This document shows positions 1 through 64,000 of a stretch of DNA of 64,000 nucleotides, piece by piece. Numbering within the stretch: position 1 is the first letter of the stretch; each line of letters starts with the position of its first letter. Made by a program: the position numbers and the translations under genes. This DNA is from Callorhinchus milii. Lineage: Eukaryota. Under the pieces are notes generated by a model. The model saw only the letters and a program-made list of their open reading frames with translations. It made no database searches and was not told the origin of the DNA. Location: contig NW_024704742.1 in the NCBI RefSeq assembly GCF_018977255.1, positions 120,096,001-120,160,000 on the forward strand, in the 5' to 3' direction.

Positions 1-890
1 CAGAGATGAAGGTGGGAGAGGTTTTAGGGGGCCGGTAGAGGAGGAGGATTTTAAGGGAGAGGAATGAGGGGTGGGAGAGGGTGAGGTGCTCAAAGGAGGG
101 GAAAGAGCCAGTGGAGTAAGGGGATAGGGCAAGTGGTGTCCTTGAGATAAGGGCAACACCACCGCCACGGCGGTTGGGGCGGGGGATGTGGTGGGAGGTG
201 TAGCCGGGTGGTGTGGCCTCCGTGAGGGGGTAGGTGTCGCCTGGGGTGAGCCAGGTTTCTGTTAAGGCCATGATGTCAACGTTCTCATCAAGGATGAGAT
301 CGTTGATGACCAGGGCCTTGTTGCAGACGGAGCGGACGTTTTGCAGTCCGATGTGGAGGGAGCGGTTGACAGAAGGGTGTGTGGGAGGGGAGGGGTGTCC
401 AGGTTGTGAAGCTGGGGCGGGGGGCGATGGGGATAAGGGAGGAGAGGTTGGCTCCCCTGGTTGTGGGAGGGTCAAGTGGGTATAGAAGGCGAGGCGGACA
501 TAGCAGGAGAGATGCAGAGGGGCGAGGGTTTAGGGGGAGGGAGGAGTTGGGAGAGAAGGAGTTGACTCGGGTCAGAACGGCAGCCATAACGCGCACGCGG
601 GGACCGGGAGCGAGCGGTCAGATGGATGACATTAGCCCATAGGTTGGGGCTGGGGCAGCCAACCCAGCAGGAACATGGTGTTCCCTGATGCGAGCCCTAG
701 GGTGGGCGCAGAGGATTTTTTTTTTTTGCTTGCACACTCCTGAATCTAAACTATGACGTCAGCGGTTCCCCCGCTCCACCCTTCCCCCCCATCCCCCACC
801 CCGAGCTGTACTCCCTGCCGCCTCGAGCTTTATGCTACCTGAAGGCAGGCCCAGCCTCCTCCCCGCGTTCTCCTGCCACCGCCTCCCGAG
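1..890 (-). mobile_element. L2-clade LINE (family A variant): 5' UTR and part of the AP-endonuclease region; continues beyond the window start
   Basis: Sequence aligns by eye to 33175-34200 and 45895-46925 (LHIGLQNVRS..NK, MALTETWL endonuclease motifs; same TGACGTCA-containing 5' end). Confidence 0.85.
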
Positions 891-894
891 GAAA

Positions 895-1300
895 GCAGAA
901 ATAGGAGACAGGGAGGATGGAGATAGAGCAGGACAGAGCGGGGGAGTTGCATGAAGGGGGACATTTTGAGGGAGGGCCAGCTCGGGTTGGGTGGCTGCAG
1001 CCAAGATGCACACGCTGGGACGAGAAGCGGCGGGTTAATGGGACATTGTCAGCCTGCAGGAGGCTTTGGGGACTAGAGGTGGCGCAGAGTGGGGAGGCCA
1101 CTCATTGTAGGTAGTTGTTGGTCTTTTGGGTGTGACGTCACGATGATGTTACTTGTGATTTTTCTACTGATGCCCCGCTGTGCCTCGGCTCCTCCCCGCG
1201 CTGCCCCCACCCCGAATCAACGACTGCTTACCTCGATCGGGCTTTAAACACTTGGTTAGGCCTCGGCTCCTCCCTGCACTGTCCCCGCTCCTCCCTCCGA
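895..1300 (-). mobile_element. Diverged L2-like 5' fragment with GC-box/TATA-like 5' module
   Basis: Same purine-rich plus strand, TGACGTCA at about 1133, and two CCTCGGCTCCTCCC motifs with TTTAAA resembling LINE 5' ends at 23520-23640 and 29040-29100. Confidence 0.45.
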
Positions 1301-1925
1301 ATAACCTTCTAGCATAACCTTCTGTTCCTTTCTCCCGCATGTACCTACCTAGTTTTCCCATAAATACATTCCACATTCCCACTATTCTCTGTGTGAAGAC
1401 ATTTCTTCTAACTTCCCTATTTGATCTATTTGTGACTATTTTATATTGATGGCCTCTGGTTTTGGTCTCCTGCACAAGTGGAAACATCTTCCTGTGGAAA
1501 CGTCTATCATCAGGTCACCTCTTACCCTCTTTTCAGAAGAAGAGTCCAAGTATGTTCAGCCGTTCCTGATAGGTATAACCTCTCAGTTCTGGGATCATTC
1601 TTGTGAATCTCCTTTGCACCCTCTCCAGTGCCTCCACATCCCCATCTATAATGTGGGGACCAGAACTGCACACAGTATTCTAAGTGTGGTCTAACCAAGG
1701 TTCTAGAGAGGTTTACCATAACTTCCCTGCTTTTCATTTCTATCCCTCTAGAAATGAACCCCAATGCCTGGTTTGCTTCTTTTATGGCCTTATTAACCTG
1801 GGTTGCTACTTTTAGCAACCCAGGTTAATAAGGCCATAAAAGGACCTTTTACAAGGTCCCTTTGCTTCTCTACCCATTTCGATTTTTATTTTCCAGAATG
1901 TATGTGACTATTTTCCAGGATGTAT
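1300..1925 (-). mobile_element. CR1 LINE ORF2 C-terminal fragment
   Basis: ORFs 1522-1818 ([15 protein letters not shown]) and 1164-1487 (TRGH..K, FTQRIVGMWN) are typical CR1 ORF2 C-terminal motifs. Confidence 0.85.
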
Positions 1926-1984
1926 ATCACAACAACAAGCCCGTATGTTTGGCTTCATCATGCGTTCACTAGTTTGCTGGCCTT

Positions 1985-4058
1985 TTCTCATCTACAACTC
2001 ACTTCACAGTGACTTAAAGCACCCTTGAAAAAGCTATAATAATTGGTCAAACATTGGGGGAGACTCTTTTTTCTGCCTGTCAGATTGGAAAGCACCAAAA
2101 CCACAGAGTGATGGAGTGCGGAGCTAGGATCCCCGGACCCCAGTACAAGGATCAGTCAGACCACGAACCGGAGCTATCCGGTCCTTTCCTTTCTCTTTCC
2201 TTCTCTCTCTCCCTTCTCTGAGAGAGGGCCTCCTTTCAGCCCTTAAAGTAGAGAAGCATCAAGCCACAGAGCGACAGGGTGTTAAGCTGGGATTCCTGGA
2301 CCCCAAAGCGTAAAACCAACCAAGACCAGGAGCCTAATTACCCAGGGATAAGCACACCTCTCTTTCCTACTGCACATTTCCACACCCCACTGTCTAACCA
2401 ACATGGTATGGATTTCATGCAGGCTGCAGAAATGCAACCGAACATACCTGAGGGAGGATGGTGGGTAACAGACAACCACAGATAGGGACAAATTTACCAG
2501 CAGAGTCACAATATTTTTTAGGATCATCCAGACCGACCACCACTTAATATTTCTAAGGAGCACCACTGAGGTATTAAAAAGGTATTAAAAAGCAGGCAGA
2601 CAAATTGACAGAATTCATTAAACCGGCAAAACCATCAGAGGCAACTCTCTGCAAATTGTCCAAAAATGCAGAGATTTGGGCAAAAGAGACCCGTAACATT
2701 CTGATTGAACATTTTAAAAACAACTTCATTGAATTCAACGAGGAACTCAGGTCAATTGGGATGATTGAACGCAGGGAGGAGGCTTTTACGGTGGCTATTT
2801 TGTGGGCTGGAAAAATCTAAAACAGAAATGTAAAATAACAACGGCAGATCAAACAAGGCAGCACATTGGGGAACTCATTGGACCAAAAAAAATTAACATC
2901 ACCCCCATCCCCACTCCCATCAGTAAAACCAGTCCCAATCCCACCAGTAGGACCACTCACAATTAAACTACTCCCAGTCCAACCAGCCACTTTGGGAGTC
3001 CATTCCAATGTGTCTGTCCACATGGACCTAAATAATCCTCCCCGCATCTCAGGAGCAGCCACCTACACCAACGGTATCCACTAACCTTTGGGCTGTAGCA
3101 ATGGATCCCAGGGTAGGGCAGGTTCACCCAGGACCCCAGGCACCCCGAGAGTAAAGACAGCCAAGCGTGTGGCCACCCCGCCTCACTACCAGACCCACCC
3201 ACACCACTGCCCCAAGCCCAACTGAGCCACTGGTAGCCTTTCCCCACAGGTAACCACAACCCCACAACAACAGGCAGAGACGAGGCCCCTTTCCCAACAG
3301 GGAATCAATAAGGACTGTGGCACAGTGACCTTTCACAAAGAAACAGGACGAAAAAGGGCAGACTGCGTGTTAAAATCCTCCAGGCCAGTGATCATAATCG
3401 GGGATGGGAACCTTGCAAAGATAGCGGGTTGTCCCAACAAGGGCACACAAATGGAAGCCTTCCCAGAGGCAAACTTCCAACATGTGGATAACTTATTAAG
3501 CAGGACACAACCCTACCAGGAAACCCGTAAAGTGATATTCTCACTAGAAATCCATAACCGTAGCCAGCAGCCAAAGACTACAACTAAACAACTGCAGTCG
3601 TTAGTAAAGAGAGCAAGGCTAGGCTTCCCAAATGTCCAAGTTCAGGTCACGGAAATTAATTTTAGCCAAGATCTGGATAGAAAGGAGAGGGTCACACAAC
3701 AAGAAATTAATGAGGAATAAACAGTGCATCCCAGCAATCCCAGCCAATCAGTTCAGAGTAGAACAAAGTACAATGAACACAATTCCCTGGACTGAAGACA
3801 CAGCTCAGACCATGATCAAACACTGGTCCAGGCATTTAAACTAAGAAGCACAGGAAAAGCGGGACCTGGGCCTGGGGATGAATATTGTGAATGTCTCCCA
3901 GGCATTCACGCCTACGGCAGCACTAACTAGGTGACTTCTTTAGGAACCCCAAAACAACAGTAGATAGAGCAGGCAGGCAAACAAGATTCACAGCACCGTC
4001 TGGGTGGACCCCTAGGGAGGATCAGCTAAACCCCAAGCTAACACCATTTAGGGATGAG
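1985..4058 (+). mobile_element. Penelope-like element, 5' part: degenerate hammerhead-like motif, decayed ORF1 with SGNH-like esterase, start of RT ORF
   Basis: 3520-3900 is homologous to 19190-19590, which runs into a Penelope RT. 3930-4055 is homologous to 29270-29395 (minus), which runs into IVIKLADKG. RT ORF starts MNIVNVSQ at about 3878. Confidence 0.75.
3325..3844 (+). pseudogene. SGNH/GDSL esterase-like domain of Penelope-like element ORF1 (frameshifted)
   Basis: VIIIGDGN (block I, IGDSN-like), AFPEANF (FPGA-like), VIFSLEIHN (block III-like). The homologous copy at 19190-19526 has SLGIDN and DRINKIHW (D..H-like). Confidence 0.65.
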
Positions 4059-4060
4059 AT

Positions 4061-4935
4061 TCATGTGTTGAATATTTGCAAGCATTTTATCAACCCAGGT
4101 TTCGCTGAAAGACCCCGTAAGTTCGGGTTTCCTTCTATAGTTGCGCCTGGGGAAAGAGGTTGTAGCAAGTGACCTGGTAGCCTCATTATTTTTCTCGTCA
4201 TTACCTGATACAGGGTTAACCCAGTGGCTGAATGTGGAATTGACCTAAGTGCTATTAAGCACATTGGCAGCATTTGTATGTATCCATTGGGGTGATCTGC
4301 ACATTATTTTTTTAATAGCATTTTAATAGTTCAGTTCCTGCGCTCTACTACACCCGAGGATTGAGGGTGGAATGCAATGTGTAACTGCTGTTTTATTCCC
4401 ATAAATTTAGTGAGAGTATTGAAAACTTTAGTGGTGAAGTGACTTCGTTGATTGCTGTCAAGAACTATCGGTATTTCCCACCTGCAGATCACCTCACTCA
4501 ATAGTATTTGTGCCACTGTAATAGCTGTGGCAGCTCTGACAGGAAAGGCCTTGATCCATTTGGAAAATCTATCCAAAATAACCAAAGCATATTTGTAGTT
4601 GGCCGTTGTAAGGGGAAAGGGTCCAATGAAATCAATTTAAATATGTGTCCAGGGCCCTTCTGCCATTGGTGCAACTTTTAACAGAGCCCGCTTGGCAGGT
4701 GGACCGGGATTATGCTGTAAGCAAACCAGACAACGGTTAACGCGAGCGGTTATATCGTTATTGAGGGTGGGCCACCAGGTGGTGGTACGTATTTTAGATA
4801 TTGTCGAATTTACAGCCATATGTCCCCCGATTGGGTGAGAGTGGAATAATTGGAAGAAATCTTTCGCCATGTCGGGGGAACGCACACCATATCAGGTTCG
4901 TCCATGTCGTCCTGGTATAAGAGCATGGTAGTATT
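4061..4935 (-). pseudogene. pol: ERV-A integrase (disrupted)
   Basis: HSHPIGGH..CLVC zinc finger, PWTHI.IDFIGP, LDSNQRSHF, HPQSSGVVERRN. Confidence 0.9.
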
Positions 4936-4942
4936 TTTATCT

Positions 4943-5482
4943 TTATCGGCAGCTGTAAAAGTTTGATGAGCCCATGGAGTCGGAAGTTAACGGTCGACCA
5001 CTCAGATGCCATTCCCGGACAATCACGTATGGTGCGTAGGTGTTCTGTAGTGATTCGAGATCTAACTTGGAGTCAGTCGTAACTGTACAGCATTCCTCGG
5101 TCGCTGCAAAGGCTCCCCACAATGGGGCGTGGAGGGCGGAATCTCTAGCTGCAGCATCAGCCATTTTGTTACCTTCGTAGCGGGGTTCGGTGATGGAATG
5201 TGCTTTTACCTTGCCAACATGGAGGAGTAATTTGCGATTACTAAGGCAACTCCACAATTCGCGTAATAGAAGGTGGTGGGTTAATGTTCGGCCATCTGCA
5301 GAGGAAAAGTCGCGAGCTGCATACAGGGGTAGCATTCGAATCGTATTCACCACGTACGCGCTGTCGGACCAAATGTTGCATGGGTATGAAGATGTGCACT
5401 GCACGGCTTCCACCAGGACTGCGAGTTCGGCATGTTGAGCAGAGTGGGTTGTGCACGAGTATCCGAGTGTTTTATTGGGCAT
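4943..5482 (-). pseudogene. pol: ERV-A RNase H (N-terminus and tether deleted)
   Basis: HSAQHAEL, NIWSDSAYVVN, KVKAHS, GNKMADAAAR: retroviral type-I RNase H motifs. Confidence 0.9.
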
Positions 5483-5667
5483 TACGACAGCATGTGTTGG
5501 GGTGGGGACTGTCCATTATTTGAAAGGGTAATTCCTAGAAAATGGACGGATGGTTGTAGCAGCTGGGCTTTACGAGGATTGATTTTTAGTCCCGCAAATA
5601 GGAGTTTCTGTAAAACTGAATTTAAAAGTTCCAAGTGTTCTGTTTCATTGGCGAAAGTTAGTAATAC

Positions 5668-5732
5668 TGTTAGGATTTATATTTTATGTATAATGTTAGA
5701 ATCATGATAGATGTTGCGAACGGGTTAACTTT
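5668..5732 (+). repeat. 65-bp inverted copy of the start (U3 end) of the ERV-B LTR
   Basis: TGTTAGGATTTATATTTTATGTATAATGTTAGAATCATGATAGATGTTGCGAACGGGTTAACTTT is identical to the reverse complement of 12296-12360. Confidence 0.95.
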
Positions 5733-5734
5733 TA

Positions 5735-6155
5735 GGTAAGTAGTCCCCGAAAGTATACCCTACCGATTCCCACTGCTTCGAAAACCGCGAAAAGGAGGAG
5801 GTAGCGTTGTGATGAGAGCATTGCACGTGTGCTCTGTCTGTCGCATTCTGAGTTTGGTAAAAATACCAGAAGGCGGTTAAACTAGCGTTGCCGGGTACGA
5901 CCCTTAACGGTATTCCATGTTTGGTGGATGGTGGCACATGAGCACACACATAACAACTGGACACATGGTTAGTTTGTGCATGTCTATAGGTTGTAAATAG
6001 GAAAGTACTTTAGTGATTCCCATCAAAGTGGTTAGCATGGGAGTGAGTATGGGAGCCCCTGATTGGTAACATTAAGACGCCGAACACCATGTCTCCAGTA
6101 ATTCCATTCGGATCCATGCTGATACAGAAGATCCGGCGATCACTAGGTTGGTGCC
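5735..6155 (-). pseudogene. env: ERV-B env, N-terminal SU fragment (gamma-type CxxC), truncated
   Basis: Lies downstream of IN after splice acceptor TTTGTATTTTGCAG|G (about 6155). TFLFTTYRHAQTNHVSSCYVCAHVP..GIPL resembles the N-x-S-x-C-[WY]-V-C motif of gamma-type SU proteins. Confidence 0.7.
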
Positions 6156-6199
6156 TGCAAAATACAAATGTAGCATATATTCAGTCATCAGTTTATTCT

Positions 6200-9100
6200 T
6201 TCCCTTTCTTTACAGTTTTGAGTTGATTAACATGGTACCATTTAGTCGATTAAGAGGACAAAGGTGTGGCAATTAAATATACTGTCGGGCTTGCCTTCTC
6301 CAAAATTTCAAAAGGTTCTTTCCATCGCTGGGCAAAAGGAGATTCCTTTGTCCCATACACACGGACCATGACTTCATCTCCAATTTTATACTCCACATGG
6401 TTAACGGTAGCATCAAATTGTCGCTTCATGCTTTGTTTTGCCTTGCCAGTGTTTGTAGCCACAAACCTGTTGGTTTCCTGTATGACTTTAAGCACATCTT
6501 TCAGCCATGTCTCCTCTGCAGCTCCCTGCAATTTGACATTACCCTCTCGTTGTTCGAGGGCTTGGTTAGTCATCACCGCTGTACAACCTGGTAGCCTCAT
6601 TAAACGACCTGTCATAGCCTGATAGGGTGAAATGCCAGTAGTAGCATGTGGGGTGGAGCAAATTGCCATTAGACACAGTGGCAATCCCTTCATCCATTGC
6701 ATGGGGTGATCTGCACAAAATTTTGACAACAAGACTTTTAACGTTCGGTTACTTCTTTCTACTACCCCTGAGGATTGGGGATGGTATGGCACATGTAATT
6801 TGTGATCAATTTCCAACAATTCCATTATCTTGGTAAAAACTTTGCCCGTGAAATGTGATCCCCGATCACTATCCAATATACCAGGGATTCCCACCTGCAG
6901 ATCACCTCACCAACAATATGCGTGCAGCAGCGAGCGCGGTGTTGTTTTTAGTCGGGAAAGCTTCAATCCATTTTGTGAACTTATCAATTATAACTAAACA
7001 GTGTTTGTAACCACCGGCAACTGTGGACAATGGCCCAATGAAATCGATCTGAATATTGGTCCAAGGACCAGAGGGAGGGGGTGCACTCTGCAATAACGCT
7101 CGATTAGTAGATCGAGGGGGATTGTGCTGGAGGCACACGAGGCATGTCTTACATCGTTCCTGAACATCATGAGACAAACCAGGCCACCAGTCAGAGCGCA
7201 ACGACTTAGTGATGGTCTTTGAGGGACCAAAGTGACCACCAGTGGGATGCGAGTGGTATAACTGAAACATCGCATCGGCACATTCTGGGGGAATACAAAC
7301 AGTGGAGATATCATGCTTAGAATAAATGAGGACAGGGGAGGCCAGAGAGTCCAAAGGAACATACAAATGGGTATGCGCGATCCAATCATGTTGTGGCTGG
7401 GGAAGAATGTCAAGTCCAGCGAGTTGTTCCATGTGCCACTGGATCGCCTGGCCGTAAGGTGGGTATGAGTTCTGGAGTTTGATCAAATCAGTCAAGGAGG
7501 GAGAAGTTGAGATACTCATCACTGAGGCAGGGGGGGGAGAAATCCATGCTTCTCCATCAAGGGCGGACTGGCGGGCAACAACATCAGTATGATTGTTCCC
7601 TTGGGAGTGTGGCCCAGCTTTTGATGTCCTGCCACCTTACCAACAAACATCGGATGGGTGCGATGGAATATCTCATCAGCCAGACATCTCAGGAGCGATG
7701 AGTGAACCAACGCCTTACCTCCAGAGGTACAAACATTTCAGGAAGAGTACAGAGGTAGCAGTAATACAGTATTCACAACATAAGCACTGTCGGACCATAT
7801 GTTGGTAGCCACTTTGGTAGTCTGACGCACCGCCTCAACGAGTGCAGCCAACTCAGCATATTGAGCAGAGTGTGGTGTGCAGCGGAACCCAATGTCATGA
7901 TCAGGGAGGATAACGGAAAAAACGGTGAATGCCTTGCCGTCGATATGGTAGGAGGAGCCATCAATGTACACATCGGCGACAGACTGCAACGGGGAGGCCT
8001 CCAGCGGAGACTTGAGGATCCCAGTATCACTGAAGTTCAAGTACGGTAGAGGGCACTATGCGGGTCACCGTCATACAACATCATTTGGGGAATGAGGGTA
8101 GTTGGACCGGTAACTACCGATAAGTCAGCAGCAGCTTGGGTGAGAGCCCATTTAGTGAGTCTTTGCGAGGAGACGAGCGTATTGCCCGGTCGTTGTAGGA
8201 GTCAAACGGGGGTGTTCGGAGAGTGGAGAATAATCTTCTGGAGCCCAGTTATGTACTGAAAGGCGGTGACTGCCCAACACACGGCTAAGAGGTGACGCTC
8301 ACACGGGTCAAACTGTTGCTCCACACCAGTGAGAATGCGAGATATATATGCAATCGGGAGGTATCGACCTTCGGATAGCTGAGTCAGAACGGCTGCCAAT
8401 GCAGTGGGACCTCCGACAACCTCTAAGTGAAAAGGCTGATCAGGCTGGGGGTGCACCAAGGCAGCTGCCTGCATCACTGCTTGTTTAAGCTGAGACACGG
8501 CTTCTGTATGTTCATCTGTCAGTGTTCGCGGAGGTCATTGGGAATATCGCCTTTAAAGCGACAGCCGGAACACATATCCGTGCCTTCGTGGGGTTAAGTT
8601 TCAATCCGGCTTGGTGGAGTGCTTTCAGTACCAGTTCGAGGAGAGTTCGATGAGTTGCCTGAGTATCAGAAGTTATCAAAATATCATCAATATACTGGAG
8701 GATACTTGTACAATCGGAGGGAACAACATGACACAGTGCCTGAACCATACGTTTGTGGAATATGGTCGGAGAGTTATGGAAGTCTTGAGGCAGAACTGTC
8801 CAAGTGTACTGCTGACCGTTGAACGTAAATGCAAACTTATGCTGGTCCTCCGTTTTTATAGGAATGCTCCAAAATCTGTTTGAAATATCCAGGGTCGAGA
8901 ACCATTTAGCTATAGGTGGGATGTCCTTCATGAGCTGGCTCATGTCACTTACAACTGGGGCGCAGGCAGGTGTCATTTTATTAAGCTGCCGGTAATCAAT
9001 GGTTAACCGCCAAGAACCATCAGGTTTTTTAACGGGCCATATGGGGGAGTTGGTGGTGAATATCCCTTCACGAATCACTCCTTGTTCCTTTAAACTCTCA

Positions 9101-9781
9101 ATTGTGGCATGAACATAAGGTAAACTCTCTTAATAAACTCTCTTTGGGCAAAGGATATTGTTTACAGGGCTAGTGGGTGGGACCGTTAATCTCTTCAATT
9201 GTCGCTAGCCTTCCGCAATCGTGTTTGTGACTGGCTAGGAGGCCTGGAAATTGGGATAATAATGGACTAATCCAGGGGTGACTCGACTGAACTGGAGGGT
9301 ATGGGGTTGGCTTTTTAATAGCGCACACAGCATGCCGATCTAATATTTCACGGAATCGACCCTGACCAGGGCGTTGATCCAACCATAACCAATGATTAGT
9401 AAAATCGACCAGAGCGTTTCGTGAAGTTAATTCATCGCTACCAAGGATACCAGGTTCGGTGGGTAAATTTACAATGATTGGCTGTTGTAAAACAATTGTT
9501 GCAATAACGGTCAATTGGACAGGCAAAGGATGCAACACTTGGCCATACATAGAGCTACCAGACACGCCTGAAAATTCTAAACATTCGCCTGTGAGGGGAG
9601 GAAGGGGTTGATTATTCTCAAGCTTAATCAGTGTGGCCGTAGACCCTGAATCAACCAAAAGGGTATGAATGGTCCCGCACACCTTCATTGCTATAAACGG
9701 CCTTGGTCCCTCAGGTTTCCTGAAGGGAACGCATAACTGATTGTTCGTGCGACCGGTATCAGGGTGTGGGAACGAAACACG
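6200..9781 (-). pseudogene. pol: ERV-B pro-pol (frameshifted, internal deletion near 8560)
   Basis: Protease LVDSGS; RT NSPIWPVKKPDGSWRLTIDYR, LPQDFHNSP, QYIDD; tether (PIAYISR..ERHLLAV); RNase H YIDGSS/SAQYAEL/SDSAY; IN HHCC, QIDFIGP, DSDRGSHF, PQSSGVVER. Confidence 0.93.
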
Positions 9782-11399
9782 TCACTGAGGGCATGGCTGG
9801 TTCCCATCGACTATAGGCGAGACAGAACCGCCTCTGGATTCCTGATTAGAGCTAAGATGGGTCAAGATCTCTTGGGTTAAATCGCGTCTAAGATTCTTTT
9901 CCCATTGCTCATAGTTTTGCTGCTCTCGATCGGGTCTGGGATCAACATAAAAGTTCTGCTCTCTCTGTCCACGGGGTCTGCGTCCCATTTGACAGTCTGG
10001 GGCCCAATGCCCTCGTTTGCCACAAGTGTAGCAAATGTCCTTGGATCTATCACGAGGTCCCTGATTCCGTGGTGGCCCCCGGTTTGGACCATTATTCCGC
10101 GGTTTCCAAGGTTCTCGTCCCTCCACCTGACACACAATCTTTTCACTTTTAATAGTCTTCTGAATAGCCCCGTGACACCTCGTGACTGCTCCCGTCAACT
10201 GATGAAAGTGGGAGGCGGGGTCTGTGCCTAATCCCATAGCGGCGGAAGTACTCTTGCTCAATTTTCCTAACTAGCGTTTCTTGTATTTATCAGAACCCTC
10301 ACATTGTAGCTTATTGAAGGGGTTCTCCTGATTGAGATCTGTGCTCAACATTGCCTTAAGCACCTTAGCATAGTCTGGGGTTAAATCAAGGTTATCCTCT
10401 CTCTAATTAGCCCATTTCCTTACCCAAGGTTGCCATGGGGTTCCCTGAGTTAATTTGGATCCCAGCTGAGAACAATACGCTACCACGTCTCCTGGGCTCA
10501 GGGAGGTGACAGTTTCGTCTCTGCCCCCAACACACCCACTAGCGGTGGTGCGCTGCGAAATACTGACAGGACAAACACGACCCTTCACCAAGGGTGGCCC
10601 GTACCCTTCGTCCTCATGGTACTGAACCGCCTCTTCATCCAACTCTCCCCAATCTACATCATTGCCATCGGCATTTTGACAACCCCCAACTATCACAGGC
10701 TTAATGTCACATACCACCGCTACTAACGCTTGTCTCCGTCCTTTGTCTTCCTTCTCACCCTCTCTTCCCTTCCTTAGTTCTTCTAACTCCTCCTGTTCCT
10801 GCCTGCCTAATTCTTAACAACGCAAGGCAACTCAAATCATCATTTTCCTGTCTCAACCAGGCAATAATTTCCTTGTCTCGCAACTGTTCTTCCTTAAGTT
10901 CCTCGACCTCTTGAGATTTAGCAGCCGTTAGATTTAGAACAGCGCCTTGGTGATTATAAATTCCCTGCAAAGTTGTATATCTCTCGGTCACTTCTTTATT
11001 CGCACATTCCAGGTTCCTCCGCTCTAAGTCCCCGTGCTCCTTCTGAGCGTAGAAGTCCGCCTTATACTTCGCTACCTGTTCTCTTGCCTCCTCTCTCTCC
11101 CCCTCTAATCTCTCCTGTTCACGTTTCTTCTCATCCTGCCACATGCCTTTTTCCTCTCCTATCTGTTGGCAACTTACGACAGCCCAGTATTTTAACAAAA
11201 TTTTCTTCTTGCTATCACTCAACCTCCGCTAAGTGCCTAACTCTTCGATTTCTTCCACTAAAGGTTTATACCCTGTAGCGCCACCTGGTTGCGGAACATT
11301 CTCATCGTTCGCCCCCAACTTTAATTTCTGAACCCTCTTGATGAGCTTCCTTTCGAATTTCACAACCCAGTCATAACCAGCGGTATTTCCAGCGGCCAT
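9782..11399 (-). pseudogene. gag: ERV-B gag (stops and frameshifts)
   Basis: ATG at 11399 in frame with coiled-coil ORF 10755-11222; CYTCGKRGHWAPDC CCHC zinc knuckle in 9782-10261; lies between PBS and protease. Confidence 0.88.
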
Positions 11400-11450
11400 A
11401 GTCACAATTGAAACACAACAATATTCAATTACTATCGGTCCCGGTCCCTC

Positions 11451-11460
11451 TCCTTACCTG
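11451..11460 (-). promoter_or_regulatory. Putative major splice donor of ERV-B
   Basis: CAG|GTAAGG in the leader just upstream of the gag ATG; would pair with the env acceptor near 6155. Confidence 0.55.
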
Positions 11461-11808
11461 GAGGTAATAGGGGTTTCCTTCCCTCAGTTTGTACCGACTG
11501 TCCGAACGCCCGAAAGTTACCCTACCACTTACGCAATTTCCACATTGACACTCAATATATCAAAATATTCGAATGCCTTCAACACTCACCAGCGCACTTA
11601 GATGCCTGGTGCAATCGCCAGCGTACTCAAACGTTATCTAGTGTTCTATTAAAATTAATGATAACCGTTATCAAGGCTCGGTCACACTATTAACTCAGTG
11701 TACCACATGCAGCCTACTCAAATACTCAAACTTAACATTTATAGGTGAATCGTTAAAAACCTTCGTCAAGGCTTGATTGTACTCACTTTTATCCCACTTT
11801 CTTGAACG

Positions 11809-11826
11809 ATCCTGCCGACTACGCCA
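11809..11826 (-). promoter_or_regulatory. Primer binding site, tRNA-Ser
   Basis: TGGCGTAGTCGGCAGGAT, 3 nt after the LTR end ...TTTTAACA; complementary to the vertebrate tRNA-Ser 3' end ATCCTGCCGACTACGCCA. Confidence 0.9.
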
Positions 11827-11829
11827 AAT

Positions 11830-12360
11830 TGTTAAAATTTAATAATGCGAGTTTCAATCAAGCACAACTACTGTTTGCAACCAGAGTAGTGTTTATTAAA
11901 CTCAAGGATCCGTTCAAGTTCCCGATGGGCGTGGGCAAGTAAACACAATCACTCGATTCACTAGCAGAACAATACCACCGTGTAGCGAGCCTTCCTCGTG
12001 GTCGTCTGCTTCTGCCTTCTCGCTCTCAGTCTTCCATCCACGGTAGGTACTGTCCTGGGCGCGCCGATCTTGGTTTGGCACGGCGTTTTTAAGCTTGTGT
12101 CTTCCAATTATGGTGCAGACATTAGCTCACATGGCTTAAGTCACACTGGGTTCACGTGAACATCCCGTGGTGCGTACGTGCAGCAGCACACGTATTGTCC
12201 TTGAGATATTCACTTGATCGTGAGTTATCAATCATGAGTTTCAGTCCTGCCCCCGAGTTCCAGTGGTGGCGTCCAGTTGGCTCATACTTAACCTGAAAGT
12301 TAACCCGTTCGCAACATCTATCATGATTCTAACATTATACATAAAATATAAATCCTAACA
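11830..12360 (-). repeat. ERV-B 5' LTR (531 bp)
   Basis: TGTTAG...TTAACA termini, AATAAA at 11892-11897, TTAAAA TATA-like near 12087-12092, followed by PBS. Confidence 0.9.
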
Positions 12361-13477
12361 ATATGTCGTCGACGTATTGTAGTGGTGCCGGTTTTCCCGG
12401 CAGAGGACAATCTTTCAATATATCGCCCATTCGTTTATGAAAGATTGTAGGAGAGTTATGAAATCCCTGCGGGAGACATTGCCAAGTAAATTGCTGCCCA
12501 TCGAAAGTAAAGGCAAATTTAAATTGATCTTCTTCTCGGATGGGAATGCTCCAAAATCCATTGGAGATATCCAGTGTTGAAAAGAATTTTGCCCCGTGTG
12601 GAATGCGTGACAGTATTGTAGGTGCGTCACTTACAACGGGAGTGTACCCTGGGGTTACCAAATTTAATTTTCGATAATCAATTGTTAACCACCACGACCC
12701 GTCTGGTTTCCTCACTGGCCAAATAGGCGAATTTGTAGTAAAAGTGCCCTTACGTATAACTCCCTGGTCTAGTAATGATTGTACCGTGTCACGGACATAT
12801 GGGAGGCTTTCTTGCGGAATAGGATATTGTTTCGCTGGTGAATGGGTTGGACCATTTATTTCCTCTTCCCGATCCATTCTACCACAATCATATTTATGAC
12901 GAGCTACAACATCATCGTATTTAATCAGCAATTGTGCTACTTGTGCATTATCATGCTTGATTGGTTCATACATCTCAGGCTTTTTTATAGCCGTTATGGT
13001 GAACACATCAGACACAATATGGTGCCCATCACTATGGGTTAGTGCCCTGTTTTCGGTAACCCACAGGCATGAATTAGTGTAGTCCACTATCATGGTGTTT
13101 TTCTGGAGCACGTTGGATCCTAGGATACCGCGTTCCTCAGGCATGGCAATAGCAGCTGGCTGATCAATTTGGATGGTACTGTGTACCTCGTTTCCCAGGG
13201 TGATAGCAGTATTCACTAATCTCACTCCCTCTTGAGTGGAACTGTTAAATCCCGTGAGGGAAAACAACTCTCCAATTTCTCCAGGAAAATCTTTGGGACA
13301 TTTTGAATGGAACAATGTGATGTTAGACCCTGTGTCGACTAACATTGTTTGCGCTTCGCCCCCCGACAATGCAGTGGCTATAAAGGGTCTATTATCTAGT
13401 GTTCCATTAAAATTAATGGGGGTGGGATTCCCTTGAATGGAATTCACGGAAATTTGTGCGATCTTTGGGGCGCTGTC
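12361..13477 (-). pseudogene. pol: ERV-A protease and RT up to the YVDD motif
   Basis: LVDTGS, NSPIWPVRKPDGSW, LDISNGFWSIP, LPQGFHNSPTIF, QYVDDI; open frame, cut by ERV-B. Confidence 0.93.
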
Positions 13478-13653
13478 TCACATGTGGGATGAGGATGATT
13501 CAATAAGATTCACCTCTCCTCCGCGCGCGTGCGCGCGCGGGGGGGGGGGGGGAGATGCGCTGACCGAGTTTTTTTTATCATTTGTAACCTTCCAAGTGGT
13601 TATCATACCGGCTAATTGGTCAAAGGGAATCTCGGCTAGCTTATCCATGGATA

Positions 13654-16166
13654 CAACAACAACAAGATTCCATTTATAAAGCGCCTTTCACGTCAGGAGG
13701 ACGTCCCAAGGCGCTGCACAGTTGGGTCATGACCCGAGCAGGGGGGAAATGGTCAGGGTGAGGGGAGGGAAGGGAGGGAGCGAGGAGGGGGGAAATGGTC
13801 AGGGTGAGGGGAGGGAAGGGAGGGAGCGAGGAGGGGAAGAGAGTCGAGAGGGGAGCTGAAGGCACGGTCAAAGAGAAAGGTTTTGAGACCGGCCTTGAAG
13901 GAGGAAAGGGAGGAAGCAAGGCGAAGGCACTGGGGGATGGAGTTCCAGAGCCTCGGGGCTGAGAGGCTGAAGGCCCGACCACCGATGGTAGGGCGGTTGG
14001 GGCGGGGGACGTGGAGCAGACCGGAGCCAGAGGAACGGAGGGTACGGGCAGGTAGGTAGGGGGATAGTAGGTTGGAGAGGTAGGAGGGAGCAAGGCCGTG
14101 AATGGCCTTGTAGGTGAGGATGAGGATCTTGAAATCAATCCTCTGGGGGATGGGGAGCCAGTGGAGGCGAGCGAGGGTGGGAGTGATGTGGTCGCGAAGC
14201 CTGGTGCGGGACAGTACACGAGCTGCAGAGTTCTGAATGACCTGCAGCTTGTGGAGGGAGGTGGCGGGAAGGCCGGCGAGGAGAGAGTTCCCATAGTCCA
14301 GCCTTGAGGTGACAAAGGCGTGAACCAGGGTTTCAGCAGCGTGAGGGGTGAGGTAATGCCGTAGTCTGGCGATGTTCCGGAGGTGATGGAAGGCGGTGCC
14401 AGTTGTGGTGCGGATGTGAGGGAGAAAGGACAGCTCAGGGTCGAACAAAACGCCGAGGTTCCTGACTGGCTTTGAGAGGTGGAGAGTGCAGCCTTGGATG
14501 CTGATGGTGTCAGCGCCTGAGGTGCGGAGGCGCTGACGTGAGCCAATCAGGAGGGCCTCGGTTTTTCGCACGTTGAGCTGAAGAAAGTTGTCTCTCGTCC
14601 AGGACTCGATGTCGGACAGGCAGGCTGTCAGGACATCGGTGGTCGTGGAGTTGAGAGTAGAGGAGGAAAGGTAGAGTTGGGTGTCATCCGCATACATGTG
14701 GAAGTTAACTCCATGTCTGCGGATGATGTCACCGAGGGGGAGCATATAGAGGGTGAAGAGGAGGGGACCAAGGACAGAGCCCTGAGGGACACCACATGAG
14801 ACAGTGCGGGGGGTGGAGGAGAAGCCATTCGTCGAGACGAAGTGAAGACGGTGAGAAAGGTACGACCTAAACCATTCAAGGACAGTGCCTTGAAGGTTGA
14901 GGTGGGAGGACAAGCGGTGGAGTAGGATAGCGTGGTCGACCGTATCGAATGCTGCCGATAGGTCGAGGAGGACGAGGAGACAGAGGGAGCCCTGGTCACA
15001 GATGGTCAGGATATCATTGGTGACCTTGACCAGGGCAGTTTCTGTGCTATGGGCAGCACGGAAACCTGACTGAAGGGGTTCGAAAAGAGAATGGGTGGAA
15101 AGGAAAGAGCGCAGTTGGGAGGCGACAACTCTTTCCAAGACCTTGGAGAGAAAGGGGAGGTTGGAGATGGGCCGGTAGCTTGATAGCTGCGACGCATCAA
15201 GGGAGGGTTTTTTCAGGGTGGGCGTGATGATGGCAGTTTTTAATGGAATGGGGACAGAGCCAGAGGAGAGGGACAGGTTGATGATGTCAGTGATATGTGG
15301 GGCAAGAAAGTGGAGCTGGGAGATAAGGAGTGGAGTGGGGATGGGGTCAAGGGAGCAGGTGGTTGGTTTTAGGGATAGGATGAGTTCAGTGACAGAGGGT
15401 GGGGAAACGGGTACGAAGGTGTGTAGGGGAGGATGGGTAGGAGTCGGAGTGTGGGAGGGAAGGGGTGGGTGGTGGGTGGAAGTTGGAGGGGAAGTGACCG
15501 CGGAGCGGATTCCCTTGATCTTGGATTCAAGGAAATCCAGCATCTCCTCGCAGTGAAGGTTGGAGGAGATGACCTGCGCGGGGTGGCGGGGGGGACGGAG
15601 GAGTCGGGTTGTGGTGGAAAACAGTAGCCTGGGGTTGTTCTTCGCCTCCAGGATTATCCTGGAGTAGAAGGACGACTTGGCCGAGGCTAGAGTGGAGCGG
15701 TAAATTTTGAGGAGGTCCAGCCAGATTTGTCGGTGGACCGTTAGGCCAGATTTGACACAGGTGCGTTCAGCAGCCCGCACCTGGCTTTTCAGTGAGCGGA
15801 GGTGGGTGGTGTACCAGGGGGAGGAGCGGGAGTAGGAGACAGTGCGGGAAGTGATGGGGGCAAGAGTATCGAGTGTGGAGGAGAGGGTATTGTGGAGGAG
15901 GGAGAGAGGAGAAGAGGGGTCGGTGAGGGTTGAAGGCCAGAGGGAGAGGAGTTCAGAGGACTCCAAGGCATCGGTTAGGGATTGTGGGGGTAACTTCTTC
16001 CAAGGGCGGTAGAAGATGGTGGTGGGTCTGGTGGAGGTGGGGAGGGGGGTGGAGGTGGTGAAGGAGATGAAGTGGTGGTCAGAGATGGCCTTGTCGGTAA
16101 TAGTGACATCCGAGACACTGAGGCCCCGGGTGATCACCAAATCGAGTGGGTGGCCGTGACTGTGAC
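13654..16166 (-). mobile_element. L2 family A, 5'-truncated copy
   Basis: (AAC)n tail at about 13654-13665, 3' stem-loop, ORF2 from endonuclease C-terminus to end. Confidence 0.95.
13753..16140 (-). CDS. L2 ORF2 reverse transcriptase (open 795 aa, lacks most of the endonuclease)
   Basis: [61 protein letters not shown]. Confidence 0.9.
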
Positions 16167-16590
16167 TGGGTATTGCAGACTGTCTTTTGTCCTGGGGTTC
16201 ATTGGCCTTTTTACTCGGCCATTCTTTGGCCCAATGTACCTCTTCTTGACAGATGTGGCAATTGGACTAGTCTGTGTTTCCCCAAGGACCGGATTATCTC
16301 GTCCCGGACTGATTTTTATTTCGGTAATACAGCTGTCTTCTATTCTCGTAATTAGGGGGAAAACGCTCCTTATTTTTGCCCTCTCTCTGGCTCTTGGGTC
16401 CTTCTACCTCTTCAACCTGGACCACATTTTTCAACCCCACCTTGCTTTCTTCAAATTTGCCCTCTTTATGTCTTAGGTTATGATAATAGACACTGTCAGC
16501 GATCCTTATCACATTCTCCCGTTGCATGTCATCAGTTACCAATCCCACTGATTCAATTTCAGAGATGAGCTTCTGAAGGAATGCCTCCCG

Positions 16591-16622
<32 letters not shown>

Positions 16623-18270
16623 TTCGACCTTTCTGCCTCTCTTGAGCTCATAGCTTCCACTTGTATCTGTTTGAATAGTTCAACTAATCTCTCATGAAAT
16701 TCTGCTGGGCTTTCATCTCCTGCCTGCCTTTCCATATGCCTGACTTGTGCGCCACGCTTTCCCTTTTGTTAGTGAAGCTTTAATCGCCATTAAAAACGCC
16801 GTACCACCCACTTCTGGCCTCAACTTATCCCGTGGCAAATGCTTTTAATTTGATGGCTCATAACATTATTCTTTTAAGGACTTTTTCCTCCAATTCAGGG
16901 TGGCAGTCTTTAAACAGATCGTATTGTTGGTTTAACTCAGTGCGGCAAGTTTGTTCTGTGACCGTTCAGAACTCTTTCACATAAGCCGCTACCTCCTCAG
17001 GTCTTAGCGCCTGTTGGGTTACTTCTCAAACCATCTTTATGTGTGTAAAATAATCTTCAGACTTCAGGTAGATTTCAAAAGTTCTTCCTTATTACTGCAC
17101 CGCAAACAGGTTACAGTCCAGGCACACTCTTGTGGTTCGAACAAAGAATACTTGGCACACGTTCCGTATATAGGTATAATGCTCCAATCACAATGCTGTT
17201 GCTAATATGGACTTGTTATTCAGTTACTCTTTCCTGTCTTTGTTCCCCATCCTTGGGCAGCTATCTGGTCCATTCCAGTTTAACCTACTCTATGCTGGTT
17301 ATAAAACCACTAGCCTAAGCAGTTTTTGTACAGGGTCACTATCGGTCATGCAGGCCAGAACTCCTGTTCTCCTTCAGCGCCCGACTATGTATCTCCTCCC
17401 TACCGTCTGTGCCATTCGTGTTATTACTAGAAGTCATCTCTCCCTTCATCTTCCCCTTTGGACACCTGACTCCTCGTCTGCATTGGGTGACTTCTGCTCT
17501 GAGTAGTAGTAACCACTGCAACCAACCCTGACTCATAACTTTCTTCCTCATCTGAGCTGTCAGGACATGCACAGCTAGTTTTATCCTTGTTAGTTTCTCC
17601 TCCAACCATGAACTCCTCCCCTCTAACAGCACACAACATCACTTGTTTCGATCTCAACTTTCCCCTTAATTTATCTATCACTTTTTTACAATAGCTGTGG
17701 TCGGTTTCCTTACTCTGCGGTTGTTTCATTTGGGTTTTTACCACACCTTTGGCTGCGTTCAGCTCTATACTTATGACTTCACATCTTTTTTTGCAATCTT
17801 GCAGCACTATCCTTTTCTCATGCTTAGCTCTCCAGCTTAGCTCGGATTTCACCTTGTAGCATGTGTAGGATGGAGGTTAGTTCTATTATCTTCCTTTCCT
17901 GATTCTCGTGTGCTCCTTCTACGCTCCACAATTCTTCTTCTATATCCTTTTTGTCTAATAAAGTGGTCTTTAAACCCTTTTGTATTTCCGTCATCACCTC
18001 TCTGAGCTGTTCTGCCTTAATTTTCAGATCCTGTACCTCCTTATCCTTACTGTCTTGTAATCGTTTTAACTCAAAGGCTTTACACTTGTATTCCCTCAAA
18101 ATCCAGTATTTGAAAAAGTTCTTGAACCTTTTTCCCCCAACTTTGATGTTGCCGGCTGATACTTTTTCTAACCACTCTATACCATTTTTCTGGTTTGTTT
18201 CCTCACATATATGCTCTACCTTTAGGCCTATTTTCTTACATATTTTCTCCTCGTATTTATTCAACCATTA
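16167..18270 (-). pseudogene. gag: ERV-A gag (decayed)
   Basis: Coiled-coil N-terminal ORFs 17824-18264 and 17427-17852; degenerate zinc knuckle [14 protein letters not shown] near 16215-16260; downstream of a PBS and LTR. Confidence 0.75.
16591..16623. repeat. (TA)n microsatellite
   Basis: Directly visible, inside the decayed gag. Confidence 0.9.
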
Positions 18271-18424
18271 GCCGAAAACTATCTTTCAATTTTCGCTCTT
18301 TTCTAATACTAATACACAGACATCTGGGGTACAGGCAAATGAAAATGGTGTGATCTACGAGGTGTACTATGTGTGGGTCAGTTTGTCTATCACTTCAAGT
18401 AAAAAAAAAACCTTATTGCCTGTC

Positions 18425-18442
18425 GGGCCTTCGTGGTCACAA
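18425..18442 (-). promoter_or_regulatory. Degenerate PBS, tRNA-Arg-like
   Basis: TTGTGACCACGAAGGCCC follows LTR end ...CCCAACA; close to TGGCGACCACGAAGGGAC, the complement of a tRNA-Arg 3' end. Confidence 0.6.
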
Positions 18443-18444
18443 TT

Positions 18445-18925
18445 TGTTGGGATATACCGATCCCGAGGATTCCAAAATATGACCAGACAATCCAAACTGG
18501 TGCAATGATTCTTTTATTACAAGACAGTGAGCTTAAAAATGTGTAAAAGAAAGCGTACTACCGGTTAATCAACGTAGAACAGAAGGGAAGAGTCGGCTGA
18601 TGCTGTCAAGCGCTTGTCTTGGCCTTGCTGCCTGGCTCTCCCTCTCTTGCCAGCTGGAACTAACCCAACTCTCTCGTCCCCCGAGCAGTTATACTTTTTT
18701 TTGGACCCTTGTAAGATAACTTCCTCCCCCACCCTCTCACAACTCGTTCTGCACGTACTCATCCCAATCAATCATTGGCCTGGCGCCAGCCTGACCAGCA
18801 TTGATGAGGTGAATATCCATTGTCCTGTCCAAGTTGGGATTAAAGATGTTATTTCAGAACCGGCCCTGAGACCTTCTTTTGAGTGGTTTAGGATGTTTGA
18901 AGATGAGAGGGGGGCCTTTGTGAGT
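18445..18925 (-). repeat. ERV-A 5' LTR, U3 end lost
   Basis: Ends in CA next to the PBS; AATAAA near 18513-18518; TATAA near 18690; abuts an L2 fragment. Confidence 0.6.
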
Positions 18926-18927
18926 GG

Positions 18928-19192
18928 TTGAGGGCTTGGTGGAGGAGAGAGGGATATGAGAGGAGAAGGAGATGAGGAAATGGTCTGAGATGGCCTTGTC
19001 CACTATGCTGAGGTCGGAAATGTCAAGGCCGTGGGTGATAACGAGGTCAAGGGCATGGCCACGGTTGTGGGTGGGTGAATTTATATGAAGGGTGAGGATT
19101 AGGGAGGAAAGGCGGGCAGCGAAGTCGGCAGAAGTAGTGCAAGGGAAGTTTAGGTGGAGGTTGAAATCACCCATTATGAGCAGGTGCTCGGG
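18928..19192 (-). mobile_element. L2 family B endonuclease fragment
   Basis: LLIMGDFNLH, THNRGHALDLVI, ISDHFLI. Confidence 0.85.
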
Positions 19193-20827
19193 AAACCCGG
19201 AAAGTGATATTCTCACTAGGAATCGATAACCATAGTCGGGCAGCGAAAGACTGCAATTAAACAACTGCAGGCCTTAATAAAGAGAGCAAGGCTACGGTTC
19301 CCTAATGCTCAAATTCAGGTCACTGAAATTAATTTTAGTCAGAACCTGGATAGAAACAAAAGGGCCACATTACAGGAAATCAACACATTTATTGGGAATA
19401 AACGAGGGCATCCCGGCAATCCCAGTCAATCAGTTTAGAGTCGAAAAAGATAGAATCAACAAAATTCATTGGACTAAGGACACAGCCCAGACCATGATCA
19501 AACACTGGTCCAGGCATTTAAACTGAGAAGCACAGGAGCCGCAGAAAAGCGGGACCTGGTCTTGGGGACGAACATTGTGAACGTCTCCCAGGCACAGTAT
19601 CCAGACCAAGTAAGACCAGATGAAGCGCTGATAAAATGACTGAAACTGGGCCTCACCACAAACGGTTTTGAGTTTGATGGGGAATTCTACCTTCAAGTCA
19701 AGGGCACGGCGATGGGCAAAAAAGTTTGCCTCGGCCTATGCAAACATTTACATGGCGGAATGGGAGAATAATGTTCTCCAGAACTGCATCAAGCTCCCAA
19801 TTTCCTATCACGGGTACCTGGACAAAATATTTGGCGTATGGACACACACAGACATAGATTTCCAGGAATTTATGAACATATTAAACAACCACCACCCCTC
19901 TATTAAAGTAAAGGCAGTAACAGATAAATATAGGAAAAACTTCCTGGACACCACAGTGTACAAAAGGGAAGATGACAACCACAAACTAGGTACAAAAGTA
20001 TACTTTAAAGACACGGACACACATGCACTACTGCACCCAAAAAACTACCACCTGCAGCACACCTTCCGGGGCCTGATCGAGTCCCAACTAATACGGTTCA
20101 ACCGAATCTGCTTGAATCGGGAGGATTTTGAGAGGGCAACCACAACACTGTTTACAGCAGTTAGACAGAGGGGGTTACACTAAACGAGTCCTCAGGGGAA
20201 TCAAGTCCAATTTCCTTAGGTACCCCCATTGGCCCAAACAGAAGCTGAAAAATTATAGCACTTATAACCACATACTCAGACCACACAAGGCAGATTACCA
20301 GACGAGTGAAAGACATGTTTGAGGGACTAAAACTGGGGTCACCAGTTGGGGTGGGGGGGTGTGCGACTACAGAATTGTGTCGGCATATAGTAGGAATAGG
20401 AATATTAAAGATTGGTTAGTCAGCAGTAAATTGAAAAGTAAAATACTAAAAGCTGTGGGAAGACGCAATGTGGCATGTGTAGGTACCTAGCAAACCCCAA
20501 GAGGATAGATACTAACAGGACAGGGACGTCCGTAACAACAACCCACAAAATTAAATGCGACCAGCGTTTCACAGTCTATTCAATTAGATGCAAAAGATGC
20601 CATTTCTTATATATTGGGGAAACAGGAAATACACTACCACAAAGCTCACGGGCCAACCTCAGTGCCATTAAATATAGGGACAATCTAATAAACAAACATA
20701 GAACATGGGGAGGAATGAATAGAAGTCATGGGCCTGGACCATAGCACAGAGGAAAGAAAAAGAGAAGGATTGGATCAAGAAATCACGGACAGTAACACTG
20801 GAAGGATTAAATGCCCAGTAAAACAGA
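19190..20827 (+). mobile_element. Penelope-like element: esterase C-terminus, internally deleted RT, Cys linker, GIY-YIG endonuclease
   Basis: GTAMGKKFASAYANIYM, YLDKIFGVWTH, NFLDTTV, VYFKDTDTH; CGKTQCGMC linker; VYSIRCKRCHFLYIGETG. Confidence 0.9.
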
Positions 20828-21600
20828 CTAGAACATTCTGCCATGTAAATGTTGATTAGGCCGGGGCAAATTTTTGTCTGTTGCCGTGCGGGGGTGGTTT
20901 TACACATGTCTTATGTTTCCCAGGCACTCCCCGTGCTGGAGTTTTGTCCAATTTGGCTCGGGCTCATGAATGTTTTGTCTTACTCCAATTTTTTGTACTA
21001 CTACAATTTTGGGGTTAGGAGAAGAGCATTTCAACATAAAAAAACCCTAATTTTTTGTACTGAAGCAATCTGCTCATTTGATCTTTCAGGCTAGGTGTTT
21101 TTTGTTTGGGACTAAGGATGGCTATGCCTGTCTAATCCATTTAACTTGTTTCAGGTTAGGATTGAGGTGCGAGTTAGGGTTAGGATATAGGGTAGAATTA
21201 GGGGTAAATTTCTGCTTCAAATTATTCCTACCCCAGGACTCAGCCATCTTAAAAGCCTTCTCTTGGCGGTCAACCATCCCAGTTGACCTGAGGCTCCAGT
21301 TAAGGTCTGGATCAACCTACAAAATACTCTTACATTTTGCAAAATTATCTATGTGTGGTTGTCTGTTTCCCACTGTCCTCTCTCAGGTGTGTTTGGCTGC
21401 ATTGTTGCAACTGCATGGAGTCTGCACCATGCTGTTTAGACAGTGGGGTATGGAAAGATGCAGTAGAAAAGAAAGAAAGTGGGAAAGAGAGGTTGCTTAC
21501 CACCAGGTCACTTCGGTTCATAAAGAAGACTCCTTCGATGTTTCGTTAAAACTATGGCTCTTTCAAGGAGACTCAACTTCACTGTGAAATAAGGTGTTAG
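20828..21600 (-). mobile_element. Rearranged fragments of the same Penelope-like family (hammerhead-like motif, ORF1 N-terminus, CCCTAA-like tract, short RT piece)
   Basis: 21230-21480 matches pieces of 2360-2810; 20828-20890 encodes KKFAP..NIYMAE; 20920-20975 matches 40690-40745. Confidence 0.7.
21530..21570 (-). ncRNA. Variant minimal type I hammerhead ribozyme-like motif
   Basis: CTCCTTGAAAGAGCCATAGTTTTAACGAAACATCGAAGGAG: closing stem CTCC/GGAG, UUGAAAG-type core, GAAAC; a degenerate homologue lies at about 2020-2062 (+). Confidence 0.45.
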
Positions 21601-21699
21601 TTATAGTCATGGTCAGAAGAGGGTCCACCCATAAGTTGCCCTCTCAAAAGCCTTCCCAATTCGAGCAAATTTGGTGGAATGGTGTTAGTTGGGAATTGA

Positions 21700-22362
21700 T
21701 TAGGCCCCGGAAGGTGTGTTGCGGGTGGTAGCTTTTAGTGTGTAGTAGCGCGTGTGTGTGTCCATTTCCTTAAAGTATACTTTTGTACCTAGTTTGTGGT
21801 TGTCGTCTTCCCTTTTGTACACTGTGGTGTCCAGGAAGTTTATCCTATATTTATCTGTTACTGCCTTTACTTTAATGGATGGCTGGTTTAATATGTTCAT
21901 AAATTCCTGGAAATCTGTGTCTGTGTGTGTCCATACGTCAAATATGTTGTCTAGGTACCTGTGATAAGGAATTGGGAGCTTGGTGCAGTTCTGGAGAACA
22001 CTATTCTCCCATTCCGCCACGTAAATGTTTGCATAGGCCGGGGGCAAATTTTTTGTTCATTGCCGTGCCCTTCACCTATAGGTAGAAATCCCCATCAGTC
22101 GTTTCTGATGAGGCCGAGCTTCAGTAATTTTATCAGCGCTTCATCTGGTCTTACTGGGTCTGAATATTGTGCCAGGGTGTTTGTAATAGCCTGCAAGCCC
22201 CTCTCTGTCTCTGTTAGTGTACAGGCTTCTACATCCATCGTGAATAGTGTGGCATCGGCGGGGGCAGGGTGGATTTACGTGGTTCAAATCAGCTCCACAA
22301 AATGGTAGATGTCTTTAATATAACTGGGGTGTTTGTGCGATAGGGAGTTCAGGAAAGGATTT
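21700..22362 (-). mobile_element. Penelope-like RT fragment (3' side of a copy split by 22363-29105)
   Basis: AYANIYVAEWE, RYLDNIF, INFLDTTV; upstream SYIKD..HF and MDVEA.YTN motifs. Confidence 0.88.
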
Positions 22363-22560
22363 AATAACAATAATATCTTGCATTTGATATAGTGCTTTTC
22401 ACATCTTCTAACGTCTCAAAGCACTTCACAGAATGTCCTGTGAAGTGAATTGACTGTATATTTGTGCGCGAAACGCAGCAGCCAATTGCGCACAGCAGTG
22501 TCCCAGAAACAGTCATGGATTGAAAATGACCAATTTATTATTGTTTATTATTTATTTATT
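22363..22560 (-). mobile_element. Deu-type SINE, 3' half
   Basis: Reverse complement of 30010-30190 (CTGTGCGCAATTGGCTGC core, L2-like tail, (TAT)n). Confidence 0.88.
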
Positions 22561-22639
22561 ATATCTATATATTCCGCTACCCTATAGGACTCGCTACCAC
22601 AGTCTGACACAATGGGTCTGCCTGGTGGTACTTCTCTGG

Positions 22640-23640
22640 AGGGGAGGCTTCAATTGGTGGAGAGCCAGGTTTCTGTGAGCCCAAGAATGTCGAGGTGCTC
22701 ATCCAGGATGAAGTCATGGATGGTGAGGGGTTTGTTTGTGAGGGAACGGACGTTTAAAGGGAAATGCGGGTGGGTTTGCTGGTGGGAGGAGAGGGAGGAG
22801 CGAGTGATACAGAGAGGATTTTAGGGTGTACACAAGAGATGGCTGTGGGGTGTGGGGGAAGTGGAGAGTTGGGGAGGATACGTATGAGGGAGGGGGAAGT
22901 TGTGTTTGCCTTAAGGAGGCGGTTTGTGTGGAGGGAGTGAATGATGGGACACTTGGGGTTGCTGCTCTGAGGCAGCCAGTGCCTGGAGCCATGATGGGCT
23001 CGGCGGAGGACGCCCCGGTTGGAGCAGAGGGAAGTGGTGATTGGGTCCAGGAGAGAGAGGGTGGTGGGAGAGAAGGACAGAGTGGGAGTAGCAGATAGAT
23101 ATGTTGTGGGAGGAGAGACATTCAGAGTGGAGGGGGAGGCTCGGGTCGGGGCGGCAGCCAAAATGCGCACGCAGAGACCGGGAGCAAACGATCAGCAGGA
23201 CTGCATCAGCACCTCAGGCTATGTGGTCATGGTTGGGATGGCAGTGACAAGGTCTGCCATGCCATTTTCTCTTTATCCACTTTCACTGTGTGTTAGATTG
23301 TCTTAAGCTTTTCTAAGTGTTAGTGTTGGTATTCAGTGCTGTTAGTGTTGGTATTCAGTGCTGTTAGTGTTGATATTCAGTGCTGTTAGTGTTGATATTC
23401 AGTGCTGTTAGTGTTGTATTCAGTGCTGTTAGTGTTGGTATTCAGTGCTGTTAGTGTTGGTATTCAGTGCTGTTAGTGTTAGATTCTGCGCTGGCCCTAG
23501 TTTAGATTACTTAACTATGACGTCACGCCGACGTCACTTTTTGTAAATCTGCGGAGCCCCTGTGAACCCCTCACCTCGCTGGGCTTTATACCCGCTGCTA
23601 GGCCTCGGCTCCACCCCGCGCTCTCCTGACTCCGCTCCCA
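22640..23640 (-). mobile_element. L2 family B 5' portion (5' UTR, N-terminal extension, endonuclease start)
   Basis: GVLRRAHHG N-terminal motif, NVRSLTNK and LGLTETWL; 22835-22945 matches 55490-55590 (+). Confidence 0.75.
23319..23480. repeat. 22-bp tandem repeat, about 7.4 copies
   Basis: Unit GTTAGTGTTGGTATTCAGTGCT with minor variants. Confidence 0.95.
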
Positions 23641-23641
23641 A

Positions 23642-24788
23642 ATAACATAAGAACATAAGAACATAAGAATTAGGAGCAGGAGTAGGCCATTCGGCCCTTC
23701 GTGCCTGCTCTGCCATTCAATAAGATCATGGCTGATCTTCTCACCTAATTCTGATTACCTGTCCTATCCCCATATCTCCTAATCCCTCTATTTTTCAAGA
23801 ATCTATCAGTCTCAGCCTTGAAAATGTTCAAGGACTGAGCATCTACAGCCTTCTGGGGTAGTGAATTCCATAAGTTCACTACCCTCTGAGTGAAGAAATG
23901 TTTCCTCAACTCTGTTCTAAGAGGCTGACCCTTAATTTTAAGACTGTGACCCCTGGTTATAGATTCTCCTACCAGGGGAAACAGTCCCTCAGTGTCTACT
24001 TTATCCAGCCCTTTAAGAATCTTATAAGTTTCAATAAGATCCCCCCTAATTCTTCTGTACTCTAGAGAATACAGTCCTAGTTTATTCAGCCTATCCTCAT
24101 AGGTCAGTCCCCTCAGCCCAGGAACTAACCGAGTGAATCTACGCTGCACCCCCTCTAGGGCAAGTATGTCCTTTTTTAAATAAGGAGACCAAAACTGCAC
24201 ACAATACTCTAGGTGCGGTCTCACCAAAGCCCTATACAGTTGCAGCAAGACTTCCCTACTCTTATATTCTAAACCGTTCGAAATGAACGCTAACATGCCG
24301 TTCGCCTTCTTAGTTGCTTGCTGCACCTGCAAACTAACTTTTTGGGACTGGTGTACAAGACACCCAAATCCCTTTGAATACGAACACTATCTAACTTCTC
24401 CCCTTCCAGAAAATAATCTGTTCTTTTATTCTTGCTACCAAGGTGAATAATTTCACACTTGCTAACATTGAATTCCATCTACCACCTACTTGCCCACTCC
24501 CCGAGCCTATCTATATCTTGTTGCAATCTTTTTGCATCATCCTGAGAGCTCACTCTGCTACCTAGTTTAGTATCATCCGCGAATTTAGACACATTACATT
24601 CAATGTCCTCGTCCAGATCATTGATGTAAATGGTAAATAGCTGAGGCCCAAGCCCTGATCCTTGTGGCACTCCAGTAGTTACATCCTGCCAATTCGAGAA
24701 TGATCCGTTTATCACTACTCTCTGCTTTCTACCCGATAGCCACTCTTCTATCCATGTTAATATTTTCCCATTAATCCCGTGGGCCTTA
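23642..24788 (-). mobile_element. CR1 LINE, 5'-truncated
   Basis: (ATAAGAAC)n tail; [30 protein letters not shown]; nearly identical to 48436-49170. Confidence 0.93.
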
Positions 24789-24997
24789 TAACAACATAAC
24801 ATGTAGGAGCAGGAGTAGGCCATTCAGCCCTTCGAGCCTGTCCCGCCATTCAATCATGGCTGATCTTCTAATCTAACTCCAGCTAATAACCTAACCCTGC
24901 CTTATCCCCATATCCCTTAACCCCTTTTGCAATAAGAAATATATCTATCTCAGTCTTGTATATGTTCAAGGACTGAGCGTCAACAGCCCTTCAGGGT

Positions 24998-25032
24998 ACA
25001 ACAACAACAACAACAAGATTCCATTTATAAAG
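24998..25032 (-). mobile_element. About 35-bp L2 family A 3' terminus inserted in CR1
   Basis: (AAC)n-AAGATTCCATTTATAAAG is identical to L2-A ends such as 13654-13681. Confidence 0.85.
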
Positions 25033-27870
25033 TGAAGAAGTGAAGAAGTTCTTCCTCAACTCAGTGCGAAAGGGCTGGCCTCTGATTTTAAGGTTGTGAC
25101 CCCTGGTTTTAGTTTCTCCAACCAGGGGAAACAATCTCTCACTATCTACTCTATCATGCCCTTTGATGATCTTATAGGTTTCTATAAGATCCCCTTTAAT
25201 TCTTCTATATTCTAGAGAATATAGGTCCAAATTGGTCAGCCTATCCTCGTAACTCATCCTCTTCATCCCTGGTACTAACCTAGTAAATCTACACTGCACC
25301 CCCTCCAAGGCAAGTACATCCTTCCTTAAATGAGGAGACCAAACTGCACACAGTATTCCAGGTGTGGTCTCACCAGGGCCCTATACAGTTGCAGCAAGAC
25401 TTCCCTACTCTTATACTCTAATCCTTTCATAATGAATGCTAACATACCGTTCGCCTTCCTAATTGCTGCTGCACCTGCAGACTAACTTTCTGTGATTGGT
25501 GTACAAGGACATCCAAGTCCCTCTGGACGCTAACACATTCCAGTCTCTCCCCTTCTAAAAAATAACTCGCTCTACTGTTTTTGCTACCTAGGTGGATGAC
25601 TTCGCACTTCCCTACATTATACTTCATCTGCCACCTACCTGCCCAATCACCTAACCTATCCATGTCTTGCTGCATTTTTTTAATGTCATCCTCTGTGTTG
25701 ACACTTCCTCCTAGTATTGTGTCATCCGCGAATTTAGATATATTAACTTCGATGTCCTCATCTAGATCGTTGATGTAGATGGTAAATAGCTGAGGCCCAA
25801 GGACTGATCCTTGTGGCACTCCACTAGTCACATCCCGCCAATCTGAAAAAGACCCGTTTATCCCTACTCTTTGTTTCCTACCCGTTAACCATTCCCCAAT
25901 CCACGTTAATATGCTCCCCCCAATTCCATGGGACCTTATCTTTTGGACTAACTCTTTATGCGGCACCTTATCGAATGCCTTTTGAAAGTCCAAATAGACC
26001 ACATCCACTGATTCACCCTTATCTAGTTTACTCGAGATATCCTCAAAAAATTCCATGAGATTTGTCAAACATGACTTCCCTTTTGTAAAGCCATGTTGAC
26101 TTGGCCTAATTATATTGTGCTCCCCTAAATACCGCACTACCACATCCTTAATCAATGATTCTAAATTTTTTCCTGTCACATCAGTGAGACTAACTGCCCT
26201 ATAGTTCCCCATCTTTTCATTCCACCTTTTTAAAATAGTGGTGTGACATTTGCGATCTTCCAATCCATGGGGACTGTTCCAGAATCCAAGAAATTTTGGA
26301 AGATCAGACACAAGGCCTCCACTATCTCATAAGCTACCTCTTTAAAAACCCTGAGATGCAAGTCATCTGGACCAGGGGATTTGTCACGTTTTAGTGCTAA
26401 CAGTTTCTCTAGCACCAATTCTCTACTAATGAAAATTTCCCTAAGTTGCTCCCTGTCCTTATCCCCTTGGTGCATCTCTATTGTTGGCAGACTTGTTGTG
26501 TCTTCTAGGGTGAAGACAGATGCAAAGTACCCATTTAGGGACTCTGCCATGTCCTTATCCCCCATTATAACTTCTTCAGTCTCTGACTGTAGTGGACCTA
26601 CATTTACCCTCGCTAGCCTATTCCTCTTAATGTATTTGTAAAAACTTTTACAACCAGACTTAATGTTCCTAGCTAGCTTACCCTCATACTCCTTATTCTC
26701 GCTCTTAATTAGTTTTTTAGTTTTTTTTGCTGGTTTCTAAAAATCTCCCAATCTTCAGATTTGCTGCTTTTCTTAGCAGTTTTATAAGCTTTTTCTTTTA
26801 ATTTGATGCTTTCCCTAACTGCTCTAGTTAACCACGGATGAATTGCTTTCTCTGTGGTACTCTTATTTCGCAAGGGAATATGCGACCGCTGAGAATTTTG
26901 CCCTACATCCTTAAATATTTGCCACTGTTGGTCTACATTTTTATCTCTTAATCTTATTCTCCAGTCTATTTTACCTAAATCTTTCCTCATACCTACAAAA
27001 TTTGCTCTATTTAAATTCAGAATACTTGCCTCGGATTTAACTATATCCCTCTCTAACTTAATGCAGAATTCAATCATATTGTGTTCACTCTGCCCCAGAG
27101 AATTCTTAATACCTACACTGCCAACTAGCCCTGTTTCGTTACACAAAACAAGGTCTAGGATGACCTGTCTCCTAGTTGGTTCCTCGGCATACTGCTCTAG
27201 AAAGCTATCTCTCATACACTCAATGAACTCTTCTTCTAACCTACTTTTGCCGATTTGGTTTTCCCAATCTATGTGGAGATTGAAATCACCCACTATTATC
27301 TCTTTATCTTTCCTATATGCTCCACTGATTTCCTAATTAATACCTTGTGCTATATTGTGATCACTGTTTGGGGGTCTATAAACCACTCCCATTAATATTT
27401 TCTGCCCCTTATTATTTTTTTTATTTCCACCCATATTGTCTCGACCTCCTGGTAATCGGATTTCAGATCCTTCCTCTCCACTGCTTTTATTTCATCCCTA
27501 ATTAACGGCTACCCCCCCACCTCGTTTCCCACAGTGCCTATCTTTCCTGTAAAATGAGAACCTTGGAATATTTAACTCCCGCCCTAGATCTCCTTGCAAC
27601 CATGTTTCATTGATGGCTACTGGATCGTACCCATATGTGTCTATCTGTGCTTTTAATTCATCAGTTTTATTCCGAATGCTTCGTGCATTCAGATATAGTA
27701 TTTTTAATTTCCTACCATTTCCTCTACTCTCTGATTCCTTATCTACTTTGCCAAGTTTCTTACCCCTAGTTAACATATTCCTATTATCTGGCATGCTATT
27801 CTGCAGTGTCATCTTTACTTTTTCTAATGCTAACTTATAGTTTCTCTTACCTATATATTTCCCCCCTTTA

Positions 27871-28780
27871 CTAGTTTAAATTCCTATTTACCTCCCTATT
27901 AATTTGTTTAACTAGGACATTTGTCCCAGCCCGATTTAAATGCAGCCCATTTCGCTGAAAGAGCTCTCTTTTCTTCCAATACTCGTGCCAATGGCCCATA
28001 AAAAGAAACCCCTGAGTTCCGCACCACTCGTTTAGCCATGCGTTCAAGTCCTTAATTTGTTTGTTCCTGTACCAATTGTCATATGGTACAGGCAGCAGTC
28101 CCAATATTACCACTTTCGATGATCTTGACTTCAATTTGGACTCCAGCTCTTCGAATGCCCTTCTCAAGTCATCTTGGCCAGCTCTACCGGTGTCATTGGT
28201 ACCTATGTGAAGTACCACCAACGGATCCTTGCCCTCGTATTTTAAATTATCCTCTAGCCCTGCCGAGACATCCTTCACCCTGGCCCCAGGGAGGCAGCAC
28301 AGCCTTTGGGTCTTCTGGTTGGTGTTGCCGATGGTTGTGTCTGTCTAATAGTCTCATCCCCAATGACAACAACCATCGGCTCGTTTGCCTCAGTGTTAGA
28401 GGTAGTTTTTCCTTCCACCTCACCGGCTTCCTTGTCGATACAAGTTCCAAGGATCTCGTACCTGTTGCTCAAGGTTAATGCCGGATTTACTACCACTCTT
28501 TCTGTTGTCAACCTGACTGTCCATTGACCTATCTTGACCATAACCAATGTTGACTGTATATTCTCTCAGGGGAGTGACTGGCTCCAGGATGAAGCTATCC
28601 AGGAAGCACTCACTGTCTCTGATACTCTGTAGTGTCTGCACCTCGGATTCCAGCTCAGCCACTCTGAGCTGGAGCTGCCTCAGTTGCAGACATCTTCTGC
28701 AGATGTGGTCGCCTGGGGTCAGACTGCCCTTCATCAGCTCCCACATGTCTCACTCCTCACATAGCACCTGCCATGCCATT
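27871..28780 (-). pseudogene. CR1 ORF1 (Cys4 finger, leucine zipper, SGNH esterase)
   Basis: CEECDMWE..HICRRC, LQLRVAELE, VVIGDE, LHIGTND, NGLHLN. Confidence 0.88.
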
Positions 28781-29104
28781 ATCACCTCTTCTAACTTGAG
28801 TTAGTTAGGTAAGTTAATTTAATTAAGTTTTAATTTAATCAAGTTGATCCAATTAAGTTGATCAAGTTAAGTTAAACCAATCAAGGTAAATTGATCAAAT
28901 TAAGTCTGTGGTGTGTGATGTGTTGATAGTGATAGTTGTTAGTTTACTGTTAGTCTGTAGTTAGTGTTGATACTGACGTCGCTCTGACATTACTTTTTAA
29001 TTTTCTCACTGGTTTTTTATCCTCTGACTGACTGGCTCTCCGCACTGTGGCTTTATCCCCACCGCTCGGTCTAGGCTCCGCCCCTCGCTCTCGGGCCCTG
29101 AGTG

Positions 29105-29500
29105 GCTGAATCTATTGCCCTTGTCCCAATACAATATTATTGCCCTTGTCCGCCAGTTTTATAACAATATCCGGGCATTTCCTGAGTTCCACTAATGCCC
29201 GCCTCTCCCTCTTCGTCAAGTTACGTTTCTGTCTTGTTCAGGGAGGGGTTCCCCACTCCTGCCATAGTTTTGTCCCTAAATGTTGTTAATTTGGGGTTTA
29301 GCTGATTCTCCCTAGGGGTCCTCCCAAACTGTGCTGTGAATCTTGTTTGCCTGCCTGCTCTATCTACTGTTTTGGGGTTACTAAAGAAGTCACAGAGTTT
29401 GACCCTTCTAAAAAAAATTCTTCTAGATCCCGTCTTAGTTTCATTTGACAGGGGTTATCAGCAGGGACGAACTGTAAGGAATTCTTACCAGTATAACCAA
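29105..29500 (-). mobile_element. Penelope-like RT N-terminal fragment
   Basis: ERRALVELRKCPDIVIKLADKGNNIV; 29270-29395 is homologous to 3930-4055. Confidence 0.8.
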
Positions 29501-29769
29501 GCACTAGACGGAGTCATACTAAGCATGTTTTGAAATGTTTTACTCCGAAACCATCGAAATCCCAGTGCACAGATGATTATAAATCCGCTTAACATATAAA
29601 TGACGCCATTACGCCCAACGCACTTTAATCACTCGACGCAAACACAATGAACTTCCTTATAATCTATCCCGCTCGACAATCACATTCCTCATTAACCGAT
29701 CTAACCACTATAACATATATGAACCTATTATGTTGCCTATGTAGTATATGGGTGTACCTCTTATTGAGA

Positions 29770-30562
29770 TTTCCGATGCTAAGGTTCGAATAATAACCTG
29801 ACAATCCAATTAAGGTGTAATAGAGATTTATTGTTCAGGATAATACATACAAAACAGATAGATTAATGCTTTTACAATGTGGAGTCCTGTAGCTCAGTGG
29901 TTAGAGCACTCGCTTTCAAGTGAGAGACCTGAGTTCAATTCCAGGCAGGGCGAAACCTTGGGCAAGTTTCCTTACTCCACACGCCTAATAATAATCCCTT
30001 CAAAAAACAATAATAAATTGGTCATTTTCAATCCACGACTGTTTGTGGGACATTGCTGTGCGCAATTGGCTGCCGCGTTCGCCCACAAATATACAGTCAA
30101 TTCACTTTGCAGTATGTTCTGTGAAGCGCTTTGGGACGTCCTCCCGACGTGAAAAGCGCTATATCAAATGCAAGGATTATTATTATTATTACAATGTAAT
30201 AAAACATATACTACCACTTTTGGAGTAGTCTGCAGTAATGGCCCCTGCACGTCTTCACTTGGCTGGGTCTGCGCCTAGCTTGCTTAATGCTAGGTTAGTT
30301 ATACCATACTGCCTAGGGGTTCTATCCCATAGTTCCCCCAATCGGAGGCCTGCCATGTAGTTGGGCTTTGCACGTGTTGCTCATTCGACCAATCATGTTT
30401 GCGCTGCACGACTGTCGCCAGACTTCTCCTTTTCAAAGATACCTGGGGCTTCTGATACAGAGCAACTTGCGCATCAGTCCTCAGCGCCTGGTAGCTCTCT
30501 TCCTCTCATGGCCAGTGCCTGTCCCCGACTGAGGAAAAGAGTTAGTAAGATTGGCAGATGTT
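29770..30562 (-). repeat. Possible LTR remnant interrupted by a SINE
   Basis: AATAAA at about 29827, CCAAT-rich non-coding sequence, leader-like DNA at 29500-29770; no PBS or termini confirmed. Confidence 0.3.
29879..30190 (+). mobile_element. tRNA-headed Deu-type SINE with L2-derived tail
   Basis: A box TAGCTCAGTGG, B box GAGTTCAATTCC, Deu-like TGCTGTGCGCAATTGGCTGCCGCGTT, L2-like stem-loop, (TAT)n; flanked by TTACAATGT direct repeats. Confidence 0.92.
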
Positions 30563-33500
30563 TACAACAACAACAAGATTCCATTTATAGAGCGCCTTTC
30601 ACGTCGGGAGGACGTCCCAAGGCGCTGTACAGTTGTGTCAGGACCCGAGCAGGGGAGAAATGGTCAGGGTGAGGGGAGGGAAGGGAGGGAGCGAGGAGGG
30701 TGTAGAGCGTCGAGAGGGGAGCCGAACGCTCGGTCAAAGAGAAAGGTCTTGAGACCGGCCTTGAAGGAGGAGAGGGAGGAAGCAAGGCAAAGGCACTGGG
30801 GGATGGAGTTCCAGAGCCTCGAGGCTGAGAGGCTGACGGCCCGGCCACCGATGGTAGGGCGGTTGGGGCGGGGGACGTGGAGCAGACCGGAGCCAGAGGA
30901 ACGGAGGGTACGGGCAAGTAGGTAGGGGGATAGTAGGTCAGAGAGGTAGGAGGGAGCAAGGCCGTGGTTGGCCTTATAGGTGAGGATGAGGATCTTGAAA
31001 TCAATCCTCTGGGGGATGGGGAGCCAGTGGAGGCGAGCGAGGGTGGGAGTGATGTGGTCCCGAAGCCTGGTGCGGGACAGTACACGAGCTGCAGAGTTCT
31101 GAATGACCTGCAGCTTGTGGAGGGAGGCGCCGGGAAGGCCGACGAGGAGAGAGTTCCCATAGTCCAGCCTTGAGGTGACAAAGGCGTGGACCAGAGTTTC
31201 AGCAGCGTGAGGGGTGAGGTAGTGCCGTAGTCTGGCGATGTTCCGGAGGTGATGGAAGGCGGTGCCAGTTGTGGTGCGGATGTGAGGGAGAAAGGACAGC
31301 TCAGGGTCGAACAAAACGCCGAGGTTCCTGATTGGCTTTGAGAGGTGGAGAGTGCAGCCTTGGATGCTGATGGTGTCAGCGCCTGAGGTGCGGAGGCGCT
31401 GACGTGAGCCAATCAGGAGGGCCTCGGTTTTTCGCACGTTGAGCTGAAGAAAGTTGTCTCTCGTCCAAGACTCGATGTCGGACAGGCAGGCTGTCAGGAC
31501 ATCGGTGGTCGTGGAGTTGAGAGTAGAGGAGGAAAGGTAGAGTTGGGTGTCATCCGCATACATGTGGAAGTTAACTCCATGTCTGCGGATGATGTCACCA
31601 AGGGGGAGCATATAGAGGGTGAAGAGGAGGGGACCGAGGACAGAGCCCTGAGGGACACCACATGAGACAGTGCGGGGGGTGGAGGAGAAGCCATTTGTCG
31701 AGACAAAGTGAAGACGGTGAGAAAGGTACGACCTAAACCACTCAAGGACAGTCCCTTGAAGGTTGAGGTGGGAAGACAAGCGGTGGAGTAGGATAGCGTG
31801 GTCGACCGTATCGAATGCTGCCGATAGGTCGAGGAGGACGAGGAGGCAGAGGGAGCCCTGGTCACAGATGGTCAGGATATCATTGGTGATCTTGACCAGG
31901 GCAGTTTGTGTGCTATGGGCAGCACGGAAACCTGACTGAAGGGGTTCGAAAAGTGAATGGGTGGAAAGGAAAGAGCGCAGTTGGGAGGCGACAACTCTTT
32001 CCAGGACCTTGGAGAGAAAGGGGAGGTTGGAGATGGGCCGGTAGCTTGATCGCTGTGACGCATCAAGGGAGGGTTTTTTCAAGGTGGGCGTGATGGTGGC
32101 AGTTTTTAAGGGAATAGGGACAGAGCCAGAGGAGAGGGACAGGTTGATGATGTCAGTGATATGTGGGGCAAGAAAGTGGAGCTGGGAGATAAGGAGTGGA
32201 GTGGGGATGGGGTCAAGGGAGCAGGTGGTTGGTTTCCGGGATAGGATGAGTTTGGTGACAGATGGTGGGGAAACGCGTACAAAAGTGAGTAGGGGAGGAT
32301 GGGTAGCAGTCGGAGTGTGGGAGTGAGGGGGTGGATGATTGGTGGATGTTGGAGGGGAAGTGACCGCGGAGCGAATTCCCTTGATCTTGGATTCAAGGAA
32401 ATCCAGCATCTCCTCGCAGTGAAGGTTGGAGGAGATGACCTGCGCGGGGTGGCGGTGGGGACGGAGGAGTCGGGTTGTGGTGGAAAACAGTAGCCTGGGG
32501 TTGTTCTTCGCCTAGGACGACTTGGACGACTTGGCCGAGGTTAGAGTGGAGCGGTAAATTTTGAGGAGGTCCAGCCAGATTTGTTGGTGGACCGTTAGGC
32601 CAGATTTGACACAGGTGCGTTCAGCAGCCCGCACCTGGCTTTTCAGTGAGCGGAGGTGGGTGGTGTACCAGGGGGAGGAGCGGGAGTAGGAGACAGTGCG
32701 GGAAGTGATGGGGGCAAGAGTATCGAGTGTGGAGGAGAGGTATTGTGGAGGAGGGAGAGAGGAGAAGAGGGGTCGGTGAGGGTTGAAGGCCAGAGGGAGA
32801 GGAGTTCAGAGGACTCCAAGGCATCGGTTAGGGATTGTGGGGGTAACTTCTTCCAAGGGCGGTAGAAGATGGTGGTGGGTCTGGTGGAGGTGGGGAGGGG
32901 GGTGGAGGTGGTGAAGGAGATGAAGTAGTGGTCAGAGATGGCCTTGTCGGTAATAGTGACATCCGAGACACTGAGGCCCCGGGTGATCACCAAATCGAGT
33001 GGGTGGCCGTGACTGTGAGTGGGGGAGTTTATGTGTAAGGAGAGGTTGAGTGAGGAGAGCAGGGAAGAGAAGTCTGTGGAGATGGAGCAGGAGGGGGTGA
33101 AGTGCAGGTTAAAGTCGCCCAGGATGATGAGGCGATCAGAGCAGAGGCAAAGAGATGTGAGGAGTGTTGAAATGTCAGAGATGAAGGTGGGAGAGGTTTT
33201 AGGGGGCCGGTAGAGGAGGAGGATTTTAAGGGAGAGGAATGAGGGGTGGGAGAGGGTGAGGTGCTCAAAGGAGGGGAAAGAGCCAGTGGAGTAAGGGGAT
33301 AGGGCAAGTGGTGTCCTTGAGATAAGGGCAACACCACCGCCACGGCGGTTGGGGCGGGGGATGTGGTGGGAGGTGTAGCCGGGTGGTGTGGCCTCCGTGA
33401 GGGGGAAGGTGTCGCCTGGGGTGAGCCAGGTTTCTGTTAAGGCCATGATGTCAACGTTCTCATCAAGGATGAGATCGTTGATGACCAGGGCCTTGTTGCA

Positions 33501-34201
33501 GAGGGAGCGGACATTTTGCAGTCCGATGTGGAGGGAGCGGTTGACAGAAGGGTGTGTGGGAGGGGAGGGGGGTCCAGGTTGTGAGGCAGGGGTGGGGGTA
33601 TGGGGATAAGGGAGGAGAGGTTGGCTCCCCGGGTCTGTGTCCGGGGTGGGTGGCGAGTGTGGTGGGGAATGGGGCAGTCGGTGTGGCTGCTGCTGGACAG
33701 CCAACGCCGAGTGCCGCGGTGAGCCCGGCGGAGGATTCCCAGGCTGGAACAGAGGGAGGTTGTGGGAGGGTCAAGTGGGGATAGAAGACGAGAGGGACAG
33801 AGAGAGAGGAGGAGAGAGCGGGAGAGATGCAGAGGGGGGAGGGTTTGGGGGGAGAGAGGAGGGGGGCGGGAGGGAGGGGGCTCGGGGGCTCGGGTCAAAG
33901 CGGCAGCCATAGTGCGCACGCGGGGACCGGGAGCGAGCGGTCAGGTGGATGGCATTATCCCGTAGATTGGGGCAGCCAACCCAACAGGACCATAGTGGGC
34001 TCTGATGTGAGCCCTGGGGGGGAGCGCAGAGGTTTTTTTTTGTTGCGCGCGCACGCACCTGAAAACTAATCTATGACGTCAGCGGTTCCCCCGCTCCGCC
34101 CCACACCTCCCCCCCCTAGCTGATCTCGCTCCGGCGTCGAGTTTAAATACCTGTGTAGGTTGGCCCAGGCTCCTCCCCGCGCTGTCCTGCCGCCGCTCCC
34201 C
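30563..34201 (-). mobile_element. L2 family A, full length (about 3.6 kb, single ORF, frameshifted)
   Basis: (AAC)n tail; RT 30664-32409; endonuclease 32643-33704; 5' UTR to 34201. Confidence 0.95.
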
Positions 34202-34602
34202 GTGTGGCTCCCCATTTACATGAGGATCGGGTTGTTTTACTTAGTTTTGTTAAAGGAATGTATGACTACCTTGGTGTTAATCAGCGTGTGAGAGCCTACT
34301 CTTCTCTTGAAACTATCCGCTCTCTTATTCTAATAATCCTTTGAAAAAAAAGCTTTGAGACGTCTCAATGATGTGTTAAGGTACTATATTAAATGCAAAA
34401 AATATTATTATAATAAAGAGGGAACCACTACTGAGAGCACAGAAATCAGCCCACGATATAGAGAGAAACACGACTGAAACAACACAACTTACCTTAACTT
34501 GTGAAATCTTTTGTTTCTGTGTAACTTGAGCTTCTAGAGCAGCGGCCTTCCTCTGTGTGAGAGAAGCTAATGAGGATCTCACTTTATCCTGGAATTAAAT
34601 AC

Positions 34603-34648
34603 GAAGTCCTGTAGCTCAGTGGTTAGAGCGCTCACCTCTCAAGCAGGG
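34603..34648 (+). mobile_element. SINE tRNA head fragment
   Basis: GTCCTGTAGCTCAGTGGTTAGAGC matches 29884-29907. Confidence 0.75.
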
Positions 34649-34649
34649 G

Positions 34650-35210
34650 GTAGCCTTTTCCAAGGGCGGTAGAGGATGGTTGAGAGCTTGGTGGAGGAGA
34701 GAGGGATGTGAGAGGAGAAGGAGATGAGGAAGTGGTCCGAGATGGCCTTGTCCACAATGCTGAGGTCGGAAATGTCAAGGCCATGGGTGATGATGAGGTC
34801 AAGTGCATGACCACGGTTGTGGGTGGGTGAGTTTTGTATGGAGGGTAAGGTTTAGGGAGGAAAGGAGGGCAGTGAAGTGGGCAGAAGTAATGCAAGGGGA
34901 GTTTAGGTGGAGGTTGAAATCGCCCATTATGAGCAGGCGCTCGGAACAGAGGGACAGGGAAGAGAGGAGAGTGGAGATGTCTGTGAGGAAGGAGCCGGGG
35001 GGCTTAGGGGGGTGGTATACAAGGAAGATTTTCAATGGGAGAGAGGGATGGAAAAAGGTGAGGTGCTCCTCACCTGGCTTTGCTTTTATACACAGCTAGG
35101 CCTTGGCTCCGCCCCGCGCTCTCCAACCTCCGCTCCCGACTGAGTGGCTCCTCACCTGTCTGTGCTTTATATACACGGCTATGCCTCGGCTCCGCCCAGC
35201 GCGATTTTGC
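34650..35210 (-). mobile_element. L2 family B endonuclease fragment plus duplicated 5' GC-box/TATA module
   Basis: VYHPPK, IMGDFN; two GGCTCCGCCC motifs with TTTATA at 35065-35205. Confidence 0.75.
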
Positions 35211-35369
35211 CAGCGAAGTGGAACCCTTGATCTGAGTTTACTTGTATTGGTATTCCAACCTGCAGATCATCTCACACAAGAGGACCTGTGCTGCTGTCAG
35301 TGCAGTGATAGTTCTTTGGGAAACACCTCTATCCATTTGATAAATTTGTCTAGAATAAGTCAAACAGTG

Positions 35370-36160
35370 TTTTAAAACCCCCCTGCCCTACAGGTAAGGG
35401 TCCGATGAAATCAATTTGGACATGGGTTCATGGACCGTGAGGTTTTGGGACTGACGCTAATAGTGCCCGTTGTCCACAGGGGGCAGGTTGTGCTGCAAAG
35501 ACACCAAACAGCGGTGTTTTCGCTGCTCGATATCCTCTATCACACTTGGCCACCACATGCTGCATATATTAACTATTATTCATTGCCGAATAATGACCTG
35601 AGGTGGGATGTGTGTGAAAGATGGTGAATATGTCATCTTGTAAATCTGGGGCAACGCATACAACCAGGTTTTTATCCGGGGTAGCGTACATTAAAATGGG
35701 TTCGGAGGTGGTGTCTTTACAAGTCTGAGTGTTTATAGTCATAGGGGCCCAGGTAGTGGTGGGGAAGATAGTTTGTTCGTCTTATGCTAGTTCAGCACAG
35801 CGACCTAAGGTTCATACGTCATTTGTGGACTTCGAAGATCCAAGGCTGATGGAACAGTTTTCCCTGCAGATGCCACCTGGGAAGTAGGTGGTGAAGGTGG
35901 CTTCCACTGTGCAACGGTCCTATTTTACAGCCTTATCTGCAGCCGAGTTCCCCTGTGTGTGTGGTTCGTAGATTTTAGAATGTCCTTTCACCTTACCCAG
36001 ATGTAAGGGGGTCTGACGGTCGGAGAGTCTCCCATAGATTCTGTAGGATGTCCTCGATTGTCTCCTTCTGAAACAGTTCTGAAAAAAACTGTACCCAAGG
36101 CCATCCTGCTTTGCAAGCCAATCTTTGGTCAAAGACCGTTTATCATGGAGAATGTAATAT
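35370..36160 (-). pseudogene. pol: Third ERV pol remnant (RNase H C-terminus to integrase N-terminus)
   Basis: HLGKVKGHS..GNSAADKAVK; CLVFAAQP..; THVQIDFIGPLP at about 35385-35430. Confidence 0.75.
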
Positions 36161-36164
36161 CTTA

Positions 36165-36380
36165 CACTTACAGAAACATATAATTTTACAGCACAGAAGG
36201 CCATTCGTCCCATTGTGTCTATGCTGGTTCTCTTAACAAGCAATTCTTTCAGTCCCATTTACTTGCCCTTTCCCCATATCCCTATAATTTACTTCTTTTT
36301 GGGATGTCTCACTCCTGTTTGAAAGGTAATGTGGATTTTGCCTCAACGACCACTCCCGGCAGTGCATTCCATATACTATT
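36165..36380 (-). mobile_element. Old CR1 3' end (or CR1-tailed SINE) fragment
   Basis: GGCCATTCGTCCCATT, CCCCATATCCCT, GGCAGTGCATTCCA parallel the CR1 3' ends at 23680-23875. Confidence 0.6.
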
Positions 36381-36576
36381 TGATCATCTCCCTGTATGAC
36401 TGCTTGGAGAAACTTTGGTTACTTTCCTCTTCATAACAGTTAAGAGAAATATAATGCCATTGAGCTAACTCCTCTTATATAATTCAATATATTGTCTACT
36501 GCTTCTCATGAAGTCCAGTCTTAATGTAACCGCTTCTTTGTCTTTGGGAGGTCGTCTGCGCTGAACCTGGAGGTAT

Positions 36577-36578
<2 letters not shown>

Positions 36579-36607
<29 letters not shown>

Positions 36608-39320
36608 TCCATTTATAGAGCGCCTTTCACGTCAGGAGGACGTCCCAAGGCGCTGCACAGTTGGGTCATGACCCGAGCAGGGGGGAAATGGTCAGGGTGA
36701 GGGGAGGGAAGGGAGGGAGAGAGGAGGGGGAAATGGTCAGGGTGAGGGGAGGGAAGGGAGGGAGCGAGGAGGAGGAAGAGAGTCGAGAGGGGAGCTGAAG
36801 GCACGGTCAAAGAGAAAGGTTTTGAGACCGGCCTTGAAGGAGGAAAGGGAGGAAGCAAGGCGAAGGCACTGGGGATGGAGTTCCAGAGCCTCGGGGCTGA
36901 GAGGCTGAAGGCCCGACCACCGATAGTAGGGCGGTTGGGGCGGGGGACGTGGAGCAGACCGGAGCCAGAGGAACGGAGGGTACGGGCAGGTAGGTAGGGG
37001 GATAGTAGGTTGGAGAGGTAGGAGGGAGCAAGGCCGTGAATGGCCTTGTAGGTGAGGATGAGGATCTTGAAATCAATCCTCTGGGGGATGGGGAGCCAGT
37101 GGAGGCGAGCGAGGGTGGGAGTGATGTGGTCCCGAAGCCTGGTGCGGGACAGTACACGAGCTGCAGAGTTCTGAATGACCTGCAGCTTGTGGAGGGAGGT
37201 GGCGGGAAGGCCGGCGAGGAGAGAGTTCCCATAGTCCAGCCTTGAGGTGACAAAGGCGTGAACCAGGGTTTCAGCAGCGTGAGGGGTGAGGTAGTGCCGT
37301 AATCTGGCGATATTCCGGAGGTGATGGAAGGCGGTGCCAGTTGTGGTGCGGATGTGAGGGAGAAAGGACAGCTCAGGGTCGAACAAAACGCCGAGGTTCC
37401 TGACTGGCTTTGAGAGGTGGAGAGTGCAGCCTTGGATGCTGATGGTGTCAGCGCCTGAGGTGCGGAGGCGCTGACGTGAGCCAATCAGGAGGGCCTCGGT
37501 TTTTTGCACGTTGAGCTGAAGAAAGTTGTCTCTCGTCCAGGACTCGATGTCGGACAGGCAGGCTGTCAGGACATCGGTGGTCGTGGAGTTGAGAGTAGAG
37601 GAGGAAAGGTAGAGTTGGGTGTCATCCGCATACATGTGGAAGTTAACCCCATGTTTGCGGATGATGTCACCAAGGGGGAGCATATAGAGGGTGAAGAGGA
37701 GGGGACCGAGGACAGAGCCCTGAGGGACACCACATGAGACAGTACGGGGGGTGGAGGAGAAGCCATTCGTTGAGACGAAGTGAAGACGGTGAGAAAGGTA
37801 CGACCTAAACCATTCAAGGACAGTGCCTTGAAAGTTGAGGTGGGAGGACAAGCGGTGGAGTAGGATAGTGTGGTCGACCGTATCGAATGCTGCCGATAGG
37901 TCGAGGAGGACGAGGAGACAGAGGGAGCCCTGGTCACAGATGGTCAGGATGTCATTGGTGACCTTGACCAGGGCAGTTTCTGTGCTATGAGCAGCACGGA
38001 AACCTGACTGAAGGGGTTCAAAAAGAGAATGGGTGGAGAGGAAAGAGCGCAGTTGGGAGGCGACAACTCTTTCCAAGACCTTGGAGAGAAAGGGGAGGTT
38101 GGAGATGGGCCGGTAGCTTGATAGCTGCGACGCATCAAGGGAGGGTTTTTTCAGGGTGGGCGTGATGATGGCAGTTTTTAATGGAATGGGGACAGAGCCA
38201 GAGGAGAGGGACAGGTTTATGATGTCAGTGATGTGTGGGGCAAGAAAATGGAGCTGGGAGATAAGGAGTGGAGTGGGGATGGGGTCAAGGGAGCAGGTGG
38301 TTGGTTTTAGGGATAGGATGAGTTCAGTGACAGAGGGTGGGGAAACGGGTACGAAGGTGTGTAGGGGAGGATGGGTAGGAGTCGGAGTGTGGGAGGGAAG
38401 GGGTGGGTGGTGGGTGGAAGTTGGAGGGGAAGTGACCGCGGAGCGGATTCCCTTGATCTTGGATTCAAGGAAATCCAGCATCTCCTCGCAGTGAAGGTTG
38501 GAGGAGATGACCTGCGCGGGGTGGCGGGGGGGACGGAGGAGTCGGGATGTGGTGGAAAACAGTAGCCTGGGGTTGTTCTTCGCCTCCAGGATTATCCTGG
38601 AGTAGAAGGACGACTTGGCCGAGGCTAGAGTGGAGCGGTAAATTTTGAGGAGGTCCAGCCAGATTTGTCGGTGGACCGTTAAGCCGGATTTGACAAAGGT
38701 GCGCTCAGCAGCCCGCACCTGGCATTTCAGTGAGCGGAGGTGGGTGGTGTACCAGGGGGAGGAGCGGGAGTAGGAGACAGTGCGGGAAGTGATGGGGGCA
38801 AGAGTATTGAGTGTGGAGGAGAGGATATTGTGGAGGAGGGAGAGAGGAGAAGAGGGGTCGGTGAGGGTTGAAGGCCAGAGGGAGAGGAGTTCAGAGGACT
38901 CCAAGGCATCGGTTAGGGATTGTGGGGGTAACTTCTTCCAAGGGCGGTAGAAGATGGTGGTGGGTCTGGTGGAGGTGGGGAGGGGGGTGGAGGTGGTGAA
39001 GGAGATGAAGTAGTGGTCGGAGATGGCCTTGTCGGTAATAGTGACATCCGAGACACTGAGGCCCCGGGTGATCACCAAATCGAGTGGGTGGCCGTGACTG
39101 TGAGTGGGGGAGTTTATGTGTAGGGAAAGGTTGAGTGAGGAGAGCAGGGAAGAGAAGTCTGTGGAGATGGAGCAGGAGGGGGTGAAGTGTAGGTTAAAGT
39201 CGCCCAGGATGATGAGGCGATCGGAGCAGAGGCAAAGAGATGTGAGGAGTGTTGAAATGTCAGAGATGAAGGTGGGAGAGGTTTTAGGGGGCCGGTAGAG
39301 GAGGAGGATTTTAAGGGAGG
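36579..39320 (-). mobile_element. L2 family A, 5'-truncated
   Basis: Long (AAC)n tail; ORF 36613-39078 with complete RT. Confidence 0.95.
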
Positions 39321-40590
39321 ATAACAGGCCTGAAGTGCACCTTGTCGCAGTAACTTATCTCTAGATGAGAATTACATGCTTTGTCCAGGTGCACTCTGAA
39401 AGGAGCAATCCTTCTCTACTCAAATTACTATTAAGGTATGTGCTGGTCAGAGCAGTTTCACAAAATACACTGAACACTTGGCTTTTAACAAAATATTCCT
39501 TATTTATTCAAACCAATATAATTCAATATATATATTCCCGCATTTGGAGCAATCGACGCAACTATAACAGACACAATTCTTATATAATACTTTGATAATG
39601 CTATATTAATAGATTATTACATAACTTTAATAAGGCATAATATCTTATACTTTATAGAATATCTAAACCACTGAGTCTCAACACTTGAACCACCAGGGGT
39701 ACCAAATAGAGTAACCTTACCCAAATTCAAATCTCTTATAAGTCCCTGAAAATTAGAGTTTTTATAATTAGTGATATTAAAGTCAAATGTTAATTAAAAC
39801 TCCAAAACGCAACAACTGTATCATCTCGTATAACTCCACCCCCTCTCTTTTATACTTCAAATGTGCCCATGGGACTTTTTTACCCAATCAGTCCTTCTCA
39901 TCCCTGACAAACTCAACTCCTAATTGACTAAGAATTATCTTCTTCAATCAATCCTTCATACTTTGACAGTTCAAAAAACGTAAACCCGTTAACTGTGGTT
40001 CAGACTAAAAGACTCCCAACAGGACCATAAAATCCATTGACTCACAAAATCTAAACAAAGCGCATAAACCGAAAGCACTTAACCAACATCTTTCACCTTA
40101 AGAGAGATAAGCAGATTGATATCACAATCTCAACAAATTCAACAGACTATCTGGCTCTGAGCACCTGTGACTCCTCTCCATGAACCCAAATATTCACCTT
40201 ATTTCGAGTAACCCTTAACTACCTCACAACCTACATTAAAGGACTTGTGACATACTAAATTATAACTGTGTCCATTCGCAGTTGTAATCTTGACACAGAT
40301 TGTAATATGGATCAGAGAAATGGGTCTGGATAAATCTACTTAATTCTCTGTCCTTTGGAAGGGTATTGTGGACAAAATGATCAATTAAAATCAATTAAGT
40401 CTTGTTAATGATGCTTTACACAAGAATGTACAAGTGGAACATAGTTAATCAGGGTTGGATTAACCTTTTGTCAATTTGGCTCCACAAGTTGTGCTCTTAA
40501 TTTACCCCTTTGTTCAGATATAATGGAAATGTATATTTCATCATGATTATTGCACAAATGGGGGCCCATTTCTCACCTGTACTTTATGAG
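39321..40590 (-). repeat. Possible long LTR remnant
   Basis: AT-rich non-coding DNA; minus-strand TATAAAA near 39850 and AATAAA near 39505 in LTR order; termini not found. Confidence 0.3.
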
Positions 40591-40639
40591 ATCAACAGCA
40601 ACAACTTGGATTTATATAGTGCCCCTCACATAGTCCCGT

Positions 40640-40882
40640 ATTCTAGAGTGGTTAGGATTAGGGTTTTTAAATTTCAGGTTGTAGTTTGTGTTCCCGGACA
40701 CTCCATGTGCTGGAGTTTTGTCAAATTTACTTTGGGTTCATGAATGTAGAATTCCTCATCAAATTCAATTGTTTTTGGTGAGGCCGGTTTCAGCAATTTT
40801 GCAGGAGCTTCATTTGGTCTTTTGGGATCCAGGTATTGTGCCAGGATGTTTACAATAGCCTGAATGACCCCTCTCTGTCTCA
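40640..40882 (-). mobile_element. Penelope-like RT fragment fused to putative 3' UTR
   Basis: GVIQAIVNILAQYLDPKRPNE..EFDEEFY is homologous to 19592-19690 and 22080-22190. Confidence 0.7.
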
Positions 40883-41870
40883 AAAACAGAAGTCACTGGG
40901 AACACTCAGCAGGTCAGTCAGCATCTACGGAGAAAGGAAAGTGAGTTAATGTTTCGGGTCCACAATCTTTCATCAGGACTGGGGCATTTTGGGAGGGAGA
41001 GGCTTTTAAGGACTAACAGAGAGAGGGGAGGCAGGGCAAGGAAGACAGGAGAAAATGGAGTAGAGGCTAGGGGATGATGGGTTACAGAGGTGTTATCGAT
41101 GTAAAACAAATGGGCGATTGCAAAAAAAAAGGGGAGAAGAGGTGTTAATAATGCAAAACAAAGGGGGAAAATTGCAACAAAATACAACAACAACTTAGAT
41201 TTATATTGTGCTCTCCACGTCTCAGAGCGCTTCGAGACAGACAGACCAGGGAAAGAAAAGGTGTGTCTGGGACCCAGATGATGTGGTAATGGTCACAGAA
41301 GAGGGCGAGGGGGAAGGTGAGCTGTTATGGTCTTAAATTATTGAAATCAATATTGAGGCCAGAGGGCTGTAAGGTCCCTAGCAGATAGATGAGTTGCTGT
41401 TCCTCGAGCTTGCTCTGTGGTTCATTGGAACAGCGTAGGAGACCGTGGATGGAGAGGTCAGAGTGAGAGTGGGAGGGAGAGCTGAAGTGGCAAGAAACCA
41501 TAAGCTTAGGGTTGTAGTTGCGGACAGAATTGAGGTGTTCATCAAATCGGTTACCCAATCTGCGTTTGATCTCCCCAATGTAGAGGAGACCACATTGTGA
41601 GCAGCGAATGCAGTAAACTACATTGGTGGTTGTACACGTAAATCACTGTCTCATTTGAAAACTGTGTTTTGGGCGTTGGGCAGTGATATGCGAGAAGGTG
41701 AAAAGGCAAATATTGCATCTCCTGCACTGGCATGGAAAGGTACCAGGGGGATGAAACTGTTGGTGGTGATGGAGGAATGAACCAGGGAGTCACGGAGGGA
41801 ATGTTCCCTTCGAAATGCTGAGAGGGGAGGGAAAGATATACTTAGTGGTTGAGTCACGCTGGAAGTGTGG
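40883..41870 (-). mobile_element. Second Penelope-like family, 3' end (GIY-YIG and 3' UTR)
   Basis: AFRREHSLRDSLVHS, YCIRCSQCGLLYIGE, LGNRFDEH, VSCHF, LEEQQLIYLLGTLQPSGLNIDF. Confidence 0.9.
40943..40982 (-). ncRNA. Minimal type I hammerhead ribozyme motif of Penelope-like element
   Basis: AGTC-CTGATGA-AAGATTGTGGACCC-GAAAC-ATTAACT: canonical core; stem II is imperfect. Confidence 0.7.
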
Positions 41871-41896
41871 ACGGTGGACCGTTAGGCTGGATTTGA

Positions 41897-42908
41897 GACC
41901 CGGGGAGCCAACCTCTCCTTCCTTATCCCCATTTCCCCCACCCCTGCCTCACAACCTGGACCCCCCTCCCCTCCCACACACCCTTCTGTCAACCGCTCCC
42001 TCCACATCGGACTACAAAACGTCCGCTCCCTCTGTAACAAGGCCCTGGTCATCAACGATCTCATCTTTGATGAGAGCGTTGACATCATGGCCTTAACAGA
42101 AACGTGGCTCACCCCAGGTGACACCTTCCCCCTCACGGAGCCCACACCACCCGGCTACACCTCCCACCACATCCCTCGCCCCAACCGCCATGGCGGTGGT
42201 GTTGCCCTTATCTCAAGGACACCACTTGCCCTATCCCCCTACTCCTCTGGCTCTTTCCCCTCTCCCACCCCTCCTTCCTCTCACTTAAAATCATCCTCCT
42301 CTACCGGCCCCCTAAAACCTCTCCCACCTTTATCTCTTATATTTCGACACTTCTTACATCTCTCTGCCTCTGCTCTGATCGCCTCATCATCCTGGGCGAC
42401 TTTAACCTGCACTTCACCCCCTCCTGCTCCATCTCCTCAGACTTCTCTTCCCTGCTCTCCTCGCTCAACCTCTAGCTCCACATCAACTCCCACACTCACA
42501 GTCACGGCCACCCACTCGACTTGGTGATCATCCAGGGCCTCAGTGTCTCGGATGTCACTATCACCGACAAGGCCATCTCTGACCACCACTTCATCTCCTT
42601 CACCACCTCCACCCCCCTCCCCACCTTCACCAGACCCACCACCATCTTACCGCCCCTGGAAGAACTTACCCCCACAATCCCTAACCGCTGCCTTGGAGTC
42701 CTCTGAACTCCTCTCCCTCTGGCCTTCAACCCTCACTGACCAATCTTCTCCTCTCACCCTCCTCCACAACACCCTCTCCTCCACACTCGACACTCTTGCC
42801 CCCATCACCTTCCGTACTGTCTCCTACTTTCGCTCCTCCCCCTGGTTCACCACCCACCTCCGCTCACTGAAAAGCCAGGTGCGGGCCGCTGAACGCACCT
42901 GCGTCAAA
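41897..42908 (+). mobile_element. L2 family A endonuclease segment in inverted orientation
   Basis: MALTETWLTPGDTFP, ISDHHFI; preceded by about 25 bp of minus-strand L2 (41872-41897). Confidence 0.9.
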
Positions 42909-43243
42909 GTAGTGCTTATCCTGCATGCTTGCAGAATTGTCTGCCGAATGCATAGCACATTTATTCCAGTCATCATTGTGTTTCGATAGCACATTGTTGG
43001 CTGCATCAAACAATTCCTGAGATATATTCGATGTGCAAGAAACCATATGTAAAAACTCAGTAACTGTCAGGCCGATTTCTGGGTGTTTTCTTAACTAAGT
43101 TTGGAAAATACTTTTCGAACTCGTTTAACCTAGCATCCAGTGCCAAACCCAAATATTATTCACAGCCTTCAATCACATTTCATTCATTTTCAAGTGCTTT
43201 AGGTGCGATTGCTTCTTGTATAATATGGGTCGTTTTTGTGGAA
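42909..43243 (-). pseudogene. hAT-like DNA transposase fragment
   Basis: LALD..N..EKYFP..V and TVTEFLHMVSC..ELFDAANNVLSKH..DWNKC..SADNSASM resemble the first two catalytic Asp regions of hAT transposases. Confidence 0.55.
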
Positions 43244-43244
43244 G

Positions 43245-46200
43245 CAACAACAACAACAACAAGATTCCATTTATAAAGCGCCTTTCACGTCAGGAGGACG
43301 TCCCAAGGCGCTGCACAGTTGGGTCATGACCCGAGCAGGGGGGAAATGGTCAAGGTGAGGGGAGGGAAGAGGGGGGAAATGGTCAGGGTGAGGGAAGGGA
43401 GGGAGTGAGGAGGGGGAAGAGAGTCGAGAGGGGAGCTGAAGGCTCGGTCAAAGAGAAAGGTTTTGAGACCGGCCTTGAAGGAGGAAAGGGAGGAAGCGGC
43501 GAAGGCACTGGGGGATGGAGTTCCAGAGCCTGGGGCTGAGAGGCTGAAGGCCCGACCACCGATGGTAGGGCGGTTGGGGCGGGGGACGTGGAGCAGACCG
43601 GAGCCAGAGGAACGGAGGGTACGGGCAGGTAGGTAGGGGGATAGTAGGTTGGAGAGGTAGGAGGGAGCAAGGCCGTGAATGGCCTTGTAGGTGAGGATGA
43701 GGATCTTGAAATCAATCCTCTGGGGGATGGGGAGCCAGTGGAGGCGAGCGAGGGTGGGAGTGATGTGGTCCCGAAGCCTGGTGCGGGACAGTACACGAGC
43801 TGCAGAGTTCTGAATGACCTGCAGCTTGTGGAGGGAGGTGGCGGGAAGGCCGGCGAGGAGAGAGTTCCCATAGTCCAGCCTTGAGGTGACAAAGGCGTGG
43901 ACCAGGGTTTCAGCAGCGTGAGGGGTGAGGTAGTGCCGTAGTCTGGCGATGTTCCGGAGGTGATGGAAGGCGGTGCCAGTTGTGGTGCGGATGTGAGGGA
44001 GAAAGGACAGCTCAGGGTCGAACAAAACGCCGAGGTTCCTGACTGGCTTTGAGAGGTGGAGAGTGCAGCCTTGGATGCTGATGGTGTCAGCGCCTGAGGT
44101 GCGGAGGCGCTGACGTGAGCCAATCAGGAGGGCCTCGGTTTTTCGCACGTTGAGCTGAAGAAAGTTGTCTCTCGTCCAGGACTCGATGTCGGACAGGCAG
44201 CTGTCAGGACATCGGTGGTCGTGGAGTTGAGAGTAGAGGAGGAAAGGTAGAGTTGGGTGTCATCCGCATACATGTGGAAGTTAACTCCATGTCTGCGGAT
44301 GATGTCACCGAGGGGGAGCATATAGAGGGTGAAGAGGAGGGGACCGAGGACAGAGCCCTGAGGGACACCACATGAGACAGTGCGGGGGGTGGAGGAGAAG
44401 CCATTCGTCGAGACAAAGTGAAGACGGTGAGAAAGGTACGACCTAAACCATTCAAGGACAGTGCCTTGAAGGTTGAGGTGGGAGGACAAGCGGTGGAGTA
44501 GGATAGCGTGGTCGACCGTATCGAATGCTGCCGATAGGTCGAGGAGGACGAGGAGCAGAGGGAGCCCTGGTCACAGATGGTCAGGATATCATTGGTGACC
44601 TTGACCAGGGCAGTTTCTGTGCTATGGGCAGCACGGAAACCTGACTGAAGGGGTTCGAAAAGTGAATGGGTGGAAAGGAAAGAGCGCAGTTGGGAGGCGA
44701 CAACTCTTTCCAAGACCTTGGAGAGAAAGGGGAGGTTGGAGATGGGCCGGTAGCTTGATAGCTGCGACGCATCAAGGGAGGGTTTTTTCAGGGTGGGCGT
44801 GATGATGGCAGTTTTTAATGGAATGGGGACAGAGCCAGAGGAGAGGGACAGGTTGATGATGTCAGTGATATGTGGGGCAAGAAAGTGGAGCTGGGAGATA
44901 AGGAGTGGAGTGGGGATGGGGTCAAGGGAGCAGGTGGTTGGTTTTAGGGATAGGATGAGTTAGTGACAGAGGGTGGGGAAACGGGTACGAAAGTGTGTAG
45001 GGGAGGATGGGTAGGAGTCGGAGTGTGGGAGGGAGGGGTGGGTGTTGGTGGAAGTTGGAGGGGAAGTGACCGCGGAGCGGATTCCCTTGATCTTGGATTC
45101 AAGGAAATCCAGCATCTCCTCGCAGTGAAGGTTGGAGGAGATGACCTGCGCGGGGTGGCGGGGGGACGGAGGAGTCGGGTTGTGGTGGAAAACAGTAGCC
45201 TGGGGTTGTTCTTCGCCTCCAGGATTATCCTGGAGTAGAAGGACGACTTGGCCGAGGCTAGAGTGGAGCGGTAAATTTTGAGGAGGTCCAGCCAGATTTG
45301 TCGGTGGACCGTTAGGCCAGATTTGACACAGGTGCGTTCAGCAGCCCGCACCTGGCTTTTCAGTGAGCGGAGGTGGGTGGTGTACCAGGGGGAGGAGCGG
45401 GAGTAGGAGACAGTGCGGGAAGTGATGGGGGCAAGAGTATCGAGTGTGGAGGAGAGGGTATTGTGGAGGAGGGAGAGAGGAGAAGAGGGGTCGGTGAGGG
45501 TTGAAGGCCAGAGGGAGAGGAGTTCAGAGGACTCCAAGGCATCGGTTAGGGATTGTGGGGGTAACTTCTTCCAAGGGCGGTAGAAGATGGTGGTGGGTCT
45601 GGTGGAGGTGGGGAGGGGGGTGGAGGTGGTGAAGGAGATGAAGTAGTGGTCAGAGATGGCCTTGTCGGTAATAGTGACATCCGAGACACTGAGGCCCCGG
45701 GTGATCACCAAATCGAGTGGGTGGCCGTGACTGTGAGTGGGGGAGTTTATGTGTAAGGAGAGGTTGAGTGAGGAGAGCAGGGAAGAGAAGTCTGTGGAGA
45801 TGGAGCAGGAGGGGGTGAAGTGCAGGTTAAAGTCGCCCAGGATGATGAGGCGATCAGAGCAGAGGCAAAGAGATGTGAGGAGTGTTGAAATATCAGAGAT
45901 GAAGGTGGGAGAGGTTTTAGGGGGCCGGTAGAGGAGGAGGATTTTAAGGGAGAGGAATGAGGGGTGGGAGAGGGTGAGGTGCTCAAAGGAGGGGAAAGAG
46001 CCAGTGGAGTAGGGGGATAGGGCAAGTGGTGTCCTTGAGATAAGGGCTACACCACCGCCACGGCGGTTGGGGCGGGGGATGTGGTGGGAGGTGTAGCCGG
46101 GTGGTGTGGCCTCTGTGAGGGAGAAGGTGTCGCCTGGCGTGAGCCAGGTTTCTGTTAAGGCCATGATATCAACTCTCTCATCAAGGATGAGATCGTTGAT

Positions 46201-46924
46201 GACCAGGGCCTTGTTGCAGAGGGAGCGGACATTTTGCAGTCCGATGTGGAGGGAGCGGTTGACAGAAGGGTGTGTGGGAGGGGAGGGGGGTCCAGGTTGT
46301 GAGGCAGGGGTGGGGGGGATGGGGATAAGGGAGGAGAGGTTGGCTCCCCGGGTCTGTGTCCGGGGTGGCTGGCGAGAGTGGTGGGGAATGGGGCAGTCGG
46401 TGTGGCTGCTGCTGGACAGCCAACGCCGAGTGCCACGGTGAGCCCGGCGGAGGATTCCCAGACTGGAACAGAGGGAGGTTGTGGGAGGGTCAAGTGGGGA
46501 TAGAAGACGAGAGGGACGGAGAGAGAGGAGGAGAGAGCGGGAGAGATGCAGAGGGGGAGGGTTTGGGGGAGAGAGGAGGGGGGCGGGAGGGAGGGGGTGA
46601 GGGGGCTCGGGTCAAAGCGGCAGCCATAGTGCGCACGCGGGGACCGGGAGCGAGCGGTCAGGTGGATGGCATTATCCCGTAGATTGGGGCAGCCAACCCA
46701 ACAGGACCATAGTGGGCTCTGATGTGAGCCCTGGGGGGGGGGGCGTAGAGGGTTGTTTTTTTTTTGTTGCGCGCGCACGCACCTGAAAACTAATCTATGA
46801 TGTCAGCGGTTCCCCCGCTCCGCCCCACACCTCCCCCTTAGCTGATCTCGCTCCGGCGTCGAGTTTAAATACCTGGGTAAGTAGGCCCAGGCTCCTCCCC
46901 GCGCTGTCCTGCCGCCGCTCCCCG
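43245..46924 (-). mobile_element. L2 family A, full length, several 1-bp indels
   Basis: Tail, RT, endonuclease and 5' UTR, collinear with 30563-34201. Confidence 0.95.
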
Positions 46925-46926
46925 AC

Positions 46927-47247
46927 GAGACGTCTCAAAGCACTTCACAGAATATACTGTAAAGTGAATTGACCGTATATTTTTGTAGATGAAACGTGCC
47001 AGCCAATTGCGCACTGCAGTGTCCCGCAAACAGTCGTGGATTGAGTGACCAATTTTTTTTTAATGAATGAATACCCCAGGTAAAGCGATCCGCCAATCGA
47101 CTAACAACCAGGTTCCTACTTACTGCGGGGTAAACAAAGGTGTGTGGGGCAGTGAAACTTGGCCAACGCTTCGCCCTGCCCAGGAATAGAACCCAGGTCT
47201 CTTGCTTGCGAGGCGACTGCTCTAACCACTGAGCTACAGAATTCCAC
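46927..47247 (-). mobile_element. tRNA-headed Deu-type SINE, tail end lost at the L2 junction
   Basis: GTGGAATTCTGTAGCTCAGTGGTTAGAGC head, B box GGTTCTATTCC, Deu core. Confidence 0.88.
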
Positions 47248-47364
47248 CTGGTGAAGCAACTCTGATGGTTGGCTCACTTCTATTCCTGTGTGACAGGTGA
47301 CGGAATCGCAGGGTCCATGTGCCTTGTCTTTTTGCTGCACTTGCCCTGGTCGCTCGTGCTCGTT

Positions 47365-47968
47365 CCGGTGTTGGCCTCTCGGGGTGCTGTTCTGGTGTTG
47401 GCCTCTCGGGGTGCTGTCCCGGTGTTGGCCTCTTGTGGTGCTGTTCCGGTGTTGGCCTCTCAGGGTGCTGTCTTGATGTCGTCCTCTCGGGGTGCTGTTC
47501 TGGTGTTGGCCTCTCGGGGTGCGGTCTTGATGTCGTCCTCTCGGGGTGCTGTCCCGGTGTCGGCCTCTCGGGGCGCTGTCCAGGTGTCGGCTTCTCGGGG
47601 AGCTGTCCCGGTGTCGGCCTCTCGGGGCGCTGTCCCGGTGTCGGCCTCTCGGGGCGCTGTCCCGGTGTCGGCCTCTCGGGGCGCTGTCCCGGTGTCGGCC
47701 TCTCGGGGCGCTGTCCCGGTGTCGGCCTCTCGGGGCGCTGTCCCGGTGTCGGCCTCTCGGGGCGCTGTCCCGGTGTCGGCCTCTCGGGGCGCTGTCCCGG
47801 TGTCGGCCTCTCGGGGCGCTGTCCCGGTGTCGGCCTCTCGGGGCGCTGTCCCGGTGTCGGCCTCTCGGGGTGCTGTCCCGGTGTCGGCCTCTCGGGGTGC
47901 TGTCCCGGTGTCGGCCTCTCGGGGCGCTGTCCCGGTGTCGGCCTCTCGGGGTGCGGCTGCTGTGTCGG
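47365..47968. repeat. 27-bp GC-rich minisatellite, about 22 copies
   Basis: Unit GGCCTCTCGGGGCGCTGTCCCGGTGTC; reads (TGTAPREAD)n on the minus strand. Confidence 0.95.
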
Positions 47969-49170
47969 TGTTCGCTCTCGCGCTCTCCTCTATAAGCCGC
48001 ACGGGCTCCTCAGTGAAAAGCCGAGCGCACAGAGTGTTACCAATAAGCAGCTTCGTCACCTGCGTCATCGCGTCACTGTATTTTCAGCTCAAGCTCACCG
48101 TGGCCACCAGCGTCAGGGTCTGGTGTCTGGGCGCAGTCCTGGTATTGGAATCTCGGAGTGTCTCTGGTAGCAAATGATACTCGTTTTGCGGTTTGTGGCC
48201 ACACGCTGCTGTTTGGCAACCTTTCAAACATTCAAAACCACAACTCTCCTTGTGGTTTATTACAGTAAACAAATCCACAATGTTTTGTGTCTTCTTTGGT
48301 TCGTGGGTCAAGCAAATAGCATACGATTGTCCAACTGTTCATGGCTTTCTTATTCCAAATGTAAATCGATCAATTATTACATTATTTTTCACCCACCATC
48401 TTTCCATTATAATAGTCATCATCACCTCCACTGGCATAAGAACATAAGAACATAAGAATTAGGAGTAGGAGTAGGCCATTCGGCCCTTCGTGCCTGCTCC
48501 GCCATTCAATAAGATCATGGCTGATCTTCTCACCTAACTCTGATTACCTGCCCTATCCCCATATCCCCTAATCCCTCTATTTTTCAAGAATCTATCAGTC
48601 TCAGCCTTGAAAATGTTCAAGGACTGAGCATCTACAGCCTACTGGGGTAGTGAATTCCATAAGTTCACTACCCTCTGAGTGAAGAAATGTTTCCTCAACT
48701 CTGTTCTAAGAGGCTGACCCTTAATTTTAAGACTGTGACCCCTGGTTATAGATTCTCCTACCAGGGGAAACAGTCCCTCAGTGTCTACTTTATCAGCCCT
48801 TTAAGAATCTTATAAGTTTCAATAAGATCTCCCCTAATTCTTCTGTACTCTAGAGAATACAGTCCTAGTTTATTCAGCCTATCCTCATAGGTCAGTCCCC
48901 TCAGCCCAGGAACTAACCGAGTGAATCTACGCTGCACCCCCTCTAGGGCAAGTATGTCCTTTTTTAAATAAGGAGACCAAAACTGCACACAATACTCTAG
49001 GTGCGGTCTCACCAAAGCCCTATACAGTTGCAGCAAGACTTCCCTACTCTTATATTCTAAACCGTTCGAAATGAACGCTAACATGCCATTCGCCTTCTTA
49101 GTTGCTTGCTGCACCTGCAAACTAACTTTTTGGGACTGGTGTACAAGACACCCAAATCCCTTTGAATACG

Positions 49171-51287
49171 AACAACAACAAGATTCCATTTATAAAGCGC
49201 CTTTCACGTCAGGAGGACGTCCCAAGGCGCTGCACAGTTGGGTCATGACCCGAGCAGGGGGGAAATGGTCAGGGTGAGGGGAGGGAAGGGAGGGAGCGAG
49301 GAGGGGGAAATGGTCAGGGGAGGGGAGGGAAGGGAGGGAGAGAGGAGGGGGAAGAGAGTCGAGAGGGGAGCTGAAGGCTCGGTCAAAGAGAAAGGTTTTG
49401 AGACCGGCCTTGAAGGAGGAGAGGGAGGAAGCAAGGCGAAGGCACTGGGGGATAGACTTCCAGAGCCTAGGGGCTGAGAGGCTGAAGGCCCGACCACCGA
49501 TGGTAGGGCGGTTGGGGCGGGGGACGTGGAGCAGACCGGAGCCAGAGGAACGGAGGGTACGGGCAGGTAGGTAGGGGGATAGTAGGTTGGAGAGGTAGGA
49601 GGGAGCAAGGCCGTGAATGGCCTTGTAGGTGAGGATGAGGATCTTGAAATCAATCCTCTGGGGGATGGGGAGCCAGTGGAGGCGAGCGAGGGTGGGAGTG
49701 ATGTGGTCCCGAAGCATGGTGCGGGACAGTACACGAGCTGCAGAGTTCTGAATGACCTGCAGCTTGTGGAGGGAGGTGGCGGGAAGGCCAGCGAGGAGAG
49801 AGTTCCCATAGTCCAGCCTTGAGGTGACAAAGGCGTGAACTAGGGTTTCAGCAGCGTGAGGGGTGAGGTAATGGCGTAGTCTGGCGATGTTCCGAAGGTG
49901 ATGGAAGGCGGTGCCAGTTGTGGTGCGGATGTGAGGGAGAAAGGACAGCTCAGGGTCGAACAAAACGCCGAGGTTCCTGACTGGCTTTGAGAGGTGGAGA
50001 GTGCAGCCTTGGATGCTGATGGTGTCAGCGCCTGAGGTGCGGAGGCGCTGACGTGAGCCAATCAGGAGGGCCTCCGTTTTTCGCACGTTGAGCTGAAAAA
50101 AGTTGTCTCTCGTCCAGGACTCGATGTCGGACAGGCAGGCTGTCAGGACATCGGTGGTCGTGGAGTTGAGAGTAGAGGAGGAAAGGTAGAGTTGGGTGTC
50201 ATCCGCATACATGTGGAAGTTAACTCCATGTCTGCGGATGATGTCACCAAGGGGGAGCATGTAGAGGGTGAAGAGGAGGGGACCAAGGACAGAGCCCTGA
50301 GGGACACCACATGAGACAGTGCGGGGGGGTGGAGGAGAAGCCATTCGTCGAGACAAAGTGTAGACGGTGAGAAAGGTACGACCTAAACCATTCAAGGACA
50401 GTGCCTTGAAGGTTGAGGTGGGAGGACAAGCGGTGGAGGAGGATACCGTGGTCGACCGTATCGAATGCTGCCGATAGGTCGAGGAGGACGAGGAGGACGA
50501 GGAGATAGAGGGAGCCCTGGTCACAGATGGTCAGGATATCATTGGTGACCTTGACCAGGGCAGTTTCTGTGCTATGGGCAGCACGGAAACCTGACTGAAG
50601 GGGTTCGAAAAGAGAATGGGTGGAAAGGAAAGAGCGCAGTTGGGAGGCGACAACTCTTTCCAAGACTTTGGAGAGAAAGGGGAGGTTGGAGATGGGCCGG
50701 TAACTTGATAGCTGCGAAGCATCAAGGGAGGGTTTTTTCAGGGTGGGCGTGATGATGGCAGTTTTTAATGGAATGGGGACAGAGCCAGAGGAGAGGGACA
50801 GGTTGATGATGTCAGTGATATGTGGGGCAAGAAAGTGGAGCTGGGAGATAAGGAGTGGAGTGGGGATGGGGTCAAGGGAGCAGGTGGTTGGTTTCAGGGA
50901 TAGGATGAGTTTGGTGACAGATGGTGGTGAAACGGGTACAAAAGTGAGTAGGGTAGGATGGGTAGCAGTCGGAGTGTGGGAGTGAGGGGGTGGATGATTG
51001 GTGGATGTTGGAGGGGAAGTGACCGCGGAGCGAATTTCCTTGATCTTGGATTCAAGGAAATCCAGCATCTCCTCGCAGTGAAGGTTGGAGGAGATGACCT
51101 GCGCGGGGTGGCGGGAGGGACGGAGGAGTCGGGTTGTGGTGGAAAACAGTAGCCTGGGGTTGTTCTTCGCCTCCAGGATTATCCTGGAGTAGAAGGACGA
51201 CTTGGCCGAGGCTAGAGTGGAGCGGTAAATTTTGAGGAGGTCCAGCCAGATATGTCGGTGGACCGTTAGGCCAGATTTGGCACAGGT
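49171..51287 (-). mobile_element. L2 family A, 5'-truncated, nested in CR1 with target deletion
   Basis: (AAC)n tail, RT with YADD; CR1 flanks correspond to about 24385 and 24626 of the sister copy. Confidence 0.93.
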
Positions 51288-53362
51288 AAATGGTAAATAG
51301 CTGAGGCCCAAGCACTGATCCTTGTGGCACTCCACTACATCCTGCCAATTCGAGAATGATCCGTTTATCACTACTCTCTGCTTTCTACCCGATAGCCACT
51401 CTTCTATCCATGTTAATGTTTTCCCATTAATCCTGTGGGCCTTGATCTTGAGTAACAGCCTTTTGGGTGGCACCTTGTCAAATGCCTTCCTAAAATCCAA
51501 ATATACCACATCTACTGGTTCCCCCTTATCCAACCTGCTGGATACATCCTCAAAAAATTCTGAAAGGTTAGTCAAGCATGACTTCCCTTTTGTAAAGCCA
51601 TGTTGACTCTGCCTAATCTTTTTATGGTCTTCCAGGTATCCCATAACTACGTCTTTTATTAAGGACTCAAGAATTTTCCCTACAACTGACGTCAAACTAA
51701 CTGGTCTATAGTTTTCCCTATTTTCTCTCCCACCCTTCTTAAATAGTGGAGTTACGTTTGCAATCTTCCAATCAATGGGAACTTTTCCAGTATCCACAGA
51801 CTTTTGGAAGATTATAGACATGCCATCCACTATCTCAGTAGCCACCTCCTTTAAAACTCTCGGATGCAGGCCATCCGGTCCAGGGGATTTATCGGTTTTA
51901 AGACCCGACAATTTACCTAGAACCATCTCTTTACTAATGTTAATCTCCCTAAGTTGCTCGCTAACATTGTCTTCTTGGTCCTCTATTTTTGGTATGTTTC
52001 CAGTGTCTTCTACGGTGAAGACTGTAGAAAAATACTTGTTTAATGACTCTGCCATGTCTTTGTCCCCTATTATAATTCCTCCGGTCTCTGCCTGTAATGG
52101 ACCCACATTCACCCTCGCTAGCCTTTTCCTCTTTATATATTTGTAAAAACTCTTGGAGTCTGTTTTTATGTTCTTTGCTAGTTTGCCCTCGTAATCTATT
52201 TTCTCCCTCTTGATCAATTTTTTGGTCCTCCTCTGTTGTTCCCTAAAGTTCTCCCAATCCTCGGGTTTACTACTCATCTTCGCTGTTTTATAGGCTTTTT
52301 CTTTTGATTTGATACTTTCCCTAACTGCTCTAGTTAGCCATGGCTGCACCACCTTTCCCATGGCATTCTTATTCCTCAAAGGAATATGTGCTCGTTGGGA
52401 ATTTTGCACTATCTCCATTGCTGGTCTACCGTCAAATCTTTAAGTTTAGTCTCCCAGTTTATTCTGGCTAAATCCTCTCATACCAGCAAAGTTGGCTCGA
52501 TTTAAATTGAAGACTTTTGCTTCAGACTTAACTACTTCCCTCTCTAACTTAACGCTAAATTCCATCATATTATGATCGCTTTGCCCTAGAGGAGCCTTAA
52601 GTTCCAGTTTGCTGATCAGCCCTGTTTCATTACACAAAACAAGGTCTAATATGGCTTGTTCCCTGGTCGGCTCCTCAGCATATTGATCTAGAAAATTATC
52701 TCTAATACATTCTATAAACTCCTCTTCTATGTTACCTTTCCCAATTTGGTTGTCCCAGTCTATGTGCAGGTTAAAATCACCCACAATTAGTGTCTTTCCT
52801 TTGCTACATGCTCCACTAATCTCTTGATTTATACCTTGAGCGATACTTTGACCACTGTTTGGGGGTCTATAAACTACTCCCACTATAGTTTTCTGCCCCT
52901 TGAAGTTACGTATCTCCACCCATACTCTATATCTTGCTTTTCAGATTTAAAATCTTTCCTCTCTACTGTTTTTATCCCATCCTTTATTAGCAGGGCCACT
53001 CCCCCTCCTCGTTTACCACATCGCCTATCTTTCCTATATACCACGAATCCGGGAATATTCAGTTCCCATCCCTGATCACCCTGTAACCATGTCTCGGTGA
53101 TGGCTACTAGATCATACCGGTTTGTCTCTATTTGTGCAACTAATTCATCTATCTTGTTACGAATGCTTCGTGCATTCAGATATAGCGCCCTTAATTCTGA
53201 CTTCCGGCTATTAACCCTATTCACCAGCACTCTATCACTGTACTTCCTTTCCCTGCTTGACACACTTTGCTCTTCTCCCTTGTTAATCTGCTCTCTTGCT
53301 TTTGTTGATCTCAAGTTTAACTGTGGTGGACTATACTTTACTATGTTTTTACCTCCCCCCCC

Positions 53363-54284
53363 TTAGTAGTTTAAAGCCCTTTCTACCTCCCTATTTATTC
53401 GCGTAGCCAGGACATTTGTCCCAGCCCTATTTAGGTGGAGCCCATTCCTTTGGAAAAGCTCCCATCTTCCCCAATACTCGTGCCAGTGGCCCATGAATTG
53501 GAATTCCTGCTCTCCGCACCACTCTTTTAGCCAGGCATTCAGATCTATGATCTTCTTTTGCCTGTACCAATTAGCTCCTGGCTCAGGTAACAGTCCCGAT
53601 ATCATCACTTTGGAAGTTCTATTCCTTAGTTTAATTCCCAATTCCCGGAACTCGCTCCTTAACTCGTCCCTACTGGTCCTACCAATGTCATTGGTCCCTA
53701 TATGTACCATTACGATTGGATCCTCTCCCTCATGCCTCAAATTTATCTCCAGCCCGGCGGTGACATCCTTCACCCTGGCCCCAGGAAGACAACAGAGTCT
53801 TCTTGTCTCCCTGCTACGGCTACAGAAAACTGTATCAGTCCTCTCGACTGTCTCATCCCCAATAAGAATTACATTTTTAACCTCCTGCACAGGGGTGTTG
53901 GGGTCAGTTTGCCCGTCTTCCTCGCAGATTTCCTTGTCCACACAGGTTGCCAATATTTCATACCTGTCAGACAAGGCTAAAGTCTGGGATTCTTCAGCCC
54001 CTCTCTTTCGGGAACGCTTGCCTGCCCGCCTGACTGTCACCCAGTCATGTCCGTCGCTGCTACATTCTTCTTCCTTGGGACTCAGGGGAGTGTCCGGCTC
54101 CAGGATAAAGCTGTCCAGGAAGTTTTCTCCACCCCTAATGCTGCGCAGTGTCTCCACCTGAGACTCCAGCTCAGCTACTCTCTCTGATTTCCAGACACTT
54201 GCGGCAGACGAAGTCGCCCGGACTTAAGGCACCCTCCATTGACTTCCACATGTGACAGACCTTGCAGTTTACCTGCCACACCAT
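53363..54284 (-). pseudogene. CR1 ORF1 (Cys finger and SGNH esterase)
   Basis: CKVCHMW..FVCRKC, ILIGDE, CLPGARV, VHIGTND, NGLHLN. Confidence 0.9.
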
Positions 54285-54924
54285 CTTCACAAACTTTATA
54301 TAGATACAAAGATATATAGCCTGCCCCCACTTCCCCCTCTGCACCTAATTCCCACTCTCACCAAATTCCCTCACACTCTGGCCTCGCCTCACTCCGGACG
54401 TAGCTCACTCTGGGCTCTCAGCATGTTTCCTCTCTCTCTAGGATTGCAAAATATTCCCTTGCTTCCTCGCCTGCCACATTCAAAAAGATCGCAGATTGCT
54501 GTCTCTGCAGCAGTTTCATTATATTTTGCGCAATTCCGAAAATTTTACTCTGTTTCAAACTGTTGCCAATTGTGTCGTAAACTTCCAACCAACTTCAGCA
54601 GTCTTGGTATTCAATTCTGGTTCTTTCTGCATTTTACTTTTCAATCCGTATTCAAGCTCGGAGTCCGTTTCACTCCAGGTTCCATTTTCACTTCTGAAAG
54701 TGTTATTTGTCAACCAGCCAAATTTTTCTCTTACTCTCGGCCTCAAGCTTTCCCTGTCCCTGGTCTCAGTCTCCTTCTCCTTTTTTGAGGGTTTTCACCC
54801 TCTTCCTTTTTTCCCGGGCCCTTTTGTCGGCTGCCTGCCACTGTCCTTGTGGTTTATGCAGTAAACAAATCCACAATGCTTTGCGTCTTCTTTGGTTCAT
54901 TCCACATGAACTCTGAGTTAGCTT

Positions 54925-55450
54925 ACAGGGGGAAGGCGTCGCCTTGGGTGACCCAGTTTTCGGTGAGGATGTCGATGTTTTCTTTGACAGTGAGGTCTTG
55001 GATGGTGAGCGTTTTGCTGGAGAGGAGGCGGACAGTTTGTAGGCTGTTGCGGAAGGGATAAATATGTGAAGCAAGGGGATGATTGACGGGGAGGGTGGGA
55101 ATGTGGATAAGATAGAAGAGGTTGGCCTCCCGGGTCAGGGATTGAGGGGCCATGCAGCGGAAGTGGGAATGGGGCATTCAGAGTGGCTGCTGTTGGACAG
55201 CCAACGGTGTCTGCCACTGTGGGCCCGACGGGATTTGCAGGCTGGAGCAGAGGAAAGCTGTGGGATGATCGAGCAGGGATAGGAGGCAGATAGGGCGCTG
55301 GGAGAAAAGGATTGAGCGCGGTGGAGGGTAGAGGACAGGGCTGGGAACATATTGGGGGAAGCAGCTCAGGTCGGGGCGGCAGCTAAGTTGCGACCGCCAA
55401 GACTAAGAGCGAACGGGGTGGGGGTCAGCGTGGCACGGTCAGCCGGTTAC
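54925..55450 (-). mobile_element. Diverged L2 5' fragment
   Basis: RRAHSG..WLSNSSH, LQTVRLLSSK..IDILTENW are homologous to the L2 N-terminus. Confidence 0.7.
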
Positions 55451-55477
55451 CATGGGTCATGGTGTAGTAGTTAGTCC

Positions 55478-57247
55478 CTCCGCTCATTCACTCCCTCTGC
55501 ACAAACCGCCTCCTTAAGGCAAACACAACTTCCCCCTCCCTCATACGTACCCTTCCCAACTCTCCACTCCCCCCACACTCCACAGCCATCTGTCCCTCTG
55601 CTCCAAACGCCTGCTCCTAATGGGCGATTTCAACCTCCACCTAAACTCCCCTTGCACCACATCTTCTGACTTCACTGCCCTCCTCTCCAACCTAAACCTC
55701 ACCCTTCACATAAATTCACCCACCTACAACCATGGCCATGCCCCCGTAATCACCCATGGCCTTGACATTTCCGACTTTAGCATAGTGGACAAGGCTATCT
55801 CGAACCACTTCCTCATCTCCTTCTCCTCTCACATTCCTCTCTCCTCCGCCAAGCCCTCAACCATACTCTACCGCCCTGTGACCCTCACAAAGGCCCTCAC
55901 ACCGTCCGATATCCTATCCCTCTGGCGTTCCACCACCCACTACCTCCTCCATGAGCCCCCTCAGATCTCCTCAATCTTCACATCCAATGCCAAGTGCGAG
56001 GAGGTCATGGATTTATTTTCATCCAAAATACATAACATCCGCCAGGCAGCCTCATCCTCCTGCCTCTTGTCCCCCACCACCACCCCCTCTCCGTCCCCCT
56101 CACCCCCCCATCATCAGCTCCTACCACGATTCCCATCCTACATTCCTTCCTCCCCATCTCTCCTTCCTCCCTCTCACCCACCATCACCTCAATGAAACCC
56201 ACCACCTGCTACCTCGACCCCCTCCCCACCAACTTGCTGGTCACCCAGCTCCCCCTCCTCTGTCCACTACTGGCTGATGTTATCAACCAATCCCTCTCCT
56301 TCCCTGCCCCCCTCAAAGCTGCTGTCATCACTCCCCTCCTCAAAAAACCTTCCCTAGTTCCCTCAAACCCTAGCCAATACCGCCCTATTTCAAACCTGCC
56401 CTTCCTCGCAAAAGTCCTAGAATGTGTTGATACAAATCAACTCTGCGCATACCTCTCCTCCTACTCCCTCTTCGAACCTCTCCAATCCGGTTTCCACCCT
56501 GCCCAGTACAGAGACTGCGCTTGTGAAAGTCTTAAGTGACATCCTCTCTATCTGTGACCAGGGCTCCCTCTGCCTCCTTGTCCTCCTGGACCGCTCCAGC
56601 GCTTTCGACACAGTCGATCACGCCATCCTCTTCCACCGCCTTTCTTCCGTCATCCACCTCAGTGGGACTGCACTCACCTGGTTCGAGTCCTATCTCACGC
56701 ACCGCCAGCAGTACATCTGCACAAACGGCTTTTCCTCACGCTCTCACCCGGTTATCTGCGGGGTAACCCAAGGATCCATCCTTGGCCTCCTCCTCTACAT
56801 GCTCCCTCTTGGGGGTGTCATCCGCAGACATGAAGTACATTTCCATTGCCCGTCTCCACCAATATCTCACTCCAAAAGCCACTGAAACCCTGCTCCATGC
56901 CTTTGTCACCTCTCGGCTGGACTACTCAAATGCCCTCCTCGCCGGTCTCCCCTCCACTAGCATTCACAAAATCCAGGTCATCCAAAACTGCCTTCTGCAC
57001 TCTTACCCGCACCAAACTCCGCTCCACGATAACCCCAGTCCTTGCCAGACTGCACTGGCTGCCTGTCCCAAAGAGGATCAACTTCAAGTTCCTCACCTTT
57101 GTCATCAAATCCCTCCACTCCTCTGCACCCCCGACCTCTCTGACCTCCTCTCCTCAAAACAGTGCCCGTTGCCTTCGCTCCACCGGGTCTCGTCTCCTCC
57201 TTGTCCCCCAAATCCTCTGCTCCACCATCGGTGGCCGTGCCTTCAGC
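55478..57247 (+). mobile_element. L2 family B, decayed, 5' portion (resumes at 60858)
   Basis: [33 protein letters not shown]; internal deletions. Confidence 0.88.
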
Positions 57248-60200
57248 AACAGCAACAAGATTCCATTTATTGAGCGCCTTTCACGTCGGGATGACGTCCC
57301 AAGGCGCTGTACAGTTAGGTCAGGACCCGAGCATTGGGGGGGAAATGGTCAGGGTGAGGGGAGGGAAGGGAGGGAGCGAGGAGGGGGTAGAGAGTCGAGA
57401 GGGGAGCTGAAGGCACTGTCAAAGAGAAAGGTCTTGAGACCGGCCTTGAAGGAGGAAAGGGAGGAAGCGAAGGCACTGGGGGATAGAGTTCCAGAGCCTA
57501 GGGTCTGAGAGGCTGAAAGCCCGGCCACCGATGGTAGGGCGGTTGGGGCGGGGGATGTGGAGCAGACCGGAGCCAGAGGAACGGAGGGTACGGGCAGGCA
57601 GGTAGGGGGATAGTAGGTTGGAGAGGTAGGAGAAGGCAAGGCCGTGAATGGCCTTGTAGGTGAGGATGAGGATCTTGAAATCGATCCTCTGGGGGATGGG
57701 GAGCCAGTGGAGGCGAGCGAGGGTGGGAGTGATGTGGTCCCGAAGCCTGGTGCGGGACAGCACACGAGCTGCAGAGTTCTGAATGACCTGCAGGTTGTGG
57801 AGGGAGGTGGCGGGAAGGCCGGCGAGGAGAGAGTTCCCATAGTCCAGCCTTGAGGTGATAAAGGCGTGGACCAGAGTTTCAGCAGCGTGAGGGGTGAGGT
57901 AGTGCCGTAGTTTGGCGATGTTTCGGAGGTGATGGAAGGCGGTGCCAGTTGTGGCGCGGATATGAGGAAGAAAGGACAGCTCAGGGTCGAACAGAACCCG
58001 AGGTTCCTGACTGTCTTTGAGAGGTGGAGAGTGCAGCCTTGGATGCTGATGCTGTCAGCGCCTGAGGTGCGGAGGCGCTGACGTGAGCCAATCAGGAGGG
58101 CCTCAGTTTTGCACACTTTGAGCTGGAGAAAGTTATCTCTCGTCCAGGACTCAATGTCGGACAGGCAGCTGTCAGGACATCGGTGGTCGTGGAGTTGAGG
58201 GTAGAGGAGGAAAGGTAGAGTTGGGTGTCATCCGCATACATGTGGAAGTTAACCCCATGTCTGCGGATGATGTCACCAAGGGGGAGCATATAGAGGGTGA
58301 AGAGGAGGGGACAGAGCCTTGAGGGACACCGCACGAGACAGTGCGGGGGCCGGAGGAAAAAACATTTGTGGAGACAAAGTGAAGACGGTGGGAGACGTAC
58401 GACCTAAACCACTCAAGGACAGGGCCTTGAAGGTTTAGGTGGGAGGACAAGCGGTGGAGTAGGATAGCGTGGTCGACCGTATCGAATGCTGCCGATAGGT
58501 CGAGGAGGACGAGGAGGCAGAGGGAGCCCTGGTCACAGATGGTCAGGATGTCATTGGTGACCTTGACCAAGGCAGTTTCTGTGCTATGGGCAGCACGGAA
58601 ACCCGACTGAAGGGGTTCAAATAGTGAATGGTTGGAGAAGAAAGAGCGCAGCTGGGAGGCGACAACTCGTTCCAGGACCTTGGACAGGAAGGGGAGGTTG
58701 GAGATTGGCCGGTAGCTTGATAGCTGCGACGCATCAAACAAGGGTTTTTTTTAACGTGGGAGTGACGGTGGCAGTTTTTAATGGAATGGGAATAGAGCCA
58801 GAGGAGAGGGACAGGTTGACGATGTCGGTGATATGTGGGGCAAGAAAGTGGAGCTGGGAGATAAGGAGTGGAGTGGGGATGGGGTCAAGGGAGCAGGTGG
58901 TTGGTTTCAGGGATAGGATGAGTTTGGTGGGTAGCAGTCGGAGTGTGGGAGTGAGGGGTTGGGGGGTTGGTGGATGTTGGAGGGGAAGTGACCGCGGAGC
59001 GAATTCCCTTGATCTTGGATTCAAGGAAATCCAGCATCTCCTCGCAGTGAAGGTTGGAGGAGATGATCTGCGCGGGGTGGCGGGGGGGATGGAGGAGTTG
59101 GCATGTGGTAGAGAACAGTAGCCTGGGGTTGTCCTTCGCCTCCAGGATTATCCTGGCGTAGAAGGACGATTTGGCCGAGGCTAGAGTGGAGCGGTAGATT
59201 TTGAGGTGGTCCAACCAGATTTGTCGGTGGACCGTTAGGCCAGATTTGACCCAGGTGCGTTCAGCGGTCCGCACCTGGCTCTTCAGTGAGCGGAGGTGGG
59301 TGGTGAACCAGGGGGAGGAGCGAGAGTAGGAGACAGTACGGGAGGTGATAGGGGCAAGAGTGTCAAGTGTGGAGGAGAGGGTGTTGTGGAGGAGGGTGAG
59401 AGCAGAAGAGGAGTCGGTGAGGGTTGAAGGCCAGAGGGAGAGGAGTTCAGAGGACTCCAAGGCAGCGGTTAGGGATTGAGGAGGTAACTTCTTCCAGGGG
59501 CGGTAGAAGATGGTGGTGGGTCTGGTGGAGGTGGGGTGGTGAAGGAGATGAAGTGGTGGTCGGAGATGGTCTTGTCGGTGATGGTGACATCCGAGACACT
59601 GAGGCCCCGGGTGATCACCAAGTCTAGTGGGTGGCCGTGACTGTGAGTGGGGGAGTTGATGTGGAGGGAGAGGTTGAGCGAGGAGAGCAGCGAAGAGAAG
59701 TCTGAGGAGATGGAGCAGGAGGGGGTGAAGTGCAGGTTAAAGTCGCCCAGGATGATGAGGCGATCAGAGCAGAGGCAGAGAGATGTGAGAAGTGTTGAGA
59801 TATCAGAGATAAAGGTGGGAGAGGTTTTAGGGGCCGGTAGAGGAGGAGGATTTTAAGTGAGAGGAAGGAGGGGTGGGAGAGGGTGAGGTGCTCAAAAGAG
59901 GTGAAAGAACCAGAGGAGTAGGGGGATAGGGCAAGTGGTGTCCTTGAGATAAGGGCAACACCACCGCCACGGCGGTTGGGGCGAGGGATGTGGTGGGAGG
60001 TGTAGCCGGGTGGTGTGGCCTCCGTGAGTGGGAAGGTGTCGCCTGGGGTGAGCCAGGTTTCCGTTAAGGCCATGATGTCAACGTTCTCATCAAGGATGAG
60101 ATCGTTGATGACCAGGGCCTTGTTACAGAGGGAGCGGACGTTTTGTAGTCCGATGTGGAGTGAGCGGTTGACAGAAGGGTGTGTGTGGGGGGAGGGGGAT

Positions 60201-60857
60201 CCAGGTTGTGAGGCAGGGGTGGGGGAAATGGGGATGAGGGAGGAGAGGTTGGCTCCCCGGGTCTGTGTCCGGGGTGGCTGGCGAGTGTGGTGGGGAATGG
60301 GGCAGTCGGTGTGGCTGCTGCTGGACAGCCAACGGCGAGTGCCACGGTGAGCCCGGCGGAGGATTCCCAGGCTGGAACAGAGGGAGGTTGTGGGAGGGTC
60401 AAGTGGGGATAGAAGGCGAGAGGGACGGAGAGAGAGGAGGAGAGAGCGGGAGAGATGCAGAGTGGGGAGGGTTTGGGGGTAGAGAGGAGGGAGGGAGGGG
60501 GTGAGGGTCATAGCGGCAGCCATATTGTGCATGCGGGGACCGGGAGCGAGCGGTCAGGTGGATGGACACATTATCCCATAGGCTGGGCCTGGGGCAGCCA
60601 ACCTAACAGGACCATGGTGGGCTCTGATGTGAGCCCTGGGGGGGCGGGTGGTGTGGGGCGCAGAGGTTTTTTTTTTGTTGTTGCGCACGCACACTTCTGA
60701 AAACTACAACTATGGCGTCAGCGGTTACCCCGCTCCGCCCCCATCCGTTCCCTCCTCAGCCCCAACACCCTGCTAGCTGGGCTCCCTCCCGCGTCGGGCT
60801 TAAGTACCTGAGAAGGTAGCCCCAGGCTCCTTCCCGCGCTGTCCTGGCGCCGCTCCC
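57248..60857 (-). mobile_element. L2 family A variant, full length, inserted in L2-B with a 10-bp TSD
   Basis: TGCCTTCAGC (57238-57247) and TGTCTTCAGC (60858-60867) flank it; ORF begins MHNMAAA at 60532. Confidence 0.93.
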
Positions 60858-61086
60858 TGTCTTCAGCCACTATGCCCTGAGGCTCTGGAACTCCCTTCCT
60901 CACTCCCTTCGTCTCACTCCCTCTCTTCCTATTTTTAGGTCTCGGCTGAAGACCTTTCTTTTTGACCGCGCCTTTGGTCACCTTCCTCCCCCTCCCCCTG
61001 GCTCGGCCCCAGGATCCGTTACTGTGAAGCGCTCTGAGACGCCATCCGGCATGGAGGGCGCTATATAAATCCAAGTTGTTGTTGTT
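60858..61086 (+). mobile_element. L2 family B 3' end
   Basis: LWNSLP..LKTFLF, 3' stem-loop, (GTT)n tail. Confidence 0.9.
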
Positions 61087-61226
61087 AGTGCAGTAGTCCT
61101 GTTGAGTTCAGGCTCAGAGTTTCAAATGTGACGGCCGGAAGTGACGTCACGTGGCAGTCGATTGATGATTGTTTGGTTTGGCGGGAGAGTCAGAAATGGC
61201 CGTGTTGGTGCCTGGACCAGCCGAGG

Positions 61227-61926
61227 TCACAGATCCCACGCTGGCCCCGCACACGACCGGTAGCCTTGGTCCCCGCGGTGGATCTGGTCACCGCTGGGGC
61301 CGTCGGATCCCACGGCGGTCAGTGTTATCCTCGAGCGCCGCTCCAAGCCTGTCCGCCATGGGAGGCCTTGAGCTCCAAAACTCCAGGCTCCGGTCACACT
61401 CCGTTCCCACTCGCCCGGCTGATTCCAGCAGCGTTGATGTTCAGGCATTGGGTTGTAGGTTTTTTCCCCTGTTTTGGTAATCCTGTTTGACGACGTCCGA
61501 TGCCATTTTCTGAGGCGTAGATACTGGTACTTGCTTTGCAGAGTCTCCACACTTACAGTACAACACTGTACTAATATTGATTGTAAATGGTTCCTTTTAG
61601 TACTGCATGTGGCTATAGTTGTAATACCCACTACTGCAAGTTCCTTTTTGATCTGTCTGCCAATTGGCTGATTGCACTTCATTAATTTACAGAAAATCTC
61701 TATAGATGGTTCTAGCACTAACCAATGTAGCCAAACACGCACAGCAAGACTGGCATCAGAGCGATCAGCGAGCATTGTCAGCCCGCAGACATGGCGGGGG
61801 CTAGGGGAGACAGCACAGAGGGGAAACGGATTGGCACTCATTGCTTTGTTTGGACCAAAGCCAGAGAAGGAGAGGGAAGGTGTTAGGTAATTTTCCGTTT
61901 CTACCTTCTTTGTATACTTCTGCAAT
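61227..61926 (-). other. Unidentified open reading frame that continues at 63961-64000 across an LTR insertion
   Basis: 232 codons open; the rejoined frame reads ILIGCRRIACPA-LQKYTKK without a stop; no motif recognised. Confidence 0.3.
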
Positions 61927-63960
61927 TGGATGTTAGTTCATTCAAGCAATAAACACAGTCACACAGTTCAATCACTAAGAGTACATTTATTCAACTAACT
62001 CAGGACCAGTCAGTTCAGTCTGGTACAGAGTTAGGGTCGTAGCTTCACCAAGCTGACGACCCCGTTGTGGGATTCAACAATGGCATTTATACAAGTATGG
62101 GGAGGATCCTTCTCCTCCAATCGTTAGATTTGGTCATAGGTGACAATGTGGTCGAGATATAGGATGTGTATTGGGCAACTATCCATTGTCTCATACTCCA
62201 AGGCTGCGGTTAGTCTGCGCATATATCTGTTGATTCGGGCTTACTTCCTTCATGGAAACAGTCGTAACTGGTTCCATGCAGTTGAGCTGTACGTTTCTAA
62301 AATCAGATAACACAGCCTGCCAAGCTTCTCATTGCAGGGTTTACTAAAGGTTATAACTTTGTGCCTTTTTATCCATCAGAAGGTGGACGGGGTGGTAAAG
62401 GAGGAGGTCAGGGAAGAGGTGAGGAATAGAAATAAAAAATGTATACTTAAGTCTGTGGAAGATTTGAAAGCCGGCACGCTGAAATGACGTCACACGATGT
62501 TTGGGCCATTGGTCCAAGTGGGAGATTTCGAAATGGTGTCTCCAAGCCTGGAACCTCCTCACCTGGAACACTGAACCCTCGGCCCCTCGCTGGTCACTGC
62601 CTGTTGGCTCACTCCCACCGTCACATTTCCCCTCTTGGTAGATTGTAATCATAGCAAGCAAGCCATCAACCAGATGATATCCCATTTTCCCCTAAAATGA
62701 GGTAGGAAATAATAGCCACATATACTCTTGATCTCTACTACCAAGATCCATAGCCACTTGCTGAATCTTGCTTTCCTGTCCTTAAGGTAGATTTAGCCAT
62801 AGGCAATTGAACACAGACTGATGATCATCCTTCTCAGACTGGAATCAAGAAAATAGTCGCTTGAGTTGGTTTGGGGCCACTGTGACTGCCATCTGTTTAT
62901 GTTTGAATTTGAATAACAATGTCAGGAATGTCAACAACAACAAATTATATTTATATAGCGCCTTTCAAATCGGGAGGACATCGCAAGGTGCTGGAGAATC
63001 AGGGATTGGACCCAAGCAGGGGGTTGGGATCAGGGTGGAGTGGAGGGCAGGGAGGCTAAAGGTAAGAAGGGTATTGAGACATGCCTTGAAGGAGGCAAAG
63101 GAGGAAGCAAGGCTAAGGGACTGTGGGGGCAGAGAGACTGAAGGCCTGACCACTGATGGTGGGGCTGGCAGGGGGTGTGGAGCAGACAGGAGTCTGCTGA
63201 GCGGAGGGAGTGGACAGATCGATGTGGAGTTAGCAGATCATAAAGGTAGGGAGGAGCAAGGCCGTGGGGGCTTTGAAGGTGAGAACAAGGATTTTGAACT
63301 CAATCTTGGGGGAGCGGGAGCCAGTGGAGCCGGGCAGGGGTGGTAATGGGGTCACAGAGCCTGGTGCGGGAAAGGACACGAGCTGCAGAGTTAGAAAATG
63401 AATGAATGTGTAATAACATCGCCTCCTGCATTGCCTGATACCATAGCTGGTTAAAAACTTGTCTTTGGTACTTGTTCACTGTTCTACACTGTAACAGGTT
63501 TAGCTGGTCCTGTTCTGGGTAGTGATGCCAGCAGTTGTGTCTTCCTCTTTCTTGTCTCCAAACACTATCGAGACTGGCTTTTTACAGATAATTATATATC
63601 CTGTACTTCATGCAGTTAGTCGCATAAGCCACCCCGACTTTCATCACCTGGTCACCCTTAACTACAGCTAGAACATTCTATACTATCTCAATTCCGCTTA
63701 TCAATCACACACAGCCTAATCTTACTCAACCTTACTTCTTGTTTTTCCTGCCCTCACGTGACTATGTTGGTCAGTTTCACTGACCAGTTCTGCAATCTAC
63801 ACAATCATCTTGATATTGCAACTAACATCTTTTGATATTCAAGCAGTTATCTTCCTTAGGCAATATCACACGATGAAGCAATGACATGAGTTGTTTTAAT
63901 CACTACACTCGCGCAACACAACATTCTGTTAATATAACTACATAATATATATATTTCTCA
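61927..63960 (-). mobile_element. Long solo LTR-like element (about 1.57 kb excluding a nested L2 piece)
   Basis: TG...CA ends, 5-bp TSD GCAAT (61922-61926 and 63961-63965), TATAAA near 62085-62090, AATAAA at 61986-61991; AT-rich start resembles the ERV-B LTR start. Confidence 0.75.
62931..63393 (-). mobile_element. Diverged L2 3' fragment
   Basis: (AAC)n tail, stem-loop remnant, SFKACLNTLL; ends at [12 protein letters not shown]. Confidence 0.8.
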
Positions 63961-64000
63961 GCAATGCTGGGCATGCGATCCTTCGGCAGCCTATCAGTAT

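Follow-up and report, generated by a model that had tools for sequence, protein, structure and literature searches.

A 138.5-kb strand-biased transposable-element domain in Callorhinchus milii as a candidate uni-strand, flamenco-like piRNA cluster

Antisense transposon loci in animals

The closest described systems are flamenco and the flam-like clusters of Drosophila, which are large, dense in transposable elements (TEs), rich in endogenous retroviruses (ERVs) and biased to one strand, with fewer sense insertions at the end presumed to be 5'; flam-like clusters were first detected by their strand-specific TE content in 100-kb windows, and a model of unistrand clusters has sense insertions tolerated toward the 3' end (PMC10643416). 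Among vertebrates, a single-strand intergenic precursor is the common cluster form, reported from axolotl, Xenopus tropicalis and mammals (PMC7618676, PMC5340914). Mammalian piC-DoG loci consist of dense antisense LINEs and ERVs directly behind a last exon, over tens to more than 100 kb, with an intact host gene supplying the promoter (PMC11615739, PMC13252550), and the antisense bias of intronic LINEs and ERVs follows a similar logic, in which selection removes poly(A) and splice signals lying in sense orientation (PMC1794541, PMC3517506). Statements on these systems refer to the portions of each report drawn on here. In the elephant shark all cytoplasmic piRNA genes but Pnldc1 are present, as is Piwil4 (PMC7618676, in part); no chondrichthyan piRNA cluster was found in the literature searched, cluster tables in supplements lying outside that search. 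The locus described here bears on the origin of piRNA clusters and on the existence of flamenco-style traps in vertebrates.

The window, that is, the whole 64,000-nt stretch of Callorhinchus milii DNA that was analysed, forms roughly the right-hand half of a TE domain with nearly uniform orientation. The domain shares the large size, TE density, single-strand orientation, ERV richness and 5' scarcity of sense insertions of the Drosophila clusters, but at 139 kb it is smaller than the quoted flam-syntenic clusters (227-1,085 kb), and whereas the flam-like bias is limited to Gypsy elements and serves somatic follicle cells, the domain spans ERV, L2, CR1 and Penelope and is known from sequence alone (PMC10643416). 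Flamenco proper was rejected as an assignment, since the bias covers L2, CR1, ERV and most Penelope rather than being Gypsy/env-specific; the locus is only flam-like. As in piC-DoG loci, the domain lies directly downstream of a last exon, here SGT-like, and its TEs are antisense to that gene; the upstream gene is, however, dead, and a piC-DoG with an intact host promoter was rejected in view of three decayed exons and six plus-strand LINE 3' ends before the orientation switch. Intronic bias depletes TEs and needs a host gene, whereas the domain concentrates TEs without one. Axolotl clusters have a median of 10 kb (PMC7618676), against 138.5 kb here, and those of Xenopus and of the pachytene type consist largely of non-repetitive sequence (PMC5340914), against a TE content of about 90%.

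Element content of the window

Hand-drawn element extents assign 90.9% of the window to TEs, and BLAST masking at least 83%, with 19 gaps of at least 200 bp totalling 10,862 bases; because the masking library was derived from the window sequence, self-hits are counted, and several gaps are LTRs. The near-total TE content described in an earlier note on this DNA is thus a fair account (83-91%).

All orientable ERV material lies on the minus strand. A broken pol (4055..13500; integrase, RNase H, RT and protease region) is split by a second broken ERV (5660..12364) with gag zinc knuckle, protease, RT, two RNase H domains, integrase and a minus-strand primer-binding site; a gag-like region with an LTR (16171..18850) has a primer-binding-site-like stretch on the minus strand and no Pfam match; an integrase/RNase H piece adjoins an L2-B 5' part (34645..36150); and a solo LTR with a 5-bp target duplication (61882..62379) was oriented by the primer-binding site beside another copy (L003). 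Minus-strand L2-A comprises two nested 5' parts, the young inside the older (1..889), a young 5'-truncated copy (13653..16170), full-length copies at 30564..34202, 43250..46925 and 57247..60857, a young copy with EN and RT in a single 913-aa frame (36592..39319) and a young copy (49171-51287) inserted in a near-full-length CR1 (48435..54420). The same strand carries an L2-B 5' part (22639..23639), an old L2 3' piece (62932..63395), a LINE 5'-end cassette with a CR1 3' piece (900..1860), two tandem CR1 copies (23646..29100), the second near full length with esterase ORF1, EN and RT, a Penelope-like piece with a GIY-YIG domain (40630..41880), an inverted arm (20901-22356) and a SINE (46929..47246).

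The plus-strand exceptions are a Penelope-like piece (2300..4054; 91-97% identical to a minus copy 11 kb to the left), a Penelope-like RT piece directly before the inverted arm (19190..20900), an inverted L2-A segment (41896..42908), an L2-B (55484..61085), a tRNA-derived SINE within an LTR-like stretch (29880..30190) and a SINE head (34605-34643), the set that the earlier note had listed. The L2-B (55484-57247, resuming at 60861-61085) is split by the full-length L2-A at 57247..60857, which opposes its host and matches the domain.

Coding bases from tblastn (minus/plus) amount to 7,749/0 for ERV, 4,266/0 for CR1, 15,274/2,076 for L2 and 774/1,173 for Penelope, bearing out the minus bias claimed for ERV, CR1 and most L2. 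Automated 3'-end calls run the same way for L2 (10/1) and CR1 (3/0), with SINEs at 2/2, and Pfam places every ERV domain (RT, RNase H, integrase, protease, zinc knuckle) and every CR1 domain (RT, EN, esterase) on minus ORFs. A hand count of non-SINE pieces gives 29 minus versus 4 plus (p 1e-5, an optimistic value, since some pieces interrupted by later insertions entered the count twice). Rfam and ARAGORN returned the two SINE heads only, and Pfam on 71 window ORFs gave TE domains except DUF6330 and a sub-cutoff WD40_alt. The DUF6330 match falls on a 27-bp tandem repeat of the window, which also dominates tblastx of the window gaps.

Extent and statistics of the strand bias

The domain covers 138.5 kb, from -66.7 to +71.8 kb on window coordinates (C1, about 120,029,300-120,167,800), and so reaches 66.7 kb to the left and 7.8 kb to the right of the window, with a TE fraction of about 91%; its right boundary was bracketed at 71.8-74 kb by partial sampling. 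In an automated count, the minus strand holds 21 of 23 L2 3' ends inside the domain and 10 of 37 flanking ones (Fisher 9e-7), and the observed orientation change-point was matched by 1 of 20,000 shuffles. The tblastn matches are 31 minus and 0 plus for ERV, 15/0 for CR1, 17/3 for Penelope and 74/8 for L2; minus bases make up 93.8% of the stranded total, a share that falls from 98.7% (left half) to 88.9% (right half), and all 11 orientable ERV/LTR units are minus (hand count, p 0.001). SINEs within the domain are unbiased (4 plus, 2 minus), which, like the extension of a bounded domain to about twice the window, goes beyond the earlier note.

Over 133 kb on the left and about 29 kb sampled on the right, tblastn returned no ERV or Penelope protein match. 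The TEs of the left flank are for the most part short and scattered fragments, and its L2 3' ends (24 plus, 7 minus) have the sign opposite to the domain; a motif scan for LRR exons places it largely within a minus-strand LRR gene. AATAAA occurs 44 times on the plus and 79 times on the minus strand of the domain, and GGTRAG 158 and 66 times; these counts fit a plus-strand transcript but follow from TE orientation and were given little weight.

Insertion ages and independence

As the earlier note had observed, insertions of mixed age share the bias. Among twelve young L2-A copies spread over the domain, identity to the nearest neighbour is 92.8-99.6%, and several reach 98-99.6%; for old L2 pieces, identity to the young reference is about 67-75%. 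The 3' flanks differ in all 12 young copies, and no self-alignment extends a two-element junction to a second place. The possibility that tandem duplication or mis-assembly multiplied a few insertions, which the very high identity of several L2-A copies would favour, is largely refuted by these flanks and junctions and by the absence of any N from the window, and we consider it exceedingly improbable.

An L2-A 5'-end motif, chosen from window copies that account for 4 of its 6 domain matches, occurs 153 times genome-wide, split 75/78 between strands. All six domain matches are co-oriented, while a domain of 0.014% of the genome would be expected to hold 0.02 (an enrichment of about 280-fold). 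Among the 100 of 153 matches listed, motif neighbours less than 200 kb apart elsewhere form three co-oriented and three opposed pairs. The strand skew is far outside both local and genome-wide background, the comparison on which the earlier note's proposal had been made to depend. Young copies of the captured families occur at other places in the genome, as expected of a flamenco-like cluster: 147 further L2-A 5' motifs lie elsewhere, an LTR family has 95-99% matches elsewhere, and an ERV end gave 527 first-look candidates.

Flanking genes and the left edge

To the left lie relic plus-strand exons of an SGT-like (SGTB-like) gene (L016:4150-5310, with the last exon at L017:2244) beside relic minus-strand neurolysin exons (L015:3400-6400). 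Three decayed SGT-like exons were found; the first exons of this relic and of the head-to-head neurolysin relic were looked for and not found. The last exon matches at -67.76 kb on the plus strand with a score of 58, the next best among 2,313 acceptor-anchored peptides from -200 to +75.8 kb scoring 38, and the array begins at -66.7 kb. To the right, the last exons of TRAPPC13, a live gene (C1:120,171,481-120,176,297), lie on the minus strand, their 3' end at +75.5 kb pointing into the domain. Neither SGTB nor TRAPPC13 spans the domain, the former ending before the array and the latter at +75.5 kb on the minus strand. Pfam on 92 ORFs outside the repeat library between -70 and 0 kb gave retroviral or envelope-like matches, and 91 left-flank ORFs of at least 85 aa gave none; 50 of 55 ORFs were scanned in the right-flank samples. 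Exceptions among the 92 were a sub-cutoff PH match inside an LTR and a sub-cutoff DUF4156.

Orientation flips between -69.3 and -66.7 kb, after six consecutive plus-strand LINE 3' ends, in an interval that includes the TATA box of a solo LTR in plus orientation (L017:39-1728, outside the window), oriented by motif order alone. The TATA box is present in all four aligned copies of this LTR. AATAAA is absent from the left-edge copy and present in the two other aligned copies, a loss that is common by chance at its divergence of about 20%. L2s within the SGT-like gene body are sense to that gene, which suggests a later promoter, the solo LTR. No CpG island exceeded the threshold used between -200 and -60 kb, and the 4 kb surrounding the switch contain only three loose MYB-like heptamers, a number at chance level; with about 90% TE content, the domain does not look like an A-MYB-driven pachytene cluster.

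Of 12 sequencing runs listed over L016:500-5800, none is recorded as RNA. Sequencing run X5, of guessed type and possibly holding DNA, covers the left edge rather than the window at a depth of 2-6, with depth in 27 of 30 bins compared with 15, 13 and 10 for X6, X7 and X8. Eight listed pieces on L017 (unstranded contigs of 151-526 nt, 0-3 differences) comprise two in the relic last-exon/3' region and six at the array start. Among 15 of 25 joints listed, none is GT-AG; those joints join repeat pieces.

Interpretation and competing explanations

We consider it reasonably probable that the domain is a uni-strand, flamenco-like piRNA cluster or TE trap transcribed from left to right, and we infer a precursor on the plus strand. 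A long Pol II transcript would most likely begin at the left edge, at about -69 kb, probably at the solo LTR, and extend some 140 kb toward the TRAPPC13 end, the window being the 3' half of the trap. New retroelements would insert in both directions; sense LINEs and ERVs, whose poly(A) and splice signals would truncate the precursor, would be purged, while antisense copies, even full-length ones, would be retained for adding antisense sequence processed to piRNAs against live families, and short Pol III SINEs would be neutral. Counted in favour were the sharply bounded bias (21/2 inside, 10/27 outside), the agreement of families that share no DNA (ERV, CR1, Penelope, L2), the trap-like enrichment of co-oriented L2-A 5' ends, the lower minus share on the right, which matches the unistrand-cluster model, the unbiased SINEs, the L2-A at 57,247 aligned with the domain against its host, the flip at a TATA-bearing LTR lacking AATAAA, the eight X5 pieces at the end of the relic and the start of the array, and the piRNA genes present in the species. 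The four plus-strand pieces of at least 1 kb remaining in the window counted against it. Of the piRNA cluster or TE trap proposed earlier, the skew, the position outside the intron of any protein-coding gene found and the antisense relation of a plus transcript to ERV, CR1, L2 and most Penelope stand, and the piRNA part keeps the graded probability given above.

A plus-strand non-coding or read-through transcript from which sense insertions are purged, with TEs accumulating after gene loss and without piRNA function, appears unlikely. Transcribed DNA is well known to be biased toward antisense insertions (PMC1794541, PMC3517506, in the portions drawn on), the left flank in the minus-strand LRR gene shows such an ordinary bias, and constraint would have been relaxed once SGTB and neurolysin had died; yet that flank is fragmentary and devoid of ERV protein, while the domain is about 90% TE with a roughly 280-fold L2 5'-end enrichment, and a functionless transcript does not explain strict purging of sense copies. 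Still less probable is a low-recombination TE graveyard without a transcript, whose co-orientation would propagate itself through same-direction nesting and loss of inverted pairs. Many insertions are indeed nested within earlier TEs, and young L2-A copies 93-99.6% alike could make inverted pairs unstable, but this would predict agreement within families rather than across ERV, CR1, L2 and Penelope. Moreover, inverted pairs persist in the domain: the L2-A at 41896-42908 is 92% identical to a minus L2-A 340 bp away, and the members of a Penelope pair, 91-97% alike, are separated by 11 kb. The listed motif neighbours elsewhere are evenly divided, and the L2-A at 57,247 runs against its host.

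That the domain is intronic to a protein-coding gene on the plus strand, whether SGTB or one that went unrecognised, is very unlikely, and the earlier note's question of a flanking host gene is answered by a dead SGTB-like gene on the left and TRAPPC13 on the opposite strand on the right. The plus-strand SGT-family relic at the left edge would suit such an intron, but its last exon precedes the array, and Pfam on ORFs gave TE or retroviral domains bar a few sub-cutoff ones and DUF6330, a scan that short exons could escape. Equally slight is the chance of minus-strand read-through from TRAPPC13 or from TE promoters, which would make the TEs sense and the locus a source of TE RNA or sense piRNAs. 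The TRAPPC13 3' end faces the domain, and numerous LINE 5' ends bearing GC and TATA boxes are directed toward the minus strand; known biases, however, run antisense to the transcript, the AATAAA excess is on the minus strand, though dependent on TE orientation, and the long plus exceptions cluster on the TRAPPC13 side.

Returning to the piRNA-cluster-like trap, a tentative and rather doubtful scenario for its origin is that a flamenco-scale cluster of a cartilaginous fish arose where SGTB and neurolysin, a gene pair conserved among vertebrates, had died: a solo LTR lacking a poly(A) signal of its own took over as promoter, and the interval up to TRAPPC13 expanded to 140 kb of stored antisense ERV, L2, CR1 and Penelope sequence, to which copies are still being added. 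If true, the birth of a cluster through capture of an LTR promoter could be dated here, in a lineage for which the literature searched describes no clusters. The locus offers sharp edges, a named candidate promoter and layered insertions of about 67% to 99.6% identity, and together with conserved flanking genes these make its birth testable by synteny in chimaeras and sharks. Cross-family strand skew combined with LINE 5'-end enrichment can, moreover, nominate vertebrate clusters from sequence alone.

Apparent loss of SGTB and neurolysin

Independently of the cluster question, this species appears to have lost SGTB and neurolysin at this locus, a finding that can be checked by itself. No report of it was found in the literature searched, supplements lying outside that search, and the flanking genes are also neighbours in humans (PMC11061283, PMC13677749, in the portions drawn on). 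The SGTA_dimer family matches C21 only, and the named vertebrate matches in homologue searches, among the matches listed, are SGTA and THOP1. M3-peptidase matches lie at two other loci, on C4 and C16, and neurolysin may have relocated to another place in the genome.

Strand bias of the TE-rich domain

The window, G000:C1:120,096,001-120,160,000 in a genome of 991.5 Mb, is a mosaic of L2 (the young L2-A and the older L2-B and L2-C), CR1, ERV pieces, Penelope-like pieces and a tRNA-derived SINE, and the near-total TE content claimed in an earlier note is borne out by a cover of at least 83% by masking versus 90.9% by hand-drawn extents. As that note had also stated, ERVs and CR1 lie wholly on the minus strand (tblastn coding bases: 7,749 minus/0 plus and 4,266 minus/0 plus), with L2 at 15,274 minus/2,076 plus and Penelope at 774 minus/1,173 plus; the plus-strand exceptions it listed are those found. 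The window is the right-hand part of a strand-biased domain of ~138.5 kb. Because self-alignments revealed no duplicated junctions between elements, and each of the 12 young L2-A copies in the domain has a different 3' flank (nearest identity 92.8-99.6%), the TE copies in the domain are independent insertions.

Across 200 kb to the left of the window and ~37 kb of samples to its right, the minus bias spans -66.7 kb to +71.8 kb (negative coordinates lie left of window base 1), and a plus-strand CR1 piece stands right of the domain at ~+74 kb. The skew, which the earlier note had proposed to compare with background, clearly exceeds it: when LINE 3' ends are counted once per insertion, the minus/plus ratio for L2 is 21/2 inside the domain versus 7/24 to its left and 3/3 to its right (Fisher p 8.8e-7), and when the order of the 62 L2 and CR1 ends was shuffled 20,000 times, a split at least as strong as the observed one arose only once. 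SINEs show no difference (2/4 inside versus 29/23 outside). Protein matches inside the domain are 31 minus/0 plus for ERVs, which are absent from the flank samples outside, 15/0 for CR1 and 17/3 for Penelope. A 27-base motif of the L2-A 5' end occurs at 153 places genome-wide, 75 forward and 78 reverse (the places listed include every exact match and every place on contig C1, with 53 one-mismatch places unlisted). Inside the domain it occurs at six places, all co-oriented (expected 0.02), four being the copies in the window on which the motif was based and two independent of that choice. The strand bias is a real, strong and bounded feature.

Flanking genes and gene relics

A look for flanking genes, as the earlier note suggested, found TRAPPC13 on the right, a minus-strand gene whose last coding exon is at +75.5 kb, and gene relics on the left. 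A plus-strand B-box exon at ~+106 kb fits TRIM23. In human, a single 204-kb interval contains TRIM23, TRAPPC13 and SGTB (PMC11061283, PMC13677749). Family searches detected neither an SGT dimer domain nor an M3 peptidase on contig C1. A minus-strand exon relic with three stops at -83.6 kb scores 44.9 bits against neurolysin versus 35.5 against thimet oligopeptidase, and further neurolysin pieces lie at -84.7, -85.6 and -86.5 kb (L015:3400-6400, a stretch left of the window, as are L016 and L017). SGT-like exons on the plus strand at -75.85 and -74.75 kb (L016:4150-5310) are each weak alone, and the last, at -67.76 kb (L017:2244, plus), ranked first among 2,313 acceptor-anchored peptides scored against the SGTA tail (58, next best 38). 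All the relics lie between 86.6 and 67.7 kb to the left of window base 1; none was found for the first ~280 residues of neurolysin or for the first SGT coding exon. Decayed exons are all that is left here of neurolysin and of an SGTB-like gene, and both appear to be dead at this place. The last exon of the SGT relic and its flank form an old tandem duplication (L016:9550-10000 and L017:1730-2870, ~74% identical), and a solo LTR sits between the two copies.

In human, neurolysin and ERBIN are the next neighbours of these genes. Two LRR exons on the minus strand, at -171.0 and -197.7 kb, are taken to be ERBIN-like; much of the left flank is therefore inside a minus-strand gene, which accounts for its opposite, milder L2 bias and makes it a control. 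Given this context, the array is intergenic, lies between converging 3' ends and starts ~1 kb behind the dead gene's last exon.

Candidate transcript start

Orientation switches between -69.3 and -66.7 kb, an interval containing the TATA-bearing part of the solo LTR (-69,962 to -68,272). This member of a small family has inverted termini and a 4-bp target duplication. The TATA box, near C1:120,026,850, is kept in all 4 aligned copies; an AATAAA near the right end of two other copies is missing from this one, a type of loss that is often drift. By motif order, its family having no primer-binding site to orient it, it faces plus, opposite to every one of the array's 11 orientable ERV/LTR units. 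Its sequence and position are suggestive of a candidate transcript start. Left of the switch, from ~-80 to -69 kb, the nearest six LINE 3' ends are all plus, which argues against an SGTB promoter still reading through, since antisense TEs would be expected in the relic body. Sequencing run X5, of guessed type, places at least eight pieces (151-526 nt, depth 2-6, 0-3 differences) on L017 (-70 to -60 kb), extending over the relic's last exon and the array start; its contigs are strandless and possibly DNA, show presence only, and cover L017 rather than the window.

Possible mechanisms and known systems

The simplest account, and in our view the probable one, is selection acting on a long plus-strand precursor of the kind seen in uni-strand piRNA clusters, because the bias is bounded, cross-family, length-enriched, graded 5' to 3' and sparing of SINEs. 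Such a precursor would start on the left of the domain. The share on the minus strand falls from 98.7% in the left half to 88.9% in the right, as expected for a left-hand start under the model in PMC10643416. A long transcript without function would give the sign of the bias but leaves the TE density unexplained, and is considerably less probable. Self-propagating nesting or loss of inverted pairs is more doubtful still, as it fails to explain the agreement between unrelated families, and near-identical inverted pairs persist within the domain. An intron of a coding gene is very unlikely, and sense read-through from TRAPPC13 equally so; duplication is the least likely of all.

The locus is a good candidate for a uni-strand piRNA cluster, as the earlier note proposed, and may have had an unusual birth at the edge of a dead gene. 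The domain would work like flamenco (PMC10643416) and like mammalian clusters downstream of genes (PMC11615739), but it differs strictly from both: its bias is not Gypsy-specific, and its upstream gene is dead. piRNA machinery and A-Myb have been reported in Callorhinchus milii (PMC7618676, PMC5635590). A search mainly of non-subscription papers, without supplements, found no description of a chondrichthyan piRNA cluster and no literature on loss of neurolysin or the SGTB-like gene at this place.

Observations on individual elements

The ERV at window 5660-12364, which interrupts the RT gene of another provirus, carries at its 3' end an inverted 80-bp copy of the LTR start (96% identical) instead of a direct 3' LTR; the segment has the other orientation in several other genomic copies, and the element seems to have integrated aberrantly, with two like ends. 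One CR1 piece has a near-perfect 64-bp palindrome (window 1779-1842) at its truncated end. A GC-box and TATA-like cassette (window 810-895, 1225-1300, 23560-23645, 29020-29105, 34125-34210, 35060-35210, 46840-46930 and 60770-60865) is common to the 5' ends of L2-A, of L2-B and apparently of one CR1, and is lacking from a second CR1 5' end; it is either a 5' module that LINE clades share or have swapped, or, at the CR1, an adjoining L2 5' end. At L019:5130-5570, left of the window, the first 95 bases of the L2-A 5' end stand in two extra tandem copies, followed by an L2-B 5' end. An unclassified stretch (window 47247-48434), with 60 bp in common with 54840-54898, includes a GC-rich 27-bp tandem array of 21.7 copies (47365-47951) with open frames on both strands. 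Elsewhere, in G000:C29:507,000-560,000, five matches to the solo LTR family of the window all lie on one strand and two L2-A 5' motifs on the other; this block is also TE-dense but, by this reading, not uni-strand.

Follow-up and report, generated by a model that had tools for sequence, protein, structure and literature searches.

A defective endogenous retrovirus in Callorhinchus milii with U3 sequence at both ends, consistent with a strand-polarity switch in reverse transcription

Among defective proviruses of HIV-1 and HTLV-1, some contain inversions, and others have asymmetric LTRs or bear the marks of aberrant strand transfer. The sections drawn on here of the reports describing them ascribe the rearrangements mostly to reverse transcription and place inversions in ~1-3% of proviruses (PMC9278108, PMC13427564, PMC12657518). 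For HIV-1, aberrant transfers are documented at several stages of reverse transcription (PMC12657518, in the part considered), and in plants template switching has left products flanked by target-site duplications (TSDs), as described in the excerpt of PMC1950507 used here. Proviruses of HIV-1 with INSTI or IN mutants, and of ASLV end mutants, can be aberrant at one end; in the portions of PMC5041404 considered, one end is normal while the other is truncated and joined to inverted viral sequence through short homology.

We analyzed a 64,000-nucleotide stretch of the Callorhinchus milii genome (the window), in which an ERV, denoted ERV-B, lies as a single defective copy within an older defective ERV, denoted ERV-A, and carries a U3 tip at both ends. 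ERV-B resembles the one-ended proviruses in having a truncated end to which viral DNA is joined, with short homology at the join, but this second end finishes in a perfect att tip and the host duplication has the normal length, unlike those in the portions of PMC5041404 considered. In the HIV-1 and HTLV-1 reports, as far as the sections used here extend, inversions are not described as terminal, asymmetric LTRs are deletions and no provirus with U3 at its two ends is described; in two of the three studies such forms may have escaped the primer-based methods (PMC9278108, PMC13427564, PMC12657518). Rearranged proviruses with inversions are known, and neither a U3/U3 provirus nor an example of two-U3 integration in vivo was found in the literature searched, most subscription papers lying outside that search.

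The sequence-only reading that drew attention to this locus had described a normal 5' LTR, primer-binding site (PBS), gag, pol and start of env, and this description stands: we found a 531-bp LTR, a PBS from 11826 that we take to be of the tRNA-Ser type, Pfam domains and env homology (Table 1). Ten of the 12 ORF pieces have a Pfam match, the two without one being gag. As in a canonical provirus, the order is gag-pro-pol-env with retroviral domains, the 5' LTR is followed by the PBS, and TG...CA ends are accompanied by a TSD of the family length (with one mismatch and a palindromic target). Missing relative to the relatives are ~1.1-1.2 kb of env (including TM), the PPT and the 3' LTR; a PPT with a direct 3' LTR is present in 14 out of 14 other env-bearing family copies. 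ERV-B shows no sign of function, being a dead copy in a dead ERV.

Table 1 Features of ERV-B and its host ERV-A in window coordinates.
Feature	Position	Strand	Remarks
Defective ERV-B	5668..12360	-	6,693 bp; TG...CA at either end; U3 tip at both ends
5' LTR, complete	11830..12360	-	531 bp; AATAAA at 11897; terminal TAACA
U3 tip within 5' LTR	12285..12360	-	76 bp; counterpart of inverted arm
Primer-binding site	11809..11826	-	begins 3 bp past U5 end
gag, several frames	9785..11228	-	zinc knuckle in 9785-10270; two upstream pieces without Pfam match
pro-pol, fragmented	6253..9781	-	several 1-bp indels relative to relatives
Protease	9173-9781	-	Pfam
RT	8515-9129	-	Pfam
Tether RNase H	8205-8534	-	Pfam
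RNase H	7741-8055	-	Pfam
Integrase	6253-7636	-	Pfam; rve and Integrase_H2C2 matches
env, 5' 450 bp	5740..6188	-	homology to env-bearing relatives
GGGGAC	5743..5748	-	adjoins switch point; in frame with relatives' env; same as family PPT end; one of two such sites in element
env/inverted-U3 overlap (switch point)	5740..5742	.	3 bp
Inverted U3 arm	5668..5742	+	75 bp; 97.4% identity to 5' LTR tip; first 65 bp perfect
Target-site duplication, left	5664..5667	.	ATAC; one transition
Target-site duplication, right	12361..12364	.	ATAT; palindromic
Host ERV-A: protease and first part of RT	12361..13477	-	broken just past YVDD motif
Host ERV-A: remaining RT, RNase H and integrase pieces	4334..5667	-	

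The inverted arm stops exactly at the host junction, at the att tip (TG...CA). That env runs into an inverted copy of U3 was confirmed, including the perfect 65 bp (5668-5732 and 12296-12360), but the arms are not identical over their full length: they differ by one substitution and one 1-bp indel. Because the 3' arm carries T at position 66, as do 47 of the 48 other family U3 starts, the mismatch after base 65 is a change private to the 5' LTR, and the next ten bases are U3 rather than the microhomology between env and U3 that had been proposed. Two variants are common to the arms, namely A at position 19 (T in 48/48 other U3 starts) and G at position 7 (A in 47/48). The closest other copy is unlike the arms at 3 of 65 positions, and an 18-base tag of the subfamily occurs only three times genome-wide. 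Both arms stem from one LTR lineage. With two differing columns in 76, their divergence is within the range of eight ordinary family LTR pairs (1-12), so that their age is that of an insertion and the earlier claim of repeats kept identical despite a decayed body was not borne out. The ends thus show the common private variants and equal age of products of one replication cycle. A perfect run of at least 65 in 76 has a chance of 0.25 at 2.5% divergence and of 0.05 at 5%, and given these values concerted evolution or selection holding the arms identical is unneeded. Since LTRs of the family close with other T-rich sequence before TAACA, the 65 bp do not represent its usual U5 end.

Alignment to relatives, which are only 77-88% alike, placed the switch point: env homology extends to window position 5740, leaving an env/U3 overlap of 3 bp. 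Immediately before the switch lies GGGGACT, identical to the PPT/U3 boundary and found at only two sites in the element. The GGGGAC-TAC at this point aligns without gaps and in frame to env of 4 out of 4 relatives that have this part of env (GYTFGDY vs GY[NS][FL]KEY). No hairpin that could pause synthesis was found at the U3 switch point (z = 0.67, with 146 of 200 shuffles folding equally well). The genome search for subfamily copies with env found none; it returned C3:74766649, which consists of an LTR and 13 PBS bases followed by unrelated DNA, and three further matches that resemble solo LTRs.

The ATAC and ATAT flanks that had been reported were found at both ends. The clean rejoining of the host RT also held: when the ERV-A flanks were aligned separately, they overlapped by exactly 4 bases on 6 out of 6 uninterrupted relatives. 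Both ends could be read in 14 family copies, of which 10 carry exact 4-bp TSDs, two carry TSDs with one mismatch and two lack a TSD; one of 10 family TSDs has a palindromic target. Two features had been missed: ATAT is a palindrome, and the last 5 bases of the U5 tip (TAACA) recur in the inverted U3 tip, the two matching at 9/11. Together they make the TSD weaker as proof that integrase made both ends and leave room for host-repair routes.

A strand-polarity switch in reverse transcription, giving a two-U3 DNA that was then inserted by integrase, is in our judgement the most likely origin of ERV-B, and we hold this with moderate confidence. The template switch suggested earlier is thus the best-supported reading, given the common private variants, the TG...CA end and the 4-bp duplication, the last being weakened as proof by the palindrome. 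One switch by RT between strands of opposite polarity would suffice, after which both U3 ends would be joined in one normal integrase reaction. A PPT-primed plus strand of ~75 nt would transfer onto genomic RNA in env through ~3-nt pairing and, now growing as a minus strand, be extended as far as the PBS; the normal second transfer would then be made by another plus-strand strong-stop DNA, this one of full length. Each end of the product would be a U3 att site for integrase to process, the two being joined 4 bp apart. In an equivalent sub-route, a plus strand elongating in env would move onto the displaced U3 strand and copy it to its end, or the event could start at a PPT brought near by an env deletion. 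Since it lacks the 3' R, U3 and PPT, ERV-B would have been dead on arrival, its RNA not being reverse-transcribable by the normal route.

In favor of this viral route, a single jump accounts for the whole structure. In a comparable 1.8-kb 3' region, a two-jump host event could have landed on any of ~1,650 inverted 5-mer pairs (136 at >=9/11), the att pair being just one of these. The viral route is favored for this reason, and because the arm ends exactly at the att tip, the private variants are common to both arms and the duplication is 4 bp. Against it, an inverted copy running 4 bases into the palindromic ATAT flank would mimic a TSD, and the likeness of the U5 and U3 tips may have offered a host template switch a convenient place to return. 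Non-homologous switching is reportedly at least 1000-fold rarer than homologous switching (PMC3187697, in the part considered), which counts against the ~3-nt overlap in env, as do the lack of a second case in 45 family loci and of an env-bearing subfamily copy against the route as a whole.

The strongest of the rival explanations, which we nevertheless consider unlikely, is one-ended integration with host repair. Integrase would have joined the true U3 end alone, while a host polymerase would have trimmed the free end into env, primed on U3 by 3 nt and copied the tip and 4 flank bases backwards before returning to the chromosome at the palindromic ATAT. After one-ended integration of HIV-1 or ASLV, the aberrant end is often shortened and fused to viral DNA, which may lie in either orientation (PMC5041404, in the portions considered), the palindromic target permits a false TSD, and one family locus (L061), where 199 bp of R/U5 are inverted and 7 bases of the flank are repeated, has the look of such an event. 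However, this route requires two switches and ~1.7 kb of trimming. Host duplications at aberrant ends are usually irregular and often large, and an inverted-U3 end is absent from the supplementary tables, as far as these sources were covered (PMC5041404); here the duplication is exactly 4 bp, although the palindrome could mask a host-made junction.

Slightly less probable again is a deletion-inversion-deletion of a normal provirus after integration. During replication, a template switch would have copied U3 1-75 in reverse and rejoined at the TAACA common with the U5 tip; env would have lost its 3' part and the 3' LTR most of its length, with the original TSD kept. The 5 common bases and 9/11 match of the two tips fit this account, as does the abundance of env-deleted copies in the family, and the GGGGACT before the switch could mean an in-place inversion beside the PPT after an env deletion. 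But the same motif, read as GGGGAC-TAC, sits gapless and in frame with env of the four relatives, and the breakpoint is common to no env-deleted relative. Two or three events would be needed, and the att pair would be one of ~136-1,650 comparable return points.

Integration of two donors seems improbable. The U3 ends of two viral DNAs would have shared one intasome, and end joining would have fused the DNAs at the 3-bp microhomology, which is compatible with the exact att tips, the 4-bp TSD, the common variants and the 3-bp overlap. Intasomes do form in vitro on separate end-mimicking oligonucleotides (PMC13020977, as represented in the part considered), but one DNA would have to disappear almost entirely and the other to lose 1.7 kb, and no in vivo case was found in the literature searched.

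The suggestion that ERV-B belongs to a mobile, non-autonomous TIR-bounded family now appears very improbable. ERV-B does have TIRs (75/76 bp) and a TSD (4 bp). However, the genome search for the env/inverted-U3 junction gave one spanning match among 40 scored of 516 candidates, the single match to the env side was its own locus, and none of the 45 other family loci has a U3/U3 build. Neither junction, tag (three matches only) nor locus survey showed this pair of ends repeated elsewhere. The 14 other env-bearing copies close with PPT and direct LTR, and there is no transposase. Retroviral integrase does not excise.

Contigs from 4 out of 4 runs, all of one study, cross the U3/env junction with 0 differences, as had been asked of a real junction. 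The host/arm junction is covered by a 76-base contig in the same number of runs, with 46 and 30 letters on the two sides, 30 being one below the 31-letter rule. On the 5' LTR side read support comes from loose contig ends only, in which the right flank and the continuation of the 5' LTR were seen. Nine of the 13 listed runs contain little or none of the stretch; these are small or unlike libraries and weigh on neither side. In run X4, a 68-base contig has about twice the single-copy depth, which hints at another copy or allele with 68 bases common to the arm. Although the region is repeat-rich and no run contig covers the whole element, an assembly artefact can practically be dismissed, given the junction contigs, the correct continuation of the loose ends and flanks that are co-linear halves of one host RT.

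The evidence is one locus, compatible with the viral route and with host repair. If the polarity-switch reading is true, ERV-B documents in the germline that a U5 end is dispensable for a retroviral integrase in vivo, and that RT can switch between strands of opposite polarity yet yield integrable DNA. Such proviruses would not be seen by pipelines that look for direct LTR pairs or by 3'-LTR-primed assays. More tentatively, and with considerable doubt, U3/U3 elements might be undescribed, recurring by-products of LTR elements, in which an unfinished PPT-primed plus strand primes synthesis on RNA independently of tRNA and two U3 ends are acceptable to integrase in vivo. U3/U3 inserts would then be annotated as TIR transposons and could carry any RNA on which the U3 strand lands.

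Among known systems, vertebrate ERVs with foamy-like RT (class III / clades Tu and Huo) share two RNase H domains and the 4-bp TSD with ERV-B, but differ from it in that its gag has a zinc knuckle and its family env is of the TLV_coat type (PMC8922424, in the sections used). The ERV-B RT had foamy virus RT as its top match among solved structures (E 2e-32 vs 7e-23 for MLV-type RTs, a best-hit ranking only); phage protein records queried with the RT gave no match, an uninformative result. With its TLV_coat match, the family env is not of the lokiretrovirus kind, which resembles fusion proteins of negative-strand RNA viruses (PMC8922424, same sections). DIRS-type retrotransposons likewise have a retroelement body between inverted repeats, but in the parts of PMC7192593 and PMC3950715 considered they form families and use a tyrosine recombinase, whereas ERV-B has a DDE integrase (rve and Integrase_H2C2), a PBS and a TSD and is single-copy. 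The LTR-retrotransposon insertions of Sabot and Schulman have three direct LTRs and unchanged strand polarity, unlike ERV-B; as in ERV-B, a TSD and near-identical outer ends argue for one reverse transcription and one integration (PMC1950507, in the excerpt used).

We found that ERV-B, a defective provirus on the minus strand, begins with an ordinary 531-bp LTR followed, after a 3-bp gap, by the primer-binding site (PBS). A Pfam scan matched 10 of 12 ORF pieces, 3 of those 10 belonging to the host element ERV-A, and identified a Gag zinc knuckle, protease, reverse transcriptase (RT), two RNase H domains, and integrase in ERV-B. The normal 5' LTR, PBS, gag, and pol described in the sequence-only reading were thus recovered. 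Pairwise comparison with three relatives revealed several 1-bp indels. The RT ranked nearest to that of foamy virus among solved structures, and the family env is of the TLV_coat type.

The first 65 bases of ERV-B are repeated at its other end in inverted orientation with 0 mismatches, and ATAC and ATAT lie outside the two ends, as that reading had reported. The full inverted arm is 75 bp long versus 76 bp in the 5' LTR; the two are separated by a single substitution and a single indel. The perfect match breaks off at position 66. The base of the 3' arm there also occurs in 47 of 48 other U3 starts, so the private change sits in the 5' LTR and the ten further bases are U3 rather than the proposed microhomology of about 10 bases with env. 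Compared with the four relatives having this part, the env homology of ERV-B extends to window position 5740; beyond it, the relatives' env continues with RGYY, which is absent from ERV-B. The env limit and the extent of the U3 arm therefore leave an overlap of 3 bp. Because the arms have variants in common that 47-48 of the 48 other U3 starts lack, both derive from ERV-B's own lineage. The arms differ at 2 of 76 columns, and eight direct LTR pairs of the family differ at 1, 1, 2, 3, 4, 5, 7, and 12 positions. The divergence is ordinary for the family, and perfect ends on a decayed body, earlier seen as discordant, are no paradox.

ERV-B is inserted in the RT of ERV-A, an older endogenous retrovirus. 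When the ERV-A flanks were aligned singly to six uninterrupted relatives, they overlapped by exactly four bases, ATAT, in all six. The family target-site duplication (TSD) is likewise 4 bp: of 14 copies in which both ends could be read, 10 have exact repeats, 2 differ at one base, and 2 show no match. ATAT is palindromic, a property of 1 of 10 family TSDs.

Four of 13 sequencing runs, all from one study, contained at least half of the stretch's words. In all four, a contig crossed the U3/env junction with 0 differences, confirming the junction. The host/arm junction was crossed by a 76-base contig whose short side, at 30 letters, is one under the bridging threshold, and loose contig ends fit the right-hand flank and the continuation of the 5' LTR. 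The four runs differ in variants, and one is possibly the source of the assembly. An assembly artefact is very unlikely, though the contigs cover ERV-B in parts, none end to end.

The junction is one locus, not a family. Just one of 40 scored matches (516 candidates in the 992-Mb genome) covered the junction query at full length, and the single match to its env side was ERV-B itself. An 18-base subfamily tag had three genome matches, two being the ERV-B arms. All 14 other env-bearing family copies terminate in a polypurine tract (PPT) and a direct LTR. We fetched 47 stretches around env, RT, and PBS matches, all 10 kb except two clipped by contig ends, representing 45 distinct loci. None of these 45, a minority of several hundred LTR candidates, has a U3/U3 structure, and at least 22 carry two U3 starts in direct orientation. 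With the junction at one locus only and no U3/U3 structure among the 45 loci, the suggested mobile family bounded by terminal inverted repeats was rejected. ERV-B is not DIRS-like either, and it is not a new mobile element.

Read along the minus strand, ERV-B opens with U3 1-75 in its plus sense, and env, pol, gag, and PBS follow in antisense. We infer that one strand switch during reverse transcription, followed by integration of the product, is the probable origin. A plus strand that had been primed at the PPT and had reached 75 nt would transfer to genomic RNA within env and extend as minus strand through env, pol, and gag to the PBS; a second strong-stop DNA would then finish the molecule, with the U3 att site at both ends. 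In a mirror route, the elongating plus strand would copy the displaced U3 strand up to its tip, with an identical sequence outcome. By either route, one jump would account for an arm ending exactly at the att tip and a duplication of normal length.

It is unlikely that integration was one-ended and that a host polymerase copied U3 backwards plus four flank bases, rejoining the chromosome at ATAT. Such a return would leave the same picture because ATAT is self-complementary, and after one-ended integration host polymerases do attach viral DNA, in one orientation or the other (PMC5041404). However, as far as the accessible portions of that paper extend, its duplications are mostly irregular and its supplement contains no inverted-U3 end. 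That a normal provirus later underwent deletion-inversion-deletion is also unlikely. It is possible because the U5 tip and the inverted U3 tip have 5 bases in common (9/11 matching) and GGGGACT, the sequence of the PPT/U3 boundary, lies directly at the switch point (2 sites in 6,693 bp), but more events are required, the att pair is one among ~136-1,650 comparable landing pairs, and GGGGAC fits the env frame of 4/4 relatives. A two-donor integration with subsequent end-joining, although compatible with the sequence, is improbable.

Other family copies also showed unusual structures. In the fetched stretch L061, the place of the 5' LTR is taken by 199 bp of R/U5 that come from the copy's own 3' LTR and stand inverted; this piece is 99.5% identical to its source and lies directly before the PBS. 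The same 7 bases finish the left flank and nearly start the right flank, and L061 is possibly a mirror case with one normal U5 end and one host-made end. L086 comprises a 10-base U5 tail, PBS, leader, and gag piece, then a whole reversed LTR whose U5 end meets gag at or near its CA, without a TSD; it resembles the product of autointegration, or a nested insertion that lost part of its sequence afterwards. The LTR nearest to that of ERV-B (88.5%), in L112, adjoins just 13 bases of PBS, beyond which lies a diverged R/U5-like piece in inverted orientation; L112 has no internal genes. A short non-autonomous derivative (LTR, PBS, ~0.4-0.8 kb, PPT, LTR) occupies at least a dozen loci. In many copies a deletion removes env, starting near codon 60-70 and stopping 50-100 bp short of the PPT, with a few breakpoints held in common; this sharing suggests that env-less forms spread. 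The window also holds at least six LINE-like copies, 92-100% alike, and an inverted pair of RT-like pieces (90-94%, ~2 kb apart), which from their protein text we take to be probably Penelope-like.

Coordinates of ERV-B, related family copies, and other repeats
Feature	Location	Strand
ERV-B, defective endogenous retrovirus	window 12360 to 5668	minus
Perfect inverted repeat, 65 bp	window 5668-5732	
L061, inverted R/U5 piece of own 3' LTR	G000:C5:281000-290999, 4784-4982 and 844-1042	
L086, reversed LTR copy	G000:C2:123125900-123135899, 1147-2661	
L112, nearest LTR	G000:C3:74766400-74776399, 250-870	
Short non-autonomous derivative	L088, L092-L094, L096-L104, L106, L108, L110	
Env-deleted copies	L054-L056, L058, L059, L062, L063	
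LINE-like copies	window 13650-16270, 30560-, 36590-, 43250-, 49160-, 57250-	
837-codon open frame in one LINE-like copy	window 13753-16266	
27-bp unit, ~30 tandem copies	window 47254-48090	
RT-like inverted pair	window 19675-20023 and 21755-22097	

Inversions occur in ~1-3% of defective HIV-1 and HTLV-1c proviruses (PMC9278108, PMC13427564), and aberrant strand transfers are described at several stages (PMC12657518), according to the accessible portions of these papers. A provirus with U3 at both ends was not found in our search of the accessible literature. ERV-B is a real, single, dead-on-arrival provirus with unusual ends, a new form of defective provirus, and its value is as a record of an error in reverse transcription or integration. 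The template-switch products reported from plants are, in the accessible part of that work (PMC1950507), flanked by TSDs like ERV-B, but have direct LTRs.
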